Source: an uncultured Gemmatimonadales bacterium
GTDB lineage: Bacteria > Gemmatimonadota > Gemmatimonadetes > Gemmatimonadales > GWC2-71-9
Length of the DNA: 64,000 bases
Assembly (NCBI GenBank): GCA_963830455.1
Contig: CAWHMT010000004.1
Coordinates: 434,644 to 498,643 of the forward strand
Direction: 5' to 3'
In this document: one piece after another, positions 1 to 64,000 of the stretch
Layout of the letters: every line of letters starts with the position of its first letter
Position numbering within the stretch: position 1 is the stretch's first letter
The notes under the pieces: generated by a model
Database searches by the model: none
Told to the model about the DNA's origin: nothing
The model's input: only the letters and a program-made list of their open reading frames with translations
Made by a program: the position numbers and the translations under genes

Positions 1-436
1 CGGACCGGCCGCGGGGCATGCCCTCCGCCCCCTTGAGTGGCAGCCGGTCCGGGGGCAGGAGCGAGGCGCCCAGGACCTGCGCGCACCGGCGCTCGAGCAC
101 GTCGCCCGTCTGGTCATGCATGTCCTTCGTGATTGCGGCGAGCGTGGCGCCTTCCATCTGCTTCAGCTTGATGGCGAGCAGTTGGAGAAAGTGGCGATAG
201 GAGTAGGTGGCGGCCGTGCCCCGGCCTTCGGGCGGGCTCACCAGCCCCCGGGTGACGTAGAAGCGGATCGTGCGCTCGCTCGGCGCGGCCCGCGCGGCGG
301 CATTGATCGGCGTGACGGCTGAGGCGTCGAGCACAGCTCCTACCACCACCGAGAGGTCCCGCAGGTTCCAGGGCGCGAGGTTGCGATACTCGCGCAACAC
401 ATGCAACGGATCGGTGTGCGCGACGCCGGTCGTCAC
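1..436 (-). CDS. MerR-family HTH regulator (3' end runs off window)
   Basis: My own minus-strand translation; absent from the ORF track because no stop falls in the window. GTG at 436-434, then ...AAPSERTIRFYVTRGLVSPPEGRGTAATYSYRHFLQLLAIKLKQMEGATL..., a MerR-type HTH plus dimerisation-helix pattern. GTGA overlap with the stop of the upstream receiver gene. Confidence 0.6.
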   Translation of the reverse strand, partial: MTTGVAHTDPLHVLREYRNLAPWNLRDLSVVVGAVLDASAVTPINAAARAAPSERTIRFYVTRGLVSPPEGRGTAATYSYRHFLQLLAIKLKQMEGATLAAITKDMHDQTGDVLERRCAQVLGASLLPPDRLPLKGAEGMPRGRS

Positions 437-849
437 GCGTCCATCGCGTCCGACGCGCGGTTGCTCTGCAAGACAAGCGCGACCCAGTCCGCGACCTGCT
501 GCAGGTTGAACGGCTTGCGGAGCACGACGCACCGGTGATGCTCGAGCCAGGTGCGCACTTCTTCGGCTTCGGCGTCGCCAGTCATGATCGCGATCCGTCC
601 ATCCAGCCGCGGCCAGCGATGAATGATCGCCAGATACAGCGCGAGTCCGGACATCGTGGGCAGGTGGATGTCGAGCAGCAGCGCGTCGGCCTCCTCGGAG
701 TTGAGCAGCTCGTAGGCTGTCTCCGCCGTCCCGGCGCTGAGCACCCGGTAGCCGTTGCGCTCGAGGTACCGCTCGAGCACGCGACGCAGGCCCGCTTCAT
801 CATCGACGAGCAGGACCGTCGGCCGGTTGCGCGGAGGCGACGTCATCAC
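433..849 (-). CDS. Single-domain response regulator (CheY-like receiver)
   Basis: TVLLVDDE...ADALLLDIHLPTMSG...LRKPF receiver motifs. ATGA overlap with the upstream AraC-like gene. Confidence 0.9.
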   Translation of the reverse strand: MMTSPPRNRPTVLLVDDEAGLRRVLERYLERNGYRVLSAGTAETAYELLNSEEADALLLDIHLPTMSGLALYLAIIHRWPRLDGRIAIMTGDAEAEEVRTWLEHHRCVVLRKPFNLQQVADWVALVLQSNRASDAMDA

Positions 850-1646
850 GAGGCGGTCGCTGCGTTGGAGCGCGCCGGTGTCAGGAATTTCTGCACGATG
901 CGCGCGGTGGCTTCATCCGCGGTCAACGACAGCCGCATTTCACCCGCCGTAAGACCGAGGTACTTCTTGGCGTGCTGCTGGAGCGTCTTGGCCTGCGCAT
1001 ACCCGAGGCGCTTGGCGACGTCTTCGATGGTGAAGCCGGGATCCCGCAGCAGGCGGTGCGCGTAGAGCACGCGCGCGGCCGCAAGAATCTCCCGCGGGCT
1101 CCGCAGCCCTGCGCGCGCGAACCAGCGCGCGCACGTGCCCCGATCGATGCGCGCCCGGGCGGCGAATTGCTGGATCGTCTGCACTTCCCCGGGTGTGCGG
1201 AGCGCGTCCTTGAGCACCCAGCGGAGCTCGCTGGGGAGCGGCGCCAGGGCCGCGCTGAGCTGGTTGAACAGTTGCTGGGACGCCGCGTGGGTCGCTTCGG
1301 CGGAGAGCAGGTCGCGCAGGTGCTCGGGATGATCTTCGGTTCGACCCAAGACGACCTGCGTGATGCCGCATTTGCCCATCGCGAGCAGGACGGGAGCGAG
1401 CTCGGGGGTGAGCATCGGGGTGTAGAGAATCAGCGGCAGCGATGGGAACAGGACGCGCAAGCGCTCGACTTCCTGTCCCCGCGACCCGCCGAGCATGGGA
1501 TCGACGACGGCAATTTCCACGGGCCGGCCGCGAATCGTTTCGAGCGCAATGTCCCAGGTGGGCGCTCGCGCCAGCACAAAGTCCGGCGCGACGGCGCTGC
1601 GCAGCCGCTGGTACTGGATGTCTGAAACCGCCGCGAGGACCAGCAT
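846..1646 (-). CDS. AraC/XylS-family transcriptional regulator with receiver-like N-terminal domain
   Basis: C-terminal dual HTH (IQQFAARARIDRGTCARWFARAGL...IEDVAKRLGYAQAKTLQQHAKKYLG). N-terminal MLVLAAVSD...IAVVDPML has a flavodoxin/REC-like pattern. Start set at ATG 1646; the ORF track extends to TTG 1769. Confidence 0.8.
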   Translation of the reverse strand: MLVLAAVSDIQYQRLRSAVAPDFVLARAPTWDIALETIRGRPVEIAVVDPMLGGSRGQEVERLRVLFPSLPLILYTPMLTPELAPVLLAMGKCGITQVVLGRTEDHPEHLRDLLSAEATHAASQQLFNQLSAALAPLPSELRWVLKDALRTPGEVQTIQQFAARARIDRGTCARWFARAGLRSPREILAAARVLYAHRLLRDPGFTIEDVAKRLGYAQAKTLQQHAKKYLGLTAGEMRLSLTADEATARIVQKFLTPARSNAATAS

Positions 1647-1678
1647 TTCCCTACACGTCCTCCGGAAGAATCCGTGAG

Positions 1679-1722
1679 TGCCGCAAAATCGCCCTACGAT
1701 GCCGCAAAAACGCCCTAAACGA
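1679..1722. repeat. Tandem direct repeat TGCCGCAAAATCGCCCTACGA / TGCCGCAAAAACGCCCTAAACGA, candidate AraC-type operator
   Basis: Two adjacent 21/23-nt near-identical units in the divergent region between the AraC-like gene (start 1646) and the small ORF at 1788. Confidence 0.55.
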
Positions 1723-1787
1723 ACGCTCTGCCCCCGTTCAAGTTGGAGGTTTAACGAGTCCCCATCCAACTCGACCGTGGAGGTGTC

Positions 1788-1913
1788 ATGGCCCGCCGCA
1801 TCCGCTTCGCTCTGGTGCTGTTCCTCGTTTCCTTTGCTCTGTCCGCGGCCGCGTGTGCCGATGCGTCTGGACCCAGCGAGACCACCTGCGACCAGAACAA
1901 CCCGCTCTGCTAG
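1788..1913 (+). CDS. 41-aa predicted lipoprotein/secreted Cys-rich peptide
   Basis: Not in the ORF track (<60 aa). GGAGG at 1778-1782, 5 nt upstream of the ATG. MARRIRFALVLFLVSFALSAAAC|ADASGPSETTCDQNNPLC has a lipobox-like LSAAAC. Double stop TAGTAG. Confidence 0.5.
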   Translation: MARRIRFALVLFLVSFALSAAACADASGPSETTCDQNNPLC

Positions 1914-1916
1914 TAG

Positions 1917-3200
1917 TCATGTCGCGAGGGCTGCAAGGGAAGCCGAAACTTCCCTGAGCGATTCAGATTGAATAGCGGTATTGAGTGCGGCGCTTCCGGT
2001 ATCTTCGGGAGCGCCGCATGTCCTCAGGCCTCCCAACATCCGCTCGATTCGGAACACCATTTCGTTGAGATCGTGCGTCACGGCGATGTCGTGCGCTTGC
2101 GCCAACTCCGCCTCGGCCCTCCGGAAGTTCTCAAACCGCGCAAAGCCGATTCCGGCCTTCAGGTGATAGTCGGCACGGATGTTGGGGGCGCAGGGATGAT
2201 CATTTGCGAAGATGCGCTCACGCCAGCGCTCAAAACTCACGCGATCGCGTCGGAACGAAGCGCAGTTCATCAGTTCGATCATCGCGTTGGCGACGAGCTC
2301 GGGTGTCGCACGGGAGCGCAGAACATGCTGTAGGGCGTGCTCCGCTGCTTCGACTTCGCCGAGCGACAGCAGCGCCAGCCCAAGGTCACCCATCGCGCGC
2401 GCCTGCGTCGTCTCGTCTTCGTACAACTCATACGAACGCCACAGATGCGGGACTCCCTCATGCGCTTCTCCTCGACGCACCAGGATGTTGCCCAGGCCGT
2501 GCTCGGCTTGCGCCTCGACCGCGCGGAAGCCCGCGGCGATCGCATCGGCGAGTACAGCCCGCCATGCCTCTTCGGCGCCCACCAAGTTGCCCCGGAAATG
2601 GAGGACGTTGCAATGCCCGACCCGACTGAGCAGCACTGACAACGCATCATGGTTTTCCGTGGCGATGCGGCCGGCTTCGGTAAATGCCGCGTCCGCGAGA
2701 TCGAAGTCCGTCTGAAGTCGCCGCACGCGGCCCAACCGCCACCACGCGCTGATTCGATCCGTCGCCGGAAGCCGCTCCTGGCCGATGCGAATCATCGTCT
2801 CCAGGGCGTCACTCGCTTCTTCGAAGTGCGATTCCTGCTCGAGGAATAGCGCGTACGCGAACAACGCCGGAGCGACAAGCGTGATGTCGCCAGCGCCATG
2901 AGCTTCACCGGTGGCTCGGACAATGCCGCTGAGGTGGGATGCCTCGGTGCCTTCGCCGGCCAGCTCGAAGCAATAACGCTCGGTCGCCGCCCACTGATAG
3001 CGAAACACGTCGGGCGTCGGTGGCTCACGATCGGGCGACAAGAGATCCACGAAGCGCAGGGCGAGAAATGCACCCTGACCCAGGCGGACTTCTGGAGAGG
3101 TTGCCGGTTCGCCAGCCACCCGCTGCAGAAACACCGCGTGAGGTAGGCCGGCGGACCGAGTCGGGGTCCTATTGGTCATCAGGCTCCGCAATTGCAGCAC
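1917..3200 (-). CDS. Hypothetical protein, all-helical TPR-like repeats
   Basis: 427-aa ORF with recurring A/L/E-rich helical hairpin pattern (e.g. AEEAWRAVLADAIAAG, EAAEHALQHVL, RRAEAELAQAHDIA). No catalytic motif recognised. Confidence 0.5.
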   Translation of the reverse strand: MLQLRSLMTNRTPTRSAGLPHAVFLQRVAGEPATSPEVRLGQGAFLALRFVDLLSPDREPPTPDVFRYQWAATERYCFELAGEGTEASHLSGIVRATGEAHGAGDITLVAPALFAYALFLEQESHFEEASDALETMIRIGQERLPATDRISAWWRLGRVRRLQTDFDLADAAFTEAGRIATENHDALSVLLSRVGHCNVLHFRGNLVGAEEAWRAVLADAIAAGFRAVEAQAEHGLGNILVRRGEAHEGVPHLWRSYELYEDETTQARAMGDLGLALLSLGEVEAAEHALQHVLRSRATPELVANAMIELMNCASFRRDRVSFERWRERIFANDHPCAPNIRADYHLKAGIGFARFENFRRAEAELAQAHDIAVTHDLNEMVFRIERMLGGLRTCGAPEDTGSAALNTAIQSESLREVSASLAALAT

Positions 3201-3342
3201 CCGTGCCGAGCGGCAAGATCAATTCGAGCACCAACATAGCGCAGCCCGCTGCGGTGCGTTAGACGGCAAATGGCGCGTTTTCGGGCTTTTCACCGTGGTT
3301 TTTCGATGCCGCACCCATGTAGGGAAGCGCCTATAAACGCTC

Positions 3343-3783
3343 ATGCGCAAGGGCTTCGATGTAGGGTTTACCGTACTCGAGCTGATGGTGGTGATCTGCA
3401 TCGCCGGACTGCTCGCGTCCCTCTGGCTGCCTCGTGCTGCCCGCTCGATGGACTGGATCAACACGCAGCGGGCACTTCGCGACATCACGACCGCGCTTGC
3501 GGTTGCGCGTCACGGCGCTGTTCTGCACGGGACGCGGGCTCGCCTGACGATCCGTGCCGACACACTGCGAATCGATCGACTCGAGACAACCGGCTGGCAG
3601 CCGTGGTGGCGCGGGCCAGGACCCGCAAGCCATGGCGTTCTGTTACAAGTCTCGAACCCAATTGTCGTGTTCGGCCCTAACGGGATGGGATGGGGGGCGT
3701 CCAACACGACGGTCATCGTCAGCCGCGGGTCTCAAGCCGAAACGATCACCGTCTCGCGAGTGGGCCGAGTGAAGCTCTGGTAG
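3343..3783 (+). CDS. Type IV pilin-like / GspH-FimT family pseudopilin
   Basis: Prepilin N-terminus MRKGFDVG|FTVLELMVVICIAGLLA (class III signal, conserved Glu at mature position 5). Confidence 0.75.
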   Translation: MRKGFDVGFTVLELMVVICIAGLLASLWLPRAARSMDWINTQRALRDITTALAVARHGAVLHGTRARLTIRADTLRIDRLETTGWQPWWRGPGPASHGVLLQVSNPIVVFGPNGMGWGASNTTVIVSRGSQAETITVSRVGRVKLW

Positions 3784-3894
3784 ATGCAACCGTTCAGCAC
3801 GTTGATGCATCTAATCGTATGAAACTTGGATGCGCTGATGTGCGTAGCAGAAAAGGTCGCGGTCGAAGTGTGACGGCCACTTCGCCCGACCGCC

Positions 3895-3924
3895 AACCCC
3901 GGGGAGCTGTAACGCCCCGGGGTT
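3895..3924. terminator. Bidirectional hairpin terminator between convergent genes
   Basis: AACCCCGGGG-N10-CCCCGGGGTT: perfect 10-bp stem followed by TGGTCTTTT. Confidence 0.6.
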
Positions 3925-3931
3925 TGGTCTT

Positions 3932-5005
3932 TTACCCCGTTGGACCCCCTTCTTCATCGAGGTAGACGAGCGTCTGCCGCCGGCCCACGATACGGACGAG
4001 CGCCTCGTAGACTTGCGTGTCGAGCACCGTGCCGGAAAGGTCCGTCATTCGCTCCACGGCCTGTTCCGGCGTCATCTGTTCCTGATACGGTCGTGACGTT
4101 GTGAGGGCGTCGTAAATTTCGGCCGCCGCGATGATGCGGCCACCGATCGGAATGTCCCCGCCACTCAACCCATCCGGATAGCCGGTGCCGTCGACGCGCT
4201 CGTGATGGCTCCTGACCATCGAAACGACGTCCCCCAAATGCACGAGTGGCGCGAGGATCTGCGCCCCGATGATGACGTGCTGTTTCACGTGCTCGAACTC
4301 TTCAGGGGTGAGCGGCCCTTCCTTACTCACCACGGCGTCACGCGTTCCGATCTTGCCGAGATCGTGCAGCCGTCCCGCCATGCGCACGCGCTCCACGTCC
4401 TCTTCGTTCAGGCCCATCTCGGTCGCCACATTGGCCGACAGATCAGCGACGCGCGCGGAGTGGCCGCGCAGGTAGGGATCCTTGGCCTCGAGCGCGTTGA
4501 CGAGGGCCTCGAGCGTGGCGGTGGAAATCCGCTCCATGCGGTGCTGCTGGCGGTGCAGCTCCGCGGTGCGGGTCGTGACTTCTTCCTTGAGCCATTGATT
4601 CAAATGCCGGCTTTCGAGCTGCATCTCGCGCCGTTTCACGGCCCGTTGCACGGCACGCCCCAAATCGACCAGCTCGATCGGTTTGGTGAGGTAATCCATC
4701 GCGCCGCGCTGCATACAGAGCGCCGCGCTCGTCGCATCGTTGACGGCAGTGAGCATGAGAATCGCGAGGTCGGGTTCGATCTCGAGCGCATGCGGCACGA
4801 GGTCTACGCCGCTCGTGCCGGGCATACGGATGTCCGAGAGCATCAGCGCGATCTTATGGAGCCGCAGCTGTTGCAGTGCTTCATCCGCCGAGCCGGCCGT
4901 GTACACCTCGAACTGCTGTTGCTTGAGAAACTTGCGCAGTGCGTTTCGGATCGGCTCTTCATCGTCGACAACGAGGACCGTCACGACCCCGGTCTGAGCA
5001 GTCAA
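3932..5005 (-). CDS. Response regulator with HD-GYP (c-di-GMP phosphodiesterase) output domain
   Basis: REC (VLVVDDEEPIR...MLSDIRMPGTSG...TKP) plus HD-GYP (GRLHDLGKIG...HHERVDGTGYPDGL). Confidence 0.9.
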   Translation of the reverse strand: MTAQTGVVTVLVVDDEEPIRNALRKFLKQQQFEVYTAGSADEALQQLRLHKIALMLSDIRMPGTSGVDLVPHALEIEPDLAILMLTAVNDATSAALCMQRGAMDYLTKPIELVDLGRAVQRAVKRREMQLESRHLNQWLKEEVTTRTAELHRQQHRMERISTATLEALVNALEAKDPYLRGHSARVADLSANVATEMGLNEEDVERVRMAGRLHDLGKIGTRDAVVSKEGPLTPEEFEHVKQHVIIGAQILAPLVHLGDVVSMVRSHHERVDGTGYPDGLSGGDIPIGGRIIAAAEIYDALTTSRPYQEQMTPEQAVERMTDLSGTVLDTQVYEALVRIVGRRQTLVYLDEEGGPTG

Positions 5006-5035
5006 CCAAGTTCTCCCTGTAAACGCTGGGGCAAA

Positions 5036-5869
5036 CTAGGAATCGGCCGAGACGAACGCCAGGTCCACAGGTGCTGGGATGAGTCCCGCGCGATACGCGC
5101 GCTCCAGCAATTCGCTCACCGCCTGCCTTCCGACAGGTCCGTAATCAACCGTGTAGGTGTTCACGTACATCCCCACGAACCGGTCGGTCCGCTCTGCATC
5201 GAGTCCGCGACTATAGCCTCGCGCATGTCGCAGCGCCTCGGTGCGGTGCGCGAGTCCGTATTCGATGCTCGCCTTGAGATCGCGGGCAATTGCCCCCATC
5301 AACTCGTCGCCGAGATCGCGACGCACCACATTGCCGCCGAGTGGGAGCGGCAGGCTCGTCTCCCGGTGCCACCACTCGCCCATGTCCGCCCACAGCTGCA
5401 GGCCGCGATCGGCATAGGTGAGCTGACCCTCGTGAATCAAGATGCCCGCATCTGCCTTTCCTGCGGCCACGAAATCCTCGATCTGATCGAAGGGGACGAC
5501 CACGTGGCGAGCGTCCGGCTGATACAGCCGCAGCGCGAGGAACGCGGTGGTGAGCTCGCCGGGGACCGCGACCAGCCGGTCCCGGAGCGCGGCGCGCGGA
5601 TTTGGCGGCGCGCTTTCGCGGCTTACGATGCGTGGACCGTAGCGGTCACCGATGCTGGCGCCGTGCGCGAGCAGCGCGTACCGATCCGCGAGGTAGGCGT
5701 AGGCGTGCAGCGACACGGCGGTGACCTCGAGCTCGCCGGCGAGGGCGCGGCGGTTCAGGCTTTCGATGTCGCCCAGTTCGTGGACATAGCGCCGGCCTTC
5801 CGTGTCGATCTTGCCGGCAGCCATCGCCCAGAACATGAACGCATCATCGGCGTCCGGACTGTGCGCCAC
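5036..5869 (-). CDS. MqnA/MqnD/SBP-family protein (futalosine-pathway-like)
   Basis: N-terminal AHSPDADDAFMFWAM..GKID...DIESLN pattern typical of the family. GTG start, so the N-terminus may be slightly mis-set. Confidence 0.6.
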   Translation of the reverse strand: MAHSPDADDAFMFWAMAAGKIDTEGRRYVHELGDIESLNRRALAGELEVTAVSLHAYAYLADRYALLAHGASIGDRYGPRIVSRESAPPNPRAALRDRLVAVPGELTTAFLALRLYQPDARHVVVPFDQIEDFVAAGKADAGILIHEGQLTYADRGLQLWADMGEWWHRETSLPLPLGGNVVRRDLGDELMGAIARDLKASIEYGLAHRTEALRHARGYSRGLDAERTDRFVGMYVNTYTVDYGPVGRQAVSELLERAYRAGLIPAPVDLAFVSADS

Positions 5870-5913
5870 GCGGATGATACCGGGATGCGGAATACGGGAA
5901 ACGGGAGGCGTGG

Positions 5914-6600
5914 TTACGTGCCGGCCCCTCCCCGACCCGTGACCCGCGACGCCTCGGCCCTGAAGCTGGTCAAAGCATCGGCGTGATCGACGTACTCGGG
6001 CCGGTTTTTTGCCTTTTCTGAGGGCTCGGTGCGCAGGAAGTCCGAATACGCCCGGCGCTCCTGCTGCGTATTCCCGCTCTGCTGATACGCGTGCGCGCGC
6101 AGTACGTAGATGAAGAGATGTGTGGGGGTTGAGCGCTGGATCGTATCGGCCTCGGCCAGGGCTGCCTCGACGTCGCCACCCGCAAGCTGGAGCAGGCCGA
6201 TGTGATAGCGCGCATCGGCGTCGAGCGCCGGGAGCTGGCTGTAGGCGCCCAGCGCCATGGGAAGAAAGAAACGCACGCTGTCGGCTTTACCCGCTTCAGC
6301 CAGGATCATGACTTTATTGAACAGGCGATTGGCCCGTTCTGCCGGTGACATTTGCGAGATGTCGGTAACAGGGAGCCGGGAGCCGGGAGCAGTGGGTTCG
6401 GCTCTTGGCTCTCTGCTTCCTGCTCCGCCTCCACGCATCACGACGACGGTAAGCAACGCCCCTAACGCCGCCCCGGCCAACGCCCACGGGAATGCAGCTT
6501 TCCAACCACCCGGCTGCGCGCCGGCCGTCACGGCCGCCCCGCACTTGTGACAGAATTTGGCGGCGGGAGAGAGCTGGGCACCACACGCATGACAGGTCAT
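5914..6600 (-). CDS. Zinc-ribbon membrane protein with C-terminal TPR-like domain
   Basis: MTCHACGAQLSPAAKFCHKCGAAV (C-x2-C...C-x2-C), one TM (WALAGAALGALLTVVVM), then helical repeats. Start moved to ATG 6600; the upstream part of the ORF-track ORF has no features. Confidence 0.6.
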   Translation of the reverse strand: MTCHACGAQLSPAAKFCHKCGAAVTAGAQPGGWKAAFPWALAGAALGALLTVVVMRGGGAGSREPRAEPTAPGSRLPVTDISQMSPAERANRLFNKVMILAEAGKADSVRFFLPMALGAYSQLPALDADARYHIGLLQLAGGDVEAALAEADTIQRSTPTHLFIYVLRAHAYQQSGNTQQERRAYSDFLRTEPSEKAKNRPEYVDHADALTSFRAEASRVTGRGGAGT

Positions 6601-6657
6601 AGGATGGGAATGTAACCCGGGCTGGCGGCGGCCACGAAAGCCGGTAGTGTTTTGCGC

Positions 6658-6909
6658 ATGGCCGGGACCGAGTACGGCAAGCATATGGGGGAGCTCAAGC
6701 GCGGCGAGCAGCGCTGGGATGTGTATTTGGAGGGCCAGCCGGACACGACCCTGGGCGCCGTCCGGGGGCGGATCCACTTCGTGAGCGGGTCCGGGCAGCT
6801 GCATAAGGTGACGGGTTGGATCTTCCTGGAGTGGCAGGAGAAGGACATTCAGGAGCGATTCGGGGAGTTTTCAGCGGTCGAGTTGTTACACTTCGTGGAA
6901 GCATTGTAG
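6658..6909 (+). CDS. Hypothetical small protein (83 aa)
   Basis: Strong GC3 bias in frame. ATG at 6658. Weak hairpin plus T-run at 6959-6980 downstream. Confidence 0.55.
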   Translation: MAGTEYGKHMGELKRGEQRWDVYLEGQPDTTLGAVRGRIHFVSGSGQLHKVTGWIFLEWQEKDIQERFGEFSAVELLHFVEAL

Positions 6910-6981
6910 CGCATTTGCTGCACATTCTGGCCAACAATCTGCACATTTCCACATCACCAATCGGCGAATAGCCGATTTTTC

Positions 6982-6996
6982 GTGCATTTCATGCAC
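6982..6996. promoter_or_regulatory. Palindrome GTGCAT-TTC-ATGCAC, with two CTGCACAT copies at 6918 and 6939; candidate enhancer/activator sites
   Basis: Perfect 6-bp arms. The CTGCACAT copies are 21 nt apart. TGCAC-containing half-sites resemble NtrC-type sites. Confidence 0.35.
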
Positions 6997-7003
6997 GAAT
7001 TCC

Positions 7004-7032
7004 TTGACACCAATCAGGACCACCTCTACCTT
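7004..7032 (+). promoter_or_regulatory. Sigma70-like promoter TTGACA-N17-TACCTT upstream of glnA
   Basis: Exact -35 hexamer, 17-nt spacer, TAnnnT -10. Confidence 0.45.
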
Positions 7033-7036
7033 CATT

Positions 7037-7052
7037 TGGCCCGCCGCTTGCA
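7037..7052 (+). promoter_or_regulatory. Sigma54-like promoter TGGCCC-N5-TTGCA upstream of glnA
   Basis: Matches the TGGCAC-N5-TTGCW consensus at all but one position. Lies 37 nt upstream of the ATG, with GGAAGGAG SD at 7071-7078. Confidence 0.5.
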
Positions 7053-7088
7053 ACAGCACTGCACCGACTCGGGAAGGAGACCCGCTCA

Positions 7089-8564
7089 ATGACAGCTACG
7101 CTGGAACCGACCGCCGCTACCGGGGGGTCCCCCAAAGCGACCACCGGTCCGACGCCGGCGGATGTGATCCGTCGTGCCAAAGAAGCCGGAGTACAGATCG
7201 TGGACGTCAGGTTCACCGACCTGCCTGGCACCTGGCAGCATTTCTCGATCCCGCTGAAGGAGCTCGAGGAAGACACGTTCACCGACGGCCTGGGATTCGA
7301 CGGATCGTCGATCCGTGGATTTCAAGCGATCAACGAGAGCGACATGCTGCTGCTGCCGGATCCGGCGAGCGCGTTCGTCGATCCGTGCCTGTCGGTTCCG
7401 ACGCTGTCGCTCACCTGCGACATCGTCGACCCGATTACACGCGAGTCCTATTCGCGGGACCCGCGCTATGTCGCGCGCAAGGCGGAAGCGTTTCTGAAAA
7501 AGAGCGGCGTCGCCACGACGGCGTATTTCGGGCCCGAGGCGGAGTTCTACATCTTCAACTCCGTGCGCTTCGACCAGAACGCGCATGAGGGCTACTACCA
7601 CATCGATTCGGAAGAGGGCATCTGGAACAGCGGCACGAACGGCACGGCCAACCTCGGCCATCGTCCGCGACATAAAGAGGGATACTTCCCGGTGCCGCCC
7701 ACCGACAAGCTGCAGGATCTCCGCTCGAAGATCGTGCTCGCGATGATCGCGGCGGGTATCGACGTCGAAGTGCACCACCACGAGGTGGGCACGGCGGGGC
7801 AAACCGAGATCGATATGCGGTACAAGACGCTGACGCGCATGGCCGATCAGATCATGATGTACAAGTACATCGTGAAGAACGTCTGCTGCCAGCACGGCTA
7901 CACGGCGACGTTCATGCCGAAGCCGATGTTCGGCGACAACGGCTCGGGCATGCACGTGCACATGAGCCTGTGGAACGCCGACAAGAACCTGTTCTTCGAC
8001 AAGAACGGCTACGCGCTGATCTCCGAGTCGGCGCGCTGGTACATCGGCGGGCTGATCAAGCACGCGCCCGCGCTGCTCGCGTTCGCGGCGCCCACGACCA
8101 ACAGCTACCGCCGTCTGGTCCCGGGTTATGAAGCGCCGATCAACCTGATTTACTCGCAGCGCAACCGGTCGGCGATTTGCCGGATCCCGATGTACTCGAC
8201 GTCGCCGAAGGCGAAGCGCCTCGAGTTCCGGGCGCCCGATCCCTCAGCCAACCCGTACCTCACATTCGCGGCGCTGCTCATGGCCGGGCTCGACGGGATC
8301 AAGAACAAGATCGAGCCACCCAAGCCGATGGATGTCGATCTGTACGAGTTGGAGCCGGCCGAGCGCAAGCACGTGAAGAACACACCGGGCAGCCTGCTCG
8401 AGTCGCTGCAGGCGTTGGAAGCCGATCATGACTTCCTGCTCGAAGGCGGCGTGTTCACCCAGGACCTGCTCGACGTCTGGCTCGCGATGAAGCGGACCAA
8501 GGATGTCGACGCGGTAGCCTTGCGGCCGCATCCGTACGAGTTCGTCCTCTACTACGACGTCTAA
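7089..8564 (+). CDS. glnA: Glutamine synthetase type I (GSI-beta, E. coli-like)
   Basis: 491 aa. DGSSIRGF, GPEAEFY, NGSGMHVHMSLW, NSYRRLVPGYEAP. Conserved Tyr in DLYELEP at the position equivalent to the adenylylation site. Confidence 0.95.
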   Translation: MTATLEPTAATGGSPKATTGPTPADVIRRAKEAGVQIVDVRFTDLPGTWQHFSIPLKELEEDTFTDGLGFDGSSIRGFQAINESDMLLLPDPASAFVDPCLSVPTLSLTCDIVDPITRESYSRDPRYVARKAEAFLKKSGVATTAYFGPEAEFYIFNSVRFDQNAHEGYYHIDSEEGIWNSGTNGTANLGHRPRHKEGYFPVPPTDKLQDLRSKIVLAMIAAGIDVEVHHHEVGTAGQTEIDMRYKTLTRMADQIMMYKYIVKNVCCQHGYTATFMPKPMFGDNGSGMHVHMSLWNADKNLFFDKNGYALISESARWYIGGLIKHAPALLAFAAPTTNSYRRLVPGYEAPINLIYSQRNRSAICRIPMYSTSPKAKRLEFRAPDPSANPYLTFAALLMAGLDGIKNKIEPPKPMDVDLYELEPAERKHVKNTPGSLLESLQALEADHDFLLEGGVFTQDLLDVWLAMKRTKDVDAVALRPHPYEFVLYYDV

Positions 8565-8570
8565 TAAGGC

Positions 8571-8643
8571 AGGCGGTTAGACGGTTAGGCGGTTAGGAGC
8601 GCTCTGCTTCTAGCCGCCTAACCGTCTAGCCGTCTAACCGCCT
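8571..8643. repeat. Long imperfect hairpin built from 8-mer repeats (3x RCGGTTAG facing 4x CTARCCGY)
   Basis: 8571-8600 pairs with 8614-8643 (~28 of 30 positions pair, including G-U wobbles; one mismatch). It begins 7 nt after the glnA double stop and ends 3 nt before the next ATG. Confidence 0.8.
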
Positions 8644-8645
8644 CT

Positions 8646-9971
8646 ATGACAACCAAACGCGAGATTCTCGAGGCAGCCAAAAAGCAAGACGTAACCAGCC
8701 TCAGGTTGCAGTTCACCGATATCCTCGGCGTCAACAAGAACGTCGAGGTACCCGCGAGCCAGTTCGACAAGGCGCTCGAAGGCGACATCATGTTCGACGG
8801 CTCGTCGATCGAAGGGTTCGTGCGGATCGAGGAGTCGGACATGGTGCTCAGGCCCGACCTCGAGACGTTCCGAGTCCTTCCCAACGGCGATGCCGCCGGC
8901 AAGGTCGCGCGCGTGATCTGCGACATTTACAACCCGGACGGCACGTCCTTCGCCGGGTGCACGCGGCAGGCGCTCAAACGCCAAATCGCCAAAGCCAAGG
9001 CGCTCGGCTATGAGATGATGGCCGGGGTCGAGGCCGAGTTTTTCATCTTCCAGCTCGATGCGAGCGGCAATCCGACCACGAAGACCCACGACCGCGGCGG
9101 ATACTTCGATCAGACGCCGGTGGACCGGGCGGAGGAGATTCGCCGGCTCATCGTGCAGGATCTGGTGGCGATGGGGTTCGAGGTCGAAGCGGGGCATCAC
9201 GAAGTCGCGCCGGGGCAGCATGAAATCGATTTTCGCTACGCGGAGGCATTGGAAACCGCCGACAACCTCGCCACCTTCCGATTCATCGTGCGCAACGTCG
9301 CCTACCGCCATGGCTTCCTGGCGACGTTCATGCCCAAGCCGATCTTCGGCCAGAACGGCTCCGGGATGCACACGCATCAATCGTTATTCCGACAAGGGAC
9401 GAACGCCTTCTACGACGCCAAGGCGCAGTGGGAGCTGTCGAACATCGCGCTGGCGTACATTGCGGGACTGCTGACACACGCCCGGGGGTTTTGCGCTGTC
9501 ACGAATCCGCTGGTCAACAGTTACAAACGCCTGGTGCCGGGGTATGAGGCGCCCGTCAACGTCGCTTGGTCGATGCGCAACCGCTCGCCGCTGGTGCGGA
9601 TTCCCGATCGACGCGGGGCGGGGACGCGCTGCGAGCTGCGCATGCCGGATCCGTCCGTCAATCCATATCTGGCGCTGGCGGTCCAGCTCGCGGCGGGGTT
9701 GGACGGGGTCGAGCACAAGCTGACTCCCCCGGACCCGGTGAATAAGAACATCTTCGAGATGAGCTTCCGGGAGCGGCGCAAATACCGCATCGACGAGCTG
9801 CCCCGGGACCTGCACGAGGCCCTCGACCTGCTCGCGAAAGACGACGTGATTAGAGACGCTCTGGGCACGCACATTTACGAGCGCTTTGTGGAGGCGAAAC
9901 GAGAAGAGTGGCAGGAGTACATCGGGAACGTCAGCGAGTGGGAGCTCGAGCGGTACTTGAGTGTCTACTGA
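8646..9971 (+). CDS. glnA: Glutamine synthetase type I (GSI-alpha, Bacillus/archaeal-like, 441 aa)
   Basis: LRLQFTDILGVNKNVEVP, MFDGSSIEGFVRIEESDM, HHEVAPGQHEIDF, NGSGMHTHQSLF, NSYKRLVPGYEAP. Confidence 0.95.
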   Translation: MTTKREILEAAKKQDVTSLRLQFTDILGVNKNVEVPASQFDKALEGDIMFDGSSIEGFVRIEESDMVLRPDLETFRVLPNGDAAGKVARVICDIYNPDGTSFAGCTRQALKRQIAKAKALGYEMMAGVEAEFFIFQLDASGNPTTKTHDRGGYFDQTPVDRAEEIRRLIVQDLVAMGFEVEAGHHEVAPGQHEIDFRYAEALETADNLATFRFIVRNVAYRHGFLATFMPKPIFGQNGSGMHTHQSLFRQGTNAFYDAKAQWELSNIALAYIAGLLTHARGFCAVTNPLVNSYKRLVPGYEAPVNVAWSMRNRSPLVRIPDRRGAGTRCELRMPDPSVNPYLALAVQLAAGLDGVEHKLTPPDPVNKNIFEMSFRERRKYRIDELPRDLHEALDLLAKDDVIRDALGTHIYERFVEAKREEWQEYIGNVSEWELERYLSVY

Positions 9972-10468
9972 TCGTCGCGAGTCTCAGCGCGTGCGAGCTG
10001 CTGCCGCGCCCCGGCGACACGCAGGGCGTCCAGGGGGCCGGCCGCTGGGACCAGCACGGGCGGATCGTCGTGGACACCGACCCGCGGTACACGGTCGTCC
10101 ATCTGCGCGTGGATACCAGCCTGGCGGAGCGCCACGACGTCCTGCTGGCGCGCTACGACTTCGATCCGAGTGACGGCGCGGGCGACGAGTACGCGCTGAC
10201 GATCGCTCTCGATCTCGGCGACGCCCGCACGCTGTCGGCCAACCGCTCGTACACCCTCGGCGACGCGATCCAGGCTCATGCGACCGTGAGCTGTCTCTGC
10301 ACGCCGCTGCGTCCCGATTCCGTGCGCGGGACCTACACGCTGCAGACTCGGGGCGCGCGCCAGATCGCCGGCCGCATCGACGCGACGCTGTACTTCACGG
10401 CGTGGACTGACTCGAGTCACCACGCGACGTATCGACTGCGCCAGCGCCTCCACGGAGTGCGCCCGTAG
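9908..10468 (+). CDS. Hypothetical lipoprotein
   Basis: N-terminal ...LLIVASLSAC lipobox. Overlaps the glnA 3' end by 64 nt, so the start is uncertain. TAGTG overlap with the next gene. Confidence 0.45.
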   Translation: MAGVHRERQRVGARAVLECLLIVASLSACELLPRPGDTQGVQGAGRWDQHGRIVVDTDPRYTVVHLRVDTSLAERHDVLLARYDFDPSDGAGDEYALTIALDLGDARTLSANRSYTLGDAIQAHATVSCLCTPLRPDSVRGTYTLQTRGARQIAGRIDATLYFTAWTDSSHHATYRLRQRLHGVRP

Positions 10469-11970
10469 TGTTGCTGGCCGTCCTGCTGCTGCTGCAAACC
10501 GGCAATCCTTCCAGCCGTCGAATCATCGACACGATCGTTGTCGAGAACCGCAACGTGTTCGACGGGGACGACGCCGCGCCGGAGTGGGTCGCGAGCCTCG
10601 CCAACAGGCTGCACGTCAAAACCCGACACTGGGTGATCCGGCGCCGGCTGCTCCTCACTCGCGGCGACGCGTTCGATCCCGCACGCATAGAGGAGAGCGA
10701 GCGCGGGCTGCGCTCGCTCGGCGTGTTTCGGCAGGTGCGCGTGGACACCATGACCCAACCGGGCGGCCGGCTGGCATTGCGCGCGGTGACGGCGGACGGG
10801 TGGAGCACACAGCCGCAAGCGAGCTTCACGAGCGTGGGTGGCCAGCAGACGTGGAGCGTCGGCATCGTCGAGCGCAACTTCCTCGGCACCGCGACCGAGC
10901 TGGCCCTGATCTATGGGCGTGATCCCGACCGGACGCGCGTCGATTTCGAATTCGTGAACCCGCACTTCTTCGGCCGGCGCACGCTGCTCAACCTGCGCTA
11001 CGCTGATCTCTCGGACGGCCATCGGGGGGCGTGGCGCTTCGGCTTGCCCTTTCACGAGACGTCCGCACCCCACGCGATCGAAACGTATGGCGAGCTCGCG
11101 CGCGAGCGTGTACTGCGGTTTCGCGATGCCGCGCTGCAGGACAGCACACAGCACTACTTGGCACGCGTCGGCCTGATGGGCGGGATCTCGCTGGGGGGCG
11201 GCGCCACGACCACAAGCCGGTACTCGCGCCTGTGGGGCGGGTGGGAGTGGCGCCGCGAGGATTTCACGGCCAGCGATACGGCGCCCGCGCCGTATTCGGT
11301 GTTCACGGCGGTGCGCGCGGGTGCCGAGCTCGGCGTGGTACGCTTCCGGATTCTGGAGCATTTCAATTCGTTCGCGCGTCGCGAAGACGTCGATTTGTCA
11401 TCGGTGCTGCGCGCGGGCATCGTTCTCGAGTCGGGGGTCGGGTATGAGCTCAGAGGCCAGACGTCCGCGGTGTGGGATCGAGGCTTTGCCGTGCTGCGCG
11501 TCGACGCCAACGGGTTGGATACGACGCGCACGCGGGCGCAGGTGACGGTCGTGAGCCAGAACCTGCGCCATCACACGCTGATCGCGCACGCCGAAGGGGG
11601 AATCGTGACGGGGCCCAAGCCCGGAGCGGAGTTCGATCCCTGGGTGGAGCAGCGGGGCCCGCGCCTGTTCGGGCTGCACGCCTTCACGGGCACGCGCATG
11701 ACGTGGTTCGTGTTGGAGGATCGGATGCTGGTCGCGGATGACGTCCTGGGCTTGTTGGCCGTGGGCGCCGCGCCGTTTCTGGAATACGGGGGCGCGTGGT
11801 ACAGCGACCAGCCCCCCCGGCTGGGGGGCGACGCGGGCGTGTCACTGCGGTTCGGGCCCACGCGTTCCGTGCGGGGCGACGCGGCGGAGCTCGCGGTCGG
11901 CTATCGGTTCGGTGAGCTCGTGACGGGCAAGCGCTGGGGCATCACGTTACGCAAAGGCTTTTCCTTCTAG
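10468..11970 (+). CDS. Omp85/BamA-family outer-membrane protein (POTRA plus surface-antigen barrel)
   Basis: POTRA-like N-terminus (IDTIVVENRNVFD...RGLRSLGVFRQVRV), then beta-strand-rich barrel ending ...GITLRKGFSF (C-terminal aromatic residue). Confidence 0.7.
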   Translation: MLLAVLLLLQTGNPSSRRIIDTIVVENRNVFDGDDAAPEWVASLANRLHVKTRHWVIRRRLLLTRGDAFDPARIEESERGLRSLGVFRQVRVDTMTQPGGRLALRAVTADGWSTQPQASFTSVGGQQTWSVGIVERNFLGTATELALIYGRDPDRTRVDFEFVNPHFFGRRTLLNLRYADLSDGHRGAWRFGLPFHETSAPHAIETYGELARERVLRFRDAALQDSTQHYLARVGLMGGISLGGGATTTSRYSRLWGGWEWRREDFTASDTAPAPYSVFTAVRAGAELGVVRFRILEHFNSFARREDVDLSSVLRAGIVLESGVGYELRGQTSAVWDRGFAVLRVDANGLDTTRTRAQVTVVSQNLRHHTLIAHAEGGIVTGPKPGAEFDPWVEQRGPRLFGLHAFTGTRMTWFVLEDRMLVADDVLGLLAVGAAPFLEYGGAWYSDQPPRLGGDAGVSLRFGPTRSVRGDAAELAVGYRFGELVTGKRWGITLRKGFSF

Positions 11971-11978
11971 GGGCGACC

Positions 11979-12209
11979 ATGGCGAGGTTCGATTGGATCG
12001 GCTGGCTCGCGACTGCCGTGTTCCTGGTATCGTACTTTACCAAGCAGCCGACGTCGCTGCGCCGCGTGCAGGGTGTGGCGGCGGTGCTGTGGGCGCTGTA
12101 CGGCGTCATGATTCACTCGACGCCCGTGATCGTGGCCAATATTCTCGTGGCCGCCGCGGCGATCGCGTCGTCGTTCAGGAAGATTTCGCCTTCCGCTTCT
12201 CCTCCATGA
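11979..12209 (+). CDS. Small 3-TM membrane protein, SemiSWEET/PQ-loop-like
   Basis: 76 aa. The pattern LWALYG....TPVIVANILV resembles the SemiSWEET TM2-TM3 signature. Tentative. Confidence 0.35.
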   Translation: MARFDWIGWLATAVFLVSYFTKQPTSLRRVQGVAAVLWALYGVMIHSTPVIVANILVAAAAIASSFRKISPSASPP

Positions 12210-12567
12210 GCGCCATGGGGTTTTTGTCGGGATCGTGAAAGAACGCCATCCATAGATCGTAGTCGGCCGCCTGGTGCACGCGATGCGGCGCGCCCACGAA
12301 TTCAACTCCGCGCTGAACCAGCGTGCGATGCACGCCCTCGATGTCGGCCACCCGGAAATAGAGCACCGAACCGGGATGGTCCTGCTCGGCGTTTTCCGGC
12401 GGCGACAGCATCAGGCGCACGGGGCCCATCTGGAAGAAGGCGAGCGACGGCGGCGCCTGAAACAGCAGGGGCAGACCGAGGACGTCGCGGTGGAATCTGA
12501 CGGCGCGGTCGAGATCGTGCACGACATTCGTGACCTGCGCGAGCTCCGGCGTGGCGGCGGCGAGCAT
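12175..12567 (-). CDS. VOC/glyoxalase-family protein
   Basis: VHDLDRAVRFHRDVLGLPL...FFHDPDKNPMALME, a typical VOC fold signature. Confidence 0.8.
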   Translation of the reverse strand: MLAAATPELAQVTNVVHDLDRAVRFHRDVLGLPLLFQAPPSLAFFQMGPVRLMLSPPENAEQDHPGSVLYFRVADIEGVHRTLVQRGVEFVGAPHRVHQAADYDLWMAFFHDPDKNPMALMEEKRKAKSS

Positions 12568-12581
12568 TGACCCCTCCGGGG

Positions 12582-12607
12582 AATTAGTTAGCTTTAGCTA
12601 AGTAATT
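12582..12607. promoter_or_regulatory. 26-bp near-perfect palindrome AATTAGTTAGCT-TT-AGCTAAGTAATT; probable MarR operator
   Basis: 11/12 arm matches. AT-rich. Ends immediately before the MarR ATG (12608), in the divergent marR/VOC region. Confidence 0.6.
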
Positions 12608-13060
12608 ATGGTTGCCGCCTTCCGTCAAGCCCCATCCGGCAGCGTCCGGACGATCGCCGACCGGCTGCACTCCGCCGCCATTCACGTGCTGCGCCGGCTG
12701 CGCGTCGAAGACAAGGCGATCGGCCTGTCCGGGCCGCGCGCGTCGGCGTTGTCCGTGATCGTGTTCCGGGGTCCGGTGACCATGAGTGCCCTGGCCGAGG
12801 CGGAGCAGGTGCGGCCGCCGACGATGACGCGCCTGGTGGCTGGGCTGGAGCGCCGGGGACTCGTCCGGCGCGTCAGCGATTCACGCGATGGACGGGTGCA
12901 GCTGGTGGAGGCAACCGCGGCAGGCCGGCGCTTGTTGAACAAAGGGCGTGCACGGCGCGTGGCGCGACTCGCCGAGGGCGTCGCGCGGCTATCAAAGGAC
13001 GATCAGGACCTGCTCGCTGGCGCGGCAGAGCTCATGGATCGCCTCGCGGCGATGGGTTGA
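12608..13060 (+). CDS. MarR-family transcriptional regulator
   Basis: Winged-HTH core LSVIVFRGPVTMSALAEAEQVRPPTMTRLVAGLERRGLVRRVSDSRDGR. Confidence 0.9.
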   Translation: MVAAFRQAPSGSVRTIADRLHSAAIHVLRRLRVEDKAIGLSGPRASALSVIVFRGPVTMSALAEAEQVRPPTMTRLVAGLERRGLVRRVSDSRDGRVQLVEATAAGRRLLNKGRARRVARLAEGVARLSKDDQDLLAGAAELMDRLAAMG

Positions 13061-13094
13061 GAAAGTGCTGTGATTTGGCGACTTTTGACGGCCT

Positions 13095-13166
<72 letters not shown>

Positions 13167-13177
13167 CTTCAGCCCGC

Positions 13178-13804
13178 CTAGCCGGCCATCACCGTTATCC
13201 GCTTCCCCTCCGTACCCCCCGCCATGGCGGCGATGGCGCGCGCGATCTTCGCCGCTCCCGCGGCGGACGGCGCAATCTGGACGGCGAAGTCACCTGGGCT
13301 CGTGCAGATCGCGCGTAAATCCAATACATCCACACCCCAGCGGTACGCGGTCCGCAAGATGCGATCGTTGAGCAGGCTCAGCAGCACGCGTGCTCGACTG
13401 GCCGTGTTCTTCCCGATGAGCGGCGGCTCGTAAATCGTACATAACACGACTTTGGGTGCGCGATCGCGCACGGTCTTCACGACGCGATCGTACGCCCCGC
13501 CAAATTCGTCGACCATTCTGATCAGCGCGTCCAGCGTCTCGCCGCTCGACTGCGCGGGTTGCTGCAGGATGTCGACGTGCTCCATGGCATCGTTCCCCCC
13601 GACGCTGAGCACGACGAGATCCGCATCAGCCGGGAGTTGCTGCGCCTGGGCGGGGACCATGGCCATCGCCGCACCCTCGGCGGCGAGCAAGGAGACAGTC
13701 CAGGCCGGCAGCAGCTGTCGAATGGTCGAGGCGGTGTCCGGCTCCCGGTTCGTGTGGGCGCCGTTCGCCAGAATGCCATCGCCGAGCAGCACGAGCTGTG
13801 GCAT
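13178..13804 (-). CDS. SGNH/GDSL-hydrolase-fold protein lacking the catalytic Ser and His
   Basis: Block III GGND is present (LSVGGNDAMEH). Block I reads LLGDGIL (GDS to GDG) and block V reads VQIAPSAAG (DxxHP to VQIAP). Confidence 0.7.
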   Translation of the reverse strand: MPQLVLLGDGILANGAHTNREPDTASTIRQLLPAWTVSLLAAEGAAMAMVPAQAQQLPADADLVVLSVGGNDAMEHVDILQQPAQSSGETLDALIRMVDEFGGAYDRVVKTVRDRAPKVVLCTIYEPPLIGKNTASRARVLLSLLNDRILRTAYRWGVDVLDLRAICTSPGDFAVQIAPSAAGAAKIARAIAAMAGGTEGKRITVMAG

Positions 13805-13806
13805 GG

Positions 13807-16020
13807 TTAGCGCCGCCGCCCGCCGCCGCCACGCCCACCACCACCACGACTCCCGCCGGAGGATCGCGTCGAGCTGCGCTGGCGCGCCTGGTATTCACGA
13901 TTCCCACCCTGCGAACCGTAGCTGCTGCCCCCGCGATCGCGTGACCAGTTGTTGCCCTGGCGGGATTCCCACCCACCACCCGACGTCCGGCGGTGCACAT
14001 TGCCGTTGCGATCGGCGAACACATTGTTGGAGCCGCGAGCGGTCCGCATTTGACTGGACGCTCGCTGCTGAGTCGAGCGGTCGGCGTTGCGAGCGCGGGT
14101 GTCAGGACGATTGTACAGATTCGAGCTGGCAGGCCGCTGCGACGCCGAGGGCCTGCTGGCCGGCCGCTGCCGGGCCCCACCGCCGGCCGTGTTCCCGATG
14201 TTCACGTTCTGGCGGCCGCGGTTCACGTTGCCGCCCCCCCGGTTCACGTTGATCGTGCAATTGAAGCAGCCGCGATAGCCACCGGCCGGGTAATAGCGGT
14301 TGCTGTTGCCGATCGCGATGCCGACGCCAACGGCGAAGAACGCCGTCCCGAACGTGGTGCCCATTCCGTAACCGGTGTACGGGTTGTAGGACGCCGAGAC
14401 GCCGTAGGTCACCGGGTACGGGTAGTAGACCGTGCCAACGTAGGGCGGATACGTATACCCGGTGCCGTACACGGGCACGCCGTAGTACGGATAAGCCCCG
14501 ACGTAGCCAGGCGTGTAGCCGACGTACACGACCTCCGGCGTCGAGCCGTAGACGTGCACAAAGGTCACGGGGTAAACCGGCACGCTAGGCGGAATCTTCG
14601 CGATCTCATCGCGCGGAATGCTGTCCGCCACGATCCACGGCCCCTGCGGGCTCGTCGCCTTGAACCAGACTGCGTTGTCGCACGCGTAGTAGGCACCGCC
14701 CACATGCAGCACCGAGGAGGGTGTGTTCGTGGCGTAGGCGACTAACGTGCCGGGGATCGCCACGAACTTCGGCTCGCCATCGTATTTCGCGGTGAAGGTC
14801 GTTTGGCTGCGCACCACCGCGGTTGTCTGAGGAATCTGCAAATCGAGGACGGCGTCCTGTGCCTCGACCGTCAACGCCACCGAGTTCCGAACTCCACCGA
14901 TCGGCGAGTCCGGCGGAATCTCCTGGAATGACGCGGGCAGCGAATCGGCTCGCGCAAAGCTCCACGGCCCCTGCACCGATTGGCTGCGGAACCAGCGCCC
15001 CGAGATCAGGAGGTAGTTGTCTTTGCCCTCCGTCTCACGGATCCAGGGCGTCTCGGTGTTTTCGACGTACAGCAGCTTGCCGCCTGCCGTCGTCGTCCAT
15101 TTGGGCGGTCCCTGCGTGGCGACCAGCTCGGTCGGCTCCGTGGCCGTCACGATGACCAGCGGCGGCGCGAACAATGTGTCGGTGCGGGCGGGCGCCGCCG
15201 CTGTATCGGGCTTCGTGGCCGCCGTGTCGCTGCTGGGGGCGGGCGCAAACAACGTGTCCACGCGTGCCACCGTGATGGTGTCGCCGGCCAGTTTACGGAT
15301 TGTGTCAGGCGGCGTCCCACCGGCAGTCCATGGCCCCTTCGGATCGGTTGCCGAGTACCAGCTGCCGGGACCCGCGCCCAGCCAGAACGTGCCGGTCACC
15401 GTGTCCTTCACGACGCCAAACGGCGTGTTCACCACCAAGGCGAGCGGTGTGTTCGGGATCGGCTGCAGGTGCGGCTCTCCATCATAGAGCAGCAGGACCG
15501 CGAGCTGCTCGGTGAACACGATCTTCGGCGCGTCGCTCTTCAAGCCGTCGGTGTGGCTCCGCTGCGCATCGGCGGATGCCAGGCTGGCCTGCAGGCGCGC
15601 CAGTGTCATGCGGAAGCCGGACTTGGGGAAGTCCATTTCGACGATTTGCGTGAACCGCCGCTGCTGCTCCTCGGTCGCGTCTGGCCAGCGCACCCGGGTG
15701 ACCTTGACGTCGCTGACCCACACCATCCCGGAGTCCCGGTCGACATCGATCGTCGCCGACATCCACATGGCGCCGAAAATGGGGTCCGCTCTGCCGGCCA
15801 CCTTGAGCGCGATCGCCCCTCGGGCAGTCAGCACATTGCCGGCGAGCTGCTCGGCCTGCGGTTGGTACAGCACGATGGTCCCGGTGGCGCCACCTGAAAC
15901 GGGGATCTCGCGGGGCCAGCTATAGTCCTGCGCCTGCAGTGCAGACGCGCACAAGACGAGCAACGTGAATAGGGGCGTACGCATGGCCGGAAAGTCGCGT
16001 CCGAGCCGGAAAAACGGCAT
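13807..16020 (-). CDS. Large secreted protein with W[YF]-x6-7-GPW repeats, a Tyr/Pro/Gly-rich segment and an Arg/Gly/Ser/Asn-rich tail
   Basis: Signal peptide MRTPLFTLLVLCASALQAQ. Repeats SWYSATDPKGPW, RWFRSQSVQGPW, VWFKATSPQGPW. Then YVGYTPGYVGAYPYYGVPVYGTGYTYPPYVG..., and a tail ...NVNRGGGNVNRGRQNVNIGN...SRGGGGRGGGGRRR. The start is 16020 or ATG 15984. Confidence 0.6.
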   Translation of the reverse strand: MPFFRLGRDFPAMRTPLFTLLVLCASALQAQDYSWPREIPVSGGATGTIVLYQPQAEQLAGNVLTARGAIALKVAGRADPIFGAMWMSATIDVDRDSGMVWVSDVKVTRVRWPDATEEQQRRFTQIVEMDFPKSGFRMTLARLQASLASADAQRSHTDGLKSDAPKIVFTEQLAVLLLYDGEPHLQPIPNTPLALVVNTPFGVVKDTVTGTFWLGAGPGSWYSATDPKGPWTAGGTPPDTIRKLAGDTITVARVDTLFAPAPSSDTAATKPDTAAAPARTDTLFAPPLVIVTATEPTELVATQGPPKWTTTAGGKLLYVENTETPWIRETEGKDNYLLISGRWFRSQSVQGPWSFARADSLPASFQEIPPDSPIGGVRNSVALTVEAQDAVLDLQIPQTTAVVRSQTTFTAKYDGEPKFVAIPGTLVAYATNTPSSVLHVGGAYYACDNAVWFKATSPQGPWIVADSIPRDEIAKIPPSVPVYPVTFVHVYGSTPEVVYVGYTPGYVGAYPYYGVPVYGTGYTYPPYVGTVYYPYPVTYGVSASYNPYTGYGMGTTFGTAFFAVGVGIAIGNSNRYYPAGGYRGCFNCTINVNRGGGNVNRGRQNVNIGNTAGGGARQRPASRPSASQRPASSNLYNRPDTRARNADRSTQQRASSQMRTARGSNNVFADRNGNVHRRTSGGGWESRQGNNWSRDRGGSSYGSQGGNREYQARQRSSTRSSGGSRGGGGRGGGGRRR

Positions 16021-16072
16021 AAGACTAAGGGGTTATTCCGGCCCTGCCTGAGTCCTGCGCATCGTGGAGCCC

Positions 16073-17488
16073 ATGCATACATCTCAACGTATTGCGGGGA
16101 TTCTGGCCGCCCTGGTTATCTCCGCCGTCCCGTTGGCCGCACAACACGGTGGGACGATCGAGCTTGGCGGCTTCGTGCGGTACGGGGATTACGACGACCA
16201 GCTGAACCTGGACGCGGCCGCCGGTTATGGGGGGCGGTTCGGTATCTTCTTCTCCCCGAAGTTTTTCATCGAAGCCGATGGAGCGTTCGTCCCGACGAAG
16301 TCGGGCTCCATCGACGTCGATCACACGCCGATCCACGTGCGCCTGACGGGTAACTTCGGGTTCACGAAGCGACTGGCGCTGCTGCTCGGCGCCGGCTGGG
16401 CGTACAACAAGTTCGGAAACGGCGTGGATGAGCAGGAGAACGGAGCCGGTGGGCTGGCTGGCCTGCGGCTCAGTCTCGGCAAGCGCCTCGCGCTGCGGGG
16501 CGACGTCATAGCGGACTACATGTTCGACCACGCGTCGAGCGTCGCGAATCCAACCGTCCATTACGCCGCGCAGGCGGGCGTGAGCCTCATGATCCGCGGC
16601 GGTCCGGGAGACAAGGACAAGGACGGTGTGATTGATTCGGCCGACCGGTGCGCGAACACTCCAGAGAATTCGCCGGTCGACGTGAACGGTTGCCCGGACG
16701 CGGACCGCGACGGCGTGCCGGACCAAGCGGACCGCTGCGCGCAGAGTCCCACCGGAATCGCCGTCGATGCGATCGGCTGCACGGACGTAGACAGTGACGG
16801 CGTCGTGGACCCGCAGGACCGCTGCACGAATACCCCCACGGGCACGCGCGTCGATGCGACCGGCTGCCCGGTGGACACTGACGGCGATGGCGTGGCCGAT
16901 CCAACCGACCGCTGCCCGGGTACGCCCCCCGGCGCGCGCGTCGATCCGGCGAACGGCTGCCCCACGGACGCGGATAATGATGGCGTCGTGGATAGCCAGG
17001 ACCGGTGCCCCGGCACGATTGGGGGGGTCGTCGTGGGTCCGACGGGGTGCCCGCCGGACGCCGATGGCGATGGCGTGGCGGATGCGCAGGACACATGTCC
17101 CGGCACGGCCGCAGGCGCGACCGTGGACGCCTCGGGCTGTCCCGCGGCCGGACCCGTGGTCCTCGAAGGCGTAGCCTTCCTGACCGGCAGCTCGAAACTG
17201 ACGCTGAACTCGCAGGGCCCACTGGACCGCGTGGTCACGGCGTTGCGGGAACGTCCCCAGCTGCGGGTCGTAATCGAAGGGCACACCGACAATGTCGGGA
17301 ATCGCGACGCCAACCTGCGGCTGTCCAAAGCTCGTGCCGACGCCGTGCGCGCCTACTTCATTGCCAAGGGCATCGCGGCGGACCGTCTGACGGCGGTCGG
17401 GATCGGACCCGATCAACCGGTTGCGCCCAACGATACAGAGGCAGGGCGGGCCAGGAACCGGCGCGTGCAGCTGCGGCAGCAGCCCTAG
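16073..17488 (+). CDS. OmpA-family outer-membrane protein with thrombospondin type-3 Ca-binding repeats
   Basis: Signal peptide and N-terminal beta-barrel, about eight DxDxDGVxDxxDxC repeats, C-terminal OmpA/MotB domain (IEGHTDNVGNRDANLRLSKARADAV...NRRV). Confidence 0.9.
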   Translation: MHTSQRIAGILAALVISAVPLAAQHGGTIELGGFVRYGDYDDQLNLDAAAGYGGRFGIFFSPKFFIEADGAFVPTKSGSIDVDHTPIHVRLTGNFGFTKRLALLLGAGWAYNKFGNGVDEQENGAGGLAGLRLSLGKRLALRGDVIADYMFDHASSVANPTVHYAAQAGVSLMIRGGPGDKDKDGVIDSADRCANTPENSPVDVNGCPDADRDGVPDQADRCAQSPTGIAVDAIGCTDVDSDGVVDPQDRCTNTPTGTRVDATGCPVDTDGDGVADPTDRCPGTPPGARVDPANGCPTDADNDGVVDSQDRCPGTIGGVVVGPTGCPPDADGDGVADAQDTCPGTAAGATVDASGCPAAGPVVLEGVAFLTGSSKLTLNSQGPLDRVVTALRERPQLRVVIEGHTDNVGNRDANLRLSKARADAVRAYFIAKGIAADRLTAVGIGPDQPVAPNDTEAGRARNRRVQLRQQP

Positions 17489-17500
17489 CGTAGACCGGGA

Positions 17501-17534
17501 ACGAGCACGGCGGCGTCTCTCGCGCCGTGCTCGT
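17501..17534. terminator. Hairpin terminator between convergent genes
   Basis: ACGAGCACGGCG-N10-CGCCGTGCTCGT: perfect 12-bp stem. Confidence 0.6.
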
Positions 17535-17550
17535 CTCCCACTCCTTGGCT

Positions 17551-18888
17551 TCAGTTCTCTCGAATCCTGCGCCCGGGGATGTTCTGCCCGTTCTGGTGCA
17601 GCGTCATGCCGTCGCGCGAGAACGTGATCTGCGCGTCGACGACGCGCAGGAAAAACGTCGAGTCGGACTCAGCGAAGATCGGGAAGCGCGGCTGGGCCGT
17701 CGCCTGGACGAACAGCCGCGCGGCTTCCCTCGTCACAACGACATGGAACGCGGGCGCCAGCTCGTACTCGCCGACGTAGCGCATCAGCACCGTCGAATCC
17801 ACGGCCACCTCGATGCGCCGCGTGGGAAGCGGACGCAGCGGGAACGTCTCATCCAGGAGATGAAAACCGATGTCATCGACACTCGCGTCGAAGTTGGACA
17901 GGACCACGACGCCTAACGCCCGCACCGGATCAAAGCCTGTGAATGAGCGGTAGCCGCCCGTCCCGCCGTTGTGCCACACGATGGTGCCGACCGGCCGCGC
18001 CAGAATGTGCCACCCGAGCCCGACCTTCATGCTCGGGTTATTGGTGGCGTGGCGCTCGCCGTGCGTGCGCCTGAGCGTCGGGGACAGCGGCGTCGCGCCG
18101 GAGTCGAGATTCGCCGCAATAAACGTCAGCATGTCGTTCACCGTCGACCGCAGCGCTCCCGCTCCCGCCAGCGTCGGCAGATCCCAGTTGGGCACCACTC
18201 GACCCTCGGCGTCGTGCCCGGGCGCGAGCCGCGCGCGCAGCGCCGGCGTCAGCGTGATCGCCGTTTCGCGCATGCCGAGCGGTGTGAGGATGCGCCCGCG
18301 CAGGAGCTCCTCGTAGCTCGCGCGCCCTTTCAGGGCCAGCGCGTGTCCAAGCAGTCCCATGCCGAGGTTCGAGTACTCGTATTCCGCGCCCACGTCCCGG
18401 GTGAGCTGATAGCCCGACAGAAACGTGTACAGCTGTTGCACGCTGTAGTCGGCATACGGATTCATCGTATCGCGCGGCGTGAGGTTCGAGGGCATGCGCG
18501 GCAGGCCGGAGGACTGGGTGGCCAGATCGAGCAGCGTGATCTCGCGGTCGTTGCGCGACGGCACTTTTACCGATCGTGGCAGGTACTGCGAGACCGCGTC
18601 GCCGAGCCGGACTTCCCCCCGGTCCACCATGTCCTGAAGCAGCGACGTGGTGAACACCTTGGTGATCGAGCCGATCTCGAACACGCCCGCAGAGTCCACT
18701 CCGGCGGCGATGATGCGCCGGGTGCCGGTCGCATCGAGCAAGCCGACGGCGATCCCCGCGCCGTGTTTGCCGGTGTCGGGCAGTGACGCGACGCGGGGCA
18801 GGAGCAACGCACGAACGGTCGAGTCGGCGGGCAGCAATGGCTGTTGCTGCAGCGTGACGGCGAGCGCGAACGCACGGAATAGGATCAT
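17551..18888 (-). CDS. Serine hydrolase, class C beta-lactamase/PBP family
   Basis: SxxK motif in FEIGSITKVFTT. YSN-like YEYSNLG. 445 aa with signal peptide. Confidence 0.85.
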   Translation of the reverse strand: MILFRAFALAVTLQQQPLLPADSTVRALLLPRVASLPDTGKHGAGIAVGLLDATGTRRIIAAGVDSAGVFEIGSITKVFTTSLLQDMVDRGEVRLGDAVSQYLPRSVKVPSRNDREITLLDLATQSSGLPRMPSNLTPRDTMNPYADYSVQQLYTFLSGYQLTRDVGAEYEYSNLGMGLLGHALALKGRASYEELLRGRILTPLGMRETAITLTPALRARLAPGHDAEGRVVPNWDLPTLAGAGALRSTVNDMLTFIAANLDSGATPLSPTLRRTHGERHATNNPSMKVGLGWHILARPVGTIVWHNGGTGGYRSFTGFDPVRALGVVVLSNFDASVDDIGFHLLDETFPLRPLPTRRIEVAVDSTVLMRYVGEYELAPAFHVVVTREAARLFVQATAQPRFPIFAESDSTFFLRVVDAQITFSRDGMTLHQNGQNIPGRRIREN

Positions 18889-18917
18889 CCGCTCGAATTT
18901 AGTATCTTCTCGCCGTC

Positions 18918-20657
18918 GTGCTCGTCCCCAAATTTTTCACCACCATCCAGGATTACAACCGGGAGCAGCTCACCCGGGACGTGATCGCGGGCGTCATCGT
19001 CGGCATCGTGGCGCTGCCGCTCGCCATCGCCTTCGCGATCGCCAGCGGGCTCAGTCCCGAGCGCGGACTCTACACCGCCATCGTCGCCGGCTTTCTCATT
19101 TCGCTGCTCGGCGGTTCACGTGTACAGATCGGCGGCCCGACGGGCGCGTTCGTGGTGATCGTCGCCGGCATCGTACACCAGCACGGGGTGGACGGCCTGC
19201 TCGTCGCGACATTGATGGCGGGCGCGATTCTCGTCGTGTTCGGCCTGGTGCGGCTTGGCGCCGCGATCAAGTTCATCCCGTTCCCGGTGACAATCGGGTT
19301 CACCAGTGGGATCGCGCTCATCATTTTTTCGAGCCAGGTAAAGGATCTGCTGGGCCTCGAGATGGGCCAGGCGCCCGCCGAGTTCCTCGCCAAGTGGGAC
19401 GCCTACGCCCGGGCGTTCGACTCGATGAACCCGTGGGCGTTCGCCGTCGCTGCGCTGGCCTTCACGATCATTCTTGTCTGGCCAAAGATCGAGCGCCGCA
19501 TCCCGGGGCCGTTCGTCGCACTGATCGTCACGACGGTGGTCGTGCAGGTGTTCCACGTGCCCGTCGAGACGATCGGCGCGCGGTTCGGGGTCATCCACGC
19601 GGGTCTGCCGCGGCCGTCGCTGCCGACGTTGACCATGCCGCTCATCACGTCGCTTGCAGGCCCCGCATTCACGATCGCGATGCTGGGGGCGATCGAGTCA
19701 CTGCTCTCGGCGGTCGTGGCCGATGGCATGATCGGCGGGCGGCACCGGTCCAACATGGAGCTGGTGGCGCAGGGCGTGGCGAACCTCGCGTCGCCGCTGT
19801 TCGGCGGCATGCCGGCGACCGGCGCCATCGCGCGCACGGCGACGAACGTGAAGAACGGCGGACGCACACCGGTCGCGGGAATCGTGCACGCCATCACGCT
19901 GCTCCTGATCACGCTGTTTTTCGGCCGCTGGGCGGGTCTCATCCCGCTGGCCACGCTCGCCGCGATCCTCGTCGTCGTGGCGTTCCACATGAGCGAATGG
20001 CGGACGTTCGTGTCGGAATTCCGCGCGCCCAAGAGCGACGTCGCGGTGCTGCTGACGACGTTTCTGCTCACGGTACTCGTGGACCTTACGGTCGCCATCG
20101 AGGTCGGCATGGTGCTCGCCGCCTTCCTCTTTATGCGCCGGATGGCGGAGGTCACGAACATCAAGGTCCTCACGCACGAGTTCGAGGACCCAACGGACGA
20201 CTTCGAGCACGACCCCAACGCCGTGCAACGGCGCGTGGTGCCGGAGGGCGTTCAGGTCTACGAGATCACGGGACCATTCTTCTTCGGCGCCGCCGAGATG
20301 TTCAAGGACCGGGTGACCCGCATTGCAGGCAAACCGAAGGTGCTGATTCTCCGGATGCGGCACGTGCCGGCGATGGATTCGACCGGGCTGCACGCATTGC
20401 GCGATGTCGTACGGCGTAGCCGCAACGAGGGGTCGCTCGTCATCCTGTCGGACGTGCACGCGCAGCCGGTCGTGGCCCTCGAGCGCTCGGGGACATACGA
20501 TGAGCTGGGCGAGGAAAACATCCATGGGAACATCGACGACGCCTTGAACCGCGCTCGGGAGCACCTCGGCCTGCCCCGGATGCCGCGGCCCGGCTTCGCC
20601 ACGCCCACGGTGGCGCGGGAGACGTCCCCCCCGACGGGGACGCCAGCGATGCCATAA
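18918..20657 (+). CDS. SulP-family anion permease with C-terminal STAS domain
   Basis: N-terminal ...DVIAGVIVGIVALPLAIAFAIASG, multiple TMs, STAS (VYEITGPFFFGAAEMF...LILRMRHVPAMDSTGLHAL). Confidence 0.9.
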   Translation: MLVPKFFTTIQDYNREQLTRDVIAGVIVGIVALPLAIAFAIASGLSPERGLYTAIVAGFLISLLGGSRVQIGGPTGAFVVIVAGIVHQHGVDGLLVATLMAGAILVVFGLVRLGAAIKFIPFPVTIGFTSGIALIIFSSQVKDLLGLEMGQAPAEFLAKWDAYARAFDSMNPWAFAVAALAFTIILVWPKIERRIPGPFVALIVTTVVVQVFHVPVETIGARFGVIHAGLPRPSLPTLTMPLITSLAGPAFTIAMLGAIESLLSAVVADGMIGGRHRSNMELVAQGVANLASPLFGGMPATGAIARTATNVKNGGRTPVAGIVHAITLLLITLFFGRWAGLIPLATLAAILVVVAFHMSEWRTFVSEFRAPKSDVAVLLTTFLLTVLVDLTVAIEVGMVLAAFLFMRRMAEVTNIKVLTHEFEDPTDDFEHDPNAVQRRVVPEGVQVYEITGPFFFGAAEMFKDRVTRIAGKPKVLILRMRHVPAMDSTGLHALRDVVRRSRNEGSLVILSDVHAQPVVALERSGTYDELGEENIHGNIDDALNRAREHLGLPRMPRPGFATPTVARETSPPTGTPAMP

Positions 20658-21358
20658 TGCAGCTGACCGTGCGCGAGGCGGCATCGTACCTGCGGGTCGA
20701 CGAGGCCACGGTGCGGCGCTGGATCGCCCGCCGCGCCCTTCCCGTCCATCGTGCCAACGAGCGGCTCTATCTGAACGCGATCGAGCTGTGGGAGTGGGCG
20801 ACAGAGAATGGGATCCCGGTCTCGCGCGCCCTGCTCGAGCAGGCGCAGCGCCGACCGGACCAGGTGCCGCCGCTATCAGCCCTGCTGCTCGTCGGCGGCA
20901 TTCATCATGACGTGGGCGGCAGCGATAAGCCCGGTGTGCTGCGCGAGATCGTTCAGCACCTCCCGCTGCCGGACGATGTCGATCGTGAGTTCCTGGTGAC
21001 GACGCTCGAGGCGCGGGAGGCGATGGGCTCCACGGGCATCGGGGACGGCATCGCCATCCCCCATGTGCGCAACCCTATCCTGCTGCACGTCACCGCTCCT
21101 TTCGTCACGCTGTGCTTGCTGCGGCACCCCGTGGACTTCGGCGCGCTGGATGGGCAGCCCGTCCACGCGTTGTTTACCGTGATCAGCGCCAACGTCCCTG
21201 GCCACCTCCGCATTCTCGGCCAGCTCGGCTTCGCCCTGCACGATGACGAGCTGCGACGCCTGCTGAGTCGCCGAGCGCCCGCGGCCGACATCCTCACGCG
21301 CGTACAAGCGGTCGAGGGGCGCGCCAGCGGCGTGCACCCGTCCCCCGCCGTCGAGTGA
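20657..21358 (+). CDS. Excisionase-type HTH fused to a PTS EIIA type-2 (PtsN-like) domain
   Basis: LTVREAASYLRVDEATVRRWI (HTH_17-like), then an EIIA-2 core with the phospho-His motif GDGIAIPHV. The start shares one nt with the sulP stop (TAATG). Confidence 0.8.
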   Translation: MQLTVREAASYLRVDEATVRRWIARRALPVHRANERLYLNAIELWEWATENGIPVSRALLEQAQRRPDQVPPLSALLLVGGIHHDVGGSDKPGVLREIVQHLPLPDDVDREFLVTTLEAREAMGSTGIGDGIAIPHVRNPILLHVTAPFVTLCLLRHPVDFGALDGQPVHALFTVISANVPGHLRILGQLGFALHDDELRRLLSRRAPAADILTRVQAVEGRASGVHPSPAVE

Positions 21359-21368
21359 GGAGGCGCCC

Positions 21369-23318
21369 GTGACGCTGGTCGCGCTCGGCTTGGCGCTGAT
21401 CGTGCTGGCCGGCTTGACCGCGGCCGTGCTGGCGCGGCGTCCGGCCGTGGGCGAGATGGTGTTCCGCATTCTGTTCGGCGCAGGGTGCACCCTGGGCGCG
21501 CTCCCGGCGCTGGCCGTGCTGGCGGGGAACACGGTGCCTGACGTGGGCCTGGCGTCGGCGACGCCGTTCGGGCCGTGGGTGTTCGGCCTCGACGCGCTCT
21601 CTGCCGTGTTCCTGTTGGCGGTGTTGAGCGTGGGCGCCGCCTGCGCGTTCTACGGATTGGCGTATCTCGCGCACGAGCGGACCCACCGCGCCGTTGGCGT
21701 CGCGCACTTGCTGCTGGCGGTGCTGGTCGCCACTCTCGCCCTCGTCGTGGTCGCGCGCGCCGCGCTGCCCTTCCTCATCGCCTGGGAAGGGATGGCGGTC
21801 GCGGCGTACTTGCTGGTGGTGTTCGAGCACGAGCGCCGCGAGGTGCGCCGCGCCGGCGGGATCTACGTGGTGGCCACGCACGTGGGGACGTTGCTCTTGT
21901 TCGCGCTGTTTGCGATCTGGGCGGGCGGCGGCAGTGATCTCAGCTTTGCGGCGCTGGCGGCGCATCCGCCATTCTCGGCGGGCCGGGGCGCGATGATCCT
22001 GGTCGTGGCGCTGATCGCGTTCGGGCTCAAAGCAGGCGCCGTCCCTTTCCACTTCTGGTTGCCCGAGGCCCATGCCGCGGCGCCGGCGCACGTTTCGGCC
22101 CTGATGTCAGGAGTCGTCATCAAGATGGGGATCTATGGGCTGCTGCGCACGATCGTCCTCTTCGGGACGCCGCCGCCCTGGTGGGGTTGGGTGCTGCTTG
22201 CGCTCGGAGCGGTCTCCGGGATCCTGGGGGTCGTGTGGGCCCTCGCGCAGCATGATGTCAAGCGGCTGCTCGCGTTCCACAGCGTGGAGAACATCGGGAT
22301 CATCCTGCTCGGCGTCGGGGCTGGCGCTCTGGGTGTCACGTACGGGCACCCGCTGATCGCCGTACTCGGCTTCGCCGGTGCCGCATTGCACACACTCAAT
22401 CACGCGCTCTTCAAGAGCCTCCTCTTTCTCGGCGCGGGGTCCGTGATCCACGCGACCGGCACCAGGGAGATTGACCGTCTCGGCGGGCTCGCGCCACGCA
22501 TGCCTTGGACCGCGGCCACATTCCTCGTCGGCTCGGCGGCCATCGTCGGGCTCCCCCCGCTCAACGGGTTCGTCAGTGAATGGGTGGTTTTCCAGGCCCT
22601 GCTCCGCGGGGCAAGCGCAGGGGGCGCGGTGCAGTTGGCGGGGCTGGCGGCCGTGGTCCTGGCGTTCATCGGGGCGCTGGCGCTTGCCTGTTTCGCAAAA
22701 GTGGTAGGAGTCTTGTATTTGGGGACGCCGCGACACGCCCTGGCGACGGAGCCGCGGGAGGCGACGCCGGCGATGATCCGGCCGCTCGTCGGCCTGGCCG
22801 CCGGGTGCGTCGTGATCGGGCTCCTCCCGATCGCGGTCGTGCCAGCGGCGCTCCGGGTCGGGTCGCTCGTCGCGGGCATGTCTCTCCAGGCGGATGTCGC
22901 CGCTGGCCCCGCGACCGCTTTTACTGTCGGGCTCGCGCTGAGTCTGCTGGTGGCATGGGGGCTATACGTCGGGCTCGGTCACCGGCGTCAACGGCTCGAG
23001 GCAGCGACCTGGGGCTGCGGGTATCCGGCGCCGACGCCTCGCATGGCGTACACAGCGAGCTCATTCGCGGCCCCACTACTTGACGTCTTTCGGTCGTTCT
23101 CGGGCGTCCATACACGCCGCACGGCCGACGCATTTTCCACCCACGCGATCGACCCCGTCCTGGACAGCGTCCTGCTTCCCGCCTGGCGCGGCGCCCGCGG
23201 GGCGGCGGCGTGGGTGCGCCGAGTGCAGCGCGGCGGGTTGTCGCGCTACCTGCTGCTCATTGGCGCCGCCGTCGTCGCGTCGCTGCTCTACCTCCTCGTG
23301 GCTGGGCGGAATCCGTGA
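21369..23318 (+). CDS. NuoL/HyfB/MnhA-like proton-conducting antiporter subunit
   Basis: 649-aa polytopic protein with WLPEAHAAAPAHVSALMSGVVIKMG and FHSVENIGIILLG motifs of the Proton_antipo_M family. Confidence 0.85.
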   Translation: MTLVALGLALIVLAGLTAAVLARRPAVGEMVFRILFGAGCTLGALPALAVLAGNTVPDVGLASATPFGPWVFGLDALSAVFLLAVLSVGAACAFYGLAYLAHERTHRAVGVAHLLLAVLVATLALVVVARAALPFLIAWEGMAVAAYLLVVFEHERREVRRAGGIYVVATHVGTLLLFALFAIWAGGGSDLSFAALAAHPPFSAGRGAMILVVALIAFGLKAGAVPFHFWLPEAHAAAPAHVSALMSGVVIKMGIYGLLRTIVLFGTPPPWWGWVLLALGAVSGILGVVWALAQHDVKRLLAFHSVENIGIILLGVGAGALGVTYGHPLIAVLGFAGAALHTLNHALFKSLLFLGAGSVIHATGTREIDRLGGLAPRMPWTAATFLVGSAAIVGLPPLNGFVSEWVVFQALLRGASAGGAVQLAGLAAVVLAFIGALALACFAKVVGVLYLGTPRHALATEPREATPAMIRPLVGLAAGCVVIGLLPIAVVPAALRVGSLVAGMSLQADVAAGPATAFTVGLALSLLVAWGLYVGLGHRRQRLEAATWGCGYPAPTPRMAYTASSFAAPLLDVFRSFSGVHTRRTADAFSTHAIDPVLDSVLLPAWRGARGAAAWVRRVQRGGLSRYLLLIGAAVVASLLYLLVAGRNP

Positions 23319-24226
23319 GCGGGGCAGGACTGATTGGCGTGGGCATCTTGGGGGCTGTTGCCCCGGCGATGCCGGGAATCGCCGCGAAGACCAAGTCGCT
23401 GCTGACGGGGCGGCGCGGCCCGCCCGTGCTCCAGCTCTACGCCGATCTCGGAAAGCTGCTGCGCAAAGGCAGCGTCTACAGTCGCACGACGACGTGGGTG
23501 TTCCGCGCTGGCCCGGTCGTCGTGCTGGTCACGCTCGCCGTGGCGGTGCTGCTCCTCCCGCTCGACGGGCGCGAGGCACCCGCTCGCTTCACCGGCGATC
23601 TGGTGGCGTTCGCCGGGTTACTGGCGCTCGGGCGATTCGCGCTGGTGCTGGCGGGGCTGGATACGGGGTCGAGCTTCGAGGGGCTCGGGGCGAGTCGCGA
23701 GGTCACGATCGCGAGCTTCGCCGAGCCCACGCTGTTCCTCTGCTTCATCGCGCTGGTGCTCGCGACGGGGGATCTCTCGCTCAGTGGGATGCTGGGGACA
23801 CCGCTGGCCGCAGCGTGGCCTCGCGCGGGTGCATCGCTGAGTCTGGTGGGCATCAGTCTCTTCGTTCTGCTGTTGGCCGAGAACTCGCGCGTGCCGGTCG
23901 ATGATCCCGCGACGCACCTCGAATTGACCATGATCCACGAGGTGATCGTGCTCGACCACGGCGGACCGGACCTCGCCCTGATCCTCTATAGTAGCGCGCT
24001 GAAGCTTGCGCTGTTCGGGGTGTTGGTGGTGGCGGTCTTTGTGCCTCGTGCGGGGTTCGGGGGGCCGGCGGCGCTGGCCTTGCTGTTCGCGGGGCTCGGC
24101 GTCGTGGCCGTGGCGGTCGGAGTGGTGGAGTCGATCATGGCGCGGCTCCGGTTGGCCCGCGTGCCACAGCTGCTGGTTGGGGCGGGGACCCTGGCGCTGT
24201 TTGCCACGATCCTGCAGCTCGGATGA
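23315..24226 (+). CDS. NuoH/HyfC/HycD-like membrane subunit
   Basis: GTG start in a GTGA overlap. PGIAAKTKSLLTGRRGPPVLQLYADLGKLLRKG... and AENSRVPVDDPATHLELTMIHE are typical HycD/NuoH motifs. Confidence 0.8.
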   Translation: MSGAGLIGVGILGAVAPAMPGIAAKTKSLLTGRRGPPVLQLYADLGKLLRKGSVYSRTTTWVFRAGPVVVLVTLAVAVLLLPLDGREAPARFTGDLVAFAGLLALGRFALVLAGLDTGSSFEGLGASREVTIASFAEPTLFLCFIALVLATGDLSLSGMLGTPLAAAWPRAGASLSLVGISLFVLLLAENSRVPVDDPATHLELTMIHEVIVLDHGGPDLALILYSSALKLALFGVLVVAVFVPRAGFGGPAALALLFAGLGVVAVAVGVVESIMARLRLARVPQLLVGAGTLALFATILQLG

Positions 24227-24864
24227 CCATGCGCGACGCCGCTCCGATCGTCCTGCTGCTGGTGGTGCTCTCGGATCTCGCGATCCTTGGCACGTCGCGG
24301 CTCAGCAGCTGTATTCGCGGGCTGGCGGCGCAGGGCTTCCTGCTTGGCTTGCTGCCGGTACTGATCGCGCCGCAGCTCTCGGTCCACGCCGTGAGTCTCG
24401 CGGTGGGCACGGTGATCGTGAAAGGCGTGGCGCTGCCGTGGTTCCTCTCGTGGGCGATTCGTGAGGCCGCGGTGCGCCGCGAGATCGAGCCGATCGTCGG
24501 GTTCATCGCGTCCCAACTCCTCGGGGTGCTCGCGGTCGCGCTCGCGTTCGCAATCGCCACCCGCCTTCCCTTGCACACCGTCCAACCGCTGCTGGTGCCA
24601 GTCTCGCTCGCAACGCTGATGATCGGATTCATCGTGCTGACCACCAGACGCAAAGCGCTGGTGCAGGTGGTAGGCTATGTCATCCTCGAGAACGGCGTCT
24701 ATCTCTTCGGCCTGACGCAGACCGAGAGTGTGCCGTTTCTCATCGAGCTGGGAGTGCTACTGGACGTCTTCGTCGGTGTGTTCATCATGGGTATCGTCGT
24801 GTTCCACATCAATCGCGAATTCGATTCGCTCGATGCGACGCGCCTGACGGAGCTGACGGACTGA
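24223..24864 (+). CDS. HyfE-like (NuoK-related) membrane subunit
   Basis: ATGA overlap. ...TTRRKALVQVVGYVILENGVYLFGL... is the HyfE signature. Confidence 0.7.
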   Translation: MTMRDAAPIVLLLVVLSDLAILGTSRLSSCIRGLAAQGFLLGLLPVLIAPQLSVHAVSLAVGTVIVKGVALPWFLSWAIREAAVRREIEPIVGFIASQLLGVLAVALAFAIATRLPLHTVQPLLVPVSLATLMIGFIVLTTRRKALVQVVGYVILENGVYLFGLTQTESVPFLIELGVLLDVFVGVFIMGIVVFHINREFDSLDATRLTELTD

Positions 24865-26318
24865 TGCGCTTGCTCGCGCTGTGCGCGATCCCTCTGGTCA
24901 CGGCGCTGGTGGTGTTGGGCGTGCCGGTCTTCCGGGGACGGCGGGTACCCGTGGCGCTGCTCCTCGTTGTCGCGGCTGCGCACCTGGCACTGGTCATCTC
25001 CCTGTGGATCACGCCCGCGCTTCCCGCGCTCGGCGGGTGGCTGGCCGCCGATCCGCTCGGGCTTGCCGTCCTGACGCTGACCAGTGTGCTGTTCCTGGTC
25101 ACGGCGATCTACATCGTCGGGTACCTGCGGCACGAGGCGCCGCGCAGCGGCCGTGTGTTCGCGGGCGGCCTGCTCGCGTTCCTGGCGGCGGCGTCCGTCG
25201 TAGCACTGTCCCACCACCTGGCGATGCTCTGGGTCGGCATGGAGGCAACGACGCTGTCGGTCGCGCCGCTCGTGTTCCTGCACCGCGACCGCCGCTCGCT
25301 CGAGGCGACGTGGAAGTACCTCGTCGTCTCGTCGGTCGGAATCGCGCTCGCGTTGCTGGGCACCTTCTTCCTTGCGAGCGCGCAGGGCGAGATCGGTCGC
25401 CCGTTACTGCTCCCCGACCTCATCGCGCATGCCCGCGAGCTGCATCCGGCATGGTTGCGCGCCGCCTTCCTGTTTCTCCTGGTCGGCTTCGGCACCAAGA
25501 TGGGCCTCGCTCCGATGCATACGTGGAAGCCCGACACGTACGGAGAAGCACCGAGTCTTGTCAGCGGTCTCATGGCGGGCTCGCTGACGAGCTGCGCGTT
25601 CCTCGGAGTCGCGCGTATCACCGAGGTCCTGGCCGCCGCCGGGCTGGTGTCGTTCGTGCAGCCGGTGCTCATCGCGTTCGGCCTGCTCTCGCTGGTCGTC
25701 GCGGCGACGTTCATCATCGGTCAGCGTGACGTGAAGCGGCTGCTCGCGTACTCGAGCGTGGAGCACATGGGCCTGCTTGTGCTCGGACTGGGGCTGGGCG
25801 GCGTCGGGGCGTACGGCACCATGCTCCACCTCGTCAACAACGGTCTGGCGAAGGGGTGGATGTTTCTGGTCACGGGCAACATTGTGCTCGCCACCGGGAG
25901 CGCGACGGCGGCCGCAAACCGGGGACTGGCCCGCACGCTCCCCGCGTCGGCGACGCTACTTGTGCTGGGCCTGTTCGCCGTCACCGGCTCGCCCCCGTTC
26001 GGGCTCTTCCTCAGCGAATTCACGATTCTGCGGGCGGCCATTGACGGCGGGCACGCGTGGATCGCCGTGATCATCCTCGTGACGCTGGCGGTCATCTTCG
26101 TCGGCATGGCGGCGTTGGTGCTCGGGATCGTACTCGGCACACCTCCCGCTCCCGCCGGCACAGCACGCCGCATCGCTCCGGCGCGAGAGAGCCCGTGGCT
26201 GATCGCGGGGCCCATCGCCTTGGCTGTCATCGTGCTGATGCTTGGCGTCTACCTCCCCGGCCCGCTGCAGGACGTTCTGACGCGTGCGGCACTAGCCCTC
26301 GGCGGACGAGGACCATGA
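24864..26318 (+). CDS. NuoM/N / HyfF-like antiporter subunit
   Basis: 484-aa polytopic protein. GFGTKMGLAPMHTWKPDTYGEAPSLVSGLMAG and AYSSVEHMGLLVLGLG motifs. Confidence 0.85.
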   Translation: MRLLALCAIPLVTALVVLGVPVFRGRRVPVALLLVVAAAHLALVISLWITPALPALGGWLAADPLGLAVLTLTSVLFLVTAIYIVGYLRHEAPRSGRVFAGGLLAFLAAASVVALSHHLAMLWVGMEATTLSVAPLVFLHRDRRSLEATWKYLVVSSVGIALALLGTFFLASAQGEIGRPLLLPDLIAHARELHPAWLRAAFLFLLVGFGTKMGLAPMHTWKPDTYGEAPSLVSGLMAGSLTSCAFLGVARITEVLAAAGLVSFVQPVLIAFGLLSLVVAATFIIGQRDVKRLLAYSSVEHMGLLVLGLGLGGVGAYGTMLHLVNNGLAKGWMFLVTGNIVLATGSATAAANRGLARTLPASATLLVLGLFAVTGSPPFGLFLSEFTILRAAIDGGHAWIAVIILVTLAVIFVGMAALVLGIVLGTPPAPAGTARRIAPARESPWLIAGPIALAVIVLMLGVYLPGPLQDVLTRAALALGGRGP

Positions 26319-27832
26319 ACTCGCTGCGCAAGCCGGGTCTTCGTAACCGACGCGCCATCCCGTGGGGAACGGTTTCCGTAGAGCCGATGGAGCGCTTCCG
26401 GGAATCTGTGGCGGAGGCTGTGGCCGGCGGATGGCGGGTGGCGTCGCTTTTCGGCATGCCGGAAGAGCACGACCAGACGCGCCTCGTCGCGATCCTAGCG
26501 GACGACGCCGAGGGGCAGCTCGGTGTGACGAGCGCAGTCGCTGGGGATCGCTTTCCGTCGCTCGCGATGGCGGTTCCCCAGGTCCACGGGTTCGAGCGCG
26601 AAATCGCCGAGCAATGCGGCGTGGTTCCCGAGGGTCATCCCTGGCTCAAGCCCCTGCGCCGGCATCCACCCGACCACCTTTCGCCCGGCCGGCGCGTTGC
26701 GCTGCCGGACCGCGAGGCGTACCCCTTCTTTCAGATCGCGGGAGAGGAAGTGCACGAGGTCGCCGTCGGGCCCGTGCACGCGGGCATCATCGAGCCCGGC
26801 CATTTCCGGTTTCAGGCACACGGCGAGCAGGTGTTGTTCCTCGAGATCATGCTCGGCTATCAGCACCGCGGCGTGGAGCCGCTGCTCGAGCGCCTGGGGG
26901 GGGACCGCGAGCGGGGCGTTCTCGTGGCCGAGTCGATCGCGGGCGATACGGTCATCGGCCACGCCGGCGCCTATTGCGGTGCGATCGAAGCGATCGCCCG
27001 GAGCCGGAAGACCCCGCGCGGGCAAACCGTACGCGGGATCGCGCTCGAGCTGGAGCGGTTGGCGAATCACATCGGCGATCTTGGCGCGATTGCCGCGGAC
27101 GTCGCCTTCCAGCCGGCGGCGGCTTACCTGGGTCGCATGCGCGGCGATTGTCTCAATCTGCTGATGACGCTTTCCGGCAGCCGCTACGGGAGAGGTCTGG
27201 TACGGCCGGGGGGCGCGGCGTTCGACCTCACCCCGGCTATGGCCGGCGAGATGCGCGATCGGCTGCAGCGCCTCGGCGAGGAGCTCGATCCGGTCCTCGC
27301 CCTGTTGTTCGAGACGGCGTCGGTCCAGGCCAGGCTCGAGGGCGTCGGCGTGGTGTCCCGGCAGGCGTGTGTCGAGTACGGCTTCGTCGGCCCAGTCGCG
27401 CGGGCGTGCGAGCTGCCGCGCGACGTGCGGCACGATCACCCCTGGGGAATCTTCCGGTTCGCCCACATCCCGGTGGCCACGGCGTGGGCCGGAGACGTGC
27501 TTGCGCGTGCGCTGGTCCGCCGCGTGGAGATCCAGCGGTCGCTCGAGTTCATCGTCGAGCAGCTCGGTGCGCTGCCCAAGGGCCCAGCGCGTGTGGAGTG
27601 CGGACCCCTGCGACCGAACGAGATGGCGGTGGCGATGGTCGAGGGCTGGCGGGGCGAGATCGTACATGTCGTGATAACCGACGGCGCCGGCCGCGTCCGC
27701 CGGCACAAGGTGACCGATCCCTCCTTCCACAACTGGACTGCCCTCACGCTGGCGATGCCCGGGAACGAGATCTCCGATTTCCCGCTCTGCAACAAGAGCT
27801 TCAACCTGTCGTACGCGGGGCACGACCTGTGA
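26315..27832 (+). CDS. Fused NuoC-NuoD / HycE-HyfG-like 'large subunit' lacking all four NiFe-ligand cysteines (Ehr-type)
   Basis: ATGA overlap. VGPVHAGIIEPGHFRF...GYQHRGVE core. Where hydrogenases carry R-x-C-G-x-C-x3-H it reads ESIAGDTVIGH, and where they carry D-P-C-x2-C-x2-R it reads DFPLCNKSFNLSYAGHDL. Confidence 0.85.
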   Translation: MNSLRKPGLRNRRAIPWGTVSVEPMERFRESVAEAVAGGWRVASLFGMPEEHDQTRLVAILADDAEGQLGVTSAVAGDRFPSLAMAVPQVHGFEREIAEQCGVVPEGHPWLKPLRRHPPDHLSPGRRVALPDREAYPFFQIAGEEVHEVAVGPVHAGIIEPGHFRFQAHGEQVLFLEIMLGYQHRGVEPLLERLGGDRERGVLVAESIAGDTVIGHAGAYCGAIEAIARSRKTPRGQTVRGIALELERLANHIGDLGAIAADVAFQPAAAYLGRMRGDCLNLLMTLSGSRYGRGLVRPGGAAFDLTPAMAGEMRDRLQRLGEELDPVLALLFETASVQARLEGVGVVSRQACVEYGFVGPVARACELPRDVRHDHPWGIFRFAHIPVATAWAGDVLARALVRRVEIQRSLEFIVEQLGALPKGPARVECGPLRPNEMAVAMVEGWRGEIVHVVITDGAGRVRRHKVTDPSFHNWTALTLAMPGNEISDFPLCNKSFNLSYAGHDL

Positions 27833-27848
27833 GGCGAGGCGGCGTGCC

Positions 27849-28511
27849 GTGTTGACCTGGCTCAGAACGAGACTCCGGGAGGGAATCCGGACGATTCGCT
27901 TCCCCGGAAATGGCGCGGATTTCCCGGAGCGGTTCCGAGGCCGGCCCCGAGGGTCCTCGGATCTCGGCACGTGTCTCTTCAGCCCGGAGGAGGTCGAATA
28001 CAGCCGCGATTATCGCATGGCCACATCCACACGGGAGGCGTTGGTCAGCCCCACCGGCGAGGTCAAGCTCGCCCGCGCCCTGGACGAGCGCGCGCGGAAG
28101 TTGTTCCGGCGCTCGCTGCGGCTCCGCTCGGTTGTCGCGGGGAGCTGCAACGGGTGCGAAGCCGAGCTCGTCGCGCTCGGAAACGTGGTGTTCGACTTAG
28201 CGCGATTCGGCGTCCAGTTCGTCGCCTCGCCGCGGCACGCCGACGGTATCGTCGTCACTGGCGCGGTGAACCGGAACATGCGGCGCGCGCTGGAGCTGAC
28301 GTATGAAGCAGTCCCACCGCCGAAGATCGTGATCGCGGTCGGGGCCTGCGCTATCAGCGGGGGCCCGTTTGTGGGCAGTCCCGAGGTCGGCACAGGCGTC
28401 GGCGAGATCCTCCCGGTAGACCTGTGGGTGCCGGGGTGCCCACCGCACCCGCTCACGACGCTCGACGGTCTGCTCCGCTTGCTGGGGGCGATCGACGGCG
28501 AGGAATCTTAG
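27849..28511 (+). CDS. NuoB/HycG-HyfI-like small subunit (one 4Fe-4S site) with a vestigial HycF/NuoI-like N-terminus
   Basis: GSCNGCE, VGACAISGG and VPGCPPHP provide the four Cys. The N-terminal ~90 aa start TIRFPGNGADFPERFRGRP (HycF/NuoI-like) but contain no CxxCxxCxxxCP motif. Confidence 0.8.
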   Translation: MLTWLRTRLREGIRTIRFPGNGADFPERFRGRPRGSSDLGTCLFSPEEVEYSRDYRMATSTREALVSPTGEVKLARALDERARKLFRRSLRLRSVVAGSCNGCEAELVALGNVVFDLARFGVQFVASPRHADGIVVTGAVNRNMRRALELTYEAVPPPKIVIAVGACAISGGPFVGSPEVGTGVGEILPVDLWVPGCPPHPLTTLDGLLRLLGAIDGEES

Positions 28512-29494
28512 CGCGCCTCGAACATTCCCACCGCGCCCTTCGTGGCGTCCGCAAACGCGTGACTGACGAAGGGGTACGTGCCCGGCTCCACAAGACGCGT
28601 CTCGAAGATCGCGCCCCCTCCGACAGGGACTGTGACCGTCTGCACTCCCTCGAGGGGATGCGTGAGCGAACCGTCGAGGTACACTCTGTCAAAGATGGCC
28701 CCGACTACGTGGAACGCTGAGAAGCGATTGGGGCCCGCGTTCACGACATACATGCGCAGTTTTTCGCCGACGCCGACGCGAATGGGGTGATGCGCGTACT
28801 CCGCCTCGCGGCCGTTGAACACGACGTAGTCCGGCGCCAGTCCCAACAGCTTCTCCCAATCGATGATGCGGCTCGAGTCGGCGAGCGTTTTCGTGTAGAA
28901 CTCGCTTTGGACAAACACAAACTCCTTCGCTGGGGCGCGCCCTTCGCGTGGATCGACGATGATGGCGCCGTACATCCCGTTCGCGATGTGCAGCGCGACC
29001 GGTGCGGTGCCGCAGTGATACATGAACGCTCCCGGCACGTGCGGCACAAACCGATAGTGCAGCGAGTCGTGGGGCATCAGGTTCACGTAGGCGCGGCTCG
29101 GCGCGATCTCGGCCGCGTGGAAATCCAGGCTGTGCGGCATGGGGGCCTCGTTCACGAGCGTGAAGTCCACTGTGTCCCCGACGGTGACGCGCAGGACGGG
29201 TCCCGGCACCCGGCCGTCGAACGTCCAGGCGTCGTACGTCACGCCTTGTGCGATCGTGATTTTCATATGGCGAATGGCAACGCGGAGGCGATGCAAGCGT
29301 CCCGTTGCGCGGGCGGGCGCGACGGGATCGATGGGGGCGGGCAGCTCACCTGAACCGACCGGCGCCTCGCCGTGCGATACATCTGCCGGAGCCGTCGCGG
29401 GTGGGGTCTCGGCGTGCTGTGTCGGTCGAGACTCCGGCTCACGGCAGGCGCACAATGCAACAGCTGTAAGAAGGGATAATCCGTGACGGCGCAT
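28508..29494 (-). CDS. nirK: Copper-containing nitrite reductase (NirK-type two-domain cupredoxin), lipoprotein form
   Basis: MPHSLDFHAAE (T1 His, catalytic Asp, T2 His), MYHCGTAPVALHIANGMYG (T2 His, T1 Cys/His/Met), FHVVGAIFD, PFVSHAF. Signal peptide with LCAC, then a Pro/Ala-rich linker. Confidence 0.8.
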   Translation of the reverse strand: MRRHGLSLLTAVALCACREPESRPTQHAETPPATAPADVSHGEAPVGSGELPAPIDPVAPARATGRLHRLRVAIRHMKITIAQGVTYDAWTFDGRVPGPVLRVTVGDTVDFTLVNEAPMPHSLDFHAAEIAPSRAYVNLMPHDSLHYRFVPHVPGAFMYHCGTAPVALHIANGMYGAIIVDPREGRAPAKEFVFVQSEFYTKTLADSSRIIDWEKLLGLAPDYVVFNGREAEYAHHPIRVGVGEKLRMYVVNAGPNRFSAFHVVGAIFDRVYLDGSLTHPLEGVQTVTVPVGGGAIFETRLVEPGTYPFVSHAFADATKGAVGMFEAR

Positions 29495-29504
29495 CTAATC
29501 GCTC

Positions 29505-29531
29505 CTTCCTGATGGCTTCAGGGGCTCTTCA
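29505..29531. promoter_or_regulatory. Three phased CTTC[CA] repeats (CTTCC-N6-CTTCA-N6-CTTCA) in the nirK / CBS divergent region
   Basis: Units start at 29505, 29516 and 29527 (11-bp spacing). The 16-mer CTTCCTGAnnnCTTCA recurs at 54201. Confidence 0.45.
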
Positions 29532-29574
29532 TCTGAAAAGGGCGTACGTGTCTTTGTACCCTCGAGGAGGACCC

Positions 29575-29976
29575 ATGAAGGTCGCCGAGCTGATGCAGAC
29601 GAGTCTCAAGACGATCAGCAGCGAAGCCACCATCGCCGACGCCGTCGTCGTCTTCGCCGAGGCGCAAGTTTCGGCCGTGCCGGTTATCGATCGTCTGGGA
29701 CGCGCGGTCGGCGTGGTGTCGACGCGCGAGATCCTCAAGGCCGAAAGCGCGTGCGATTCGCCGCTTGCCCGCGATCGGTTGTTCGAGCGCACGCGCGTGC
29801 TCGAGATCATGACGCCCTGGCCGGTGACCATCGGTCCTGATCTCGACGTCCGGCTGGCCGCGCAGGAGATGCTCTATCTCAACGTGCAGCGACTGTTCGT
29901 CGAGTTTGACGGCGCGCTCGTGGGCGTCATCTCCCAGACGGATATCGTGGGGGCGGTGGCGACTGCCAAAGTCTAG
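29575..29976 (+). CDS. CBS-domain pair protein
   Basis: Two CBS motifs (VSAVPVIDRLGRAVGVVSTREI; VQRLFVEFDGALVGVISQTDI). GGAGG 5 nt upstream of the ATG. Confidence 0.85.
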   Translation: MKVAELMQTSLKTISSEATIADAVVVFAEAQVSAVPVIDRLGRAVGVVSTREILKAESACDSPLARDRLFERTRVLEIMTPWPVTIGPDLDVRLAAQEMLYLNVQRLFVEFDGALVGVISQTDIVGAVATAKV

Positions 29977-30473
29977 GTCCGGCGCAGCACCGACCAGCGG
30001 CCCGTCTGAGTGATCCCGGACTGCAACCGCGTCGTGTAGGTACCCTCGATCGCATTGCCTTTGAGTTCCCCGGCGAACGTCGTCGACAGACGCTCACCGG
30101 TTTGGGGATCGGCATAGGCATCCAACGTGCCGCTGACCCGCCCTTGCTCCACGCGCACGAATCGAATCGTGAGGACGGTGGTCGCCGCCGACGCGGTCGG
30201 ACTGGCGATCTGCCCCTCCGTGTACGGCGTCACGGGGCGGCCCAACCCCTTGGGAATCATGACCACGTCGCCGAACGCGGAGTCGCCGGTCGCGCGCAGC
30301 GTAAAGCTGATGCTGCCGCTGCGGCCCGACTCCCCGCTGCTGTACTCGCCGGCCCATTCGCCGGTCAGAGCGGCGACGTCCGTGGCTGCGCCGACGAGTG
30401 GAACGGGTGGGCGTGAAGCGCCACACGCGCTGAGCATGAAGGCCAGAAGCGGGAGTGTTGGAAGACGAGCCAT
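29973..30473 (-). CDS. Hypothetical lipoprotein
   Basis: MARLPTLPLLAFMLSAC lipobox. Start set at the internal ATG 30473. Confidence 0.6.
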   Translation of the reverse strand: MARLPTLPLLAFMLSACGASRPPVPLVGAATDVAALTGEWAGEYSSGESGRSGSISFTLRATGDSAFGDVVMIPKGLGRPVTPYTEGQIASPTASAATTVLTIRFVRVEQGRVSGTLDAYADPQTGERLSTTFAGELKGNAIEGTYTTRLQSGITQTGRWSVLRRT

Positions 30474-30551
30474 GATCGCCTCGCGGTCGTGGGTGTGCGT
30501 GTAACGCGCGACGGCGGGCGCGCTGCCCGTCCTTAAGATGAAGCCTGATGC

Positions 30552-31814
30552 ATGAATTGTCACTGTGGCCGGCATGAAGCATTATCTCGTGTGCCCTCGG
30601 CAGGCGAAGCGACCCGAGTTCGGGAGCGGTTCGAACGGCTACTCGCGGCCGGCGTGGCGATCTTCTCGCGACACGAGCTCGCGCACGTGCTGCAGGAGGT
30701 CGTAGACGCCGCTCGTGACGTTGTCGGCGCTCGCTACGCCGCGCTCGGCGTCCTTGGACCGGACGGAACGAGCTTCGTGCAGTTTGTAACGTCGGGCATG
30801 GAGGAAGCCGCGCGGCAGCGGATCGGCGATCCTCCGCGCGGACGCGGTCTGCTGGGTCTGGTGATCCGCGAAGGCAAGCCCATCCGCAGCGCCGACATCA
30901 ATCGCCACCCGCAGCGCTACGGATATCCGCCGCACCATCCGCCGATGACGTCGTTTCTGGGCGTGCCGGTGAAAGGGCGTGGCGGCGCCTTCGGCAATCT
31001 GTATCTCACCGAGAAGATCGATGCGTCTGAGTTCAGCGACGAAGATGAAGCGATCGCCGTGCTGCTCGCCGCGCAAGCGGCGGTCGCCGTCGAGAATGCG
31101 CGCCTGCTGACTGAGAGCGAGCAGCTCGTGGGCCAGATTCGCGCGATGCAACGCCAACGCGACTTGTTTTTCGCGATGATGAACCACGAGCTGCGCAACG
31201 CGCTCACCGGCGTGTACGGCTGGGCGGAGCGGCTGGTGCGCCGGAAAACGCCCGACGTCTCCGACCGAGCTGCGCGTGAGGTGTACGAAGCGGCCGACCG
31301 CACGATCGTGCTCATGAACAACTTCCTCGATCTCATGCGGCTCGATGCGGGGAAGATCCGGCCAGTCATCCGGGAAGTGGACACCCAGGCCGTGGTGCAG
31401 CGGGCCATTACGACCAGCGAGCCGGCCGCGGCGGCGAAACAGCAAAGTCTACGGGTCGTTTTGGACGGCGCCCCCGCTACTCTGCACACCGACTCCGTGC
31501 GACTCGAGCAGATCCTCGTGAATCTCTTGTCCAATGCCATCCGGCACAGTCCGGGACTAGCGTCTGTCTCTGTGAAGGTCGAGGCGGCGCCGAACGGCGT
31601 GACGTTTTTCGTCATCGATCATGGGCCCGGTGTGCCGCTCGAGCTGCGCGAGCGGATCTTCGAGCCGTTCGAGCGCTTCGATCCCCACTCGGGGCATGGG
31701 ACCGGGCTTGGCCTCCCCGTATCGCGGGGGCTGGCAGAGGCACTGGGGGGCAGCCTGACGGTGGAAGAGACAGCTGGCGGTGGCGCGACTTTCATCCTTA
31801 AGATTCCTTCATGA
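30552..31814 (+). CDS. Soluble GAF-domain sensor histidine kinase
   Basis: GAF (GLLGLVIREGKPIR...FLGVPVKGRGGAFGNLYLTEK), HisKA (MNHELRNALTGV), HATPase (IDHGPGVP...GTGLGL). No TM segment. The start may be GTG 30591. Confidence 0.85.
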   Translation: MNCHCGRHEALSRVPSAGEATRVRERFERLLAAGVAIFSRHELAHVLQEVVDAARDVVGARYAALGVLGPDGTSFVQFVTSGMEEAARQRIGDPPRGRGLLGLVIREGKPIRSADINRHPQRYGYPPHHPPMTSFLGVPVKGRGGAFGNLYLTEKIDASEFSDEDEAIAVLLAAQAAVAVENARLLTESEQLVGQIRAMQRQRDLFFAMMNHELRNALTGVYGWAERLVRRKTPDVSDRAAREVYEAADRTIVLMNNFLDLMRLDAGKIRPVIREVDTQAVVQRAITTSEPAAAAKQQSLRVVLDGAPATLHTDSVRLEQILVNLLSNAIRHSPGLASVSVKVEAAPNGVTFFVIDHGPGVPLELRERIFEPFERFDPHSGHGTGLGLPVSRGLAEALGGSLTVEETAGGGATFILKIPS

Positions 31815-31817
31815 ATC
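31795..31817. promoter_or_regulatory. AT-rich motif cluster TCCTTAAGATTCCTTCATGAATC upstream of the response-regulator gene
   Basis: Contains TCCTTAAGAT (also at 30530), AAGATTCCTTCA (also at 35890), the palindrome TTCATGAA and GATTC-N6-GAATC. CCTT[ACT] units at 31796, 31806 and 31817. Confidence 0.5.
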
Positions 31818-31857
31818 CTTTAGAAATGGTTCAACGCTCCGCTGCTAGCGTGCCTGC

Positions 31858-32544
31858 ATGAAGATTCTCGTGGTGGAGGACGACCGAAAGGTCGCGGGAT
31901 TCATCGAGCAGGGTCTGCGCGAGGAAGGCTACGTTGTCGACGTCGCTCCCGATGGGGACCAGGGTACGATGCTGGCGCACGTCTACGACTATGACCTCCT
32001 GGTGCTGGACGTCATGCTCCCCAAGAAGACGGGGCTACAGCTGGCTGCGGAGATACGGCGTGAAGGGCGCGCGACTCCCATCCTCATGTTGACCGCCCGC
32101 GACACGACCGAAGACGTGGTGCGGGGGCTCGACGCCGGCGCCGACGACTATCTCACGAAGCCGTTCAAGTTCGACGAGCTGCTTGCCCGCGTGCGCGCGT
32201 TGGTGCGCCGCGGCGGCTCCGGCCGCACCGAGCTGCTGCGCTACGGGCCGGTGGAGCTGGACCGCTTGAAGCACAAGGCACGCGTGGAGGGCAAGATGCT
32301 CGATCTCACGCCGAAGGAATTCCACCTGCTGCAACACTTTCTCTTGCATCCCGAGGAAGTCGTGCGCCGCACGGAGCTCCTGGAAAAAGTGTGGGACATG
32401 CACTTCGACCCCGAGAGCAACGTGGTGGACGTGCACGTCGGGAATCTACGCCGCAAGCTGAAACAGGCGGTCGGCTTCGAATTGATCGAAACCGTTCGCG
32501 GGGTGGGGTTCCGGCTGCAGACGCCCGACCGAGCGGAGGTGTGA
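31858..32544 (+). CDS. OmpR/PhoB-family response regulator (CusR/CopR-like)
   Basis: MKILVVEDD...LLVLDVMLPKKTG...LTKPF, plus a winged helix (LTPKEFHLLQHFL...VRGVGFRL). Confidence 0.9.
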   Translation: MKILVVEDDRKVAGFIEQGLREEGYVVDVAPDGDQGTMLAHVYDYDLLVLDVMLPKKTGLQLAAEIRREGRATPILMLTARDTTEDVVRGLDAGADDYLTKPFKFDELLARVRALVRRGGSGRTELLRYGPVELDRLKHKARVEGKMLDLTPKEFHLLQHFLLHPEEVVRRTELLEKVWDMHFDPESNVVDVHVGNLRRKLKQAVGFELIETVRGVGFRLQTPDRAEV

Positions 32545-33611
32545 GAGGGTCGCTGCGCCGCACGCTGGCTCTGCGGTTTGCGGCGACGATGGCGGCCGGG
32601 TTGCTCCTCGCGACCGGGGCCTTTTACTGGGCCGCGTCGCGCGAACTGCAGCAATCGGTCCCTGCCGCCGAGCTCCGCGGTGACCTGCTGCTGGTGCTCG
32701 CGTCGATCGTCGTGGCGGGAAGCGCCGCGACCCTCATGGGCGCGTGGCATTTCACGTCGTCCGCCGTTGGTCCAGTCGCCGAAATCACTGCGCAGGCCAC
32801 GCGTATCGAAGCCGGCACGCTGGACCAGCGCATTCTCGCGCATGCTGATACCGAAGAATACGAAGGACTCGTCGCCGTCCTGAACCGCATGTTGGAGCGG
32901 CTGGAGCGGGGGTTCGCCGCGCAACGCCGTCTGACAGCGGACGTCAGTCATGAGCTACGAACGCCGCTCACCGCGCTCCGCGGAGAGATGGAAGTGGCGC
33001 TGCGGTCGCCGCGCTCGCAGCGCGAGTACGAGCAGGTCCTGCGCAGCGGTCTCGAGGAGATCGATCGCCTCACCGAGATGAGCGAGGATCTGCTGCTCGT
33101 GACCCGCGCTGAGGCAAGCGTGATCAGCGCCAAGCGTGTCGCCACCGATCTGGCCCGACTCGTGGACGACAAGCTGGATCGGCTGCACCGGAAGTTCGAA
33201 GAGCGCGATCTCACCGTGGATCGCGTGTTGTGCTGCGACCATCCGAGCGTGTTGGTCGATCCCGAGCTCATCACACGGCTGGTCGATCATCTGCTCGACA
33301 ATGCGTTGCAGTTTACGCCGCTGGGCGGCCGCATCACCGTGCAGGTGCACCCCATCCCCGGGGGAGGGGGTCTCCGCCTGGCGGTCGAGAACACCGGGCC
33401 CGGCATTGCTGCCGCGGACCTGCCTCACCTCTTCGAGCCGTTCTATCGCTCCGACCCGGCGCGCACGCGCACCGACACCAGCGGAACGGGTCTTGGCCTC
33501 GCCCTCGTAGCCTCGATCGCCCATCTGCACGGTGGGGTTGCCCGGGCGTCGAGCGTGCCCGACCAGAGCACCCGGTTCGAAGTCGATCTCCCCGCGCCCC
33601 CGGCCAATTGA
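32541..33611 (+). CDS. Membrane histidine kinase (CusS-family architecture with only a ~16-aa extracytoplasmic loop)
   Basis: GTGA overlap with the RR gene. Two TMs separated by SRELQQSVPAAELRGD. HAMP, HisKA (SHELRTPLTAL), HATPase (NTGPGI...GTGLGLAL). Confidence 0.85.
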   Translation: MRGSLRRTLALRFAATMAAGLLLATGAFYWAASRELQQSVPAAELRGDLLLVLASIVVAGSAATLMGAWHFTSSAVGPVAEITAQATRIEAGTLDQRILAHADTEEYEGLVAVLNRMLERLERGFAAQRRLTADVSHELRTPLTALRGEMEVALRSPRSQREYEQVLRSGLEEIDRLTEMSEDLLLVTRAEASVISAKRVATDLARLVDDKLDRLHRKFEERDLTVDRVLCCDHPSVLVDPELITRLVDHLLDNALQFTPLGGRITVQVHPIPGGGGLRLAVENTGPGIAAADLPHLFEPFYRSDPARTRTDTSGTGLGLALVASIAHLHGGVARASSVPDQSTRFEVDLPAPPAN

Positions 33612-33621
33612 GGAGGGTTTG

Positions 33622-33765
33622 ATGCCCGTCACGGCTCCAAAGCAGGAGACCGAGCACCCCCGTGGCACACTGTTCCTGATCGGCTTGTATGGCGTGGTGT
33701 TCGCCGCCGCATGGTTCGCCGTCTACTTCCTCGTGTATCTCCACCGTGGCGGGGTGACGCCATGA
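33622..33765 (+). CDS. cbaD: ba3-type cytochrome oxidase subunit IIa-like single-TM peptide (47 aa)
   Basis: GGAGGG SD. HPRGTLFLIGLYGVVFAAAWFAVYFLVYLHRGG resembles Thermus subunit IIa. ATGA overlap with the subunit II gene. Confidence 0.55.
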   Translation: MPVTAPKQETEHPRGTLFLIGLYGVVFAAAWFAVYFLVYLHRGGVTP

Positions 33766-34235
33766 ACGTTCCGCTCTACGAAAAGATCTGGATGTGGGCG
33801 TCCGGCTTTTTGATCGTGGCGTTCGTCACGACCATCGCGGTTGGCGTCGCGGGCAGCGCACTGCAACCACCCAGCCACGTGGAAACGATCGATCCCACAA
33901 AAGTCTGGAACGACCCACGCTTCGCGAAGCGCGGCGTCACCGTCGACGAGCACGGCGCCACAGTGGTGCTGATCGCCATGATGTTCGCGTTTCAGCCTGC
34001 CGAGGTGCACGTACCGGCGAATCGGCCGGTGACGTTCCGCGTGACGAGCGCCGATGTGACGCACGGGTTCCAGATCGTCGGCACCAACGGCAACACGATG
34101 GTCGTACCGGGCTACGTCAGCCAATTCACGACGACGTTCCGCACGCCGGGTGAGTACCTGATCGTCTGCAACGAGTATTGCGGCCTCTCACACCACCTGA
34201 TGTCCGCGAAACTCATCGTGGAGGCCCAGCCATGA
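33762..34235 (+). CDS. cbaB: Cytochrome c oxidase subunit II, ba3 (B-family) type, CuA site
   Basis: One TM plus cupredoxin domain. HGFQI...CNEYCGLSHHLM (H, C-x3-C-x3-H-x2-M CuA ligands). Confidence 0.85.
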   Translation: MNVPLYEKIWMWASGFLIVAFVTTIAVGVAGSALQPPSHVETIDPTKVWNDPRFAKRGVTVDEHGATVVLIAMMFAFQPAEVHVPANRPVTFRVTSADVTHGFQIVGTNGNTMVVPGYVSQFTTTFRTPGEYLIVCNEYCGLSHHLMSAKLIVEAQP

Positions 34236-35854
34236 CGCGCAGCGATCGGCTGTCGCTTGCGCACGTCTGGGTAGCGATTCTGGCGTTCGGCACTGCCTCG
34301 GCGATGGCATTGATGCAGGCGCTGTCGCGGGCGAGCCTCGATCTGCCGTGGCGCTCCGCGAGGATGTACTACCTCTCCGTAACCGCGCACGGCGTGCTGA
34401 TGGCGCTCGTGTTCACGACGTTCTTCATCATGGCGTTCGGCTACGTGGTCGTCAGTCGCGCGCTCGAGCAGGAGCCGACCGGCTTGAAGCTCGCCTGGGC
34501 GGGCTTTTGGATCGCACTGGCTGGCACGGTCATGGCAGCGCTTGCCGTGCTGACCGGCCGTGCGACGGTACTGTACACCTTCTATCCGCCGCTCCAGGCG
34601 CATCCGGCGTTTTACATCGGGCTCACGCTCGTCATCGTCGGCTCGTGGTGCTGGGGCACGGTCATGCTGCTGTCCTACCGCACGTGGCGCGCGAGCCGTG
34701 GGGATCGCCCGGCGCCGCTGGCGATGCACGGCATGATCGCGACGGTCATCGTCTGGTTCATCGCGACGATCGGTGTTGCCGCCGAGGTGCTGTTGCAGTT
34801 GATCCCGTGGTCGCTCGGGTGGACGACCACCGTGGATCCGGTGCTGGCGCGGATGCTGTTCTGGTATTTCGGACATCCGCTCGTGTACTTCTGGCTGCTG
34901 CCGGCCTACGTCATCTGGTACACGGTGCTGCCGAAGGTGGCGGGCGGGAAGCTGTTCAGCGATCCGCTGGGGCGTCTGGTCTTCGTCTTATTCATCATCT
35001 TCTCGACGCCGGTCGGCTTCCATCACCAGTTCATGGATCCGGGTGTGTCGGCCGGCTGGAAGTTGCTGCACACGTTCCTGACGTTCGCAATTCTGTTCCC
35101 GAGCTTCATCACGGCGTTTACCATCACCGCCTCGATGGAAGTCGGAGGCCGGATGCAAGGGGCGACCGGTCTGCTCAACTGGATTGGCAAGCTGCCGTGG
35201 CGCGACCCGCTGTTCTCGAGCGTGGCGCTCTCGATGATCCTCTTTGCAGTCGGCGGGATCGGCGGGGCCATCAACGCGTCGTTTGGGATGAACGCGGTCG
35301 TTCACAATACGGCGTTCATTCAGGGCCACTTCCATCTGACGGTCGGCAGTGCCGTCGCGCTGACGTTCATGGGCGCCGCCTACTGGCTGGTGCCGCGGCT
35401 ATCGGGGCGAGAGCTGGAGCTGTCCTTGCTCGCGCGGGTGCAGCCGTACCTCTGGTTCATCGGGATGATGCTGTTCTCGTTCTCGAATCACATCACTGGG
35501 CTGATGGGCATGCCGCGGCGGATCTACGACGCAAGCTACGGCGGCAGTGCGGCGGCCGAGGCGTGGCGCGGGTTGACGGGCGTATCGGCGGTGGGCGGGG
35601 TGTTCCTGTTCGCGAGCGCCGCGTTCTTCATGCTCGTGATGATCGGCACGGGGCTCGCGGGCAAACGGGTCGGCGCACAGCGCATCGAATGGGCCGAGCC
35701 GCTCCACCCGATCAGCGCAGAGCGCACATGGCTCGATCGCTATTGGGTTTGGACGGCAGTGGCCATCGGCCTGGTGCTGATCGCGTACGCCTATCCGCTC
35801 TGGGTCCACCTGCAGATGCCGCGGTTCGGCTCGCCAGGGTTCAAGCCGTTCTGA
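34232..35854 (+). CDS. cbaA: Cytochrome c oxidase subunit I, ba3 (B-family) type
   Basis: GHPLVYFWLLPAY (His-Tyr cross-link motif of B-type oxidases), FHHQF, HNTAFIQGHFHLTV. Confidence 0.9.
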   Translation: MTRSDRLSLAHVWVAILAFGTASAMALMQALSRASLDLPWRSARMYYLSVTAHGVLMALVFTTFFIMAFGYVVVSRALEQEPTGLKLAWAGFWIALAGTVMAALAVLTGRATVLYTFYPPLQAHPAFYIGLTLVIVGSWCWGTVMLLSYRTWRASRGDRPAPLAMHGMIATVIVWFIATIGVAAEVLLQLIPWSLGWTTTVDPVLARMLFWYFGHPLVYFWLLPAYVIWYTVLPKVAGGKLFSDPLGRLVFVLFIIFSTPVGFHHQFMDPGVSAGWKLLHTFLTFAILFPSFITAFTITASMEVGGRMQGATGLLNWIGKLPWRDPLFSSVALSMILFAVGGIGGAINASFGMNAVVHNTAFIQGHFHLTVGSAVALTFMGAAYWLVPRLSGRELELSLLARVQPYLWFIGMMLFSFSNHITGLMGMPRRIYDASYGGSAAAEAWRGLTGVSAVGGVFLFASAAFFMLVMIGTGLAGKRVGAQRIEWAEPLHPISAERTWLDRYWVWTAVAIGLVLIAYAYPLWVHLQMPRFGSPGFKPF

Positions 35855-35860
35855 GCCTGC

Positions 35861-35901
35861 TTCATGAAGGCTTCTTTCGCCCGACCCTCAAGATTCCTTC
35901 A
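35861..35901. promoter_or_regulatory. Motif cluster TTCATGAAGG...CCCTCAAGATTCCTTCA upstream of the USP gene
   Basis: TTCATGAA palindrome at 35861-35868. Exact 12-mer AAGATTCCTTCA at 35890-35901, shared with 31800-31811. CC[CT]TCA units 11 bp apart. Confidence 0.5.
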
Positions 35902-35954
35902 CGGGCGCTCGACGACTTTGAGGACGTACCCCGTCGCCCACTGAGGGAGGACCG

Positions 35955-36845
35955 ATGAAAACGCAACCGATCGTCGCGGGCGTGGACGGTTCGCTCGAGA
36001 GCGTCGCGGCGGCCCACGTCGCTTGGACGCTGGCCGAGGCGTCAGCGGTATCGTGTCAGCTGGTGCATGCGGCCAACGATGTCAACGCCGCCCTCGCGTT
36101 CGCCGGTACCGGTGTGGTGACGGAAACACTCCAGCTGGCGGAGCTCAGTCGCGCGCGCGCCGAGGTGGCCGCCTCACTGCGGGACCGCGTGCCGGCAGCC
36201 GCCATTCATGGGATGGTCGTGAGCACCGGCGGCACAGCGGACGTTCTCGAGGCGGTCGTCCGGGAAACCGACGCCGCGTTGCTCGTGCTCGGAGGGAAGC
36301 ATCATTCCAAACTCGGCCGCTGGCTCGGTGGCAGCACCGTGCAGCACGTGGTGCGTCGGCTGACCGTCCCGCTCCTCGTCACGGCTGGCGAGATACGCCC
36401 CCATCCCCGGGTGATGGTCGCGGTCGATCCTTCGTATGCCGCTCTCCCGACGGCTCGCGTAGCGGTCGCCTTCGCGCGGCTGCTGGGGAGCCCCTTGCGT
36501 GCCTTGCATGTGATCAATCCGGCGCCGGCCGTCGCGGAGCTGCCGCGGGACTGGTCGCGCGAGATCATCGAGCGCGATGTCTGGCCGGCCATTCCGCTCG
36601 TCGAGCAGAGCAAGGTCATGCGCGAAGGCGATCCGCTCGCGACGATCGTGACGGAGGCGGCGGCGTGGCGCGCCGATATCATCGTCGTCGGCTCGCACGG
36701 TAAGGGCTGGGTCGATCGGTTGCTCATCGGCAGCGTGACCGAGAATCTGCTGAACAACTTGCCGTGTGCCGTCCTCGTGGTGCCCGTGCCTGCGCCGCAC
36801 CGGGAGGAAACGGTGCCGGCTCGCGCGCTGGCCACGGGGGGCTAG
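35955..36845 (+). CDS. Universal stress protein, tandem USP domains
   Basis: Two UspA-like halves (IVAGVDGS...LLVLGGKHHSKLGRWLGGSTVQHVVRRLTVPLLV; VMVAVDPS...IIVVGSHGKGWVDRLLIGSVTENLLNNLPCAVLVVP). Confidence 0.9.
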   Translation: MKTQPIVAGVDGSLESVAAAHVAWTLAEASAVSCQLVHAANDVNAALAFAGTGVVTETLQLAELSRARAEVAASLRDRVPAAAIHGMVVSTGGTADVLEAVVRETDAALLVLGGKHHSKLGRWLGGSTVQHVVRRLTVPLLVTAGEIRPHPRVMVAVDPSYAALPTARVAVAFARLLGSPLRALHVINPAPAVAELPRDWSREIIERDVWPAIPLVEQSKVMREGDPLATIVTEAAAWRADIIVVGSHGKGWVDRLLIGSVTENLLNNLPCAVLVVPVPAPHREETVPARALATGG

Positions 36846-36882
36846 TCGCCCGGCCCGTCGCCGCTTTGCCGTGCGCTCCGTG

Positions 36883-38676
36883 ATGCGGCCACCCGCACAA
36901 ACCGCTCGCCGCGCGGTGCGTGCGCTCATGCGCCGGCCCGTCGTCATCATTGCGGCTGTCGGTCTCACGTTCGGGCTGCTCTTGCGCTCGGATGCCATCT
37001 TTCTCGCCGCACTCCTCCTCGGCGGTATTCCGCTCGTATTTCAGACGATGCGTGGCATGCTCCGCGGGCAGTTCGCGGCCGACGTCGTCGCCAGCCTGGC
37101 CATCGTCACGGCGTTGATCCTGGGTCAGTACTTCGCGGGCGTCGTCATCGTCCTGATGCAGTCGGGCGGGGAAGCCTTGGAAGCGTATGCGATGCAGCGG
37201 GCGTCGAGCTCGCTCGAGAGCCTGATGGCGCGGGCGCCAAAAGTGGCGCATCGGCTGCGGGGCACTGACATCGACGACGTGCCGGTCGACCGCGTGGCCG
37301 TCGGCGACGATCTCGTCGTGCGGCCGGGCGATCTCGTGCCGGTCGATTGCGAGGTGACCGACGGCACCTCGACCGTCGATCAATCCGCCCTCACCGGGGA
37401 GCCGCTGCCGCTGCGCGCCGTGGCGGGAACGCATCTCTTGAGCGGTAGCGTGAATCTGGACGGCGCGCTGCGTGTGCGGGCGCTGCGGCCGAGCGCGCAG
37501 AGCCAATACCAGCAGATCGTGCTGCTCGTGGAGCGGGCCCGCCAGGATAAGCCGCCGATCCAACGCCTCGCGGATCGCTTCGCCGTGTGGTTCACCCCTG
37601 TCACGCTGCTGATGTGCGGGGTGGCCTATCTCGTGACGGGCAGCCCTACCAGTGTGCTCGCCGTGCTGGTGGTCGCCACTCCCTGTCCGCTGATTCTGGC
37701 GACGCCGGTGGCCGTGATCGCCGGCATCAGCCGCGCCGCGGACCTCGGCGTCATCGTGAAGCATGGCCGCGCGATCGAGCAGCTCGGCCGCGCGCAGGCG
37801 GTGGTGTTCGACAAAACGGGGACGTTGACGCTGGGACAGCCGAGTGTGTCGCACGTTGAGGGCGATGTATTGCGTTTCGCCGCCGCGGTGGAGCAGTTCT
37901 CGTCGCACCACCTGGCTCACGCGGTCGTGGACGCCGGTCGTGAACGGTACGGAGCGCTGCCCGCCGTCACAGAGTTTCAAGAAAGTCCCGGGCGCGGTGT
38001 CTCGGGATGCGTGGACGGGCATTCGGTGCATGTCGGCTCGATTCGGTATTTGCGCGACTCCGGAATTGCGATTGACGATGCGGTGGGGGACGGCACGACG
38101 GCGCACGTGGCACTGGACGGCCGCGTCACGGGCCGGATCGAATTCGCAGATCGGCTGCGTCATCAGGTCCCTTCGTTGATGCAGCGGCTGGCCGTGCTCG
38201 GCGTGAGCGACACCGTGATGCTGACCGGCGACCGCGAGGGGGCTGCAGAGGCCATCGCGGCGCAGGCGGGGATCCGCACGGTGCGGGCGAACCTGCTGCC
38301 GGCGGACAAGGTGGCTGCCGTGCGGGATCTCGCGACGCGTTACGACAACGTGGTCATGGTGGGTGACGGCATCAACGACGCGCCGGCGCTCGCTGCCGCG
38401 ACGGTCGGGGTGGCGATGGGCGCCCACGGAACCGCGATTTCCGCCGAGGCCGCGGACGTCGTGTTGCTCGTGGACGATATCGCCCGCCTGGGCGACGCGA
38501 TGGTGATCAGCCGCCGCATGCGCCGGATCGCGCTGCAGAGCATCGGCGTCGGCCTCGGGGTGAGCTTCGTGTTGATGGTGATTGCCAGCTTCGGCCAGAT
38601 CACGCCGGCGGCCGGTGCCGTGATGCAGGAAGCGCTGGATGCGGCGGTCATTCTTAACGCTCTGAGGGTTCGATGA
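36883..38676 (+). CDS. P1B-type heavy-metal ATPase without an N-terminal metal-binding domain; TM motif TPCP
   Basis: TGEPLP, ATPCPLILATP, DKTGTLT, GDGINDAPAL. C-terminal TM contains QEALD. The start is ATG 36883, or GTG 36871/36880. Confidence 0.85.
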   Translation: MRPPAQTARRAVRALMRRPVVIIAAVGLTFGLLLRSDAIFLAALLLGGIPLVFQTMRGMLRGQFAADVVASLAIVTALILGQYFAGVVIVLMQSGGEALEAYAMQRASSSLESLMARAPKVAHRLRGTDIDDVPVDRVAVGDDLVVRPGDLVPVDCEVTDGTSTVDQSALTGEPLPLRAVAGTHLLSGSVNLDGALRVRALRPSAQSQYQQIVLLVERARQDKPPIQRLADRFAVWFTPVTLLMCGVAYLVTGSPTSVLAVLVVATPCPLILATPVAVIAGISRAADLGVIVKHGRAIEQLGRAQAVVFDKTGTLTLGQPSVSHVEGDVLRFAAAVEQFSSHHLAHAVVDAGRERYGALPAVTEFQESPGRGVSGCVDGHSVHVGSIRYLRDSGIAIDDAVGDGTTAHVALDGRVTGRIEFADRLRHQVPSLMQRLAVLGVSDTVMLTGDREGAAEAIAAQAGIRTVRANLLPADKVAAVRDLATRYDNVVMVGDGINDAPALAAATVGVAMGAHGTAISAEAADVVLLVDDIARLGDAMVISRRMRRIALQSIGVGLGVSFVLMVIASFGQITPAAGAVMQEALDAAVILNALRVR

Positions 38677-40785
38677 CGACCGGACTCGACGCGATTCTCA
38701 AACCCCGCTCGATCGCGGTCATCGGCGCGTCCCGCATGTCCAACACGATCGGGCATCAAATCTTCGGGAACCTGCTGCGCTACGGGTTCACGGGCGCAGT
38801 CTATCCCGTCAATCCGAATGCCCGCTCGATCCAGTCGGTGCGGGCGTATCCCAGCGTCGGCGCGCTGCCGGAGCCGATCGATCTCGCGGTCATTGTCGTC
38901 CCGAAGGAGCGTGTGCTCGACGTCGCGCGGACCTGCGGGCAAGCCGGCGTGCGCGGGCTCGTCGTCATCTCGGCGGGCTTCCGAGAGATCGGTGGCGTGG
39001 GAATCGACCGCGAGCGCCAGCTGATGGACATCGTGCGCCAATACGACATGCGCATGGTGGGGCCGAACTGCATGGGCGTGCTGAATACCGACCCTAGCGT
39101 CGCCATGAACGCCACCTTCGCGCCCGCGATGCCGCCGACGGGGCGCGCGGCGTTCGTGTCACAGTCGGGCGCGCTCGGCGTGAGTGTCCTCGACCACGCC
39201 GCGGAGTACGGGATCGGCATCTCACAATTCGTCTCGGTCGGCAACAAGCCCGACGTGAGCGGCAACGATCTGCTCGAGCAGTGGGAGCACGACCCGACGG
39301 TCGGCGTGATCCTCATGTACGTCGAGAGCTTCGGCAATCCGCGTCGCTTCCTCGAGCTGGCCTCGCGCATCACGCGGACCAAACCGATCATCGCGGTGAA
39401 GTCGGGTCGCTCGAAGGTCGGCGCGCGCGCCGCGTCGTCGCACACGGGCGCGCTGGCCGCGAGCGACGTTGCGGTCGACGCGCTGCTGACCCAGGCCGGA
39501 GTGCTGCGTGCCGAGTCGATCGAAGAGCTGTTCGATATGGCGATGGCGTTCACCGGACGGCCGCTGCCGCGCTCGCGGCGCACGGCCATCGTGACGAACT
39601 CGGGGGGACCCGGCATTCTCGCGGCCGACGCGATGGAAACGCGCGGGCTCGAGGTGGTGGAACTGGCGTCCGCCACCATCGCGCAGCTCAAGCCGCTGTT
39701 TCCCGAGGAAGCATCCATCCGGAACCCCTTGGACATGATCGCATCGGCGACGCCGGCGCATTACCGCAGCGCGCTGGACGCGGTGTTGAGCGATCCCAAC
39801 GTCGATTCCGCACTCGCCGTCTTCCTGCCCCTCCTGAGCGTTCGGCAACAGGACATCGCCGAGTCGATCGTCGCGGTCGCTGCCAAACATGACGAGAAGC
39901 CGGTGCTTGCGGTCCTCATGGGGTCCGCAGGCCTGCCGCAGGGCCGCGCGGAGCTGCACAAGGCAGGTATTCCGGCCTACGTGTTCCCCGAGTCGGCGGC
40001 GCGAGGCCTGGCGGCGTTGCGCCGGCAGCGCGAGTGGACCGCGCGGCCGGTGGGCTCGCCCCCCGTCATTCAAGTGGACCGCGCACGCGCGGCGCGCGCA
40101 TTGGCCGGATCGTGCGCGAACGGCAAGCGCAAGCTCGGCGAGCTCGAGGCACTCGAGCTGCTCGCCGCCTACGGGATTCCCGTCGCCGAAAGCCGCTTGG
40201 CGGTGAGTCCCGAGGAGGCGGCTCGTATCGCCGCAGAGCTGGGATTCCCCGTCGTCCTCAAGGCTGTTTCACCCGAGCTGGTGCACAAGACCGATGTGGG
40301 CGGCGTGCGCGTCGGACTGACGACTCCCGTGGAGGTCGCGACCGCGGCGGCCGAGATGACTCGACGCGGTCACGCGCGCACTACCGCACGCGCATCTCAC
40401 CGGGCTGCTGGTGCAGCGCATGGTTACCGGTGGGCGGGAGACGATCGTCGGCATGAGCCGCGACCCGGCGTTCGGTCCGCTGCTGATGTTTGGCCTGGGC
40501 GGCATTTACGTCGAAGCGCTGAAGGACGTGGTGTTCCGGCTGGCGCCGATCCTGCCACTCGATGCGCACGACATGGTGCGGTCGATTCGCGGTGTCGCAC
40601 TGCTCGATGGCATTCGAGGCGCAGCGCCGGTTGATTTCGCCGCGCTCACCGATGTGTTGCTGCGCGTCTCACAACTCGCGATCGATCATCCAGAGATCGT
40701 GGAGCTGGACGTGAATCCTCTGCTCGCGTTCCCGAAGGGCGTGAAGGCGGTGGACGCTCGCGTGCTCGTCGCCGTCACCGACTGA
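38673..40785 (+). pseudogene. ADP-forming acyl/acetyl-CoA synthetase (fused alpha-beta, NDP-forming), interrupted by a +1 frameshift near 40360-40370
   Basis: CoA-binding/ligase region (SIAVIGAS...VYPVNP...MVGPNCMG) and the start of the ATP-grasp are in the frame of 38673. The canonical continuation (GLLVQRMVTGGRETIVGMSRDPAFGPLLMFGLGGIYVE...ELDVNPLLA) is in the +1 frame, open from 40360 to 40785. Confidence 0.8.
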
Positions 40786-40795
40786 CGCCGGCCTC

Positions 40796-41200
40796 CTAGC
40801 GGCGGCGCAGGGTGACGGTGTTGGCGGGCGGTCGTTCGATCTCCGTCAGCACGATCTGATCGCCATTGCTGGTGATCGTCCAATCACCGCTCCCCGTTCC
40901 GATGATCAGCTGCACCGTGTTGCCGTTCTGGAGATACGTACCCGCCATATCGAGCGAATCAGTCGGCTCACCGGGAAATGTGACCGTGCCGTCGACGGTG
41001 ACCGAGCTGTCGATCGCGAAGGTCCACGTGCCGGTCGTCAGCGCCGCCACACCGCCATCGGTGAATCCGATGAAGTCCCATACGCCGACCAGCGAGACGC
41101 TGGGGGCAGTCCCATCGTTGTTGCAGGCGGCGAGCGCCAGCGCCAGGGCCCAAGTGAGGGCGATGCGCGAGCGCACGCGGCGCCCAAGCCGGACACTCAT
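40796..41200 (-). CDS. Hypothetical lipoprotein (134 aa)
   Basis: MSVRLGRRVRSRIALTWALALALAAC lipobox. ATGA overlap with the upstream gene. Confidence 0.6.
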   Translation of the reverse strand: MSVRLGRRVRSRIALTWALALALAACNNDGTAPSVSLVGVWDFIGFTDGGVAALTTGTWTFAIDSSVTVDGTVTFPGEPTDSLDMAGTYLQNGNTVQLIIGTGSGDWTITSNGDQIVLTEIERPPANTVTLRRR

Positions 41201-41469
41201 TGTGTCATGCTCGCCGCCGTGGGGGGAGGGACAGCGCGCGCGCGCCGCTCGCTCCGGGTACCCACGCGTAGCCCCACGATCGCCGTAACAGTGATCGCGA
41301 GATACATGAAGAAGCCGTAGACGCACGCCGGATATCCCAGGATGGTGCCCGGTGCCCCCGGGGACGGGCACTTGGCCGCCGAGGCAAACACCTCCCGATA
41401 GGTCAGGGTGCCGGAAAACGCCAGACCGGCCAGGGCAAGCACCAGGATCAGTTGCAGGGCTCGTTTCAT
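41197..41469 (-). CDS. Small 2-TM membrane protein with a loop Cys pair
   Basis: MKRALQLILVLALAGLAFSG...KCPSPGAPGTILGYPACVYGFFMYLAITVTAIVG. ATGA overlaps on both sides. Confidence 0.55.
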   Translation of the reverse strand: MKRALQLILVLALAGLAFSGTLTYREVFASAAKCPSPGAPGTILGYPACVYGFFMYLAITVTAIVGLRVGTRSERRARAVPPPTAASMTQ

Positions 41470-42956
41470 CGCACCGGTTCTCCTTTCATCGTGACGCGTT
41501 GCATGCCGCGAGCTGCCAGCGCGCGTGCCAGTTCGTCGTCCCATCCATAGGGATCGTGCGCGAAGGCGACGAGGCCATCGTCCGTCGCCCATGCCGTCCA
41601 GTAGACGAGGTGAACGGGAATCAGCTCAGGGAGTCGCACCCAGCGTTGCGAGCCGCTCGTCATGGCGGCGCGGATCGAATCATCGGGCCAGACCGCCAGC
41701 AGCCGTGCGGCCAACGCGGCCGCCCCCTCGATGCGGACACAGCCGTGGCTGAATGTGCGCCAGCGTTCGCTGAACAGCGGGCGCGCCGGCGTGTCGTGGA
41801 TGAACACGCTGAACGGCGTCCAGAACACGAGCTTCACGCCACCGAGTGGGTTCTCCGGTCCCGGCTCTTGGGCCAGCCGATAGGCGAACGTGCTTTCCGT
41901 AACCGCGGCCCAGTGGACAGCTCTCGGATCCAATTCGCCGCCGCTCGTGGAGGAATCGCCAAAGACGCGAAATCCTGCGCGCGTGAGATAGCCGGGATCG
42001 CGCTGGATGATGGGCAGCAGCTCCTGCACCGCGATCACTCGGGGCACTTTCCAGGCGGGACGGAACACGAGATCCGTCACCGTCGAGCTCACGATGGGAG
42101 TCGGCCAGTCGGGGCGACCAACGATCGCACGCGTGGTCAGGGTGATGGTGTCGCGCTCCACGAGCTGCAGTGAGAAGGCGGCACTGTTGACGAGGATGTA
42201 GCGCTCGCCGAGGGAGCGCGGCAGCCAGCGCCACCGCTCGAGGTTCAAGGCGATCTGCTGAGCGCGTTGCGCCGGGGAGATGTCCAGCTGCTTACGCGTT
42301 TCCGGGCCCACAATGCCGTCGGACGGGAGTCCATGCAGGGTCTGGAATCGTGCGACCGCCGCGGCGAGTCCTGCCGAGGTGTCATAGCCCTCGCTGGCCA
42401 GCCGGCGTGCCAGGGGCGTGGGCCACTTGCCTTGCTGCGCGAGCTCGCGGTAGCGCCGCAGGGACAGTTGCAGCGCGCGATACTCGGCTTGTGGTGGCGC
42501 GAGCTGTTCGAGCGCGGGACCCACGCGTTTCGCGTCGAGCGCCCGGTCCAGTAGCGCCGCGACATCCTGCTGGCGAGGCGCGCTGGTCCACTGCGAATTC
42601 ACCATCGAGGGCTCGACGCGGCCGAGCGACACGTCGCGCGCATACGAGAAAAAGGTCTGCGTCAGTAGCGTGTCGAGCTGCCACGCCTCCTCGGGCAACA
42701 GGTCCCGGTGCAACAGGGAGTCGATCTCCGGCGTGACGTAGTCTGCAGGGTCCAACCCCTGGGCGTCCGCCCGCGCCACGACGTCGAGCAACGCGGTCGC
42801 CTGCGGATCGAGACTGCCGGCGCGGATCCAGACCGGCTGCCACCAGCGCGCCTGGTAAAACCTTGCCAGGGTCGAGTCGAGCGGCTGCTGCGCCGCCGAG
42901 GCTCGAACCGCGCCCAGGATGCAGCAAGACGCGACGAAATACCTGGCGATCCTCAT
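41466..42956 (-). CDS. L,D-transpeptidase (YcbB/LdtD-like, PG-binding plus YkuD domains)
   Basis: PG-binding (VARFQTLHGLPSDGIVGPETRKQL). Catalytic IHDTPARPLFSERWRTFSHGCVRIEG. Start set at ATG 42956 (signal peptide MRIARYFVASCCILGAVRASAAQ). Confidence 0.85.
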   Translation of the reverse strand: MRIARYFVASCCILGAVRASAAQQPLDSTLARFYQARWWQPVWIRAGSLDPQATALLDVVARADAQGLDPADYVTPEIDSLLHRDLLPEEAWQLDTLLTQTFFSYARDVSLGRVEPSMVNSQWTSAPRQQDVAALLDRALDAKRVGPALEQLAPPQAEYRALQLSLRRYRELAQQGKWPTPLARRLASEGYDTSAGLAAAVARFQTLHGLPSDGIVGPETRKQLDISPAQRAQQIALNLERWRWLPRSLGERYILVNSAAFSLQLVERDTITLTTRAIVGRPDWPTPIVSSTVTDLVFRPAWKVPRVIAVQELLPIIQRDPGYLTRAGFRVFGDSSTSGGELDPRAVHWAAVTESTFAYRLAQEPGPENPLGGVKLVFWTPFSVFIHDTPARPLFSERWRTFSHGCVRIEGAAALAARLLAVWPDDSIRAAMTSGSQRWVRLPELIPVHLVYWTAWATDDGLVAFAHDPYGWDDELARALAARGMQRVTMKGEPVR

Positions 42957-42959
42957 AGC

Positions 42960-43047
42960 GTCATCCTGCATCTGCCGCGATGAAGGCATTGTGAGGAGTG
43001 ATTCACCATCGCTTCACGGCGCGTCCATCAGTTTTTGGGCGAGGTGG
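42960..43047. repeat. Copy 1 of an ~88-nt duplicated intergenic element (43-nt exact core 42979-43021)
   Basis: ~90% identical to 44372-44460. Contains ATGAAGGCATTGTGA, GTGATTCAC, TTCAC-N6-TTCAC and a terminal SD-like GAGGTGG. Confidence 0.9.
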
Positions 43048-43268
43048 GCGTCGTGATGTTCGTGCCTCACCCAAAAGCACTACTTCGCGAGCATGATTTC
43101 CCCTCACGGTCTCTTCTGTGGTTTTTCATCCAGGCTTAATCGCCCTCGGGTTTTTTTCATGAAGCACAAAACGTCGGCGCTACGGGAGATACGGAGATGC
43201 ACGCCCTTCGCGTCCGGCCGGCTCATGAAGTGGGTCATTGGACCATGAAGTCACAACGGAGGTGTGCT

Positions 43269-43943
43269 GTGAAACAGACATACTGGATGAACATGGCCAC
43301 GGTGCTGAGCATCGCGGTCCTCGCTGCCTGCCGGGGGGACTCCGGGCAGGCGGCTGAAGCAGGGAAGCTCACGCAGACCCCGGCGGCCCCAGCGGCGCCA
43401 GCGGCGCCAGCGAGCTGGACGCTCGACGTGGGGCGGCAAATCACCGCGGCGACGAGGGACACCATCAGCTCGCGCACCGCGAAGGTGGGCGATGGGTTCA
43501 CCGCTACGGTGGTGAGCGATGTGCAGGACGCCCGCGGCCGCGTGGCCATTCCGGCGGGAGCGGTGGTGTACGGGACAGTCACAGCCGTCAAGCATGCGAC
43601 GAGCCCGAGCAACGCCGGCACGTTGACCCTCGCCGTATCGGGCGTGACCGTGGGCGGCAAGAGCTATCCGATCGATGCGAGCATCGATGCCATCGCGACT
43701 GAGCGTCAGGGGCAGGGCGTGACCGGCGGCGACGTCGCCAAGGTGGGCGTCGGCGCGGCCGCAGGCGCGATCGTCGGTCAGATCATCGACAAGAACACCA
43801 AGGGAACCGTCATCGGCGCCGTCGTGGGCGCGGCGGCCGGCGCGGGATACGCCGCGGCGACCAAAGACGCCGACGTCCGCATTCCCGAAGGCACGCACAT
43901 CGTCATCACACTTCAACAGCGCCTTACCATCACCGGGAGTTGA
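43269..43943 (+). CDS. Lipoprotein with C-terminal glycine-zipper segment
   Basis: GGAGG 6 nt upstream of GTG 43269. ...VLSIAVLAAC lipobox. VGVGAAAGAIVGQII...VIGAVVGAAAGAGYAA glycine zipper. Alternative starts at 43245 and 43287. Confidence 0.65.
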   Translation: MKQTYWMNMATVLSIAVLAACRGDSGQAAEAGKLTQTPAAPAAPAAPASWTLDVGRQITAATRDTISSRTAKVGDGFTATVVSDVQDARGRVAIPAGAVVYGTVTAVKHATSPSNAGTLTLAVSGVTVGGKSYPIDASIDAIATERQGQGVTGGDVAKVGVGAAAGAIVGQIIDKNTKGTVIGAVVGAAAGAGYAAATKDADVRIPEGTHIVITLQQRLTITGS

Positions 43944-43955
43944 TTATGCGAGGGA

Positions 43956-43993
43956 AACAAAGAGGGCGGACCGTTGAGTCCGCCCTCTTTGTT
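43956..43993. terminator. Bidirectional terminator hairpin
   Basis: AACAAAGAGGGCGGAC-CGTTGA-GTCCGCCCTCTTTGTT: perfect 16-bp stem between convergent genes. Confidence 0.75.
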
Positions 43994-44005
43994 CTCCAAT
44001 GTGCG

Positions 44006-44125
44006 CTAGCTCTTCATGATCCTCTTGCCTGCTTTACGTTTCTTGATGCGGCCGCGTCCCCCAGCCGCCTTCCCGGCGCGCCGTTTGGCGGCGGTCATTC
44101 TCCCGCCTCTGCTCTTCTTGGCCAT
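44006..44125 (-). CDS. 39-aa highly basic small protein
   Basis: Not in the ORF track. AAGGAGG at 44133-44139, 7 nt upstream of the ATG. MAKKSRGGRMTAAKRRAGKAAGGRGRIKKRKAGKRIMKS (17 of 39 residues are K/R, no acidic residues). Terminator immediately downstream. Confidence 0.6.
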   Translation of the reverse strand: MAKKSRGGRMTAAKRRAGKAAGGRGRIKKRKAGKRIMKS

Positions 44126-44371
44126 GTGGAGACCTCCTTCTAGTACGCCGCTCCGCTGATCGGTGGGCGTGCCCATAGAGCGGTCAACAGGGGTGCGTCG
44201 CGCCCGTGAATATCCCGGCGGAACTGGATGGTACCGTCCCTATCCGAAGCAGTCCAGTAGCAAGTGGATTCGGCATCGGTTCCGGCAGCGGCACGGTGCG
44301 GTCCGCCGCGCTGGTCACGCAGGTTGTCGCTGCGCACCGCCGGGCCCACGCGATTCGCGTCCTTGAATGGA

Positions 44372-44460
44372 GTCATCCTGCATGTGCCGGGATGAAGGCA
44401 TTGTGAGGAGTGATTCACCATCGCTTCACGGCGTGTGCGTCAGTTTTGTGGGCAAGGAGG
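44372..44460. repeat. Copy 2 of the ~88-nt duplicated intergenic element (exact core 44391-44433)
   Basis: See copy 1. It ends in AAGGAGG, 7 nt upstream of the DLH ATG at 44468. Confidence 0.9.
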
Positions 44461-44467
44461 ACATCCC

Positions 44468-45172
44468 ATGAACGACGCCGCGCTTCCTGAGGTCTTTCAC
44501 AACCACCTGCCGGAACCCGTAATCATTCCTGCCGCCGGTATCCTGCTGCGCGGGACTCTCACGATGCCGCCTTATCCCGTGGGCATCGTGATGTTTGCGC
44601 ATGGTAGCGGCAGCTCGCGGCTCAGTTCTCGCAACCAGTTCGTCGCGAACGCGCTGGTGTCCGCGAACCTTGGCACTCTCCTTTTCGACCTCCTGAGCGA
44701 ACGGGAGGAGTCGGAGCGCGCCAACGTGTTCGACGTGGAGCTACTCGCGGGACGTCTACGGCAAGCCACCGACTGGATTGCCGCCCGGCCGGCGACGGCC
44801 GATTTGCCGATCGGCTACTTCGGTGCGAGCACGGGTGCGGCGGCGGCACTGGTTGCGGCAGCTGAGGACCGACGCGTGCGCGCCATCGTGAGCCGCGGTG
44901 GCCGCCCGGATCTGGCCGGTGACTTTCTGCCCGACGTCAGCGCCGCAACGCTGCTCATCGTCGGCGGGGCGGATCAGACCGTACTGGCATTGAACCGCGC
45001 GGCCTACGAGCGACTTGGCGGCCTCAAGCGGTTGGAGGTCGTACCGGGCGCGACCCATCTCTTCGAGGAGCCGGGCGCGCTGGACGCTGTCGCCGCTCTG
45101 GCCCGGCTGTGGTTCCTGGACCACCTCGGCCGGACGACGGTGGTCGGCAGTCGCGTGGAGGCGGTGCGATGA
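44468..45172 (+). CDS. Dienelactone-hydrolase-family alpha/beta hydrolase
   Basis: VMFAHGSGSSRLSSRNQ..., nucleophile elbow GASTGA, C-terminal GATHLFEEPG. Confidence 0.8.
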   Translation: MNDAALPEVFHNHLPEPVIIPAAGILLRGTLTMPPYPVGIVMFAHGSGSSRLSSRNQFVANALVSANLGTLLFDLLSEREESERANVFDVELLAGRLRQATDWIAARPATADLPIGYFGASTGAAAALVAAAEDRRVRAIVSRGGRPDLAGDFLPDVSAATLLIVGGADQTVLALNRAAYERLGGLKRLEVVPGATHLFEEPGALDAVAALARLWFLDHLGRTTVVGSRVEAVR

Positions 45173-45582
45173 GAATTCTCCTCCTCCTCGCCGTGGTCAT
45201 GGCGACACGGACTCTCGCCGCACAGACGGACACAGTGGCGCCGAATCCGCGCGCGCGCCTGTTCGTGGCCCGCGGCTGTGCGGATTGCCATGCGATCGCG
45301 CACCTCAAGGTAAAGGCGAAGGCCGACGTCGGACCGGATCTGTCCTCGGCGTATGCGGACGTACCGTTCCGGTACGGAGTGACGCTGGAGCGATTCTTTG
45401 TCGAGCCGGTGGGCCTCATGCGGATGGTTCTGGGCGTGCACATCCAGCTTCCCCGAACCGAGAGCGATTCGCTGGTGCGGTTGTTCCGCGATTTGTACAC
45501 CGAGCATCTGGCGCGTCAGGATAGCCTGACTCGCCGAGCGGGAGCGGTCAGTGGCAGTCCACAGCCAGAACCGCATCGCTGA
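45169..45582 (+). CDS. Secreted monohaem c-type cytochrome
   Basis: ATGA overlap. Signal peptide MRILLLLAVVMATRTLAAQ. Haem motif CADCH. Confidence 0.7.
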   Translation: MRILLLLAVVMATRTLAAQTDTVAPNPRARLFVARGCADCHAIAHLKVKAKADVGPDLSSAYADVPFRYGVTLERFFVEPVGLMRMVLGVHIQLPRTESDSLVRLFRDLYTEHLARQDSLTRRAGAVSGSPQPEPHR

Positions 45583-45607
45583 GGGACGCATCACTGGAGG
45601 AGGACGT

Positions 45608-46285
45608 ATGAACATCCAAACGCAACAACAACGATTCGCGAATCGCGCGGCTGCCGGCGAGGCACTGGCCGACGCGCTGGCGTACTACCGCGGCGCGGAC
45701 GTGCTGGTGCTCGGCTTGCCGCGCGGCGGCGTCGTCGTGGCGGGGCGCGTCGCCGAGGAGCTCAATGCCGAGCTGGACGTGATCGTGGCGCGCAAGCTTC
45801 CGTCTCCGATCTCAACTGAGCTGGCGATCGGCGCGGTCACGGCGGATGGCGAGCGCTATCTGAACGAAGGGTTGATCAGTGAGCTGGCTGTCTCGGACAT
45901 GTTTCTCGCTGCCGTGACTGGCGTGCAGCGGGCCGAGGCCAGGCAGCGCGAGCAGCAGCTCCGGGGGAATCGGCCTCCGCCGCGCCTCACCGGCCGCATC
46001 GTGATGCTCGTGGATGACGGGTTGGCGACCGGCGCAACGATGCACGCAGCCGTGCGATCGGTGCGCAAGCAGCATCCCGCCCACTTGATCGTGGCGGTGC
46101 CCGTCGGATCGCACGAGGCGTGTGAAGCGCTGGCCCACGAAGCCGATGAGCTGGTGTGTCCGTGGCGGCCGGAGCCGTTCGGGGCTGTCGGTCTGTATTA
46201 CGAGAACTTCGTTCAGACGAGCGATGCCGAGGTGCAGCAGATACTCGAGCAATCCGCCGCCATGCGGTCGGTCGAGCCATGGTGA
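45608..46285 (+). CDS. Phosphoribosyltransferase-family protein
   Basis: GGAGGAGG SD. LVLGLPRGGVVVA... and the PRPP loop IVMLVDDGLATGATM. Confidence 0.85.
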   Translation: MNIQTQQQRFANRAAAGEALADALAYYRGADVLVLGLPRGGVVVAGRVAEELNAELDVIVARKLPSPISTELAIGAVTADGERYLNEGLISELAVSDMFLAAVTGVQRAEARQREQQLRGNRPPPRLTGRIVMLVDDGLATGATMHAAVRSVRKQHPAHLIVAVPVGSHEACEALAHEADELVCPWRPEPFGAVGLYYENFVQTSDAEVQQILEQSAAMRSVEPW

Positions 46286-47610
46286 TGACGACCGCCGCAC
46301 CCGGCTATGTGCTGACGGGCTCGCCCGCCGACTTCGACCCGGTCCTCCGCCTGATCGGCGATGCGCAGTTCGCGTTGATCGGCGAGGCGTCGCACGGCAC
46401 GCACGAGTTCTATCGTATCCGCGCGGAGATCACCAAGCGGTTGATCCGCGAGCAGGGCTTCACGTCGGTCGCCGTCGAGGCCGACTGGCCTGATGCCTAC
46501 CGGGTGAACCGGTACGTGCAGGGCCGCAGCGTCGATGACGATGCCGAGGCGGCGTTGTCGGGATTCCGCCGCTTCCCCCAGTGGATGTGGCGCAACGCGG
46601 ACGTGCTCGATTTCGTCGGCTGGCTCAGGGCGCACAATGACGCATCGCGGCCCGAGCACCGGGTTGGATTCTACGGTCTCGATCTCTACGCGCTGCATTC
46701 GTCGATCGAAGCGGTGCTCGCCTATCTCCGCATCGTGGACCCTGACGCCGCGCGGCGTGCCCAGGCGCGCTACAGCTGTTTCGATCACTTCGGCACCGAC
46801 CCGCAGGCGTACGGCTACGCCACGAGCCTCGGCCTCGGCCCCTCGTGCGAGGCGGCGGTCGTCGCCGAGCTGACCGATTTGCGCCGCGCCGGCGCGGAGT
46901 ATGCTCGTCGTGACGGCCGGATCGAGCCGGATGATTTCTTCTACGCGGAGCAGAATGCCAGGCTGGTGCGCAATGCCGAGCGCTACTATCGCGCGATGTT
47001 TGGAGACCACGCGCAGTCGTGGAACCTCCGCGATCGACACATGGCGGAGACGCTCGAGGCGCTCGTGGCGTTCCACGCGACCAGCCGGCGACGCCCGGAG
47101 AAGGTCGTTGTGTGGGCGCACAACTCGCATCTCGGCGATGCTCGTGCGACGGAGATGACCATGCGGGGCGAGCTGAATCTCGGTCAGCTCGTCCGCACCC
47201 GTCACGGTCTCGATGCCGCACTCATCGGATTCCTGACTTACGGCGGTACGGTGACGGCGGCCTCCGATTGGGACGAGCCCGCAGAGCGCAAGCGCGTGCG
47301 GCCGGCGTTGCCGGGCAGCTACGAAGAGATCTTCCGCGAGTGGGGCCAGGGGGAACACGAGAACCGGTTTGTGAATCTGACCGAGTCCGATCCTCTCATT
47401 CGCCGCCTCGCCGAGCCCTATCTCGAGCGGGCGATCGGCGTGATCTACAGACCCGAGACGGAACGGCAGAGCCACTACTTCCACGCCCGGCTCACTCAGC
47501 AATTTGACGGCGTTCTGTACTATGACACGACGCGTGCCGTCGAGCCGCTGGAGCGGTCCGGACTGTGGGAGCGCGGCGAAGTGCCGGAGACCTTCCCGTC
47601 GGCGCTGTAG
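46279..47610 (+). CDS. Erythromycin-esterase-family protein
   Basis: FALIGEASHGTHEFY...VAVEADWPDAYRVNRYV...VVWAHNSHLGDAR family motifs. Confidence 0.8.
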   Translation: MVMTTAAPGYVLTGSPADFDPVLRLIGDAQFALIGEASHGTHEFYRIRAEITKRLIREQGFTSVAVEADWPDAYRVNRYVQGRSVDDDAEAALSGFRRFPQWMWRNADVLDFVGWLRAHNDASRPEHRVGFYGLDLYALHSSIEAVLAYLRIVDPDAARRAQARYSCFDHFGTDPQAYGYATSLGLGPSCEAAVVAELTDLRRAGAEYARRDGRIEPDDFFYAEQNARLVRNAERYYRAMFGDHAQSWNLRDRHMAETLEALVAFHATSRRRPEKVVVWAHNSHLGDARATEMTMRGELNLGQLVRTRHGLDAALIGFLTYGGTVTAASDWDEPAERKRVRPALPGSYEEIFREWGQGEHENRFVNLTESDPLIRRLAEPYLERAIGVIYRPETERQSHYFHARLTQQFDGVLYYDTTRAVEPLERSGLWERGEVPETFPSAL

Positions 47611-50180
47611 CTTCGTCCTGGCACACGCTAAGCGTACCCGAGGCGCTCCGGCGCGCACGTAGCGCCTCGGAGGGCCTCAGTGCCGCCGAGGCGCGCGCCC
47701 GGCTCGCGCGCGACGGGCCCAACGAGCTTCCCGCCCCGAAGCGGACATCTTTTTGGCGCATCCTGCTACATCAAATCTCCAGCGTCATCACGCTGCTACT
47801 GCTCGCAGCGGCAGCGGTGGCGCTCGTCCTGGGCGACGGGCTCGACGCCGCGGCGATCGTGGCCGTGTTGGTGATCAACGTGACGTTGGGGCTCGTCACG
47901 GAGCTGCCGGCGCGGCGTGCCATGCATGCCTTGCTGTCCCTCGAGGTGCCCCACGCGACCGTACTGCGCGACGGCCGGCCGGAGCACATCGACGCTCGGG
48001 ACCTCGTGCAAGGAGATGTGATCGTTCTCGAGGCCGGCCAAGCGGTCCCCGCCGACGCGCGGCTGGTCGAGGCTGTCGAGGCGCGTACCGTGGAAGCCAC
48101 GCTGACCGGGGAAGCGGCGCCGGTCTCGAAAGACGCCGCGCTCACCCTGCCCGGCGAGACGGCCCTCGCCGACCGGCGCAACATGCTGTATCGCGGCACG
48201 ACGGTGGTGGACGGAGCGGCGCGGGCGCTCGTTGTGGAAACGGGTCTTCACACGGAAGTCGGCCGGATCGGCACGCTCATCGGCACGCTGCCCGATGAAG
48301 CGACTCCACTCGAGCGCCGGCTCGCGGTATTGGGACGCCGGCTGGCGGTCGTCGCGCTGTCCGTCGCCGCGCTCGTAGCCGCGCTGGGGCTCCTCCAGGG
48401 GCGCGGCTGGAGCGACGTGCTCCAGCTCGGCCTGGCGCTCGGCATCGCCGCGGTCCCGGAGGGCCTGCCTGTGGTGGCGACGGTTGCGCTCGCCATCGGG
48501 ATGCGCCGCATGGCCCGGCGGCGCGCGCTCGTGCGGCGGCTCGCCATCGTCGAGACGCTCGGCTCCACGACGGTCGTGTGCACGGATAAGACCGGCACGC
48601 TCACCACGGGAGAGATGACCGCGACGACGTTCATTGCCGACGGCCGGGAGATCGCCGTGACCGGCGCCGGATACGCGCCGCACGGGGTGTTCCATGAGCT
48701 CGGCGCACCCGTCGATCCGCGGGAGCGGCCGCTGCTCAATCTCGCGCTGCGCATCGGCGTGCTCGCGAGCCGACCCGAAATCGCGCTGCCCGCGAGCGGA
48801 GGCGTGCCCCCCGGTGATCCCACCGAGATCGCGTTGGTGGTCGCCGCGGCGAAAGGCGGGGTGGATGCGCGGCGCGCGCGCGCGGAGGCCGGCACCCTGG
48901 TCGCGCAGATTCCGTTCTCGAGCGCCCGGCGCTACATGGCCGTCCACTATCGCAGTCCCGAGGGAATCCTGACCGCCTATATGAAGGGCGCCCCCGGTCG
49001 GGTGCTGGAGCGCTGCGCCTTGACCGACGACGAGCGCCGCCGGTTGGAGGGGATGAACCACTCCTTCGCGGCGCGTGGGCTCCGTTTGCTGGGGCTGGCG
49101 TGCGGTCCGGTGCGCGGCACCGACGAGGCGACGCTTCGTGAATTGACCTTCGCCGGGTTCGTGGGGCTCGCCGATCCACCGGCCCCGGGAGTCGAGGATG
49201 CGCTGCTGGCATTACACGATGCCGGCATTCACACGGTCATGCTGACGGGCGACCAGCGCTGGACGGCCGAGGCCATCGCGCGGCGTCTCGGTCTCTCCGA
49301 AGTGTTCAGCAGGGTCACCCCTGAGGAGAAGCTGCGCATCGTGGCCGACTTCCAGCGCCGGGGTGAGATCGTGGCCATGCTCGGGGACGGCGTGAATGAC
49401 GCCCCCGCGCTGAAGAAAGCGGACATCGGTGTCGCGATGGGACGCGGGGCGGATGTCGCCAAGGCCACGGCCGGACTGGTTCTGCAAGACGACCGGTTCG
49501 GGACGATCACCGCGGCGGTTGAGGAAGGCCGCGTGATCTTCGACAATCTGCGCAAGTTTGTCTTCTATCTGTTCAGCTGCAATCTGGGCGAGATCTGCGT
49601 CTTTCTGGGCGCCGGATTGGCGGGCTGGCCCGCGCCGCTCTTGCCGCTGCAGATCCTCTGGCTCAACATCGTGACCGACACCTTTCCGGCTCTCGCGCTG
49701 GCGTTCGAGCCGGCGGAGCCGGACCTGATGCGTCGTCCCCCGCGCTCCCCGCGCGCCGCGATTCTCTCGGCCGGGATGGTCCGGCTGACGGCCGGCTACG
49801 CGATACTCATCGCGGTGTGCACCCTGGCCGCGGCGTGGTGGGGGATGCACGCAGCCCCGGCATCGCCCGCCTACGCGACGACGCTGGCGTTCACGACGTT
49901 GGCCGTCGCACAGGTCTTTCACCTCGGGAATGCCCGCAGCCAGGGACCGGTCGTGCGGCCGGCGCGGATCGTCGCGAATGTTTATGCGCTCGGCGCCGTC
50001 GCGCTGGTGCTCTTGCTCCAGGTGTGCGCGACGCAGTGGTCGCCGCTCGCCGGGCTGCTCGGCACGGTGCCGCTAGGATGGCGGGAGTTTCTGATTGTCG
50101 GAGGCTTGGGTCTGATTCCGGGCGTGGTCGGTCAGGTCGTCAATGTGTTCCGCGGCTGGCGGGTGCATGTCGCGGGCTAG
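47565..50180 (+). CDS. P2-type cation-transporting P-type ATPase (Ca/Mg-type, CtpF-like)
   Basis: GLSAAEARARLARDGPNEL, TGEAAPV, CTDKTGTLT, MLTGD, GDGVNDAPALKKADIGVAMG, 10-TM layout. GTG start overlaps the upstream gene by 46 nt. Confidence 0.9.
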   Translation: MGARRSAGDLPVGAVASSWHTLSVPEALRRARSASEGLSAAEARARLARDGPNELPAPKRTSFWRILLHQISSVITLLLLAAAAVALVLGDGLDAAAIVAVLVINVTLGLVTELPARRAMHALLSLEVPHATVLRDGRPEHIDARDLVQGDVIVLEAGQAVPADARLVEAVEARTVEATLTGEAAPVSKDAALTLPGETALADRRNMLYRGTTVVDGAARALVVETGLHTEVGRIGTLIGTLPDEATPLERRLAVLGRRLAVVALSVAALVAALGLLQGRGWSDVLQLGLALGIAAVPEGLPVVATVALAIGMRRMARRRALVRRLAIVETLGSTTVVCTDKTGTLTTGEMTATTFIADGREIAVTGAGYAPHGVFHELGAPVDPRERPLLNLALRIGVLASRPEIALPASGGVPPGDPTEIALVVAAAKGGVDARRARAEAGTLVAQIPFSSARRYMAVHYRSPEGILTAYMKGAPGRVLERCALTDDERRRLEGMNHSFAARGLRLLGLACGPVRGTDEATLRELTFAGFVGLADPPAPGVEDALLALHDAGIHTVMLTGDQRWTAEAIARRLGLSEVFSRVTPEEKLRIVADFQRRGEIVAMLGDGVNDAPALKKADIGVAMGRGADVAKATAGLVLQDDRFGTITAAVEEGRVIFDNLRKFVFYLFSCNLGEICVFLGAGLAGWPAPLLPLQILWLNIVTDTFPALALAFEPAEPDLMRRPPRSPRAAILSAGMVRLTAGYAILIAVCTLAAAWWGMHAAPASPAYATTLAFTTLAVAQVFHLGNARSQGPVVRPARIVANVYALGAVALVLLLQVCATQWSPLAGLLGTVPLGWREFLIVGGLGLIPGVVGQVVNVFRGWRVHVAG

Positions 50181-50976
50181 CGGTCTGCTGGTACTTGCAT
50201 GCGCCGTGCTGATGGCTGAACCGGGCGGGGCGCAGGAAGTCAAGCGACTCTTTGCCCCGCTGATCGCCGATCCCAAGCAACCCCATTTTTTCGCGACCTG
50301 GCTTTGGACCAAGTCTCCGAGTGTTACCGGATCGGTGTCGAGCATCGGGCTCGGCGAGGATATCGTGTTCGCGACCGGCCGGAATCACCGCTGGGAGATC
50401 GGTGTCGCGGCCGGCGTGTTCTCCCAGTTCAACATGGGCACAGCCTCGATTGACCTGATCAACACGGACTTCACGATCGGGTTTCCGCTCGGCTACCGCA
50501 CCGGGGCGGTCTCGTGGCACCTCCAGCTATACCATCAAAGCTCGCACCTCGGCGACGAATTCATTCTCAACACCAATCCCACGCGAGTGAACCTCTCATT
50601 CGAGGCGGTCGAGTTGCTTGCGTCGCGCGAGTTCGGCGACGTGCGCGCCTACGGGGGCGGCGAGTACCTCGTGCGGCATGAACCGGCGGACTTGAAGCCG
50701 GGGCTCCTCCATGCCGGCGTCGAGTTTCGGCCATCGTCACCGGGGGTTGGAAAGGGCCGGCTGATCGCGGCGATCGATGCCAAGTCGTCGCAGGAACGCG
50801 AATGGCGTGTCGGCTGGAGCGGTCGGGTGGGAATCGAGTTTCGCGTCCCGATGCACGGAACGGCAGTGCGGCGTTTCAGCGTCCAACTGCAGGGCTACAC
50901 CGGACCCGCCCCATACGGCCAGTTCTATCAGGAAAACGTGCGGTCACTGGGAGTGGGCATCCACCTGGCGCTGTGA
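50167..50976 (+). CDS. Putative outer-membrane beta-barrel protein (DUF1207-like)
   Basis: Signal peptide. LFAPLIADPKQPHF motif. Alternating beta-strand pattern. C-terminal ...GVGIHLAL. Confidence 0.5.
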   Translation: MSRASGLLVLACAVLMAEPGGAQEVKRLFAPLIADPKQPHFFATWLWTKSPSVTGSVSSIGLGEDIVFATGRNHRWEIGVAAGVFSQFNMGTASIDLINTDFTIGFPLGYRTGAVSWHLQLYHQSSHLGDEFILNTNPTRVNLSFEAVELLASREFGDVRAYGGGEYLVRHEPADLKPGLLHAGVEFRPSSPGVGKGRLIAAIDAKSSQEREWRVGWSGRVGIEFRVPMHGTAVRRFSVQLQGYTGPAPYGQFYQENVRSLGVGIHLAL

Positions 50977-51106
50977 GCGAGGGGGATTCGTCCCTCCTTC
51001 CGGTCGTCGCGCGACGCGATGAGGCGTTGGTGAAGAAGACTTGCCGGAAAGAACACGACAGCTTCAGCCCGCGGCGACGATGTTGGTGGAGGTCAAGGAG
51101 AGCAAC

Positions 51107-51652
51107 ATGCAAACGCCGCCCCAGATCTCCGTGCGAAACGTGGAGGACAGCGACGCGGCACGAGCGCTCGTCCAGAAGTGCGTCGAGAAGCTCGAGGTGT
51201 TCTACTCGCGCATCATCAGCTGCCGCGTGGTGGTGGACGCACCGCAACGCTTTCCAGCCGGCACGCCCGTCGGCTATAACGTTCATGTGGACATCCGCGT
51301 CCCGGGCGAAGAGATCGTAGTCAGGCGCCAGGCGCATCCGGAGCTGCACACCGCCATTCAGGAGGCATTCGACGCCGCAGGGCGGCGGCTCCAGGACTAC
51401 GCCCGGCGCATCCGAGGTGATATCAAGCAGTCCGCCACGATGAGCCGCGGCACCGTCACGCAGCTATTCCCATTCGAGGGGTACGGCTTTCTCAGCACCG
51501 ACGACGGCCGCGAGATCTACTTCCATCGGCACAGCGTACTCGATGCGGCGTTCGAGCGGCTCGAGGTGGGAAGCGTCGTGCGCTTTGTCGAAGAAGTCGG
51601 GGTGAAGGGGCCACAGGCAAGTACCGTCACACTCGCAGGGGCCAGTCGCTAA
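51107..51652 (+). CDS. HPF/RaiA-like ribosome-associated domain fused to a cold-shock (CSD/OB) domain
   Basis: AAGGAG SD. The N-terminal ~105 aa follow the S30AE/HPF pattern (...HTAIQEAFDAAGRRLQDYARRIRG). The C-terminus has GTVTQLFPFEGYGFLSTDDGREIYFHRHSV. Confidence 0.7.
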   Translation: MQTPPQISVRNVEDSDAARALVQKCVEKLEVFYSRIISCRVVVDAPQRFPAGTPVGYNVHVDIRVPGEEIVVRRQAHPELHTAIQEAFDAAGRRLQDYARRIRGDIKQSATMSRGTVTQLFPFEGYGFLSTDDGREIYFHRHSVLDAAFERLEVGSVVRFVEEVGVKGPQASTVTLAGASR

Positions 51653-51658
51653 GCGACG

Positions 51659-52597
51659 TCAGCAGTGGACGAGCAGATCCGCGAGCGATCTATCCTCGTG
51701 CAGGCGACGAATGGCCTCCGCCATGAGCGGCGCTATCGTGACGACGCGGACGGGCAGCGCAGCGGTTGCGGACGGCGGTGCGACGCTGTCGGTGACGATC
51801 AGCTGTCGCACTCCGCTTTGCGCAAGTCGCGCCAGGGCATCTCCCACCAGCAGGCCATGCGTTGCCACGACGGTGAACTCCGGACGGCATCCGGCATTGC
51901 GCAGGGCAGCGATCGCGGCGGCGACCGTCGCGCCGGTGCTGATCATGTCGTCCACGATGATCGGTGCGTAGCCGGCGACTTGCCCGGTGATGCCGCGCAC
52001 CTCGACCTGCTCGCCCGTGATGCGCGTTTTGTGGATGAGCGCCACCGGGAGCTCGAGCGCGCGACCGTAGCGGTCGGCGAGGCGCGCCGCGCCGAGATCG
52101 GGCGCGACGACGACACGGGAGTCGGCGCCGTCCTCCACGGCACGGGCGAGAGCCGGAACGGCGGTCAAGTGCTCCAGCGGGACGGAAAAGAATCCTTCGA
52201 GCGTGGGCGAATGCAGGTCCAGCGCCACGATCCGCTCGATCCCCGCCGCCACGAGGATGTCGGCGATGAGGCGGGCGCCCACCGGCTCCCGCCCGCCGGC
52301 GCGCCGATCCTGCCGCGCGTAGCCGAAGTACGAGATGACGGCCGTTAGCCGCCTGGCGCCGGCGCGGCGACAGGCATCCGCGAGCAGCAACAGCTCGAGC
52401 AGGTGGCGCTCGAAGGGCGGCGCCGTCGGCTGCACTACATAGACATCCTCACCCCGCAGGCTATCGCGGACGGCGACGTGCAGCTCGCCATCGGGAAATC
52501 GATGTAAGCTGGTGACGCCGAGCCGAGTTCCGAAGTGTAGCGCGACCGCTTCCGCGAGCTGCGGGTTTGCGGAGCCCGTCAACAGCGTCAGGTTCAC
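51659..52597 (-). CDS. prs: Ribose-phosphate pyrophosphokinase (PRPP synthetase)
   Basis: LLTGSANPQLAEAVA, FPDGE, YFGYARQDRR, VAPDLGAARLA, IIVDDMISTGATV. GTG start. Confidence 0.9.
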   Translation of the reverse strand: MNLTLLTGSANPQLAEAVALHFGTRLGVTSLHRFPDGELHVAVRDSLRGEDVYVVQPTAPPFERHLLELLLLADACRRAGARRLTAVISYFGYARQDRRAGGREPVGARLIADILVAAGIERIVALDLHSPTLEGFFSVPLEHLTAVPALARAVEDGADSRVVVAPDLGAARLADRYGRALELPVALIHKTRITGEQVEVRGITGQVAGYAPIIVDDMISTGATVAAAIAALRNAGCRPEFTVVATHGLLVGDALARLAQSGVRQLIVTDSVAPPSATAALPVRVVTIAPLMAEAIRRLHEDRSLADLLVHC

Positions 52598-52725
52598 TCT
52601 TCCCTCATCTGCTCCAACTCGTACTTCAGGTCGCCGACGATCTTGCGGAGCTCTTCCATCGATTTCTCGAGGGCGATGAGCCGCTCTTCGAGCTTGCGGT
52701 TCGCCGGCTGGGACTTCGGAGCCAT
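52594..52725 (-). CDS. 43-aa coiled-coil small protein translationally coupled to prs
   Basis: Not in the ORF track. AGGAGG 4 nt upstream of the ATG. MAPKSQPANRKLEERLIALEKSMEELRKIVGDLKYELEQMREE. Its stop overlaps the prs GTG (GTGA). Confidence 0.55.
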   Translation of the reverse strand: MAPKSQPANRKLEERLIALEKSMEELRKIVGDLKYELEQMREE

Positions 52726-52850
52726 GGCGCCTCCTGAGCGAATCGTGACCATACCACCCGGTCCCTAAGGACCCCGTGAAGTTGTCTTCAGTGGATCTTC
52801 AGGTACCGGGCTCACAGACTGCGCTACGTTGGTCGCGAGGGGGCGAACGA

Positions 52851-54197
52851 ATGCAGAACCCGGAGCTACAGTTTCTCGGCGCCGCGGGTACCGTGACGGG
52901 AGCGATGTACCTCGTCCGGACGTCCGCCGCTGAGGTCCTGCTCGACTGCGGGCTGTTTCAGGGTCTGAAGGCACTGCGCTTACGGAACTGGGGCCAACGC
53001 GTCGCGAACCCCCGGGGCATCGGCGCGGTGCTGCTCAGTCACGCGCACATCGACCACACTGGCTACCTCCCGTTGCTCGTCGGCCAGGGGTTCCGCGGCC
53101 CGGTGTACTGCACGCCGGCAACCGCCGACCTCGCACGCGTGCTGCTGCCGGACTCGGCGCATTTGCAGGAAGAAGAAGCGGAGCGCGCGAATCGCCGCGG
53201 ATACTCGAAGCACCACCCGGCCTTGCCGCTGTACACGATGGCGGACGCCGCCGCAGCGCTGGAGCTGCTGCAAGCGCGCCCCTTCGACCAACCGTTTCCC
53301 GTCTCGCGCGGCATCACAGCACTGTTCCGCACGGCGGGCCACATTCTTGGTGCGGCAACGATCCAGCTCGAACTCGACGGCATCCGCCTGGTTTACTCGG
53401 GTGACCTCGGACGTTGGAACCAACCGCTCCTGCCATCTCCCGAACTTGTTCCGGCCGCGGATGTCCTGCTGCTCGAATCCACGTACGGCGAGCGGACGCA
53501 CCCGACCGGGGCAGCCGAGCAGCTTGCTCGGATCGTGACGGATACCGCCCGGCGCGGCGGGGTTCTGCTCATTCCCGCCTTCGCCGTCGATCGCACCCAG
53601 GAAGTCGTATTGCTCCTGGAACAGCTCGAGCGGCAAGGCCGGATTCCGGCGCTGCCCGTCTACCTCGATAGTCCGCTGGCCATCGAAGCGACCGAGATCT
53701 ATGCCCGGCACGGCGCCTACCGTATGCCGGCGCGCTATCGCTTCGCGCGGACGCCGGCGGAGTCGAAAGCGCTGAACGATCTCACCGGCCCCCTCATCAT
53801 CATTTCCGCGAGCGGCATGGCGACCGGTGGACGGATTCTGCATCACCTCACGCAGCGGCTGCCCGACGAGCGGACGACGGTCCTCCTGGTGGGGTTCCAG
53901 GGCGCGGGGACGCGGGGGCGGCTACTGGAAGAGGGCGCGCGCGAAGTGAAAATGCTCGGCCGGATGATCCCGGTGCGCGCGCGCATCGAGAAGATCGATG
54001 CACTGTCAGCCCACGCGGACCGTGACGAAATCATGCGGTGGCTCGATGGTTTCGAGCAGCCGCCGCGCGTGACGTATCTCGTGCACGGGGAACCATCGGC
54101 GGCGAGCGCACTGCGCGACGCGATTCGACAGCGCTTCGGCTGGAATGTGCAGGTCGCGGGCGACGGAGTGAGCGTGAGCCTGAACAAACCTGCATAG
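52851..54197 (+). CDS. MBL-fold beta-CASP hydrolase (RNA-metabolising, CPSF/RNase J-like)
   Basis: LLSHAHIDHTGYLP (HxHxDH), ...FRTAGHILGAA..., LLESTYG, ...SAHADRDEI...VHGE. Confidence 0.85.
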   Translation: MQNPELQFLGAAGTVTGAMYLVRTSAAEVLLDCGLFQGLKALRLRNWGQRVANPRGIGAVLLSHAHIDHTGYLPLLVGQGFRGPVYCTPATADLARVLLPDSAHLQEEEAERANRRGYSKHHPALPLYTMADAAAALELLQARPFDQPFPVSRGITALFRTAGHILGAATIQLELDGIRLVYSGDLGRWNQPLLPSPELVPAADVLLLESTYGERTHPTGAAEQLARIVTDTARRGGVLLIPAFAVDRTQEVVLLLEQLERQGRIPALPVYLDSPLAIEATEIYARHGAYRMPARYRFARTPAESKALNDLTGPLIIISASGMATGGRILHHLTQRLPDERTTVLLVGFQGAGTRGRLLEEGAREVKMLGRMIPVRARIEKIDALSAHADRDEIMRWLDGFEQPPRVTYLVHGEPSAASALRDAIRQRFGWNVQVAGDGVSVSLNKPA

Positions 54198-54200
54198 CAT

Positions 54201-54216
54201 CTTCCTGAGCACTTCA
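54201..54216. promoter_or_regulatory. CTTCCTGAGCACTTCA, second copy of the CTTCCTGAnnnCTTCA 16-mer
   Basis: 13/16 identical to 29505-29520. Lies at the start of a 413-nt non-coding gap. Confidence 0.4.
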
Positions 54217-54241
54217 CATCGGATGTGTAGCTTGCAACGAA

Positions 54242-54325
54242 GTTCCTCAGACGAGACGGGGAGATTCCAGGACCGGCAACGGAAGCGGAATCGGCGATCC
54301 GAATGATCATCTCGTCTGGGGGAGC
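54242..54325 (+). ncRNA. ffs: Candidate small SRP (4.5S, ffs-like) RNA hairpin
   Basis: Hand fold. A ~14-bp basal helix pairs 54243-54256 with 54310-54323. The apical part is GAUUCC-[AGGA]-CCG-GCAA-CGG-[AAGC]-GGAAUC. This parallels E. coli 4.5S domain IV: GGUC-[AGGU]-CC-GGAA-GG-[AAGC]-AGCC. The total length is short for an SRP RNA. Confidence 0.45.
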
Positions 54326-54544
54326 GGTGAGGCCGATCGCGCGCCTTACCCACGCCGGAAATGGCGCTCCGGCGTGCCGTGCAAGAGGTCCATCCGCGAT
54401 TCGACCGACTTGCAGCGCTCGTACCGGCGAACCATGAGGCTGGTCAAGCTTCGTGGGAATGGAAGCCGGAGCTCCCAAGGCCACAAGCGGCCGCGGGAAG
54501 AGGAACGGTAAAAGTCAATTTTCCGACTCCGGGTAACCGGTACG

Positions 54545-54579
54545 TAGAGCGGCCCGCCATCAAACAGCGGGCCGCTCTA
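54545..54579 (+). terminator. Intrinsic-terminator-like hairpin (13-bp stem, then GTTTTC)
   Basis: TAGAGCGGCCCGC-N9-GCGGGCCGCTCTA followed by a T-run on the + strand only. Confidence 0.55.
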
Positions 54580-54610
54580 GTTTTCGTGACGAACTCAGGC
54601 TGCAAGAAAC

Positions 54611-55048
54611 TCAGGCTGGTACCTGCGGCTGTTGTTGCTGGAGCAGCTTGCCGATCGCCGTATTCTCGCGGACGATATCCTCGAGGACATCATCGAGGGT
54701 CAGGATACCCGCGACGCGATCGCCCTCGGCCGTCACGACCAGCCGGCGGGTGCCCACCGACGCCATCTTGGACACCGCCTCCTCGATCGGCGTCTCGTCG
54801 CGCACGAAGTACACCGGCTTGCTCATGATGTCCGATACGCTCGCCTCCTCGGGATCGAGCCGCTCCACGACACAGCGCAGCACGATGTCACGGTCCGTAA
54901 TCATGCCGACCGCCTTCGCACCGCGATTCTCAACGAGGACCACGAGGGCGCCCACGTCGTAGTCCGCCATCCGCTTGGCGGCCTTCCAGACGCTCTCGTC
55001 CGGCGAGGCCGTCGCCAAAATCCGGCTGCAGAGCCGTCCCGCTGTCAT
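54611..55048 (-). CDS. CBS-domain pair protein
   Basis: GGAGG 5 nt upstream of ATG 55048. VGALVVLVENRGAKAVGMITDRDI and TRRLVVTAEGDRVAGILTLDDV. Confidence 0.85.
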   Translation of the reverse strand: MTAGRLCSRILATASPDESVWKAAKRMADYDVGALVVLVENRGAKAVGMITDRDIVLRCVVERLDPEEASVSDIMSKPVYFVRDETPIEEAVSKMASVGTRRLVVTAEGDRVAGILTLDDVLEDIVRENTAIGKLLQQQQPQVPA

Positions 55049-55172
55049 AACCGCCTCCATGGAAGGGCGTGACCACAATCTCGTGATCGCGTCATGAGGG
55101 GAGCTTGAGAAAGGAAGGAAGCTTCAGCATCCCTTCAGAGTCGGTCCATCGCCCCACGACTACGCTCCGCTC

Positions 55173-55928
55173 ATGAGCACAGCGGCCCCCGCGGTCCCGG
55201 CCTCGGTCCCCCTCCTGTCTCATTCCGAGGCGGTCTTCGTGGCGCGCGGCCTGAGCAAGGTATACCGCCTGGGTGACGTGGACGTGCACGCGCTGCGGGG
55301 TGTGGACTTGGAGCTCTACCGCGGCGAGCTGGTCGTCATTCTCGGTCCCTCGGGCAGCGGTAAGTCCACCCTGCTGAACATCCTCGGAGGGCTCGACGCC
55401 CCGACGAGCGGGCAGGTACGCTTCCTGGACCACGAGCTGACGGGCGCGTCGGACCGGGAGTTGACCCGCTTTCGCCGCGAGCACGTGGGGTTCGTCTTCC
55501 AGTTCTACAACCTCATCCCCAGCCTCACCGCGCGCGAAAACGTGGCGCTCGTCACCGAGATCGCCGCGCGGCCGATGGACCCCGCCGCGGCGCTCGGACT
55601 CGTGGGGCTGAGTGAGCGCCTGGACCACTTCCCCTCGCAGCTCTCCGGAGGAGAACAGCAGCGGGTGGCCATCGCGCGCGCGATCGCGAAGCAACCCGAT
55701 GCGCTGCTGTGCGATGAGCCGACGGGCGCGCTCGACTACGAGACGGGCAAGCTCGTGCTCGACGTGCTGGAGCGGGTGAACAAACAGCTCGGTACGACGA
55801 CCGCCGTGATCACGCACAACGCCGCGATCGCCGCGATGGCCGACCGCGTGATCCGCCTGCGCAGCGGGCAGATCAGCGACATCACCCGCAATCTGCGCCG
55901 CGCACGACCCGACGAGCTGTCATGGTAG
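55173..55928 (+). CDS. ABC transporter ATP-binding protein (MacB/LolD-type)
   Basis: Walker [11 protein letters not shown]-loop, signature [14 protein letters not shown], Walker [12 protein letters not shown]. Confidence 0.9.
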
Positions 55929-58300
55929 CCCGGCTGCGACCGCTCGACCGCAAGCTCGTGCGCGACATCTGGCACATGCGCGCGCAGATGGCGGCGATCG
56001 CCGTGGTGGTGGCGTGCGGCGTCGCGACCGTGGTGACGACGCGCACCTCCTATACGTCACTGCTCACGTCGCGCGCCGCGTACTACGAGAATTACCGCTT
56101 CGCCGACGTCTTCGCGCACTTGCAGCGTGCACCCGAATTCCAGGCCGCGAGACTCGCCGCCATTGGCGGCGTCGCGGCGGTCGAGACTCGCATCGTCAGC
56201 ACGGTGACCCTCGACGTGCCCGGGCTCGCGGAACCGGCCACCGGCCGGCTCGTGTCGATACCCGCGCGCGGCCGGCCGGCGCTCAACGATCTGCACCTGC
56301 GCCGCGGGCGCTGGCTCGAACCGGAGCGACGCGGCGAAGTGATCGCGAGCGAGGCGTTCGCTGCGGCAAACGGCCTCGAGGTCGGCGATTCCCTGGGCGC
56401 CGTGCTGAACGGCCGCTGGGAGCGGCTGCGGATTGTGGGGATCGCGATATCACCGGAGTACGTCTACGAAATCGGCGAGAGCGGCCTCTTTCCCGACAAC
56501 CGGCGCTTCGGCGTGCTGTGGATGAGCCGGGACGCCATGGAAGCGGCGTTCGACATGACGGGCGCGTTCAATGACGTGTCGCTGCGTCTCGAGCGGGGCG
56601 CGTCCACGGCCGACGTCCTCGATCGCGTGGATCGCGCGTTGGAGCGCTACGGCGGCGTGGGGGCGTACGATCGCACCGACCAGGTGTCGGCGCGATTCCT
56701 CAACGACGAGATCGCGCAGAACCGGGTATCCGGCACGGCTGTGCCGGCGATCTTTCTCGGGATTGCCGCCTTTTTGCTGAACGTCGTGCTCGGGCGGCTC
56801 GTAAGCACCGAGCGGGAGCAGATCGCCGTCCTCAAGGCGTTCGGGTACAGCAGCTGGGCGGTGGGATGGCATTACCTGAAGTTCGCGTTCGTCGCGCTTG
56901 CGGTCGGAGTCGCCGCGGGTGTCGGGATCGGCCTCCGATTCGCGGCACTCACGAACGCGCGGTACGCCGAGTTCTACCGCTTTCCGGAATTCGTCTTCCG
57001 GCTCGATTGGACCGCGATCGCCCTGGCCGTGCTCGTCACGGTTGTGGCCGCGCTGCTCGGCGCCGCCGCCGCCGTGCGGCGTGTCGTGATGCTGGCTCCC
57101 GCGGCCGCAATGCAACCGGAGCCGCCGGCGCGGTTCGAGGGCAGAGGGCTCTTCGAGCGGATCGGGCTCGACCGGCTGCTCGGGCTGCCCGGCCGCATGA
57201 TCGCGCGCAGCCTGGAGCGCCGGCCGATGAGAGCGATTCTCTCCGGCCTTGGTATCGCATTCGCCGTCGCCATCCTGCTCGTGGGGCGGTTCTTTGTGGA
57301 CGCCATCCTGCGGATCGCCGACGTGCAGTTCCGGCACGTGCAGCGCGAGAATCTCACGGTCGTCTTCAATACACCCCGTCCATCGGCCGTGCGCTATGAG
57401 CTGGCGCATCTGCCGGGCGTGCTGGGGCTGGAGACTTTCCGGAGCGTTCCCGCCCGCCTGCGCGCCGGCTACCGCAGTCGCCGCGCCGTGATCCTGGGGC
57501 TCGAGAGGGAGGGTGAGCTGCGGCGGCTGGTCGGCGCGGACTATCGCGTCACGCCGATCCCGGCGGACGGTGTCGTGCTGACGGCCAAGTTGGCCGAGAT
57601 TCTGCGGATCGGGCCGGGCGATACGCTCACGGTGGAAGTGCTCGAGGGAAGCCGCCCGGTTCGGCGCGTACCGGTCGCCGGCGTCGTCGCTGAGCTGTTG
57701 GGCCTGTCGGCATACATGGACGTCGGCGCGCTCAATCGACTGATGATGGAAGGCAACACCCTGTCCGGTGCGTTCCTCCGGGTCGATCCACGCGCGGCCG
57801 ATTCGCTGTATGGACGCCTGAAGCGGCTGCCCGCCGTCGCCGGAGTTTCGAGTCGGGACGCCGCACTCACGAGCTTCGAGGCGACCCTGGCGCGCAGTAT
57901 CGGTGTAATGACGGCGATTCTGGTCGGCTTCGCGGGCGCGCTCGCCGTGGCGATGGTGTACAACGCGGCGCGCATCGCCTTGTCCGAGCGCGGTCGCGAG
58001 CTCGCGAGCCTGCGCGTGCTCGGCTTCACCCGGGGGGAGATCACCGTGATGCTGCTTGGGGAGCAGGCTCTGCTTGCCCTCGCCGGTATCGCGCTCGGCC
58101 TCGGCATCGGCTATGCGCTGTGCGCCGTGCTGGCCGGCCTCTATCAGTGGGAGGTCTTTCGGATTCCGCTTGTGCTCACCGGCCGGACGTACGTCTTCGC
58201 CGTTGGGGTAATCATCGCGGCGGCGGCGGGATCAGGACTGCTCGTGCGGCGCCGGCTCAACCGGCTCGATCTCGTCGCCGTGCTCAAGACACGCGAATGA
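55922..58300 (+). CDS. ABC transporter permease with two FtsX-like modules
   Basis: 792 aa. Two copies of the 4-TM FtsX pattern (...[13 protein letters not shown]...; ...[13 protein letters not shown]...). Confidence 0.8.
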
Positions 58301-58307
58301 GGACAAC

Positions 58308-59459
58308 GTGAGGATCACCGCAAAGCACGTGGGACTGGCCGTGGGTACGGCAATCGTCGCATACGGCGGCTTCGCGTTGGTGCGGTCCGGTCCGGTGCCG
58401 GTCGAATCGGCCCGCGCCACGCAACGTCCCCTCCAAGTGACGGTGGACGAGGAAGGGGAAACGCGTGTGCGGGACCGCTACGTCGTCGCGGCACCGGTGG
58501 CGGGGCGCGTGGCGCGGATTACGCTACGGGAGGGGGACTCGGTGCGGGCCGGCTCCGTGCTCGCGCGCATGTCCCCCACGCCGCTCGATCCGCGGTCGCG
58601 AAATGAAGCGGCGGCGCGGCTCGATGCCGCTGAGGATGCGCAGCGCGCGGCGAGCGTGGCGGTGGCACAGGCCCGGGTGGCGCACGAGCAGGCGCATCGC
58701 GCCTGGGCGCGCGCGCAGCAGCTCGCGGCCGACAACTCGATTTCGCCCGCGGATCGCGAGCAGGCGGAGCTCGAAGAGGCACTGCGGGCGCGCGAGCTCG
58801 AGTCGGCCGACTTTCGCGCGCAGGCGGCAGCGCACGACACGGAGGTCGCGCGCGCGGCGCTCGCCGGCGGACAGGAGCTGGTGATCCGCGCGCCCGTCGC
58901 GGCCCGCGTGCTCCGTGTCCGCGAGCCCAGTGAGCGCGTGGTGACGGCCGGGACTCCCCTCCTCGAACTCGGAGATCCGACCCGCCTGGAAATCGTCGCA
59001 GACTTCCTCTCCACCGATGCCGTGAACGTGGCTCGCGGCGCGCCGCTGCTCGTCGAAGGCTGGGGCGGCAAGACACTGCGCGGCCGCGTGCGGCTCGTCG
59101 AGCCCTCGGCGTTCACGAAAGTCTCGGCGCTCGGTGTCGAGGAGCAGCGGGTGAACGTCATCGGCGACTTTGTCGATCCGCCAGGGACGCTGGGCGACCG
59201 CTATCGCCTGGAGATCCGCATCATCCTCTGGCAGGGTGACAGTGTCCTGACCGTTCCAGCCAGCGCCCTGTTCCGCCACGGAGAGGGTTGGCGCCTATTC
59301 GTGGTTGAGCGCGGTCGAGCGCGGCAGCGGGATGTCATCGTCGGACACCGCACGTCCTTCGACGCGGAGATCGTGCGCGGCCTCGCCGCGGGCGAGATCG
59401 TCATTCGTCATCCCAGCGATCGCATAGCCGACGGAGTGCGCGTTGCCGAACATCCTTGA
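58308..59459 (+). CDS. HlyD/MacA-type periplasmic adaptor (membrane-fusion) protein
   Basis: N-terminal TM. Lipoyl/barrel segments flank a long Ala/Arg/Glu coiled-coil hairpin (AAARLDAAEDAQRAASVAVAQARVAHEQAHRAWARAQQL...). Confidence 0.8.
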   Translation: MRITAKHVGLAVGTAIVAYGGFALVRSGPVPVESARATQRPLQVTVDEEGETRVRDRYVVAAPVAGRVARITLREGDSVRAGSVLARMSPTPLDPRSRNEAAARLDAAEDAQRAASVAVAQARVAHEQAHRAWARAQQLAADNSISPADREQAELEEALRARELESADFRAQAAAHDTEVARAALAGGQELVIRAPVAARVLRVREPSERVVTAGTPLLELGDPTRLEIVADFLSTDAVNVARGAPLLVEGWGGKTLRGRVRLVEPSAFTKVSALGVEEQRVNVIGDFVDPPGTLGDRYRLEIRIILWQGDSVLTVPASALFRHGEGWRLFVVERGRARQRDVIVGHRTSFDAEIVRGLAAGEIVIRHPSDRIADGVRVAEHP

Positions 59460-59472
59460 GGTCGAAGGCCGG

Positions 59473-60153
59473 TCATGGACTCTGCGCACTCACGTGCGTC
59501 GGAACCTTTCGGACGAGTCGACCGCGCAGCCGGTACGCTGCCCATACTGTGACGAGGGCCAGCAGGGTGACTCCGGTGAGGAGGGGGACCAGGCGGCGCT
59601 CGAGGAAGCCCTGTCCCAGGTAGATCGTCACCAGACCGTATGCGAACTCGACGATCCCGAGCGCGGCCAGATACCGGACAAACGAGTAGCGCACCACGCC
59701 GAGGAGATATCCGGGGATCTCGGACGGGAGAGACAGCTGGACGAGCAACACGACATGAAAGGGCATGTGCCGGGCGAACTGATCCTCGTAGCGAGCCACG
59801 AGATCGGCCGGTAAGAGCCAGCGGACCGCCGGTCGGCCCAAAGAACGGCCGATCGCGTAGGAAGCGGCCCCGCCGAGCAGCCAACCGGTCCAGAGCAGCG
59901 CCAGCGCGACGATAGGACCCCAGGTGAAAACCGCGAATGGGACGAGCACCCAACTCGACACGAAGGCGAGCATCGCGGCGAGGGCCGAAAAGACCACGAT
60001 GAGCGCCATGGCGATGACCGGCTGGACGGCCGCGACCTGCTCGGCCTGGTGAAGTCCGGCCAATACGGCGTGATGAGCGCTCTCGGAAAACAGGATCAAT
60101 CCGACGAGCACCACCAGCAACGAGGCAGCAGCGATCCCGCGCGAGGGCTTCAC
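59473..60153 (-). CDS. DedA/VTT (TVP38/TMEM64)-family membrane protein
   Basis: Polytopic. ...LLVQLSLPSEIPGYLLGVVRYSFVRYLAA... VTT-domain pattern. GTG start. Confidence 0.7.
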   Translation of the reverse strand: MKPSRGIAAASLLVVLVGLILFSESAHHAVLAGLHQAEQVAAVQPVIAMALIVVFSALAAMLAFVSSWVLVPFAVFTWGPIVALALLWTGWLLGGAASYAIGRSLGRPAVRWLLPADLVARYEDQFARHMPFHVVLLVQLSLPSEIPGYLLGVVRYSFVRYLAALGIVEFAYGLVTIYLGQGFLERRLVPLLTGVTLLALVTVWAAYRLRGRLVRKVPTHVSAQSP

Positions 60154-60165
60154 GCTCTAGAGTTC

Positions 60166-60201
60166 CCGGGGACGTCCCCGGCCGCCCGCTTGGCGGGCGG
60201 C
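60166..60201. repeat. Two abutting GC-rich perfect palindromes (CCGGGGACGTCCCCGG; GCCGCCCGC-TTG-GCGGGCGGC)
   Basis: Read directly. Located in the divergent DedA / LOG promoter region. Confidence 0.8.
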
Positions 60202-60364
60202 AGCAGTGTCACAGACCCCGTGCGCATAGCTGGTGAAGCCTAGTCAGGGATGGCAGAGGATCGGATGAGGATGGCAATAAGGATTCGTTACGCCACGTTC
60301 ATCCATCGACTTCTTGCAACAGATCTCAGGACATCTTTACCCGGGCGCGCGGACCTTCCTATTC

Positions 60365-61321
60365 ATGAGACCGCGCGCCCACACCCGTCGCGACCCGCTA
60401 CCAACTCTGCGCCCCAAGGCCGCCGAGGACAATCACTCGGCTCCGGACCGCGTTCGGGCCATCCTAAAGAGTCCGAGCTATCTCGAGGCGGACCAGGATG
60501 TGGAGTTCCTCGATCGCTCCGAGGTGCGTGGCCTGCGGCTGCAGCTCGACTACGCGAAGGCGGAGCTACTGCTCGAGGAGCACGACATCCGCTCCACGAT
60601 TGTGGTGTTAGGCAGCACGCGGATCCTGGAGCCGGCCGCGGCGCGCCGCCGCGTCGAAGCGCTGCGTGCCGCATTGACGGATGACCCCGCCAACCCCGAG
60701 CTCGTCCGGCGGCTCGCGGTGGCGGAGCGGATCCTGGCGAAGAGTCACTATTACGACATGGCGCGGGAATTCGCGCGCCTGGTGAGTGCAGGATCGCCGG
60801 AACTGCCGGAATATCGCCCCGCCATTGTCACGGGCGGCGGTCCCGGGATCATGGAGGCAGCGAACCGCGGCGCGGACGATGTGCACGCCAAGTCCATCGG
60901 GCTCAACATCACGTTGCCGCACGAGCAGTACCCGAACCCGTACATCACCGCTGACCTGTGCTTCCGCTTCCACTATTTCGCGGTGCGCAAGATGCATCTG
61001 CTGCTCAGGGCGACGGCCCTGGTCGCGTTCCCGGGCGGATATGGCACACTGGACGAGCTGTTCGAAACGCTCGACCTGGTGCAGTCAGGGAAGCTCGCGC
61101 CGCTGCCGCTCGTGCTCGTGGGAGAGGGCTATTGGCGCAAGGTGCTGGATATGCAGTTCCTGCTCGACGAAGGCGTGATCGAGCGGGAGGATCTTGAGTC
61201 GTTCTGGTTCGCCGAGACCGCGCAGGAAATCTGGGACGGGATCGTGCACTGGCATGCTCTCCACTCCAGCCTTCGAGCCGATCTCAGCATTGCTTCACCA
61301 GCGGGACGTCAGTCTGTATAG
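60365..61321 (+). CDS. LOG-family (TIGR00730/PpnN-like) nucleotide 5'-monophosphate nucleosidase
   Basis: TGGGPGIMEAANRGA and FPGGYGTLDELFE (PGGxGTxxE) motifs. Long N-terminal extension. Confidence 0.8.
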   Translation: MRPRAHTRRDPLPTLRPKAAEDNHSAPDRVRAILKSPSYLEADQDVEFLDRSEVRGLRLQLDYAKAELLLEEHDIRSTIVVLGSTRILEPAAARRRVEALRAALTDDPANPELVRRLAVAERILAKSHYYDMAREFARLVSAGSPELPEYRPAIVTGGGPGIMEAANRGADDVHAKSIGLNITLPHEQYPNPYITADLCFRFHYFAVRKMHLLLRATALVAFPGGYGTLDELFETLDLVQSGKLAPLPLVLVGEGYWRKVLDMQFLLDEGVIEREDLESFWFAETAQEIWDGIVHWHALHSSLRADLSIASPAGRQSV

Positions 61322-61338
61322 AGAAAGGGCGGGACACC

Positions 61339-61887
61339 ATGGTAACGGTACGCGACCTGATGAGCAGCGACCTCGTCACCGTCAGCCCGGAGCTCACGCT
61401 CCGTGACGCCATCGAGCTCCTGACCGCGCGCCACATCGGCGGCGCGCCCGTGGTGGCGGGCAGCCGTCTCCTGGGCGTATTCGCGGCGAGCGACGCGCTC
61501 GCCTTCGAGGCGGTTACGCCGGGCGTGCCGATGGAGCGGCCTGAGCAGCTCGAGTCGGAGCTGGAGATTCCCACCGAGTGGGAAGTGGAGGGAAGCGAGC
61601 CGCCGGCGGCGTTCTTCACGGACATGTGGATTGATACCGGGGAAGACGTTGCGGAGCGCTTTCAACATTCGCGTCCGGAGTGGGACGCGCTGCAGGAACA
61701 CACGGTCGCGGAGGTCATGACACCCTCCGTTTATGCAGTGTCGCCAGAAACCGAACTCGCCGACGCGGCGCGGCGTATGGTCGGCCTCAAGATTCACCGC
61801 GTGCTGGTGCTGGAGGCCGGTAAGCTGGCGGGTATTCTCACGACAACCGATATCGTGCGCGCGGTCGCGGAACGACGCGTGACGTAG
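61339..61887 (+). CDS. CBS-domain pair protein with a ~60-aa acidic insert between the CBS motifs
   Basis: IGGAPVVAGSRLLGVFAASD ... insert PEQLESELEIPTEWEVEGSEPP... ... IHRVLVLEAGKLAGILTTTDI. Confidence 0.8.
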   Translation: MVTVRDLMSSDLVTVSPELTLRDAIELLTARHIGGAPVVAGSRLLGVFAASDALAFEAVTPGVPMERPEQLESELEIPTEWEVEGSEPPAAFFTDMWIDTGEDVAERFQHSRPEWDALQEHTVAEVMTPSVYAVSPETELADAARRMVGLKIHRVLVLEAGKLAGILTTTDIVRAVAERRVT

Positions 61888-61891
61888 CGCC

Positions 61892-63814
61892 ATGAACCAG
61901 CGGGAGCAGGCACCAGGGCCACGCGGGCCACGGCCGCAGCGGTTGCGACTGACAGTGATCTGGGTGCTCGCCCTGGCCACCGCGATAATGCTCTTCGGCT
62001 CCATTCGGGGGCGGGAGCGTCGCACCGAGATCACCTATTCGGACCTGATCCACGAGCTCGAGCGTGGCAACATCGCGACGGTCGAGATCAGCACCGAGGC
62101 GCGCCGAGTGGCCGGCGAATTCCGCACCAGCGTTCGCATCGCCGGGCATGACATGCTGAAGTTCCAGGCCAATCTCCCGTTCGACGATCCCGCGCCTCTG
62201 GTCGCCCGCCTCGAGGACAGTGGCGTTCCGATTCGCGCCGCCAAGACTGGTCCCTCCTGGCTCAACATCCTGCTGGGCATCCTGCCGTGGCTCGTGCTGG
62301 GTGGGTTCTGGTTCTTTCTTTCGCGCTCGGTGCGGCTGGGCGGCCAGCGGGCGATGGCGTTCGGTCAGATGGGCGGGCGGCGGCTGACCAGCGAGCAACC
62401 CAAGGTCACGTTCGCCGACGTGGCCGGGGCGGACGAAGCCAAAGCGGAGCTGCAGGAGGTGATCGATTTCCTGAAAGACCCCGCCAAGTTCCGCCAGGTG
62501 GGTGGCCGGATGCCCAAGGGCGTGCTGATCGTGGGGCCTCCGGGAACGGGCAAGACGCTGTTGGCGCGAGCGGTCGCGGGAGAGGCCGGCGTCGCCTTCT
62601 TCTCGATATCGGGATCGGACTTCGTGGAGCTGTTCGTCGGCGTCGGCGCCTCCCGGGTGCGCAGTCTGTTCGAGCAAGGAAAAGCAAACGCGCCCTGTAT
62701 CATTTTCATTGATGAGCTGGACGCCGTGGGGCGGCAGCGGGGCGTGAGCCTTGGCGGCGTGCACGAGGAGCGCGAGCAGACGCTCAACCAGCTGCTCGTC
62801 GAGCTGGACGGCTTCCAGCCGACGGAGGGGATCATCGTGCTGTCTGCGACGAACCGGCCCGATGTGCTCGATCCCGCCCTGCTGCGGCCGGGACGATTCG
62901 ACCGCCACATCATCGTGGAGCTCCCGGATATCCGGGCGCGCGAGCAGATCCTCGGCGTGCATGTGCGCAAGATCACGCTCGCCGAGGACGTCGATTTGGC
63001 GGCGATCGCGCGCGGTACACCGGGCCTCTCGGGGGCCGATCTCGCGAATCTCGTCAACGAAGCCGCGTTGTTCGCGGCGCGGCGCAACAAAGCCAGCGCA
63101 GACCGGCGCGATTTCGAAGACGCCAAAGACAAAGTGATGCTCGGTATGGAGCGGCGTAGTCTCGTGGTGTCGCCCGAAGACCGGCGGCTGGCGGCCTACC
63201 ACGAGGCGGGACACGCGCTCGTCAACCTCCTGATTCCGGGCCTCGACCCGGTGCAGAAGGTGACGATCGTGCCCCGCGGCCGAGCGCTTGGGATCACCTT
63301 CGCCCTTCCCGAAGAGGATCGCCGCAGCCACACGAAAGACTACATCCTGGGGCGGCTCGCGGTCGCCTATGGCGGGCGCGCGGCGGAGGAGCTGGTGTTC
63401 GGCGCCGAGTCGATCACCACGGGGGCGGCGAGCGACTTGCAGCAGGCCACCGAGCTCGCCCGGCGCATGGTCACGGAATTCGGGATGAGCGACGTCGTCG
63501 GTCCGATCACGGTGAACGAGCATCCCGAGCTGGCGCTGTTGGGCCGCGAGGTGGTGCAACGCCATGAGGTCTCACAGCACACCGCAGAGCTGGTGGATCG
63601 CGAAGTGCGCCGCATCGTGCGTGAAGCGTACGCCCGGGCCAGCGATGTGGTGCGGACACACCGGGCCACGTTGGACGCGCTCGCGAGCGCGCTCTTGGAG
63701 CGCGAGACGCTCGAGCGTGCGGAGATCGAGGCTATCGTCGCCGCAGAGCCAGGAGGGGCGTCGACGACATCACACATTCACGAGGTTCTACACTCAGGCA
63801 GGAGCACGACATGA
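61892..63814 (+). CDS. ftsH: ATP-dependent zinc metalloprotease FtsH
   Basis: Two N-terminal TMs. AAA+ Walker A GPPGTGKT, Walker [19 protein letters not shown] zinc motif. Confidence 0.95.
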
Positions 63815-64000
63815 CGACGAAACAGAAGCTCGCGGCAGCGACGAAGCAGGCGAAACAGCGGCTGATCGAGGCGGCAGATGCCGCGCTCGTCGCGCAGGGC
63901 AAAGCGGCGCGGGCCCGGCAGCGCAAACGCGCCCGGAAGACGGCATTCAAGGCCGTGGCAAAGACGCTGGCGTTTGCGGGAGCGGCGACTGCGGCCGTGA
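63811..64000 (+). CDS. Hypothetical Lys/Ala-rich protein (5' part only, runs off window)
   Basis: ATGA overlap with the ftsH stop. [49 protein letters not shown]... Confidence 0.4.
   Translation, partial: MTTKQKLAAATKQAKQRLIEAADAALVAQGKAARARQRKRARKTAFKAVAKTLAFAGAATAAV

Follow-up and report, generated by a model that had tools for sequence, protein, structure and literature searches.

The closest described system is the Ehr (Ech/energy-converting hydrogenase-related) complex of Geobacter sulfurreducens, which is encoded by GSU0739-GSU0745 and carries the subunit names EhrA, EhrC, EhrL and EhrS (PMC7894505). Its function is called unknown in the literature (PMC12342949, PMC10284858). HydDB explicitly leaves Ehr out of the hydrogenases. 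In PTS-regulated transcription activators of the MtlR, LicR and ManR type, an HTH is combined with an EIIA(Mtl)-like domain at the C-terminus, and histidine phosphorylation of this domain sets activity. TrkA and KdpD are under the control of PtsN (EIIA-Ntr). PtsN also binds and controls the cation/proton (K+/H+) antiporter YcgO (PMC11808508).

The window, by which we mean the whole 64,000-nucleotide stretch of Gemmatimonadales DNA analysed, contains a seven-gene, NiFe-less cassette of the Ehr family. The cassette is sequentially composed of a gene for an HTH protein with a PtsN-type EIIA domain and ehrA, ehrB, ehrC, ehrD, ehrL and ehrS. It sits directly behind a resident SulP/STAS gene, so that the SulP stop codon overlaps the EIIA start. 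An ORF check places all eight tightly packed genes at 18918-28511 of the forward strand, and each junction reads as the earlier note described, with overlaps or gaps of at most 16 nt (Table 1). The gene overlaps suggest that SulP and the cassette are co-transcribed. Profile searches return the anticipated order of Sulfate_transp and STAS, HTH_17 and PTS_EIIA_2, two Proton_antipo_M, NADHdh, HyfE, Complex1_30kDa/49kDa and Oxidored_q6. Purifying selection acts on each of the eight genes, with dN/dS of 0.08-0.15 (SulP, 0.11 against locus L001; HTH-EIIA, 0.08; EhrL, 0.11; EhrS, 0.08 overall). Neighbours of the cassette are a NirK-like gene, genes for cytochrome oxidase, a Usp gene and one for a GAF histidine kinase.

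Table 1. Features of the SulP-Ehr region, with window coordinates; junctions were read from the sequence.
Feature	Coordinates	Strand	Description or match
beta-lactamase-family gene	17551-18888	-	divergent; left boundary of unit
AT-rich element GAATTTAGTATCTTC	18895..18909	+	9-23 nt 5' of SulP start; TAGTAT resembles a -10 box
SulP/SLC26-family anion permease, C-terminal STAS, 579 aa	18918..20657	+	Sulfate_transp 3.2e-86, STAS 4.3e-17 (Pfam)
SulP/EIIA junction	20654-20658		TAATG
HTH_17 (excisionase/MerR-type winged helix) + PtsN-type EIIA, 233 aa	20657..21358	+	PTS_EIIA_2 3.9e-21, HTH_17 6.8e-9 (Pfam)
EIIA/ehrA junction	21369		TGA, 10-nt gap with GGAGG, then GTG at 21369
EhrA, HyfB/NuoL-type antiporter-like, 649 aa	21369..23318	+	Proton_antipo_M 7.3e-56
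ehrA/ehrB junction	23315		GTGA
EhrB, HyfC/NuoH-like, 303 aa from GTG 23315	23315..24226	+	NADHdh 1.6e-31
ehrB/ehrC junction	24223		ATGA
EhrC, HyfE-like small membrane subunit, 213 aa	24223..24864	+	NCBIfam PRK11492 83 bits
ehrC/ehrD junction	24862-24866		TGATG
EhrD, HyfF/NuoN-type antiporter-like, 484 aa	24864..26318	+	Proton_antipo_M 6.6e-49
ehrD/ehrL junction	26315		ATGA
EhrL, fused NuoC+NuoD / HyfG-like, 505 aa	26315..27832	+	Complex1_49kDa 3.3e-39, Complex1_30kDa weak
ehrL/ehrS junction	27849		16-nt gap, then GTG at 27849
EhrS, NuoB/HyfI-like with N-terminal HycF/NuoI remnant	27849..28511	+	Oxidored_q6 1.6e-29
NirK-like gene	28508-29494	-	convergent; right boundary of unit

By sequence comparison, the genes of the membrane complex, six in all, are orthologous to those of the Ehr complex of Geobacter type, a widespread known family, which substantiates the proposed cysteine-less, Ehr-type relative of hydrogenase-4 and complex I. 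The two share the subunit set and order, the NiFe-less large subunit and the NuoB-like small subunit, and the Geomonas and Geobacter loci that were recovered have the same gene order as the window. EhrL is about 50-54% identical to its counterparts in the recovered Geobacterales loci and 46-55% identical to the non-Gemmatimonadota members among 80 recovered loci. However, the window has one EhrA copy where Geobacterales locus L030 and several other loci have two, the dicluster domain of its EhrS is only a remnant, its cassette lies behind SulP, its partner HTH is divergent, and a TGTCN repeat is absent. Every subunit finds its best sequence match in E. coli Hyf/Hyc (HyfB, C, E, F, G and I; PDB 7z0s). 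Unlike Hyf/Hyc, the window complex lacks the NiFe ligands, HyfA- or HyfH-type ferredoxins, HyfD and HyfJ. Among roughly 40 large ORFs across the 64 kb, a Pfam search found no formate dehydrogenase, hyp gene or maturation protease, as reported before.

The large subunit EhrL lacks all four NiFe cysteines, as the earlier note had read it. It carries ESIAGDTVIGH and SYAGHDL in place of RxCGxCxxxH and CxxCxxR, where the alignment shows ERICGVCxxSH and CYSCTDR for true group-4 relatives. A genuine [NiFe] hydrogenase or formate hydrogenlyase, with misaligned ligands and maturation genes elsewhere in the genome, might be suspected from relatives annotated at source as 'Ni,Fe-hydrogenase III large subunit' and from HycE being the best solved relative of EhrL (7z0s_E, 170 bits). 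However, both CxxC motifs are visible in the bona fide relatives and neither is found in the window or most of the family, maturation and formate dehydrogenase genes are missing from the ORFs searched, and HydDB excludes Ehr. The alignment effectively refutes a hydrogenase with missed ligands.

The small subunit EhrS retains four N2-type cysteines (C100, C103, C167, and C197), the single FeS site that had been predicted to remain. The reported lack of an intact HycF/NuoI ferredoxin can now be stated more sharply. The first 95 residues of EhrS are a decayed HycF/NuoI dicluster domain without cluster ligands, reading ..TIRFP..FPERFRGRP..LGTCLFSPEE.. against ..CxxCxxCxxxCP..GxCLFCxxCxxxCP.. elsewhere, and Pfam finds no Fer4 match in the window EhrS. 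The 2x[4Fe-4S] domain lost here is found in most other phyla; EhrS of L013, L037, and L030, for example, contains a Fer4 dicluster followed by Oxidored_q6. Within Gemmatimonadota the N-terminal cysteines are lost progressively, from 5 to 2 to 1. All four N2-type cysteines are kept in 65 of 74 EhrS proteins, and the dicluster motif is also present in 52. The motif is missing with all four N2-type cysteines kept in 18, and six lack the N2 ligands and keep the eight N-terminal cysteines. The Ehr family shows several kinds of break in the FeS chain. The counts of 65 and 52 suggest that a redox role may be ancestral and may still operate in most members, and the single cluster of the window EhrS could still be redox-active.

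The complex might instead be a minimal respiratory enzyme resembling NDH-1, Fpo or 11-subunit complex I, an oxidoreductase that reduces quinone with ferredoxin or some other low-potential donor. This reading would fit the intact N2-type site, the NuoH, NuoB, and NuoD homologues with their pumping residues, the dicluster domain kept in most other phyla and the neighbouring genes listed above. The enzyme would conserve energy in the surrounding microaerobic/denitrifying gene island. In L006, moreover, a gene upstream encodes a thioredoxin-like [2Fe-2S] ferredoxin, by a weak match. We nevertheless regard such an enzyme as improbable. The window lacks NuoI-type clusters to accept electrons, no recurrent electron-input module accompanies Ehr in about 60 loci, and N2 ligands are wholly missing in some members. 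In addition, the two canonical quinone ligands of complex I are not matched in the alignment with Nqo4, where H38 lies opposite I159 of EhrL and Y87 opposite G210. E206, G210, and D211 of EhrL are near-invariant across the Ehr family.

In the membrane arm, EhrA matches the NCBIfam model of hydrogenase 4 subunit B with 537 bits over residues 3-641, and EhrD matches that of subunit F with 343 bits. As judged by eye on sequence motifs, the charged residues are intact in both antiporter-like subunits, with E139 (TM5), K221 (TM7), K252, K348, and E404 present in EhrA and E127, K212, K330, and E385 in EhrD, and also in the NuoH-like EhrB, which carries the NuoH-type motif LAENSRVPVDDPATHLELTMIHE. 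The same 303-residue EhrB gene is called in L001. EhrC is less clear; its 83 bits against PRK11492 (hydrogenase 4 membrane subunit) fall below the cut-off of 136, and the Pfam Oxidored_q2 match is weak. The complex resembles Mrp (CPA3) in having two MrpA/MrpD-type subunits with intact Glu and Lys residues, but differs in lacking MrpB, C, E, F, and G and in possessing NuoH-, NuoB-, and NuoCD-like subunits, which are foreign to Mrp. By this analogy, Mrp-like non-redox ion exchange is plausible where the FeS sites have been lost.

The loss of N-terminal cysteines and the varying presence of the cassette among close relatives might instead mark a decaying relic, a cofactor-losing operon heading to pseudogenization with no current function. 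This is very improbable, given that the eight ORFs are intact and translationally coupled, that dN/dS is low throughout and 0.22 even for the EhrS remnant, that Gemmatimonadota contain more than 120 clusters of EhrL with 71-97% identity, and that the pumping residues are conserved.

On balance, we lean toward a regulated ion-translocating complex that is not a hydrogenase, with HTH-EIIA as its dedicated regulator and SulP as a facultative companion. In this lineage, a Hyf- or complex I-like electron-transfer chain could probably not run. The complex would most likely be a regulated monovalent-cation/proton translocator, and its peripheral arm, with one FeS cluster, would gate or sense and not catalyse. 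The control that PtsN exerts over monovalent-cation transporters such as YcgO is a precedent.

No neighbour of Ehr other than HTH-EIIA is strongly conserved across phyla, and HTH-EIIA almost never occurs without Ehr. Among recurrent flank families, this one alone is large (41 loci). Of 56 informative Ehr loci, drawn from many phyla, 45 have its gene beside hyfB; in the reverse direction, hyfB follows the gene in 34 of 37 HTH-EIIA loci. The linkage is family-wide and not special to the window. The EIIA domain is PtsN-like, in line with the proposed phospho-relay-type protein; the family profile matches E. coli PtsN (1a6j) with 84 bits. G131, A133, P135, H136, and H183 are invariant, and H136, within GIAIPH, is the equivalent of His73 of PtsN. 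The phospho-histidine and the second histidine are thus shared with PtsN. In contrast to PtsN, an N-terminal HTH_17 is fused and the gene lies inside the operon of its presumed target. The union of an HTH with a PTS_EIIA_2-type domain recalls MtlR, LicR, and ManR as a functional comparison only; the window protein is smaller, lacks PRD and EIIB-like domains and has an excisionase/MerR-type HTH. The domain would receive a phosphorylation signal on H136 from an NPr/HPr-type input. No ptsP or ptsO gene is seen near the cassette.

A tandem repeat, TGTCN-N5-TGTCN, lies about 50 nt upstream of the HTH-EIIA gene in loci of one HTH subtype (-39 to -84 in the TGTCC-containing subset with listed positions). 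It is found in 20 of 53 loci compared with 5 of 4924 control windows, and in 19 of 31 loci with the HTH type E[KR]T[IV]Y.W..[YFH]RF compared with 1 of 22 others. Its position upstream of the protein's own gene suggests an autoregulator in the repeat-bearing subtype, where the HTH would bind DNA at the repeats. Since only some 40% of loci have the repeat, none of them from Gemmatimonadota, the window included, DNA binding by the window protein is supported only indirectly. The HTH wing of the window clade reads RLYLNA in place of YRFNR. With the HTH diverged and the repeat absent, the promoter of SulP itself would be the simplest source of expression in this clade, and protein contacts may be the main mode of action of the EIIA domain.

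Taken further, HTH-EIIA might act mainly as part of the membrane complex, as a plug or a stoichiometric regulatory subunit, its DNA role having been lost in the window clade. Depending on its phosphorylation, it would attach to the peripheral arm or to an antiporter-like subunit, as PtsN does to TrkA or KdpD, or to YcgO (PMC11808508), a proposal that overlaps in part with the regulated translocator favoured above. Consistent with it are the near-exclusive association with Ehr, the gaps or overlaps of 3-10 nt between the EIIA gene and hyfB, the divergent arm of Geobacter loci L018, L041, and L056, where the EIIA gene stays with a single hyfB copy, and the altered wing and missing repeat of the window clade. 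However, the HTH of that clade, though divergent from the major clade, is strongly conserved under purifying selection, and the fact that repeat and HTH type covary speaks for DNA binding within the family. We therefore hold a role mainly as a plug to be unlikely.

The SulP protein scores above the TIGR00815 sulP cut-off (405.6 against 380.45) and below that of the DauA model (535 against 614). Its closest solved structures are SLC26Dg (5da0, 177 bits) and BicA (6ki1, 171 bits). Its match to the BicA model, 285 bits, is far under that model's cut-off of 880. The locus resembles DAB (DabAB), MpsAB, NDH-1/CupA, and BicA systems in having a possible transporter of inorganic anions close to a NuoL-family subunit, but no DabA- (PF10070), CupA- or carbonic-anhydrase-like gene was found, and the suggested DAB/CupA-like coupling to inorganic carbon gains no specific support.

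SulP is the resident gene of the neighbourhood, behind which the Ehr cassette sits. In L163 and L164, SulP is 84-86% identical and the synteny is the same, with the Ehr genes absent; in L165 and L166, a nosZ cluster fills the slot. The cassette joins on no more than about 30 nt from the conserved C-terminus of SulP. The earlier note held SulP to be hard-wired to the complex and named a SulP/EIIA-Ehr adjacency not conserved in relatives as evidence against this. In this lineage, SulP does belong to the same packed gene string. However, SulP is present in only 5 of the 56 informative Ehr loci, and Gemmatimonadota relatives L002, L003, and L006 have EIIA-Ehr without it. As SulP adjacency is not conserved in relatives, that part of the claim falls by the note's own measure; the EIIA part stands firmly.

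These absences also weigh against an obligate module in which the Ehr pump would energize or couple SulP anion uptake under EIIA control, with bicarbonate, sulfate or dicarboxylate as candidate anions. So do the missing inorganic-carbon genes, the low BicA score and the lack of a TGTCN repeat 5' of SulP in SulP-linked loci. Linkage of SulP to Ehr nevertheless recurs in three phyla. The stop codon of SulP runs into the start of the EIIA gene in the window, L001 and L083, a co-directional SulP lies directly 5' of EIIA, independently, in L025 (Omnitrophota), L116 and L121, and one heads the operon in Verrucomicrobiota L037 and L050. The linked SulPs form one subfamily, 46-60% identical to that of the window, and no other non-regulatory flank family than SulP recurs. 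SulP-linked loci are scattered among SulP-less nearest neighbours and therefore imply repeated gain. L127 holds a stand-alone HTH-EIIA and SulP pair with the TGTCN repeat. We consider an obligate module doubtful; the recurrence in three phyla and the stand-alone pair make a facultative functional link to HTH-EIIA/Ehr plausible. Alongside the favoured regulated translocator, SulP would be a repeatedly recruited partner, outside the core, that uses the ion gradient or is co-regulated with it.

A simple scan finds no sigma-70 site in 18000-30000. The AT-rich element 5' of SulP is promoter-like, and a promoter role is presumed. Its core ATTTAGTATCTTC is kept 5' of SulP in three loci, namely the window, L001 with another upstream gene and L164 without the Ehr cassette, and therefore travels with SulP and not with Ehr.

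Eight plus-strand ORFs, designated g1-g8, fill positions 18918-28511 in the ORF list of the window. They are flanked by a divergent gene ending at 18888 and a convergent gene ending at 28508. The junctions, read from the sequence, are TAATG, a 10-nt gap including GGAGG, GTGA, ATGA, TGATG, ATGA, and a 16-nt gap, confirming every overlap and gap described in the earlier note. Profile searches also recovered the domain types listed there, and on ORFs, junctions, and domains the operon is real and was correctly described. Compared with L001, an 88% relative, the window has dN/dS values of 0.08-0.15 across all eight genes (L numbers denote homologous loci in other genomes or metagenome contigs). 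None of the genes is a pseudogene, and they are under purifying selection. The G+C content of the window is ~67%, and g7, g1, and g2 all have MAG proteins from Gemmatimonadales or Gemmatimonadota as their top relatives. Protein searches with the SulP and HTH-EIIA sequences returned only Gemmatimonadales sequences of 81-99% identity, too near for a deep alignment. A simple promoter and terminator scan of 18000-30000 yielded nothing exceeding chance.

Features of the window, with domains of g1-g8 from Pfam/NCBIfam searches
Feature	Position	Strand	Assignment
Glutamine synthetase 1	7089-8564	+	full length, Gln-synt_N + Gln-synt_C, ~1e-134
Glutamine synthetase 2	8646-9971	+	full length, Gln-synt_N + Gln-synt_C, ~1e-134; in tandem with the first
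tRNA-Cys (GCA)	13095-13167	+	sole Rfam or ARAGORN match in 64 kb
AT-rich block	18895-18909		GAATTTAGTATCTTC, 9-23 nt upstream of the SulP GTG
g1 (SulP)		+	Sulfate_transp + STAS
g2 (HTH-EIIA)		+	HTH_17 + PTS_EIIA_2 (PF00359, 3.9e-21)
g3 (EhrA)		+	Proton_antipo_M, HyfB-like
g4 (EhrB)		+	NADHdh
g5 (EhrC)		+	HyfE
g6 (EhrD)		+	Proton_antipo_M, HyfF-like
g7 (EhrL)	26315-27832	+	Complex1_30kDa (weak) + Complex1_49kDa (3.3e-39)
g8 (EhrS)		+	Oxidored_q6
NirK-like gene	28508-29494	-	copper nitrite reductase-like, two-domain cupredoxin; convergent with ehrS
Gene group	29512-38676		CBS, GAF histidine kinase, OmpR-type regulator, HAMP kinase, COX2/COX1, Usp, P-type ATPase
P-type ATPase 1	36766-38676	+	
P-type ATPase 2	47565-50180	+	Cation_ATPase_N + Cation_ATPase_C

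The large subunit g7 was aligned with 110 diverse representatives, including true group 4 hydrogenases. In this one alignment, g7 carries ESIAGDTVIGH and SYAGHDL at the positions of ERICGVCxxSH and CYSCTDR in the true hydrogenases. All four cysteine ligands of the NiFe site are missing, which bears out the earlier observation that this subunit has none of them, and they are likewise missing in most of the 150 best representatives. Among ~40 large ORFs of the window, no hyp maturation gene, endopeptidase, or electron-input partner (FDH, CooS, or ferredoxin subunits) was found. The absence of the four NiFe cysteines speaks against a group 4 [NiFe] hydrogenase or formate hydrogenlyase, as does the lack of maturation genes among these large ORFs. 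For practical purposes, a hydrogenase role is excluded for the Ehr complex, the NiFe-less relative of hydrogenase-4 and complex I.

The canonical quinone site of complex I does not appear recognisable in g7. His38 and Tyr87 of Thermus Nqo4 (2fug_4) correspond to I159 and G210 in a HMMER alignment of sequences whose loop lengths differ. Residues E206, G210, and D211 are near-invariant in the EhrL family. The small subunit g8 retains the four NuoB/N2-type cysteines, C100, C103, C167, and C197. The window thus differs from the Q-module of complex I/NDH-1 in lacking equivalents of His38 and Tyr87 and a NuoI-type 2x[4Fe-4S] subunit, while the N2 cysteines are present. As judged by eye, g3 and g6 retain the TM5 Glu, TM7 Lys, and TM12 Glu, along with more lysines typical of functional antiporter-like subunits, and g4 retains the NuoH acidic motif.

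Residues 1-95 of g8 (..TIRFP..FPERFRGRP..LGTCLFSPEE..) are homologous to the N-terminal EhrS domain of other phyla. That domain is elsewhere a dicluster ferredoxin of the HycF/NuoI type, with two Cys motifs (eight cysteines) and Fer4 Pfam matches. The window EhrS gives no Fer4 match and keeps a 95-residue remnant with one cysteine, in which one cluster motif is deleted and the other decayed. The decay is graded within Gemmatimonadota, where five, two, or one N-terminal cysteines remain. The cluster motifs were lost independently in Omnitrophota, and Geobacter loci show partial loss. Six loci of other phyla (L011, L026, L049, L060, L076, and L079) display the opposite pattern to that of the window: the eight N-terminal cysteines are kept and two to four N2-type cysteines are lost, for example by PGWPP, PGFPP, or PGNPP in place of PGCPP. 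As the losses fall at differing sites, N-terminal or N2, the FeS wire is cut in various ways in about one third of the Ehr family. These differing cuts, in effect natural 'experiments', argue that the conserved function of Ehr is not classical electron transfer. Members whose FeS chain is complete may act as ferredoxin:quinone oxidoreductases, a role that suits the window poorly. In one Gemmatimonadaceae locus (L006), the gene directly upstream of HTH-EIIA (3906-4298) matches a thioredoxin-like [2Fe-2S] ferredoxin at 23.4 bits, just below the cut-off. Its product could be an electron donor; EhrS of that lineage still has five N-terminal cysteines.

Searching the window's eight proteins against six-frame ORFs of the loci with phmmer reveals an invariant core of HyfB-HyfC-HyfE-HyfF-EhrL-EhrS. 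The ehrA-B-C-D-L-S set recurs in the order of the window in 80 loci, Geomonas limicola and Geobacter MAGs among them. These loci come from an EhrL alignment scan with one genome per GTDB species, of which the best 80 of at least 599 confirmed matches were used. The best 80 lie in Gemmatimonadota, Planctomycetota, Verrucomicrobiota, Geobacterales/Desulfuromonadales, Omnitrophota, Spirochaetota, Acidobacteriota, Bacteroidota, Actinomycetota, and Myxococcota. EhrL of the window is 51-54% identical to that of L018, L020, L030, and L041, the four Geobacterales loci that this comparison covers. By homology and gene order, the window complex is assigned to the Ehr complex as named in Geobacter (GSU0739-45), the role of which 'has never been investigated' (PMC7894505). 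HydDB leaves Ehr out of the hydrogenases. The complex occurs in about half of Nitrospirales genomes and also in Geobacter and mycobacterial relatives, and papers to 2025 on Nitrospira, Cyanobacteria-sibling lineages, and mycobacteria call its function unknown. Two loci contain a second, more divergent Ehr/Hyf-like cluster directly adjoining the first (L041, 13179-20506; L055, 2220-10001), with large subunits scoring ~270-280 bits versus ~500 for the first.

The most conserved neighbour of the complex is HTH-EIIA (also HTH-PtsN), which joins an HTH_17 domain to a PtsN-type EIIA domain. The adjacency to Ehr proposed earlier holds in relatives in both directions. HTH-EIIA adjoins hyfB in 45/56 Ehr loci with sufficient upstream DNA. 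In a reverse search of metagenome contigs with an HTH-EIIA alignment, hyfB is the next gene in 34 of the 37 relatives that are full length with at least 1 kb downstream. All-against-all clustering of the flanking ORFs identified HTH-EIIA as the only large recurrent family (41 loci), followed by SulP with six loci including the window. No other recurrent neighbour such as FDH, NuoEF, or carbonic anhydrase emerged among the Ehr loci, which otherwise share only generic histidine kinases, ABC ATPases, and sigma-54 regulators. A Pfam scan of the genes upstream of the 11 EIIA-less loci found nothing systematic. Several loci (L002, L003, L114, L118, L119, and L129) have a pair of HTH-EIIA paralogues, arranged in tandem or on either side of the cluster, for example at 2357-3076 and 12533-13240 in L002 and at 1552-2343 and ~2350-3053 in L003.

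The EIIA domain of HTH-EIIA is classified as PtsN-type from sequence: the family profile scores 84 bits against E. coli PtsN (1a6j), and H136 (in GIAIPH, equivalent to PtsN His73) and H183 are invariant, H136 being present in 16/16 sequences. The protein is not a canonical PtsN because of its extra HTH domain; canonical PtsN/EIIA-Ntr is a stand-alone single domain, rpoN-linked, and receives its phosphate from NPr/EI-Ntr. No ptsO, ptsP, or rpoN was found among the window ORFs scanned. No PtsN/EIIA-Ehr link was found in the literature searched, which does not comprise the two founding Ehr papers (Marreiros et al. 2013, Coppi 2005).

Tandem TGTCC-like repeats with a 10-bp period precede the HTH-EIIA start in many loci of several phyla, often just after TTGACA. 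On the coding strand, the pattern TGTCN-N5-TGTCN is present in the 250 nt ahead of the start in 20/53 loci (L009, L013, L016, L017, L019, L022, L024, L029, L042, L059, L081, L091, L092, L101, L104, L107, L110, L113, L114, and L127), compared with 5/4924 control windows of 250 nt from the same loci (Fisher 3e-37). It lies at -39 to -84 relative to the HTH-EIIA start in the 16 loci of the TGTCC-containing subset with listed positions. The repeat is present in 19/31 loci whose HTH reads E[KR]T[IV]Y.W...[YFH]RF versus 1/22 others (p = 2.8e-5); the DNA element and the HTH recognition residues therefore co-vary. On the basis of this co-variation, HTH-EIIA is a putative DNA-binding autoregulator acting via a candidate TGTCN operator. 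The HTH of the window clade reads DEATVRRWI...RLYLNA instead, and the repeat is absent from the entire 64-kb window and from the Gemmatimonadota loci. A common upstream 8- or 9-mer was not found in the window and Gemmatimonadota loci, and in other phyla the loci linked to SulP have no TGTCN repeat ahead of that gene.

The gene ahead of HTH-EIIA in the window, g1, scores above the TIGR00815 cut-off and has the SulP/SLC26 features of a membrane domain and a C-terminal STAS domain. It falls below the NCBIfam equivalog cut-offs for BicA (285 vs 880) and DauA (535 vs 614). In DAB and CupA systems, the NuoL-like subunit is partnered by DabA (PF10070) or a CupA/ChpX-type protein, and neither is encoded in the window operon or its flanks. 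The bicarbonate or DAB-like inorganic-carbon role suggested in the earlier note has no specific marker and is set aside.

SulP had also been described as 'hard-wired' to the complex. This does not hold across the family, as SulP of the window's type is found in only 5/56 Ehr loci and the same SulP synteny exists without Ehr in relatives. SulP proteins 84-86% identical to the window's occupy the same neighbourhood in L163 and L164, neither of which has an EIIA or Ehr gene. There SulP is followed by copper-oxidase/NirK-like, CBS, hypothetical, GAF histidine kinase, response regulator, and HAMP kinase genes, with cytochrome oxidase subunits II/I next in L163 and a P-type ATPase in both. A divergent beta-lactamase-family gene upstream is common to L164 and the window. 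In L165 and L166, a nosZ cluster occupies the slot behind SulP. The slot between SulP and nirK is thus variable among relatives: it is empty or holds a nos cluster or the Ehr cassette (HTH-EIIA plus the six ehr genes). SulP is conserved to ...FATPTVARE, with divergence confined to the last 5-10 residues, and the cassette starts with an EIIA ATG overlapping the SulP stop. The AT-rich core ATTTAGTATCTTC precedes SulP with or without the cassette and is kept in L001 and L164. The start codons of SulP and the divergent gene are only 29 nt apart, and the AT-rich block suggests a very short or absent 5' leader. Conversely, the Gemmatimonadota loci L002, L003, and L006 contain EIIA-Ehr without SulP. 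On the most economical view, a cassette of seven genes fills a variable slot after the resident SulP and would now be transcribed from the SulP promoter. The SulP link of the window is a lineage-specific operon fusion, not an ancestral module. The surrounding region looks like a microaerobic/denitrification-type island; its NirK-like gene is 80% identical to the copy beside the nosZ cluster in L165.

An obligate SulP-Ehr module is not supported, but a facultative functional link is a live rival or additional reading. In Omnitrophota (L025) and Verrucomicrobiota (L037 and L050, with a fragment in L047), the gene directly ahead of EIIA or hyfB is a SulP in the same orientation and from the window's subfamily (46-60% identity). 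Two metagenome contigs without a taxonomic assignment (L116 and L121) show this arrangement too, SulP and EIIA there being directly adjacent or overlapping by a little. These loci are scattered among nearest neighbours without SulP. In L127 (5791-8466), a stand-alone pair consists of HTH-EIIA and then a SulP/STAS gene sharing 36% identity with that of the window; the TGTCN repeat lies ahead of the pair and a GroEL gene behind it. The 10-kb contig piece contains no Ehr genes. By our estimate, five in 56 is far above what random placement of a genome's one to three SulP genes beside the operon head would give. Given this estimate and the recurrence, the facultative link is retained, and the linkage is probably not pure accident.

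The window represents a known orphan family; its lineage-specific features are the fusion to SulP, the missing ferredoxin domain, and the divergence of the HTH. It is chiefly valuable as a way into the Ehr problem: the complex spans many phyla and is still without a function twenty years after its naming. The nearly exclusive, dedicated HTH-PtsN partner with its invariant phospho-histidine offers one handle. Another is the candidate operator co-varying with HTH type, which makes regulation testable in cultured carriers such as Geomonas limicola. The partner, the operator, and the pattern of FeS loss appear new relative to the literature searched.

The elements observed are an absent NiFe site, NuoI-type clusters absent in the lineage, one 4-Cys site, an intact membrane arm, and a PtsN-type partner. 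The Ehr complex of the window would be a regulated monovalent-cation/proton translocator, with its peripheral arm used for gating or sensing and HTH-PtsN as its controller. For the logic of joining HTH and EIIA, the nearest parallel is offered by PTS-controlled activators of the MtlR/LicR type. The closest precedent is the binding and inhibition of the K+/H+ antiporter YcgO by unphosphorylated PtsN (PMC11808508). A bolder and rather unlikely proposal is that HTH-PtsN and Ehr form a widespread signal-controlled ion-translocation system derived from a cofactor-shedding hydrogenase. The once catalytic arm would serve as a gate or sensor and be read by a PtsN-type phospho-histidine protein that also binds the TGTCN operator of its operon, and SLC26/SulP anion permeases would be repeatedly recruited as the complex supplies or balances the coupling ion for their uptake of anions. 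Such a system would extend over Gemmatimonadota, Planctomycetota, Verrucomicrobiota, Desulfobacterota, Spirochaetota, Acidobacteriota, Omnitrophota, and others. If true, it would provide a function for the long-orphan Ehr family and tie PTS-Ntr-type signalling to complex-I-like machines.

Elsewhere in the window, downstream of the operon, genes for an ADP-forming acyl-CoA synthetase-like protein, an erythromycin esterase, and an L,D-transpeptidase lie in the same region as the two P-type ATPases.

Follow-up and report, generated by a model that had tools for sequence, protein, structure and literature searches.

The Ehr class was reportedly defined by Coppi in 2005 and by Marreiros et al. in 2013. 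It comprises group-4-like large subunits that lack the NiFe cysteines (PMC6349859, PMC10284858) and that are encoded together with antiporter-like, NuoH-like, and NuoB-like subunits (PMC6349859, PMC10284858, PMC7894505). Complexes that carry the name include those of Geobacter sulfurreducens (GSU0739-45, encoding EhrA-D, L, and S), Nitrospira, Margulisbacteria, and Melainabacteria. The hyc-like, DosR/Rv0081-regulated genes Rv0082-Rv0087 of Mycobacterium tuberculosis have been described as an EHR complex and not as a functional hydrogenase (PMC6728331), and the HydDB classification deliberately leaves Ehr proteins out, as homologs that do not metabolize H2 (PMC5037454).

The only genetics on the Ehr/Hyq family concerns the hyqRBCEFGI operon of Azorhizobium, whose HyqG (504 aa) lacks both CxxC motifs (PMC3357923). 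In this organism H2 recycling is lost in hup hyq double mutants, not in single mutants, and strains deleted for hup/hyp still recycle H2 (PMC2650096, PMC2930871, PMC3357923). Here, we studied a locus of this kind in a 64,000-nucleotide stretch of DNA from an uncultured Gemmatimonadales bacterium; this whole stretch is referred to below as the window.

An Ehr-class large subunit

The gene that we call EhrL (Table 1) encodes a large subunit of the Ehr class, named HyqG in rhizobia: it is a group-4-like protein without NiFe cysteines. An earlier note on this DNA had presented the protein as a discovery, which cannot be maintained for a family that has already been described and named (Ehr/Hyq). 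EhrL has 505 aa and fuses a NuoC-like part (residues ~1-120) to a NuoD/HycE-like part (~145-505). At its start (26315) an ATGA overlaps the preceding stop, and the resulting length agrees with that of homologs (503-505 aa). Homology to hydrogenase and NuoD large subunits is far above chance: E. coli HycE (7z0s_E) is the top solved relative (HMMER, E 7.7e-49), the Pfam model Complex1_49kDa matches with an E of 3e-39, and the predicted fold (AF2 model, pLDDT 85.9, pTM 0.89) has HycE as its top match, at a TM of 0.82. These values bear out the alignment of the protein core with HycE that the earlier note had claimed, and the motifs quoted there (VGPVHAGIIEPGHFRF, GYQHRGVE at residues 181-188, AESIAGDTVIGHAGAY, and DFPLCNKSFNLSYAGHDL) are all found in the translation. 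The beta1-beta2 hairpin has a low pLDDT in the monomer model, as expected of an interface loop, and E160 in its EPGH motif is also kept in cysteine-containing relatives.

Table 1. Positions of the operon genes and of the EhrL motifs, counted from the first nucleotide of the window
Feature	Position	Strand	Remarks
SulP/STAS anion permease, translationally coupled to EIIA gene	18918..20657	+	
HTH_17 + PTS EIIA(type 2) protein	20657..21358	+	
HyfB/HycC-like antiporter-type subunit	21369..23318	+	TM5 Glu, TM7 Lys, TM8 Lys, TM12 Glu present
HyfC/HycD/NuoH-like subunit	23315..24226	+	
HyfE-like small membrane subunit	24223..24864	+	
HyfF-like antiporter-type subunit	24864..26318	+	TM5 Glu, TM7 Lys, TM12 Glu present
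EhrL/HyqG-type large subunit, without NiFe ligands	26315..27832	+	Best solved relative HycE 7z0s_E
Beta1-beta2 hairpin VGPVHAGIIEPGHFRF, residues 151-166	26765..26812	+	Common to cysteine-containing relatives
Former L1 motif AESIAGDTVIGHAGAY, residues 205-220	26927..26974	+	Cys to A209, Cys to T212
Former L2 motif and C-terminus DFPLCNKSFNLSYAGHDL, residues 488-505	27776..27829	+	Cys to S499, Cys to G502
EhrS small subunit	27849..28511	+	Ferredoxin-domain remnant + NuoB/HycG module

The former NiFe site

Alignment to HycE, with a +12 offset applied to the 7z0s_E chain numbering, places the four ligands C241, C244, C531, and C534 at A209, T212, S499, and G502 of EhrL, so the claim that all four NiFe cysteines have been replaced stands. 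In the HMMER alignment "iagdtvigh" lies under "vcgicgfah" and "fnlsya" under "ldpcys." Cysteines hidden by misalignment are excluded by the identical register in HMMER, MAFFT, and BLASTP, and no other register brings cysteine pairs to the L1 and L2 positions. Because all four thiolate ligands are absent, EhrL is unable to ligate the NiFe(CN)2CO center, as the earlier note had held. The hydrogenase L1 Arg, present in 7/7 relatives that retain all four cysteines (hereafter CCCC), is replaced by S207. HycE is cleaved by HycI three residues past its last ligand; EhrL terminates three residues past the last ligand position, and since the protein stops where HycI cuts HycE, it has no C-terminal maturation peptide.

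Besides by measured H2 evolution or uptake, group 4 [NiFe] hydrogenases are recognized by two features. The motifs L1 RxCGxCxxxH and L2 DPCxxCxx[HR] are not found in EhrL; a homologous large-subunit fold, combined with a NuoB-type small subunit that carries a proximal [4Fe-4S], is. Scaffold residues and a hyf-like gene order link EhrL to the group 4 [NiFe] large subunits (HycE in 7Z0S, group-4f-like), from which it differs in having neither NiFe cysteines, nor the L1 Arg, nor a maturation peptide. Pyrococcus MbsL (MBS/Mbx-type) keeps two of the four NiFe cysteines; EhrL has 0/4, and MbsL (6u8y_L) is a weaker match to it than HycE (E 1e-24 vs 7.7e-49).

NuoD/Nqo4, the 49-kDa subunit of complex I, has the same fold and the same place beside a NuoB-type cluster and a NuoH-like subunit. 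However, the quinone-site residues Tyr87 and His38 (Thermus Nqo4 numbering) correspond to G210 and I159 in EhrL, which also scores far below the NuoD equivalog cutoffs (183 vs 360 bits for NF004739; 146 vs 459 for TIGR01962). These results bear out the doubt expressed in the earlier note: EhrL is not a standard quinone-site NuoD. A separate canonical nuoD is present in the genome.

Within the family, the signature G-D-[ST] at L1 and S-x-x-G-x-D-L at the C-terminus reads AGDT and SYAGHDL in EhrL. As judged from aligned sequences, the old metal pocket appears to be remade as a conserved polar site formed by G210-D211-T212, S499, G502, and D504 beside E160. Across 93 full-length cysteine-less representatives, the new residues D211, S499, and G502 are conserved at 95%, 96%, and 99%; near the pocket there is no family-wide conserved cysteine, C492 being found in 63% of these proteins and a cysteine at position 501 in 42%.

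Conservation and distribution

As a family sample we took the 150 best-matching representatives at 50% identity. Only 7/150 have all four cysteines, and the remainder carry [AS]GD[ST] and S..G in their place. Residues that the cysteine-less representatives have in common with the CCCC proteins include E160, R240, E245, E247, R248, H252, D370, R372, D394, R398, E443, and D504. In the tree, a single branch (SH-aLRT 97) sets six CCCC representatives apart, and EhrL lies among 95 cysteine-less proteins; this split of the sampled proteins would fit one loss, in an ancestor, of the complete set of NiFe ligands. The CCCC clade would correspond to the group-4f-like [NiFe] hydrogenases, an assignment taken from the literature (PMC10284858) and from the gene order of one CCCC locus (L086).

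The absence of the catalytic ligands and of two Fe-S clusters that have been lost, together with a patchy distribution (33/301 sampled Gemmatimonadota genomes and 2/8 in the organism's own genus), could suggest that EhrL is a functionless, decaying relic of a hydrogenase. Against decay, none of the reading frames is broken and they are coupled in translation, the large subunit holds 67-88% identity across the order, and the replacement residues are almost invariant across phyla. The identity of the large subunit exceeds that of the other subunits across 80 loci (68% vs 40-61% in L079, for example), which makes EhrL, on these comparisons, apparently the best-conserved gene of its operon. The relic reading is barely credible, and in our view the conservation data have in effect refuted it.

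The operon and its membrane arm

EhrL belongs to an eight-gene, translationally coupled operon with the order SulP, HTH-EIIA, HyfB/C/E/F-like, EhrL, EhrS. The subunits that define an Ehr/Hyq operon (HyfB/F antiporter-like, HyfC NuoH-like, HyfE-like, and NuoB-like) are all present. For the HyfC-like gene the longest ORF would begin at 23210, but the likely start is GTG 23315, in a GTGA that overlaps the end of hyfB. Key Glu and Lys residues are retained in both antiporter-like subunits, apart from a Thr at the TM8 Lys position of the HyfF-like subunit, and the membrane arm appears intact. Six distant loci, including ones in Hydrogenedentota, Acidobacteriota, and Bacteroidota and a true CCCC locus, carry this cassette as well (HyfB-C-E-F-large-(Fd+NuoB)). 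Ehr is a six-subunit, complex-I-like membrane complex whose gene order and nearly all of whose scaffold residues are those of the cysteine-containing, group-4f-like hydrogenases.

In gene order the operon agrees with Hyq of Azorhizobium caulinodans and Rhizobium leguminosarum, which has the same order of regulator, B, C, E, F, G, and I. R. leguminosarum HyqG is 36% identical to EhrL over its full length (BLASTP) and has the motifs SGDS and SYSGHDL, and HyqI is like EhrS in having the NuoB-type cluster only. The regulator HyqR, a 129-aa HTH protein, has no similarity to the HTH-EIIA protein of the window and is excluded as its equivalent. Relative to the named Ehr complexes, the window operon has two extra genes (HTH-EIIA and the SulP permease), and in its small subunit neither ferredoxin-type cluster has survived. 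The M. tuberculosis genes, likened here by description, presumably encode the same six kinds of subunit in what we take to be a different order, with the small subunit first.

Directly 5' of the cassette, the HTH-EIIA gene is conserved not only in Gemmatimonadota but also in one Hydrogenedentota relative (L082) and one further locus (L085). The genome also has genes for enzyme I and HPr and three for EIIA, and the HTH-EIIA protein probably places the operon under PTS-type control. Control by a fluoride riboswitch is not supported: neither the window nor any of eight related loci gave an Rfam match above the gathering score, and a permissive scan of 17400-21500 gave a chance-level match only.

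The first gene of the operon is sulP, joined to the next start by a TAATG overlap, and this arrangement might indicate that the Ehr complex energizes or regulates uptake of an anion (sulfate, bicarbonate, or dicarboxylate) through the co-transcribed permease, like the complex-I-derived CO2/bicarbonate systems NDH-1MS and DAB. We consider this highly improbable. SulP is confined to about six nearest relatives and is missing from other Gemmatimonadota and from all distant loci, so that it is excluded as a universal Ehr partner; the operon has no carbonic-anhydrase-like or CupA/DabA-like gene; and the permease is nearer to DauA than to BicA (535 vs 285 bits).

The small subunit and electron transfer

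EhrS consists of a remnant of a HycF/NuoI-type ferredoxin domain (residues ~1-95), from which the ligands of both clusters are gone, and a NuoB/HycG module (~96-220) that keeps all four [4Fe-4S] cysteines (SCNGCE, GACA, GCPP). Outside Gemmatimonadota the cysteine pattern of the small subunit is CCCC-CCCC-CCCC. In 44 Gemmatimonadota loci it is CCCx-CxxC-CCCC, and in 30 loci, the window included, the small subunit has no ferredoxin-type ligand set at all. Loss of the last ferredoxin-type cluster requires six changes on the tree, all within Gemmatimonadota, and the NuoB cysteines are intact in 78/78 complete small-subunit copies. The electron-input wire has been dismantled repeatedly in this phylum, and its last cluster has never been lost. 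None of the donor modules FdhF, HycB, or NuoEFG adjoins any of the 89 loci examined.

Taken as a whole, the evidence is best explained, and with fair probability, by EhrL being the subunit at the junction of a complex that translocates ions but lacks normal electron through-flow. Together with EhrS and the NuoH-like subunit, EhrL would still make up the junction at which the peripheral arm is coupled to the ion translocation of the membrane arm, and electron flow from a soluble donor would no longer occur. With its single cluster and Asp-lined pocket, this junction would most likely be a gate, a sensor, or a binder of a small ligand, the state of which would control or drive the movement of cations or protons.

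Strict retention of the NuoB cysteines could equally reflect persisting redox chemistry. The complex might be a redox-driven pump in which a donor reduces the NuoB-type [4Fe-4S] directly and electrons pass to an acceptor, such as menaquinone or a compound of sulfur or nitrogen, that is bound either in the Asp/Thr/Ser pocket or where EhrL, EhrS, and HyfC meet, much as in complex I or Pyrococcus MBS. In addition to the proximal-cluster cysteines, the strong selection on the adjoining pocket, the full three-cluster wire kept by Ehr outside Gemmatimonadota, and the respiratory gene nirK near the operon are consistent with such a pump. However, both ferredoxin-type clusters are gone in the window, about six such losses having occurred in the phylum, no donor module lies beside the loci, and the quinone-site Tyr of complex I is missing. 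We therefore regard a redox-driven pump as unlikely, and favor a junction without electron through-flow.

The hydrogen question

The earlier note had argued that a protein that cannot bind NiFe places the complex outside the hydrogenases. As regards [NiFe] hydrogenases this is solid: the ligands are gone, and HydDB excludes Ehr (PMC5037454). The step beyond NiFe, that the complex has no H2 chemistry of any kind, is neither proven nor refuted; the rhizobial hyq knockouts point to H2 consumption (PMC2930871, PMC3357923). For Azorhizobium, Hyq has been proposed to be an "endo-hydrogenase," a nickel-free, Hyp-independent H2:quinone oxidoreductase; here, the cysteine-free pocket (D211, T212, S499, E160) beside the retained [4Fe-4S], with or without an extra cofactor, would activate or sense H2. 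Nodules of hupSL hyq double mutants evolve ~90x more H2, those of single mutants do not, and recycling persists in the hup/hyp-deleted strains (PMC2930871, PMC3357923). The R. leguminosarum homolog matches EhrL in motifs and gene order as well as over its full length, and its small subunit likewise has no ferredoxin domain. Among the 301 Gemmatimonadota genomes, a [NiFe] hydrogenase occurs in 20/33 with Ehr and 78/268 without (odds ratio 3.7, p 6e-4, phylogeny ignored), although this co-occurrence of Ehr and Hup may stem from shared ancestry or lifestyle.

Several observations nevertheless make H2 chemistry at this site highly improbable. H2 is not known to be activated by any site made of Asp, Ser, and Thr, the pocket lacks a family-wide conserved cysteine, HydDB classes Ehr as non-hydrogenase (PMC5037454), and cell-free activity has never been shown, as the authors of the Azorhizobium work themselves state (PMC3357923). 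The H2-recycling phenotype comes from Azorhizobium only. In diazotrophs hyq is NifA-controlled, whereas nifH was not found in this genome; rhizobial physiology is for this reason not applicable here, and nitrogenase-linked H2 recycling in the source organism is excluded. Absence of Hyp maturation genes cannot be used as an argument, since the same contig encodes HypD and a true [NiFe] large subunit farther downstream, ~58-64 kb from the operon; the hyp genes of this genome adjoin that separate, bona fide large subunit.

Implications

Ehr/Hyq complexes occur in many phyla, including in Mycobacterium tuberculosis, Geobacter, Nitrospira, rhizobia, and about a tenth of the sampled Gemmatimonadota, and they are among the larger relatives of complex I without a known reaction. 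The copy in the window does not define a new class; it sharpens the question of what the class does, since the pocket in place of the NiFe site appears more tightly constrained than any other part of the operon. If the endo-hydrogenase proposal were true, this pocket would represent a previously unseen type of site for activating or sensing H2. Either Ehr/Hyq works without electron through-flow, or it works by a chemistry that has not yet been described, and both outcomes bear on how a peripheral site is coupled to ion pumping in complex-I-type machines.

Identity of the large subunit

Translation of the large-subunit ORF gives a 505-aa product, EhrL, containing all of the motifs quoted in the earlier note. 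Its Pfam matches, to Complex1_49kDa (E 3e-39) and, weakly, to an N-terminal Complex1_30kDa, mark it as a fused NuoC/NuoD-type, HycE-like protein. Among proteins of solved structure, E. coli HycE (7z0s_E, E 7.7e-49) is the nearest, followed by MbhL, Thermus Nqo4, and further NuoD proteins. The HycE alignment sets “iagdtvigh” opposite “vcgicgfah” and “fnlsya” opposite “ldpcys,” placing the NiFe cysteine positions at A209, T212, S499, and G502. The claim made from sequence alone, that all four cysteines are replaced, is thus borne out, and we judge the main inference drawn from it, that the protein has no NiFe center and is not a standard NuoD, to be right. The chain ends three residues after G502, so there is no C-terminal maturation peptide. 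The AlphaFold2 model is confident (pLDDT 85.9, pTM 0.89), less so in the inter-domain linker, the beta1-beta2 hairpin (132-181), and the final five residues; its first structural match is HycE (TM 0.82) and its second E. coli complex I NuoCD.

The large subunit belongs securely to the Ehr/Hyq family, and the finding rediscovers that known family. Ehr denotes energy-converting or Ech-hydrogenase-related complexes. They lie near group 4f, with function unassigned in the literature (PMC10284858), and HydDB was trained to leave them out as non-H2-metabolising homologues (PMC5037454). Ehr is abundant in formate-grown Geobacter (PMC7894505), and the M. tuberculosis Rv0081-87 genes are likewise described as Ehr (PMC6728331). 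In Azorhizobium caulinodans, hyqRBCEFGI encodes a 504-aa HyqG that has neither CxxC motif and whose NiFe site its authors considered “uncertain, if not unlikely” (PMC3357923). Sequence comparison confirmed the R. leguminosarum hyq orthologue as the same family: HyqG is 36% identical to EhrL over its full length and has the motifs SGDS and SYSGHDL, the gene order matches that of the six genes in the window, and the 177-aa small subunit has a NuoB-type cluster only.

Conservation and distribution of the cysteine-less family

Homologues at 71-97% identity are plentiful in Gemmatimonadota metagenome bins, where close ones are annotated “Ni,Fe-hydrogenase III large subunit” or “NADH-quinone oxidoreductase subunit C.” Searching 1.84 billion 50%-identity representatives returned 822 proteins with E < 1e-30. 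Among the best 150 of these 822, which formed the family alignment, only seven keep all four cysteines (CCCC), and the others have [A/S/C]-G-D-[S/T] as motif 1 and S-Y-x-G-x-D-L as motif 2. Across 93 full-length cysteine-less representatives, D211 (95%), S499 (96%), and G502 (99%) are conserved. Cysteine-less representatives have lost the Arg found in the ER.CG.C motif of hydrogenases and have nearly all other scaffold residues (E160, H155, R240, E245, E247, R248, H252, D370, R372, D394, R398, E443, and D504) in common with the cysteine-containing proteins. In a maximum-likelihood tree built from 101 full-length representatives, one branch (SH-aLRT 97) parts six CCCC proteins from 95 cysteine-less ones, which fits one ancestral cysteine loss and a broad radiation after it. 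Hydrogenedentota, Acidobacteriota, Bacteroidota, and Longimicrobiales supply the named members.

Of the cassette's genes, that of the large subunit is the best conserved (in locus L079, for example, 68% identity to the window, vs. 40% for HyfB, 48% for HyfF, 56% for HyfE, and 61% for HyfC and the small subunit), which rules out a relic. The cassette occurs in 33 of 301 high-quality Gemmatimonadota genomes and in two of eight from the window's genus; this patchy distribution behaves as that of an accessory function.

Three loci labelled Deltaproteobacteria (L042), Saccharimonadaceae (L061), and Verrucomicrobiia (L068) have the same operon as Gemmatimonadota, and their large subunits match the Gemmatimonadota protein at 69-88% identity; the contigs are probably mis-binned. 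A Variovorax plasmid (L091) has two hyf-like cassettes, at 3399-10683 and 14095-18422 (~3.4 kb between), the first with a cysteine-less-type match 41% identical to EhrL.

Fe-S clusters of the small subunit

The small subunit is the most telling part of the operon on mechanism. At distant Ehr loci it joins a ferredoxin-like domain of the HycF/NuoI type (2x[4Fe-4S]) to a NuoB/HycG module, with all 12 cysteines present. Among 80 loci scored for the ferredoxin domain, both ligand sets are complete in five, all non-Gemmatimonadota; one set (motif I Cys1-3 plus motif II Cys4) is complete in 44, only the other in one (L085), and neither in 30, the window included. Judged by the Nqo9 ligands, the set lost first may be that adjoining the NuoB cluster. 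Loss of the last ferredoxin-type cluster amounts to six changes on the large-subunit tree, at least three of them forced by well-supported branches, and all four NuoB cysteines are intact in 78 of 78 complete copies; the electron-input wire has therefore been shed repeatedly in Gemmatimonadota, and the cluster adjoining the large subunit was never lost in those copies. The N-terminal ferredoxin-like domain (window 27849-28133) decays stepwise across L002-L089, and the replacement motif C-L-F-[SA]-P-E-E is conserved throughout the phylum.

As the best reading, we infer that EhrL is probably the subunit at the junction of a complex that translocates ions. In the window's lineage this complex would have given up electron through-flow and retained one cluster next to a polar pocket that has been rebuilt; the two may serve as a gate or sensor. 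The weightiest rival is residual redox chemistry through that same single cluster.

Operon and neighboring genes

The operon consists of eight tightly packed genes on one strand.

Genes of the operon, in window coordinates
Product	Position	Strand	Basis
SulP/STAS permease	18918-20657	+	
HTH_17 + PTS EIIA protein	20657-21358	+	
HyfB-like	21369-23318	+	
HyfC/NuoH-like	23315-24226	+	
HyfE-like	24223-24864	+	
HyfF-like	24864-26318	+	
Large subunit	26315-27832	+	Pfam, HycE alignment
Small subunit	27849-28511	+	

The longest ORF of the NuoH-like gene runs from 23210, but its product, which aligns well with HycD, does so only from residue 42 on. The true start is probably the GTG at 23315, which overlaps the stop codon of hyfB (GTGA). 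In both antiporter-like subunits the family's TM5 Glu, TM7 Lys, and TM12 Glu are retained, as is the TM8 Lys in the HyfB-like one. The six-gene core adjoins distant cysteine-less relatives in unchanged order (L082, L084, L085, L087, L088, and L089), as it does a true CCCC relative (L086). Many relatives have two HyfB paralogues, the window one; tandem copies lie at 3073-5061 and 5054-7016 in L024 and at 3074-5065 and 4282-7026 in L043.

The HTH-EIIA gene lies directly upstream of the cassette in nearly all Gemmatimonadota loci reaching that far, and among distant loci only in L082 and L085; L024 (Longimicrobiales) has an extra copy (12314-13240) directly downstream of the small subunit. HyqR was rejected as its counterpart, the proteins being unrelated. 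Enzyme I and HPr are encoded in the genome along with three EIIA-type proteins, making a phosphorelay to the EIIA domain possible. SulP, coupling to which ranks third among the rival explanations, is confined to the approximately six nearest relatives. An AmpH-like gene starts divergently only ~29 nt from the putative sulP GTG start (18889-18917). Directly after the small-subunit gene lies a NirK-like copper nitrite reductase gene (28508-29494, -), convergent in the window and L002 and on the same strand in other nearest relatives (L005-L009 and L042). No sigma-70-like promoter was found across 18400-29700, and no fluoride riboswitch in the window or eight related loci.

Hydrogen metabolism and the role of the complex

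The second rival by weight is the Hyq “endo-hydrogenase” idea. Azorhizobium knockout genetics point to H2 consumption: hyq deletion raised H2 evolution ~tenfold in optimised diazotrophic culture (PMC3357923), and hup hyq double mutants, not single mutants, evolved ~90-fold more H2 in nodules, with H2 recycling reportedly persisting in strains without the whole hup/hyp region (PMC2930871). The host genome lacks nifH, so nitrogenase-linked H2 recycling is inapplicable to this organism.

A separate canonical nuoD is encoded, as are a genuine [NiFe] hydrogenase large subunit (PF00374, 771 bits) and HypD, accompanied by a 782-aa ORF, on the same contig ~58-64 kb downstream of the operon (519876-527907, ~21-29 kb beyond the window end). 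Within the genus, a full-length [NiFe] large subunit occurs only in the two Ehr-carrying genomes. Across the phylum sample, [NiFe] hydrogenase is present in 20 of 33 Ehr-positive vs. 78 of 268 Ehr-negative genomes (odds ratio 3.7, Fisher p 6e-4, uncorrected for phylogeny), a co-occurrence that may be due to shared lifestyle or linkage.

Follow-up and report, generated by a model that had tools for sequence, protein, structure and literature searches.

Gene content of the locus

The 64-kb window that we analyzed comes from a soil Gemmatimonadales bacterium, and so from a non-actinobacterial host, as a sequence-only reading of this DNA had held, and it contains a gene cluster of ~32 kb that resembles the tuberculosis dormancy regulon. 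All gene families named by that reading, from NirK to the second CBS pair with an Ehr complex upstream, lie where it had placed them or close by, with minor corrections, although its list omitted a DUF1207 gene, a glycine-zipper protein, two lipoproteins and a VKOR-like gene. Arrays of a CTTCA direct repeat are found at about a dozen promoters of the cluster. We call these repeats RR boxes, after the response regulator (RR) predicted to bind them, and give their strength as PWM scores.

The Ehr-type complex (21369-28511), whose large subunit lacks NiFe cysteine motifs, lies upstream of the copper nitrite reductase NirK (28508..29494, reverse strand; Pfam Cu-oxidase_3/_2), the best solved relatives of which are Cu nitrite reductases (PDB 3X1E, E=9e-69). 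NirK diverges from a first CBS-pair protein (29575..29976, forward; Pfam CBS x2; gene call in L001/L002), and the region between them holds three half-sites in 11-bp phase (29494..29531, forward; 20.5 and 23.7 bits). A 166-aa lipoprotein with no Pfam family, conserved in 26 loci (29973..30473, reverse), adjoins a soluble sensor kinase (30591..31814, forward) in which a domain search and a PDB match identified a DosT-like haem GAF domain together with HisKA and HATPase_c, and in which a TM check of the protein found no hydrophobic or TM segment.

The RR (31858..32544, forward) belongs to the OmpR/PhoB family (Pfam Response_reg and Trans_reg_C); its best solved relatives in the PDB are PrrA (Mtb), DrrD and MtrA, and orthologs 81-98% identical to it occur in at least 80 Gemmatimonadales genomes. 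Upstream of the gene, four half-sites overlap the kinase stop codon (31796..31833, forward) and form, at 32.2 bits, the highest-scoring site in the window, a predicted site of autoregulation. Overlapping the RR gene is that of a membrane HAMP-HisKA-HATPase kinase (HK2; 32541..33611, forward) with two TM helices, an outer loop of ~15 aa and no periplasmic sensor domain. Domain and structure matches identify the genes that follow as a ba3-type (B-family) oxidase (33622..35854, forward), consisting of a CoxIIa-like protein of 47 aa, COX2 and COX1, the last matching Thermus ba3 at E=5e-119 vs 1e-20 for A-family oxidases. The intergenic gaps are 10 nt or overlapping, and the oxidase genes are apparently co-transcribed with RR-HK2.

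An RR-box array (35849..35912, forward; 16.0, 21.7 and 13.0 bits) precedes a tandem universal stress protein (USP; 35955..36845, forward; Pfam Usp x2), followed by a P1B heavy-metal ATPase (36928..38676, forward) that scores above cut-off for TIGR01525 (517 bits vs 346) and TIGR01512, carries the membrane motif PCP, not CPC, and has no HMA domain. The next gene does belong to the ADP-forming acyl-CoA synthetase family, as previously read (38673..40785, forward), but in the window an additional base near 40361 breaks its frame; a contig of 99.3% identity carries the gene unbroken, and in L002 it is intact at 703 aa.

Farther right, a reverse-strand operon (40796..42956) encodes a YkuD L,D-transpeptidase (LDT; 41466-42956), a VKOR-like protein of 90 aa and a 134-aa lipoprotein, and LDT is conserved and divergent from the DLH gene in L092, L094, L095 and L096. 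Two copies of an 81-bp repeat, 91% identical, form bidirectional RR-box promoters at 42955..43035 (22.5 bits reverse, 22.3 forward) and 44367..44447. Between them, boxes at 43102..43139 (forward; 15.8 and 13.3 bits) lie upstream of a glycine-zipper gene (43197..43943, forward) that in L092 and L094-L096 is missing from the LDT-DLH interval. An ORF at 44140-44421 is unlikely to be a gene. The operon-like run that follows (44435..50976, forward) encodes a DLH-family hydrolase (44435-45172; PDB 2O2G, E=4e-62), a small cytochrome c with a CADCH motif (45169-45582), a PRTase (45608-46285), an erythromycin-esterase-family protein (~46285-47610), a P2A-like ATPase (47565-50180) and DUF1207 (50143-50976), in an order identical to that in L084, L091, L094, L095 and L096. 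The ATPase had been called CtpF-like, which holds only at the level of the P2A family.

A fusion of S30AE (ribosome-hibernation-type) and cold-shock domains (HPF-CSD; ~51107..51652, forward; Pfam) belongs to a family with full-length matches in at least 137 clusters. The box upstream of it (51020..51046, reverse; 17.5 bits) is conserved in L083-L086 and L091; its orientation, opposite to the gene, counts against the regulon model. Ribose-phosphate pyrophosphokinase (Prs; 51659..52597, reverse; domain search), whose position is taken by GYD-PolX in L094-L096, is separated by boxes at 52766..52803 (23.6 bits forward, 17.5 and 15.4 reverse) from a beta-CASP metallo-beta-lactamase RNase-type protein (~52851..54197, forward; Pfam), whose start we placed from the motif and a Shine-Dalgarno sequence. 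Another box (54179..54216, forward; 15.1 and 13.3 bits), conserved 5' of the element in 8/8 copies, precedes a candidate new structured non-coding RNA of ~350 nt with an intrinsic terminator (54241..54590, forward), beyond which lies the second CBS-pair protein (54611..55078, reverse; Pfam).

The sequence-only reading had treated 28508-55048 as one block, and the block does form a unit, but its right border lies farther out, at 61.9 kb at least. The extension starts with boxes at 55084..55137 (21.9 bits forward, 15.3 and 13.1 reverse) and an exporter operon of ABC ATPase, FtsX permease and HlyD-type adaptor (55173..59459, forward), which in L030, L035, L038 and L060 directly adjoins the GAF kinase in divergent orientation. 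It continues with a VTT/DedA-family membrane protein (59473..60153, reverse), found after PRTase and next to RR in L031, L035, L037 and L038, and with a LOG or 'lysine decarboxylase'-family protein of uncertain start (60314..61321, forward) that has a weaker box at 60313-60339. A box at 61271..61297 (forward; 18.2 bits) lies upstream of a third CBS-pair protein (61339-61887, forward), and FtsH (61892-63814, forward), 4 nt after it, is possibly included.

A direct repeat shared by the promoters

The repeat CTTCA-N6-CTTCA occurs at 15 sites in the window vs 1.45 expected, a count reached in 0/100 shuffles, and nearly every copy lies at a promoter in the 29.5-61.3 kb interval. With a PWM trained on relatives only, the window gave 20 positions of at least 14 bits, all within 29494-61297, vs 0-1 in shuffles, and L091 and L092, which are outside the training set, gave 14 sites each vs 0-1 in shuffles; both scans are independent of the motif definition. 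Related loci totaling 1.13 Mb hold 254 sites vs ~20 expected, a count that, like the per-gene upstream counts, is not independent of the motif-defining sequences. By those per-gene counts, genes that come first in a unit are preceded by sites in relatives (RR, 74/78, on the same strand; ABC, 14/14; NirK, 16/20; USP, 26/35), CBS pair 1 has one in 17/34, and internal genes have none (HK2, 0/64; COX2, 0/38; P1B, 0/42), nor does COX1 (0/36). A TAnnnT element lies 23 nt 3' of the boxes.

Two earlier proposals are thus upheld: the promoters share cis motifs that are conserved in relatives, and the regulator is of a different class from DosR, the RR being OmpR/PhoB-type and the kinase HisKA-type, with 0 matches to the palindromic DosR box and 0 to the FNR box. 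The Ehr operon does sit immediately upstream, but our motif scan of the host genome, which covers the 64-kb window, found no CTTCA motif in it or in SulP, so both are neighbors rather than demonstrated regulon members. No clear RR box was seen at the GAF-kinase gene.

The cluster as a unit

The sequence-only reading had proposed a synteny comparison, and in at least four other genomes (L004+L091, L094, L095, L096) we found the whole block in colinear order. The island genes also reappear, in shuffled order, around the same response regulator in ~80 species-level genomes, permuted around a GAF-HK-RR core that is kept in 75/82 loci. The USP, CBS and P-type ATPase families are abundant, and gene order around RR varies among species, as one would see if common stress genes lacking shared regulation had been juxtaposed by chance. 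However, the motif occurs at more than ten times the expected frequency and is confined to block promoters (in the window count, the PWM scan, the per-gene counts and L091/L092), which already contradicts that reading, as do the four colinear genomes and the recurrence of the same families around RR in ~80 species; we give it almost no credence. Shared motif, synteny and shuffled co-localization all lie far above shuffled controls, and the block is a real unit.

The sensor kinase and the proposed circuit

The kinase GAF domain matched the haem domain of M. tuberculosis DosT (PDB 2VZW) at E=2e-43 and 55% identity, and DosS at E~1e-36. DosT His147 (haem-ligating) and Tyr169 (distal) are conserved, as are several pocket residues. 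Judged by sequence, the sensor GAF and the haem GAF-A domain of DosT/DosS are truly homologous, and the sensor domain would be expected to bind haem. Together with family-level overlap in content, this homology supports the earlier description of the block as a DosR-like survival island, and the cluster appears to be switched by a mycobacterial-like haem gas sensor via a different class of DNA-binding regulator.

From the observed gene identities, sensor homology, conserved shared motif with its promoter positions, and synteny, we consider it probable that the block is a co-regulated regulon for stress survival and micro-oxic respiration in Gemmatimonadales. The soluble kinase would sense a diatomic gas (O2, NO or CO) or redox state through its DosT-type haem GAF and phosphorylate the adjacent OmpR-family RR, which HK2, membrane-embedded and without a periplasmic domain, probably phosphorylates too. 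Phospho-RR would bind arrays of 2-4 CTTCA half-sites, 11 bp apart, that at about a dozen promoters adjoin or overlap the -35 position, and would presumably activate rather than repress these promoters. Its predicted targets are its own operon (RR-HK2-ba3 oxidase), NirK, the USP-P1B ATPase-acyl-CoA synthetase unit, the three CBS-pair proteins, the LDT operon, the DLH-cytochrome c-PRTase-esterase-P2 ATPase unit, the HPF-CSD ribosome factor, the beta-CASP RNase, the ABC exporter and the ~350-nt structured RNA. Hypoxia, NO or CO would be the inducing condition.

The same regulon and regulator could also answer to another input: NO or nitrosative stress arising from the cell's own nitrite reduction, or respiratory-chain or membrane status read by HK2, with the GAF kinase accessory or orphan. 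NirK is among the predicted regulon members, with a box ahead of its gene in 16/20 relatives, and DosS and DosT respond to NO and CO as well, according to the literature; the distal Tyr, the O2-discriminating residue of DosS/DosT in that literature, is conserved here, which argues for oxygen. The gene for HK2 overlaps that for RR, seems to share a transcript with the ba3 oxidase and encodes an outer loop of only ~15 aa. Which kinase phosphorylates RR is something we infer, and HK2 alone could be the cognate one, but the GAF kinase is linked to RR in 75/82 loci vs 66/82 for HK2 and stays in loci where HK2 is missing. We regard these other inputs as possible but rather unlikely.

An OmpR-type RR and a HAMP kinase adjoining a P1B ATPase, NirK and a haem-copper oxidase would also suit a CopRS/CusRS-like regulon for the homeostasis of copper or heavy metals, in which an OmpR-type RR and a membrane kinase run a P1B ATPase and copper enzymes. 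We find this very improbable, since HK2 lacks a periplasmic sensor domain, the ATPase carries PCP in place of CPC and lacks a metal-binding HMA domain, the targets are mostly USP, CBS, HPF, RNase, PRTase and similar genes rather than metal genes, and the conserved partner is a DosT-like haem GAF kinase.

Comparison with known systems

The regulon for stress survival and micro-oxic respiration that we propose has its closest parallels in the M. tuberculosis DosRST system and the Burkholderia lxa locus, the content parallels being drawn from the literature. Like DosRST, it pairs two kinases with one regulator, has a sensor homologous to DosT/DosS GAF-A with proximal His and distal Tyr conserved, and combines a regulator operon predicted from the motif to be autoregulated with a DosT-like kinase gene that lacks a box. 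At the family level, USPs, a CBS protein, an HPF-type factor (Rv0079/RafH) and a P2 ATPase (CtpF) are common to the two regulons, as are PRTase and erythromycin-esterase domains (Rv2030c) and PRTase (Rv0571c), and each has a hyc-like cluster as a neighbor; the window USP and CBS proteins resemble Rv2623 and Hrp1 at family level only, the mycobacterial proteins not being specifically closest. In contrast to DosRST, there is one GAF domain instead of GAF-A and GAF-B, HisKA instead of HisKA_3, an OmpR/PhoB-type rather than NarL/LuxR-type regulator, an 11-bp-phased CTTCA direct repeat rather than a palindromic DosR box, an unrelated membrane HAMP kinase as second kinase, and a host in Gemmatimonadota. 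The block adds the ba3 oxidase, NirK, an ADP-forming acyl-CoA synthetase and an ABC exporter, whereas Acr/HspX, nitroreductases and Tgs are absent from this window.

ArcA, ResD and SrrA are OmpR/PhoB-type regulators that bind direct repeats at ~11-bp spacing and control respiratory or anaerobic-adaptation genes and their own operons, and their kinases sense quinones or respiratory state. Our RR is of the same type, with 11-bp direct repeats and both its own operon and respiratory genes as predicted targets, although half-site sequence and regulon content are not alike and, to our knowledge, none of their kinases uses a DosT-type haem GAF domain.

In Streptomyces coelicolor, OsdKR is a non-mycobacterial Dos-type system with stress- and dormancy-related genes clustered at the regulator; OsdR is an actinobacterial DevR ortholog of the NarL type, with a regulon reported to overlap that of DevR (PMC5069765). 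Transmitter, regulator class and operator have all changed in the Gemmatimonadales system.

The Burkholderia cenocepacia lxa locus is a contiguous, low-oxygen-activated cluster of ~50 genes in a diderm, whose authors remarked on its overlap with the DosR regulon (PMC3721108). Its parallels with our block are one promoter motif common to many intergenic points and genes for USPs, a cation ATPase, a metal-dependent RNase, an ABC/adaptor/outer-membrane exporter, a cytochrome c and a 'lysine decarboxylase', along with two-component systems and a substrate-level route from acetyl-CoA to ATP (PMC3721108). However, lxa uses an FNR/Anr-type inverted repeat, TGA-N6-TCA, with CRP-family regulators and makes ATP via Ack and Pta (PMC3721108), whereas our block has no FNR box (0 matches), no CRP-family gene and an ADP-forming synthetase. 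Induction and deletion phenotypes are known experimentally for lxa (PMC3721108), and the block is known from its sequence. We conclude that the block is a rewired relative of the DosRST or Burkholderia lxa kind of system.

A conserved gene block in Gemmatimonadales

The sequence-only reading had singled out 28508-55048 as one block, and Pfam, NCBIfam and PDB sequence searches recovered every gene family that it named there. Its gene list nonetheless needed correction, as the ADP-forming acyl-CoA synthetase gene (38673-40785) is frameshifted and several genes had been overlooked, namely a DUF1207 gene, a glycine-zipper protein, two lipoproteins, a VKOR-like protein of 90 aa and a CoxIIa-like 47-aa ORF. 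One extra base at about 40361 divides the synthetase into two ORFs. Two large ENA metagenome contigs, which encode identical copies of the OmpR-type response regulator (RR; 31858-32544(+)) and match the window at 99.3-99.5% identity across 20.7 kb, both lack this base, and the synthetase is unbroken (703 aa) in one of them. Either the assembly is wrong at this base or the gene has recently become a pseudogene; contig L001 shows further frameshifts in COX1 and elsewhere in the synthetase gene.

In a PDB search, oxidase subunit I (COX1) was closest to the Thermus ba3 enzyme (1EHK, E=5e-119, versus 1e-20 for the A-family), and this ba3-like subunit is accompanied by a cupredoxin subunit II (COX2), the composition of a B-family oxidase; the CoxIIa small subunit match is weak (E=0.0098). 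The HPF-CSD protein (51107-51652(+)) contains an S30AE domain (Pfam E=1.4e-13) and scores 26.5 bits against NCBIfam yfiA, under the 40.9 cut-off. Whereas long HPFs carry a C-terminal dimerisation domain, HPF-CSD has a cold-shock domain in that place. The fusion is not unique, as at least 137 clusters (50% identity) match at E<=1e-30, most of them once and in full length, at 175-200 aa; the architecture seems to be undescribed in the libraries used. Exact-protein look-ups with HPF-CSD and Prs returned no match, probably due to start-codon choice.

We then asked how widely this arrangement is kept. A scan of one genome per species gave 536 relatives of the RR, the best 80 of which share 81-98% identity with it; 79 of these 80 are labelled as Gemmatimonadales, Gemmatimonadaceae or Gemmatimonadota, which places the host in Gemmatimonadales. 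All window proteins were compared by tblastn with 80 regulator-centred loci, revealing a near-invariant core of the RR (82/82 loci), a GAF kinase (30591-31814(+); 75/82) and the HAMP kinase HK2 (32541-33611(+); 66/82). Around this core, in shuffled order, the ba3 COX2/COX1 genes, P1B ATPase, universal stress proteins (USPs), CBS-pair genes, NirK, acyl-CoA synthetase and PRTase recur, as do VTT, ABC-FtsX-HlyD, esterase, DLH, beta-CASP and SulP genes.

Synteny across related genomes bore out the proposed block, in that both halves are contiguous and colinear in four other genomes (loci L091 and L004 overlap on one 1.83-Mb contig), and the second half is also kept in metagenome contigs. The common order comprises one run of HK2, CoxIIa, COX2, COX1, (globin), USP, P1B, acyl-CoA synthetase, (VIT1), VKOR-like and the L,D-transpeptidase LDT, and a divergent run of DLH, cytochrome c, PRTase, esterase, P2 ATPase, (DUF1207), HPF-CSD, Prs or GYD-PolX, and beta-CASP, where brackets mark genes that are present sometimes. 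In the more distant locus L092, LDT and the divergent PRTase-esterase-P2 ATPase run are both kept, beside three tandem USPs, CBS, flavodoxin, Cpn60, BON and OsmC genes.

Given this conservation, we conclude that the block is a unit rather than a coincidence, and the explanation by chance juxtaposition was rejected. A mobile island was rejected as well: G+C in the window is 62-71% and does not change abruptly over the block, integrase genes were not seen, and the order as a whole keeps the block. We also considered, and rejected, an explanation as a copper regulon. The left edge at NirK (28508) stands, but the right edge does not, since motif and co-localisation in relatives carry the unit at least to the third CBS-pair gene (61339-61887). 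By these borders a LOG-family gene, VTT and ABC-FtsX-HlyD fall inside the unit; the last lies just past the original right border in the window and is directly divergent from the GAF kinase in L030, L035, L038 and L060. FtsH, which starts 4 nt after the third CBS-pair gene, is possibly part of the unit.

A DosT/DosS-type sensor beside an OmpR-type regulator

The GAF kinase has one GAF domain (residues 42-181) followed by HisKA (from 203) and HATPase_c, with no hydrophobic segment. Its GAF domain matches the haem-binding GAF-A domain of DosT (2VZW) at E=2e-43 and that of DosS/DevS at about 1e-36, far above other solved proteins, and 79 of 144 residues are identical to DosT. Among the residues kept are the proximal His147 and the distal Tyr169, together with G85, R106, I109, G110, G115, R116 and G117 (DosT numbering; roles and numbering for DosT H147/DosS H149 and Y169/Y171 follow PMC4082495). 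Gly85 is the DosT state at the position of DosS Glu87, and the conserved set includes several residues of the pocket. The GAF-A match and the conserved residues establish a homology link to the Dos system that goes beyond the label "GAF kinase", and by sequence we regard the sensor as a genuine DosT/DosS homolog with putative haem binding.

The transmitter and regulator are of other types. The phosphoacceptor domain is HisKA (PF00512) and not HisKA_3 (PF07730). Chloroflexota and Actinobacteria have relatives of the GAF domain that are joined to PF07730 (54-70% identity), in a homolog search that returned mostly fragments and is informative only on HisKA versus HisKA_3. This distribution is consistent with domain reshuffling. 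The RR combines a receiver (Response_reg) with a winged-helix Trans_reg_C domain, has PrrA, DrrD and MtrA as its closest solved relatives, and lies next to a HisKA kinase, as expected of the OmpR/PhoB type; the proposal that the regulator class differs from that of DosR therefore held for both regulator and kinase. HK2 has two membrane helices with about 15 residues between them and a HAMP domain, and this short loop leaves no room for a periplasmic sensor.

A shared direct repeat as putative operator

The suggestion that the block shares cis-motifs was also upheld, by a recurrent direct repeat, CTTCA-N6-CTTCA (the RR box), that was first noticed on reading the intergenic regions. Allowing at most one mismatch, the window contains 15 such sites against 1.45 expected, a count reached in 0 of 100 shuffles, and 13 of the 15 lie within 29.5-55.2 kb, nearly all at promoter regions. 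Across 1.13 Mb of related loci we found 254 sites, compared with about 20 in Markov shuffles, and the ORFs most commonly 3' of them were the RR itself, USPs, CBS, the ABC ATPase, GAF kinase and NirK. Sites in relatives also precede families that the window lacks, namely small and multihaem cytochromes c, BON, globin-like, flavodoxin-like and GNAT proteins.

We built a 27-column weight matrix trained on relatives only. It found 20 window positions at or above 14 bits (0-1 in shuffles), all within 29494-61297 and none in the first 29 kb, and it further showed a third, weaker half-site (11 bp upstream) and a TAnnnT element 23 nt 3' of the boxes, which therefore abut the -35 position; direct repeats about one helical turn apart and near -35 are the arrangement of OmpR/PhoB operators, making the box a putative operator of the RR. 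By ortholog class, boxes stand ahead of the first genes of units. They occur upstream of the RR gene in 74/78 relatives (there on the same strand), ABC in 14/14, NirK in 16/20, USP in 26/35, CBS in 17/34, HPF-CSD in 5/9 and PRTase in 5/12, and upstream of none of the copies of HK2 (0/64), COX2 (0/38), COX1 (0/36), P1B (0/42), FtsX (0/11), SulP (0/9) or the Ehr genes (0), counts that are not independent of the matrix training set. Two loci kept out of training, which are independent, had 14 intergenic sites each, versus 0-1 in shuffles.

Since the strongest and most conserved box precedes its gene, the RR is the most economical candidate for the box-binding protein, and autoregulation of the RR-HK2-ba3 operon is predicted. 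At the RR and ABC genes, the ATG follows a TAnnnT -10-like element by only 6-7 nt (31846-31860 and 55161-55175), which suggests that their mRNAs may be leaderless. The P1B ATPase gene (36928-38676(+)), always located after USP or oxidase genes and lacking a box of its own, encodes a protein whose membrane motif is PCP in place of CPC and which lacks a metal-binding domain at its N terminus. Boxes in L092 (14599-20678) precede Cpn60, which is divergent from the BON protein, and a YgaP-like membrane protein gene; OsmC follows the latter, and genes for hydrogenase maturation, one for an AIRS-domain protein and one for HypD, adjoin. From these box positions, regulon content differs among species.

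An 81-bp bidirectional RR-box promoter is present twice, at 42955-43035 and 44367-44447 (91% identity), and the copies flank the glycine-zipper gene and a small ORF. Given that LDT and DLH (44435-45172) are directly divergent in L092 and L094-L096, with the glycine-zipper segment absent between them, this segment looks like an insertion accompanied by promoter duplication. At 44006-44125(-), some 270 nt downstream from an RR box, an ORF for a very basic protein of 39 aa (MAKKSRGGRMTAAKRRAGKAAGGRGRIKKRKAGKRIMKS) has a Shine-Dalgarno sequence and is followed by a hairpin terminator. L084 conserves it, and gene calling in L091 gives a 39-aa gene at the corresponding position; one might speculate that its composition resembles that of small ribosome-associated proteins. 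A further ORF, 44140-44421, was rejected as a gene on account of its poor composition, its being missed by the GC3 filter and the RR box within it.

The hyc-like (Ehr) operon reported upstream of the block is real, with a Hyc/Nuo-like subunit set and a large subunit (26315-27832) that lacks the four NiFe-ligating cysteines, neither RxCGxC nor DPCxxC motifs being found in it. It belongs to a co-directional run (18918-28511(+)) of a SulP/STAS transporter, an HTH_17 plus PTS-EIIA2 regulator and the six Ehr genes. No RR boxes were found at the Ehr operon, its regulator or SulP, in the window or in relatives, and Ehr adjoins the island in a minority of loci only. The Ehr operon, its regulator and SulP are therefore neighbours rather than demonstrated members, and their membership in the regulon is not supported. 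Farther upstream, the window holds a tRNA (13095-13166), two tandem glutamine synthetase genes (7008-8564 and 8622-9971, (+)) and, upstream of these, a signalling cluster (433-5035(-)) of receiver-only, AraC-type HTH_18 and receiver plus HD-GYP-type HD_5 proteins.

A candidate structured RNA

Between the beta-CASP gene and the CBS-pair gene at 54611-55078(-), we identified a candidate structured RNA of about 350 nt (54241-54590, + strand). It is preceded by an RR box and a TGnTAGCTT -10-like element, ends in a hairpin and T-run, and contains no convincing ORF. Eight loci conserve it at 75-95%, with indels of 1, 19 and 21 nt; the other copies are L084:10760-11101, L085:4510-4851, L091:18969-19310, L087:10938-11274, L094:20251-20588, L069:1421-1784 and L044:2575-2938, and nhmmer found no more in the loci examined. 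Its neighbours shift between loci, and its own box is always retained.

The predicted fold is 5.2 sd better than shuffles (z-score -5.2). Of the 110 pairs in the consensus, 17 show compensatory changes; paired cells make up 97%, versus 33-45% with partners slid, and none of 500 shuffles reached the observed covariation. Rfam 15 gave no match to the element at the gathering threshold and only a chance-level miRNA (E=8) in permissive mode; over the whole window it found tRNA only. The element may be a new structured RNA, and it stays a candidate because eight related sequences make a small sample, which also served to derive the structure.

Significance and comparison with known systems

Gemmatimonadales are abundant soil bacteria, mostly uncultured. 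Our analysis confirms the original observation, and computationally it supports and sharpens the interpretation as a DosR-like survival island in a non-actinobacterial diderm, with a sensor that is a genuine DosT/DosS homolog and a predicted regulon conserved across an order of soil bacteria. A broader reading has three parts, which we advance jointly and tentatively, judging the odds to be somewhat against the whole: that Gemmatimonadales carry an ancient cross-phylum "hypoxic hibernation toolkit" (USP, CBS, HPF-type factor, P2 ATPase and DLH-PRTase-esterase module, among others); that the sensor module is common with mycobacteria while the output has been wholly rewired to an OmpR-type regulator and new operator; and that the ~350-nt RNA, an undescribed class within the regulon, acts in the hibernation response.

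These results would extend the range of the DosT/DosS-type haem sensor, and of much of the Dos-type gene set, beyond Actinobacteria and would mean that both can be wired through another transmitter, regulator class and operator; what such a regulon contains appears to be better conserved than how it is controlled. Comparative evidence of an independent kind would thereby assign genes of the DosR regulon that are poorly understood, such as those for Rv2030c-/Rv0571c-like PRTase, esterase and hydrolase proteins and the CtpF-like ATPase, to a conserved low-oxygen survival module. The block offers a testable model of how a dominant, little-cultured soil phylum may survive oxic/anoxic fluctuation, linked to NirK and a high-affinity oxidase, together with a defined putative operator, with which regulons could be predicted across hundreds of MAGs, and a structured RNA candidate that may be new. 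In literature searches we came across no account of a system like this from Gemmatimonadota.

The Pfam families of the USPs, HPF-type factor, CtpF and PRTase/esterase proteins of the DosR regulon also occur in the block, a likeness at family level; in PDB searches, the similarity of its USP and CBS proteins to Rv2623 and Hrp1 did not go beyond the family, with no special closeness. Mycobacteria have Rv2030c, in which a PRTase domain is joined to an erythromycin-esterase domain (PMC4410610), the putative PRTase Rv0571c, the ribosome factor RafH (Rv0079) and the hyc-like Rv0081-0088 (PMC5309233). A PRTase homolog search for Rv2030c-/Rv0571c-like fusions gave only single-domain Gemmatimonadales orthologs among the 120 matches listed, so the evidence for the fusion comes from the literature. 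In the Burkholderia cenocepacia lxa locus, a cluster of 50 genes induced by low oxygen, an FNR-like motif recurs between genes at 17 points. Its products include six USPs, a sulphate-transporter-family protein, a cation ATPase, a metal-dependent RNase, an ABC/outer-membrane exporter, cytochrome c, a "lysine decarboxylase", Ack and Pta, and two-component systems; that it overlaps with the DosR regulon was pointed out by the authors who described it (PMC3721108). A sulphate-transporter-family gene, SulP, is likewise present in our window.

The differences lie in the wiring. Dos kinases have tandem GAF-A and GAF-B domains and HisKA_3, whereas the GAF kinase of the block has a single GAF domain and HisKA, and DosR is of the NarL/LuxR type, in contrast to the OmpR/PhoB-type RR. 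Dos targets carry a palindromic DosR box (core GGGACTnnAGTCCC), of which the window has no match at up to two mismatches (2.6 expected); the block has CTTCA direct repeats instead. The lxa locus, which has a role in survival without oxygen, relies on an FNR/Anr-type regulator and TGA-N6-TCA, whereas neither the FNR box TTGAT-N4-ATCAA in the window nor a CRP-family gene among its scanned ORFs was found. On present sequence comparisons, the block is best filed as a putative new, rewired version of a known Dos/lxa-type regulon.
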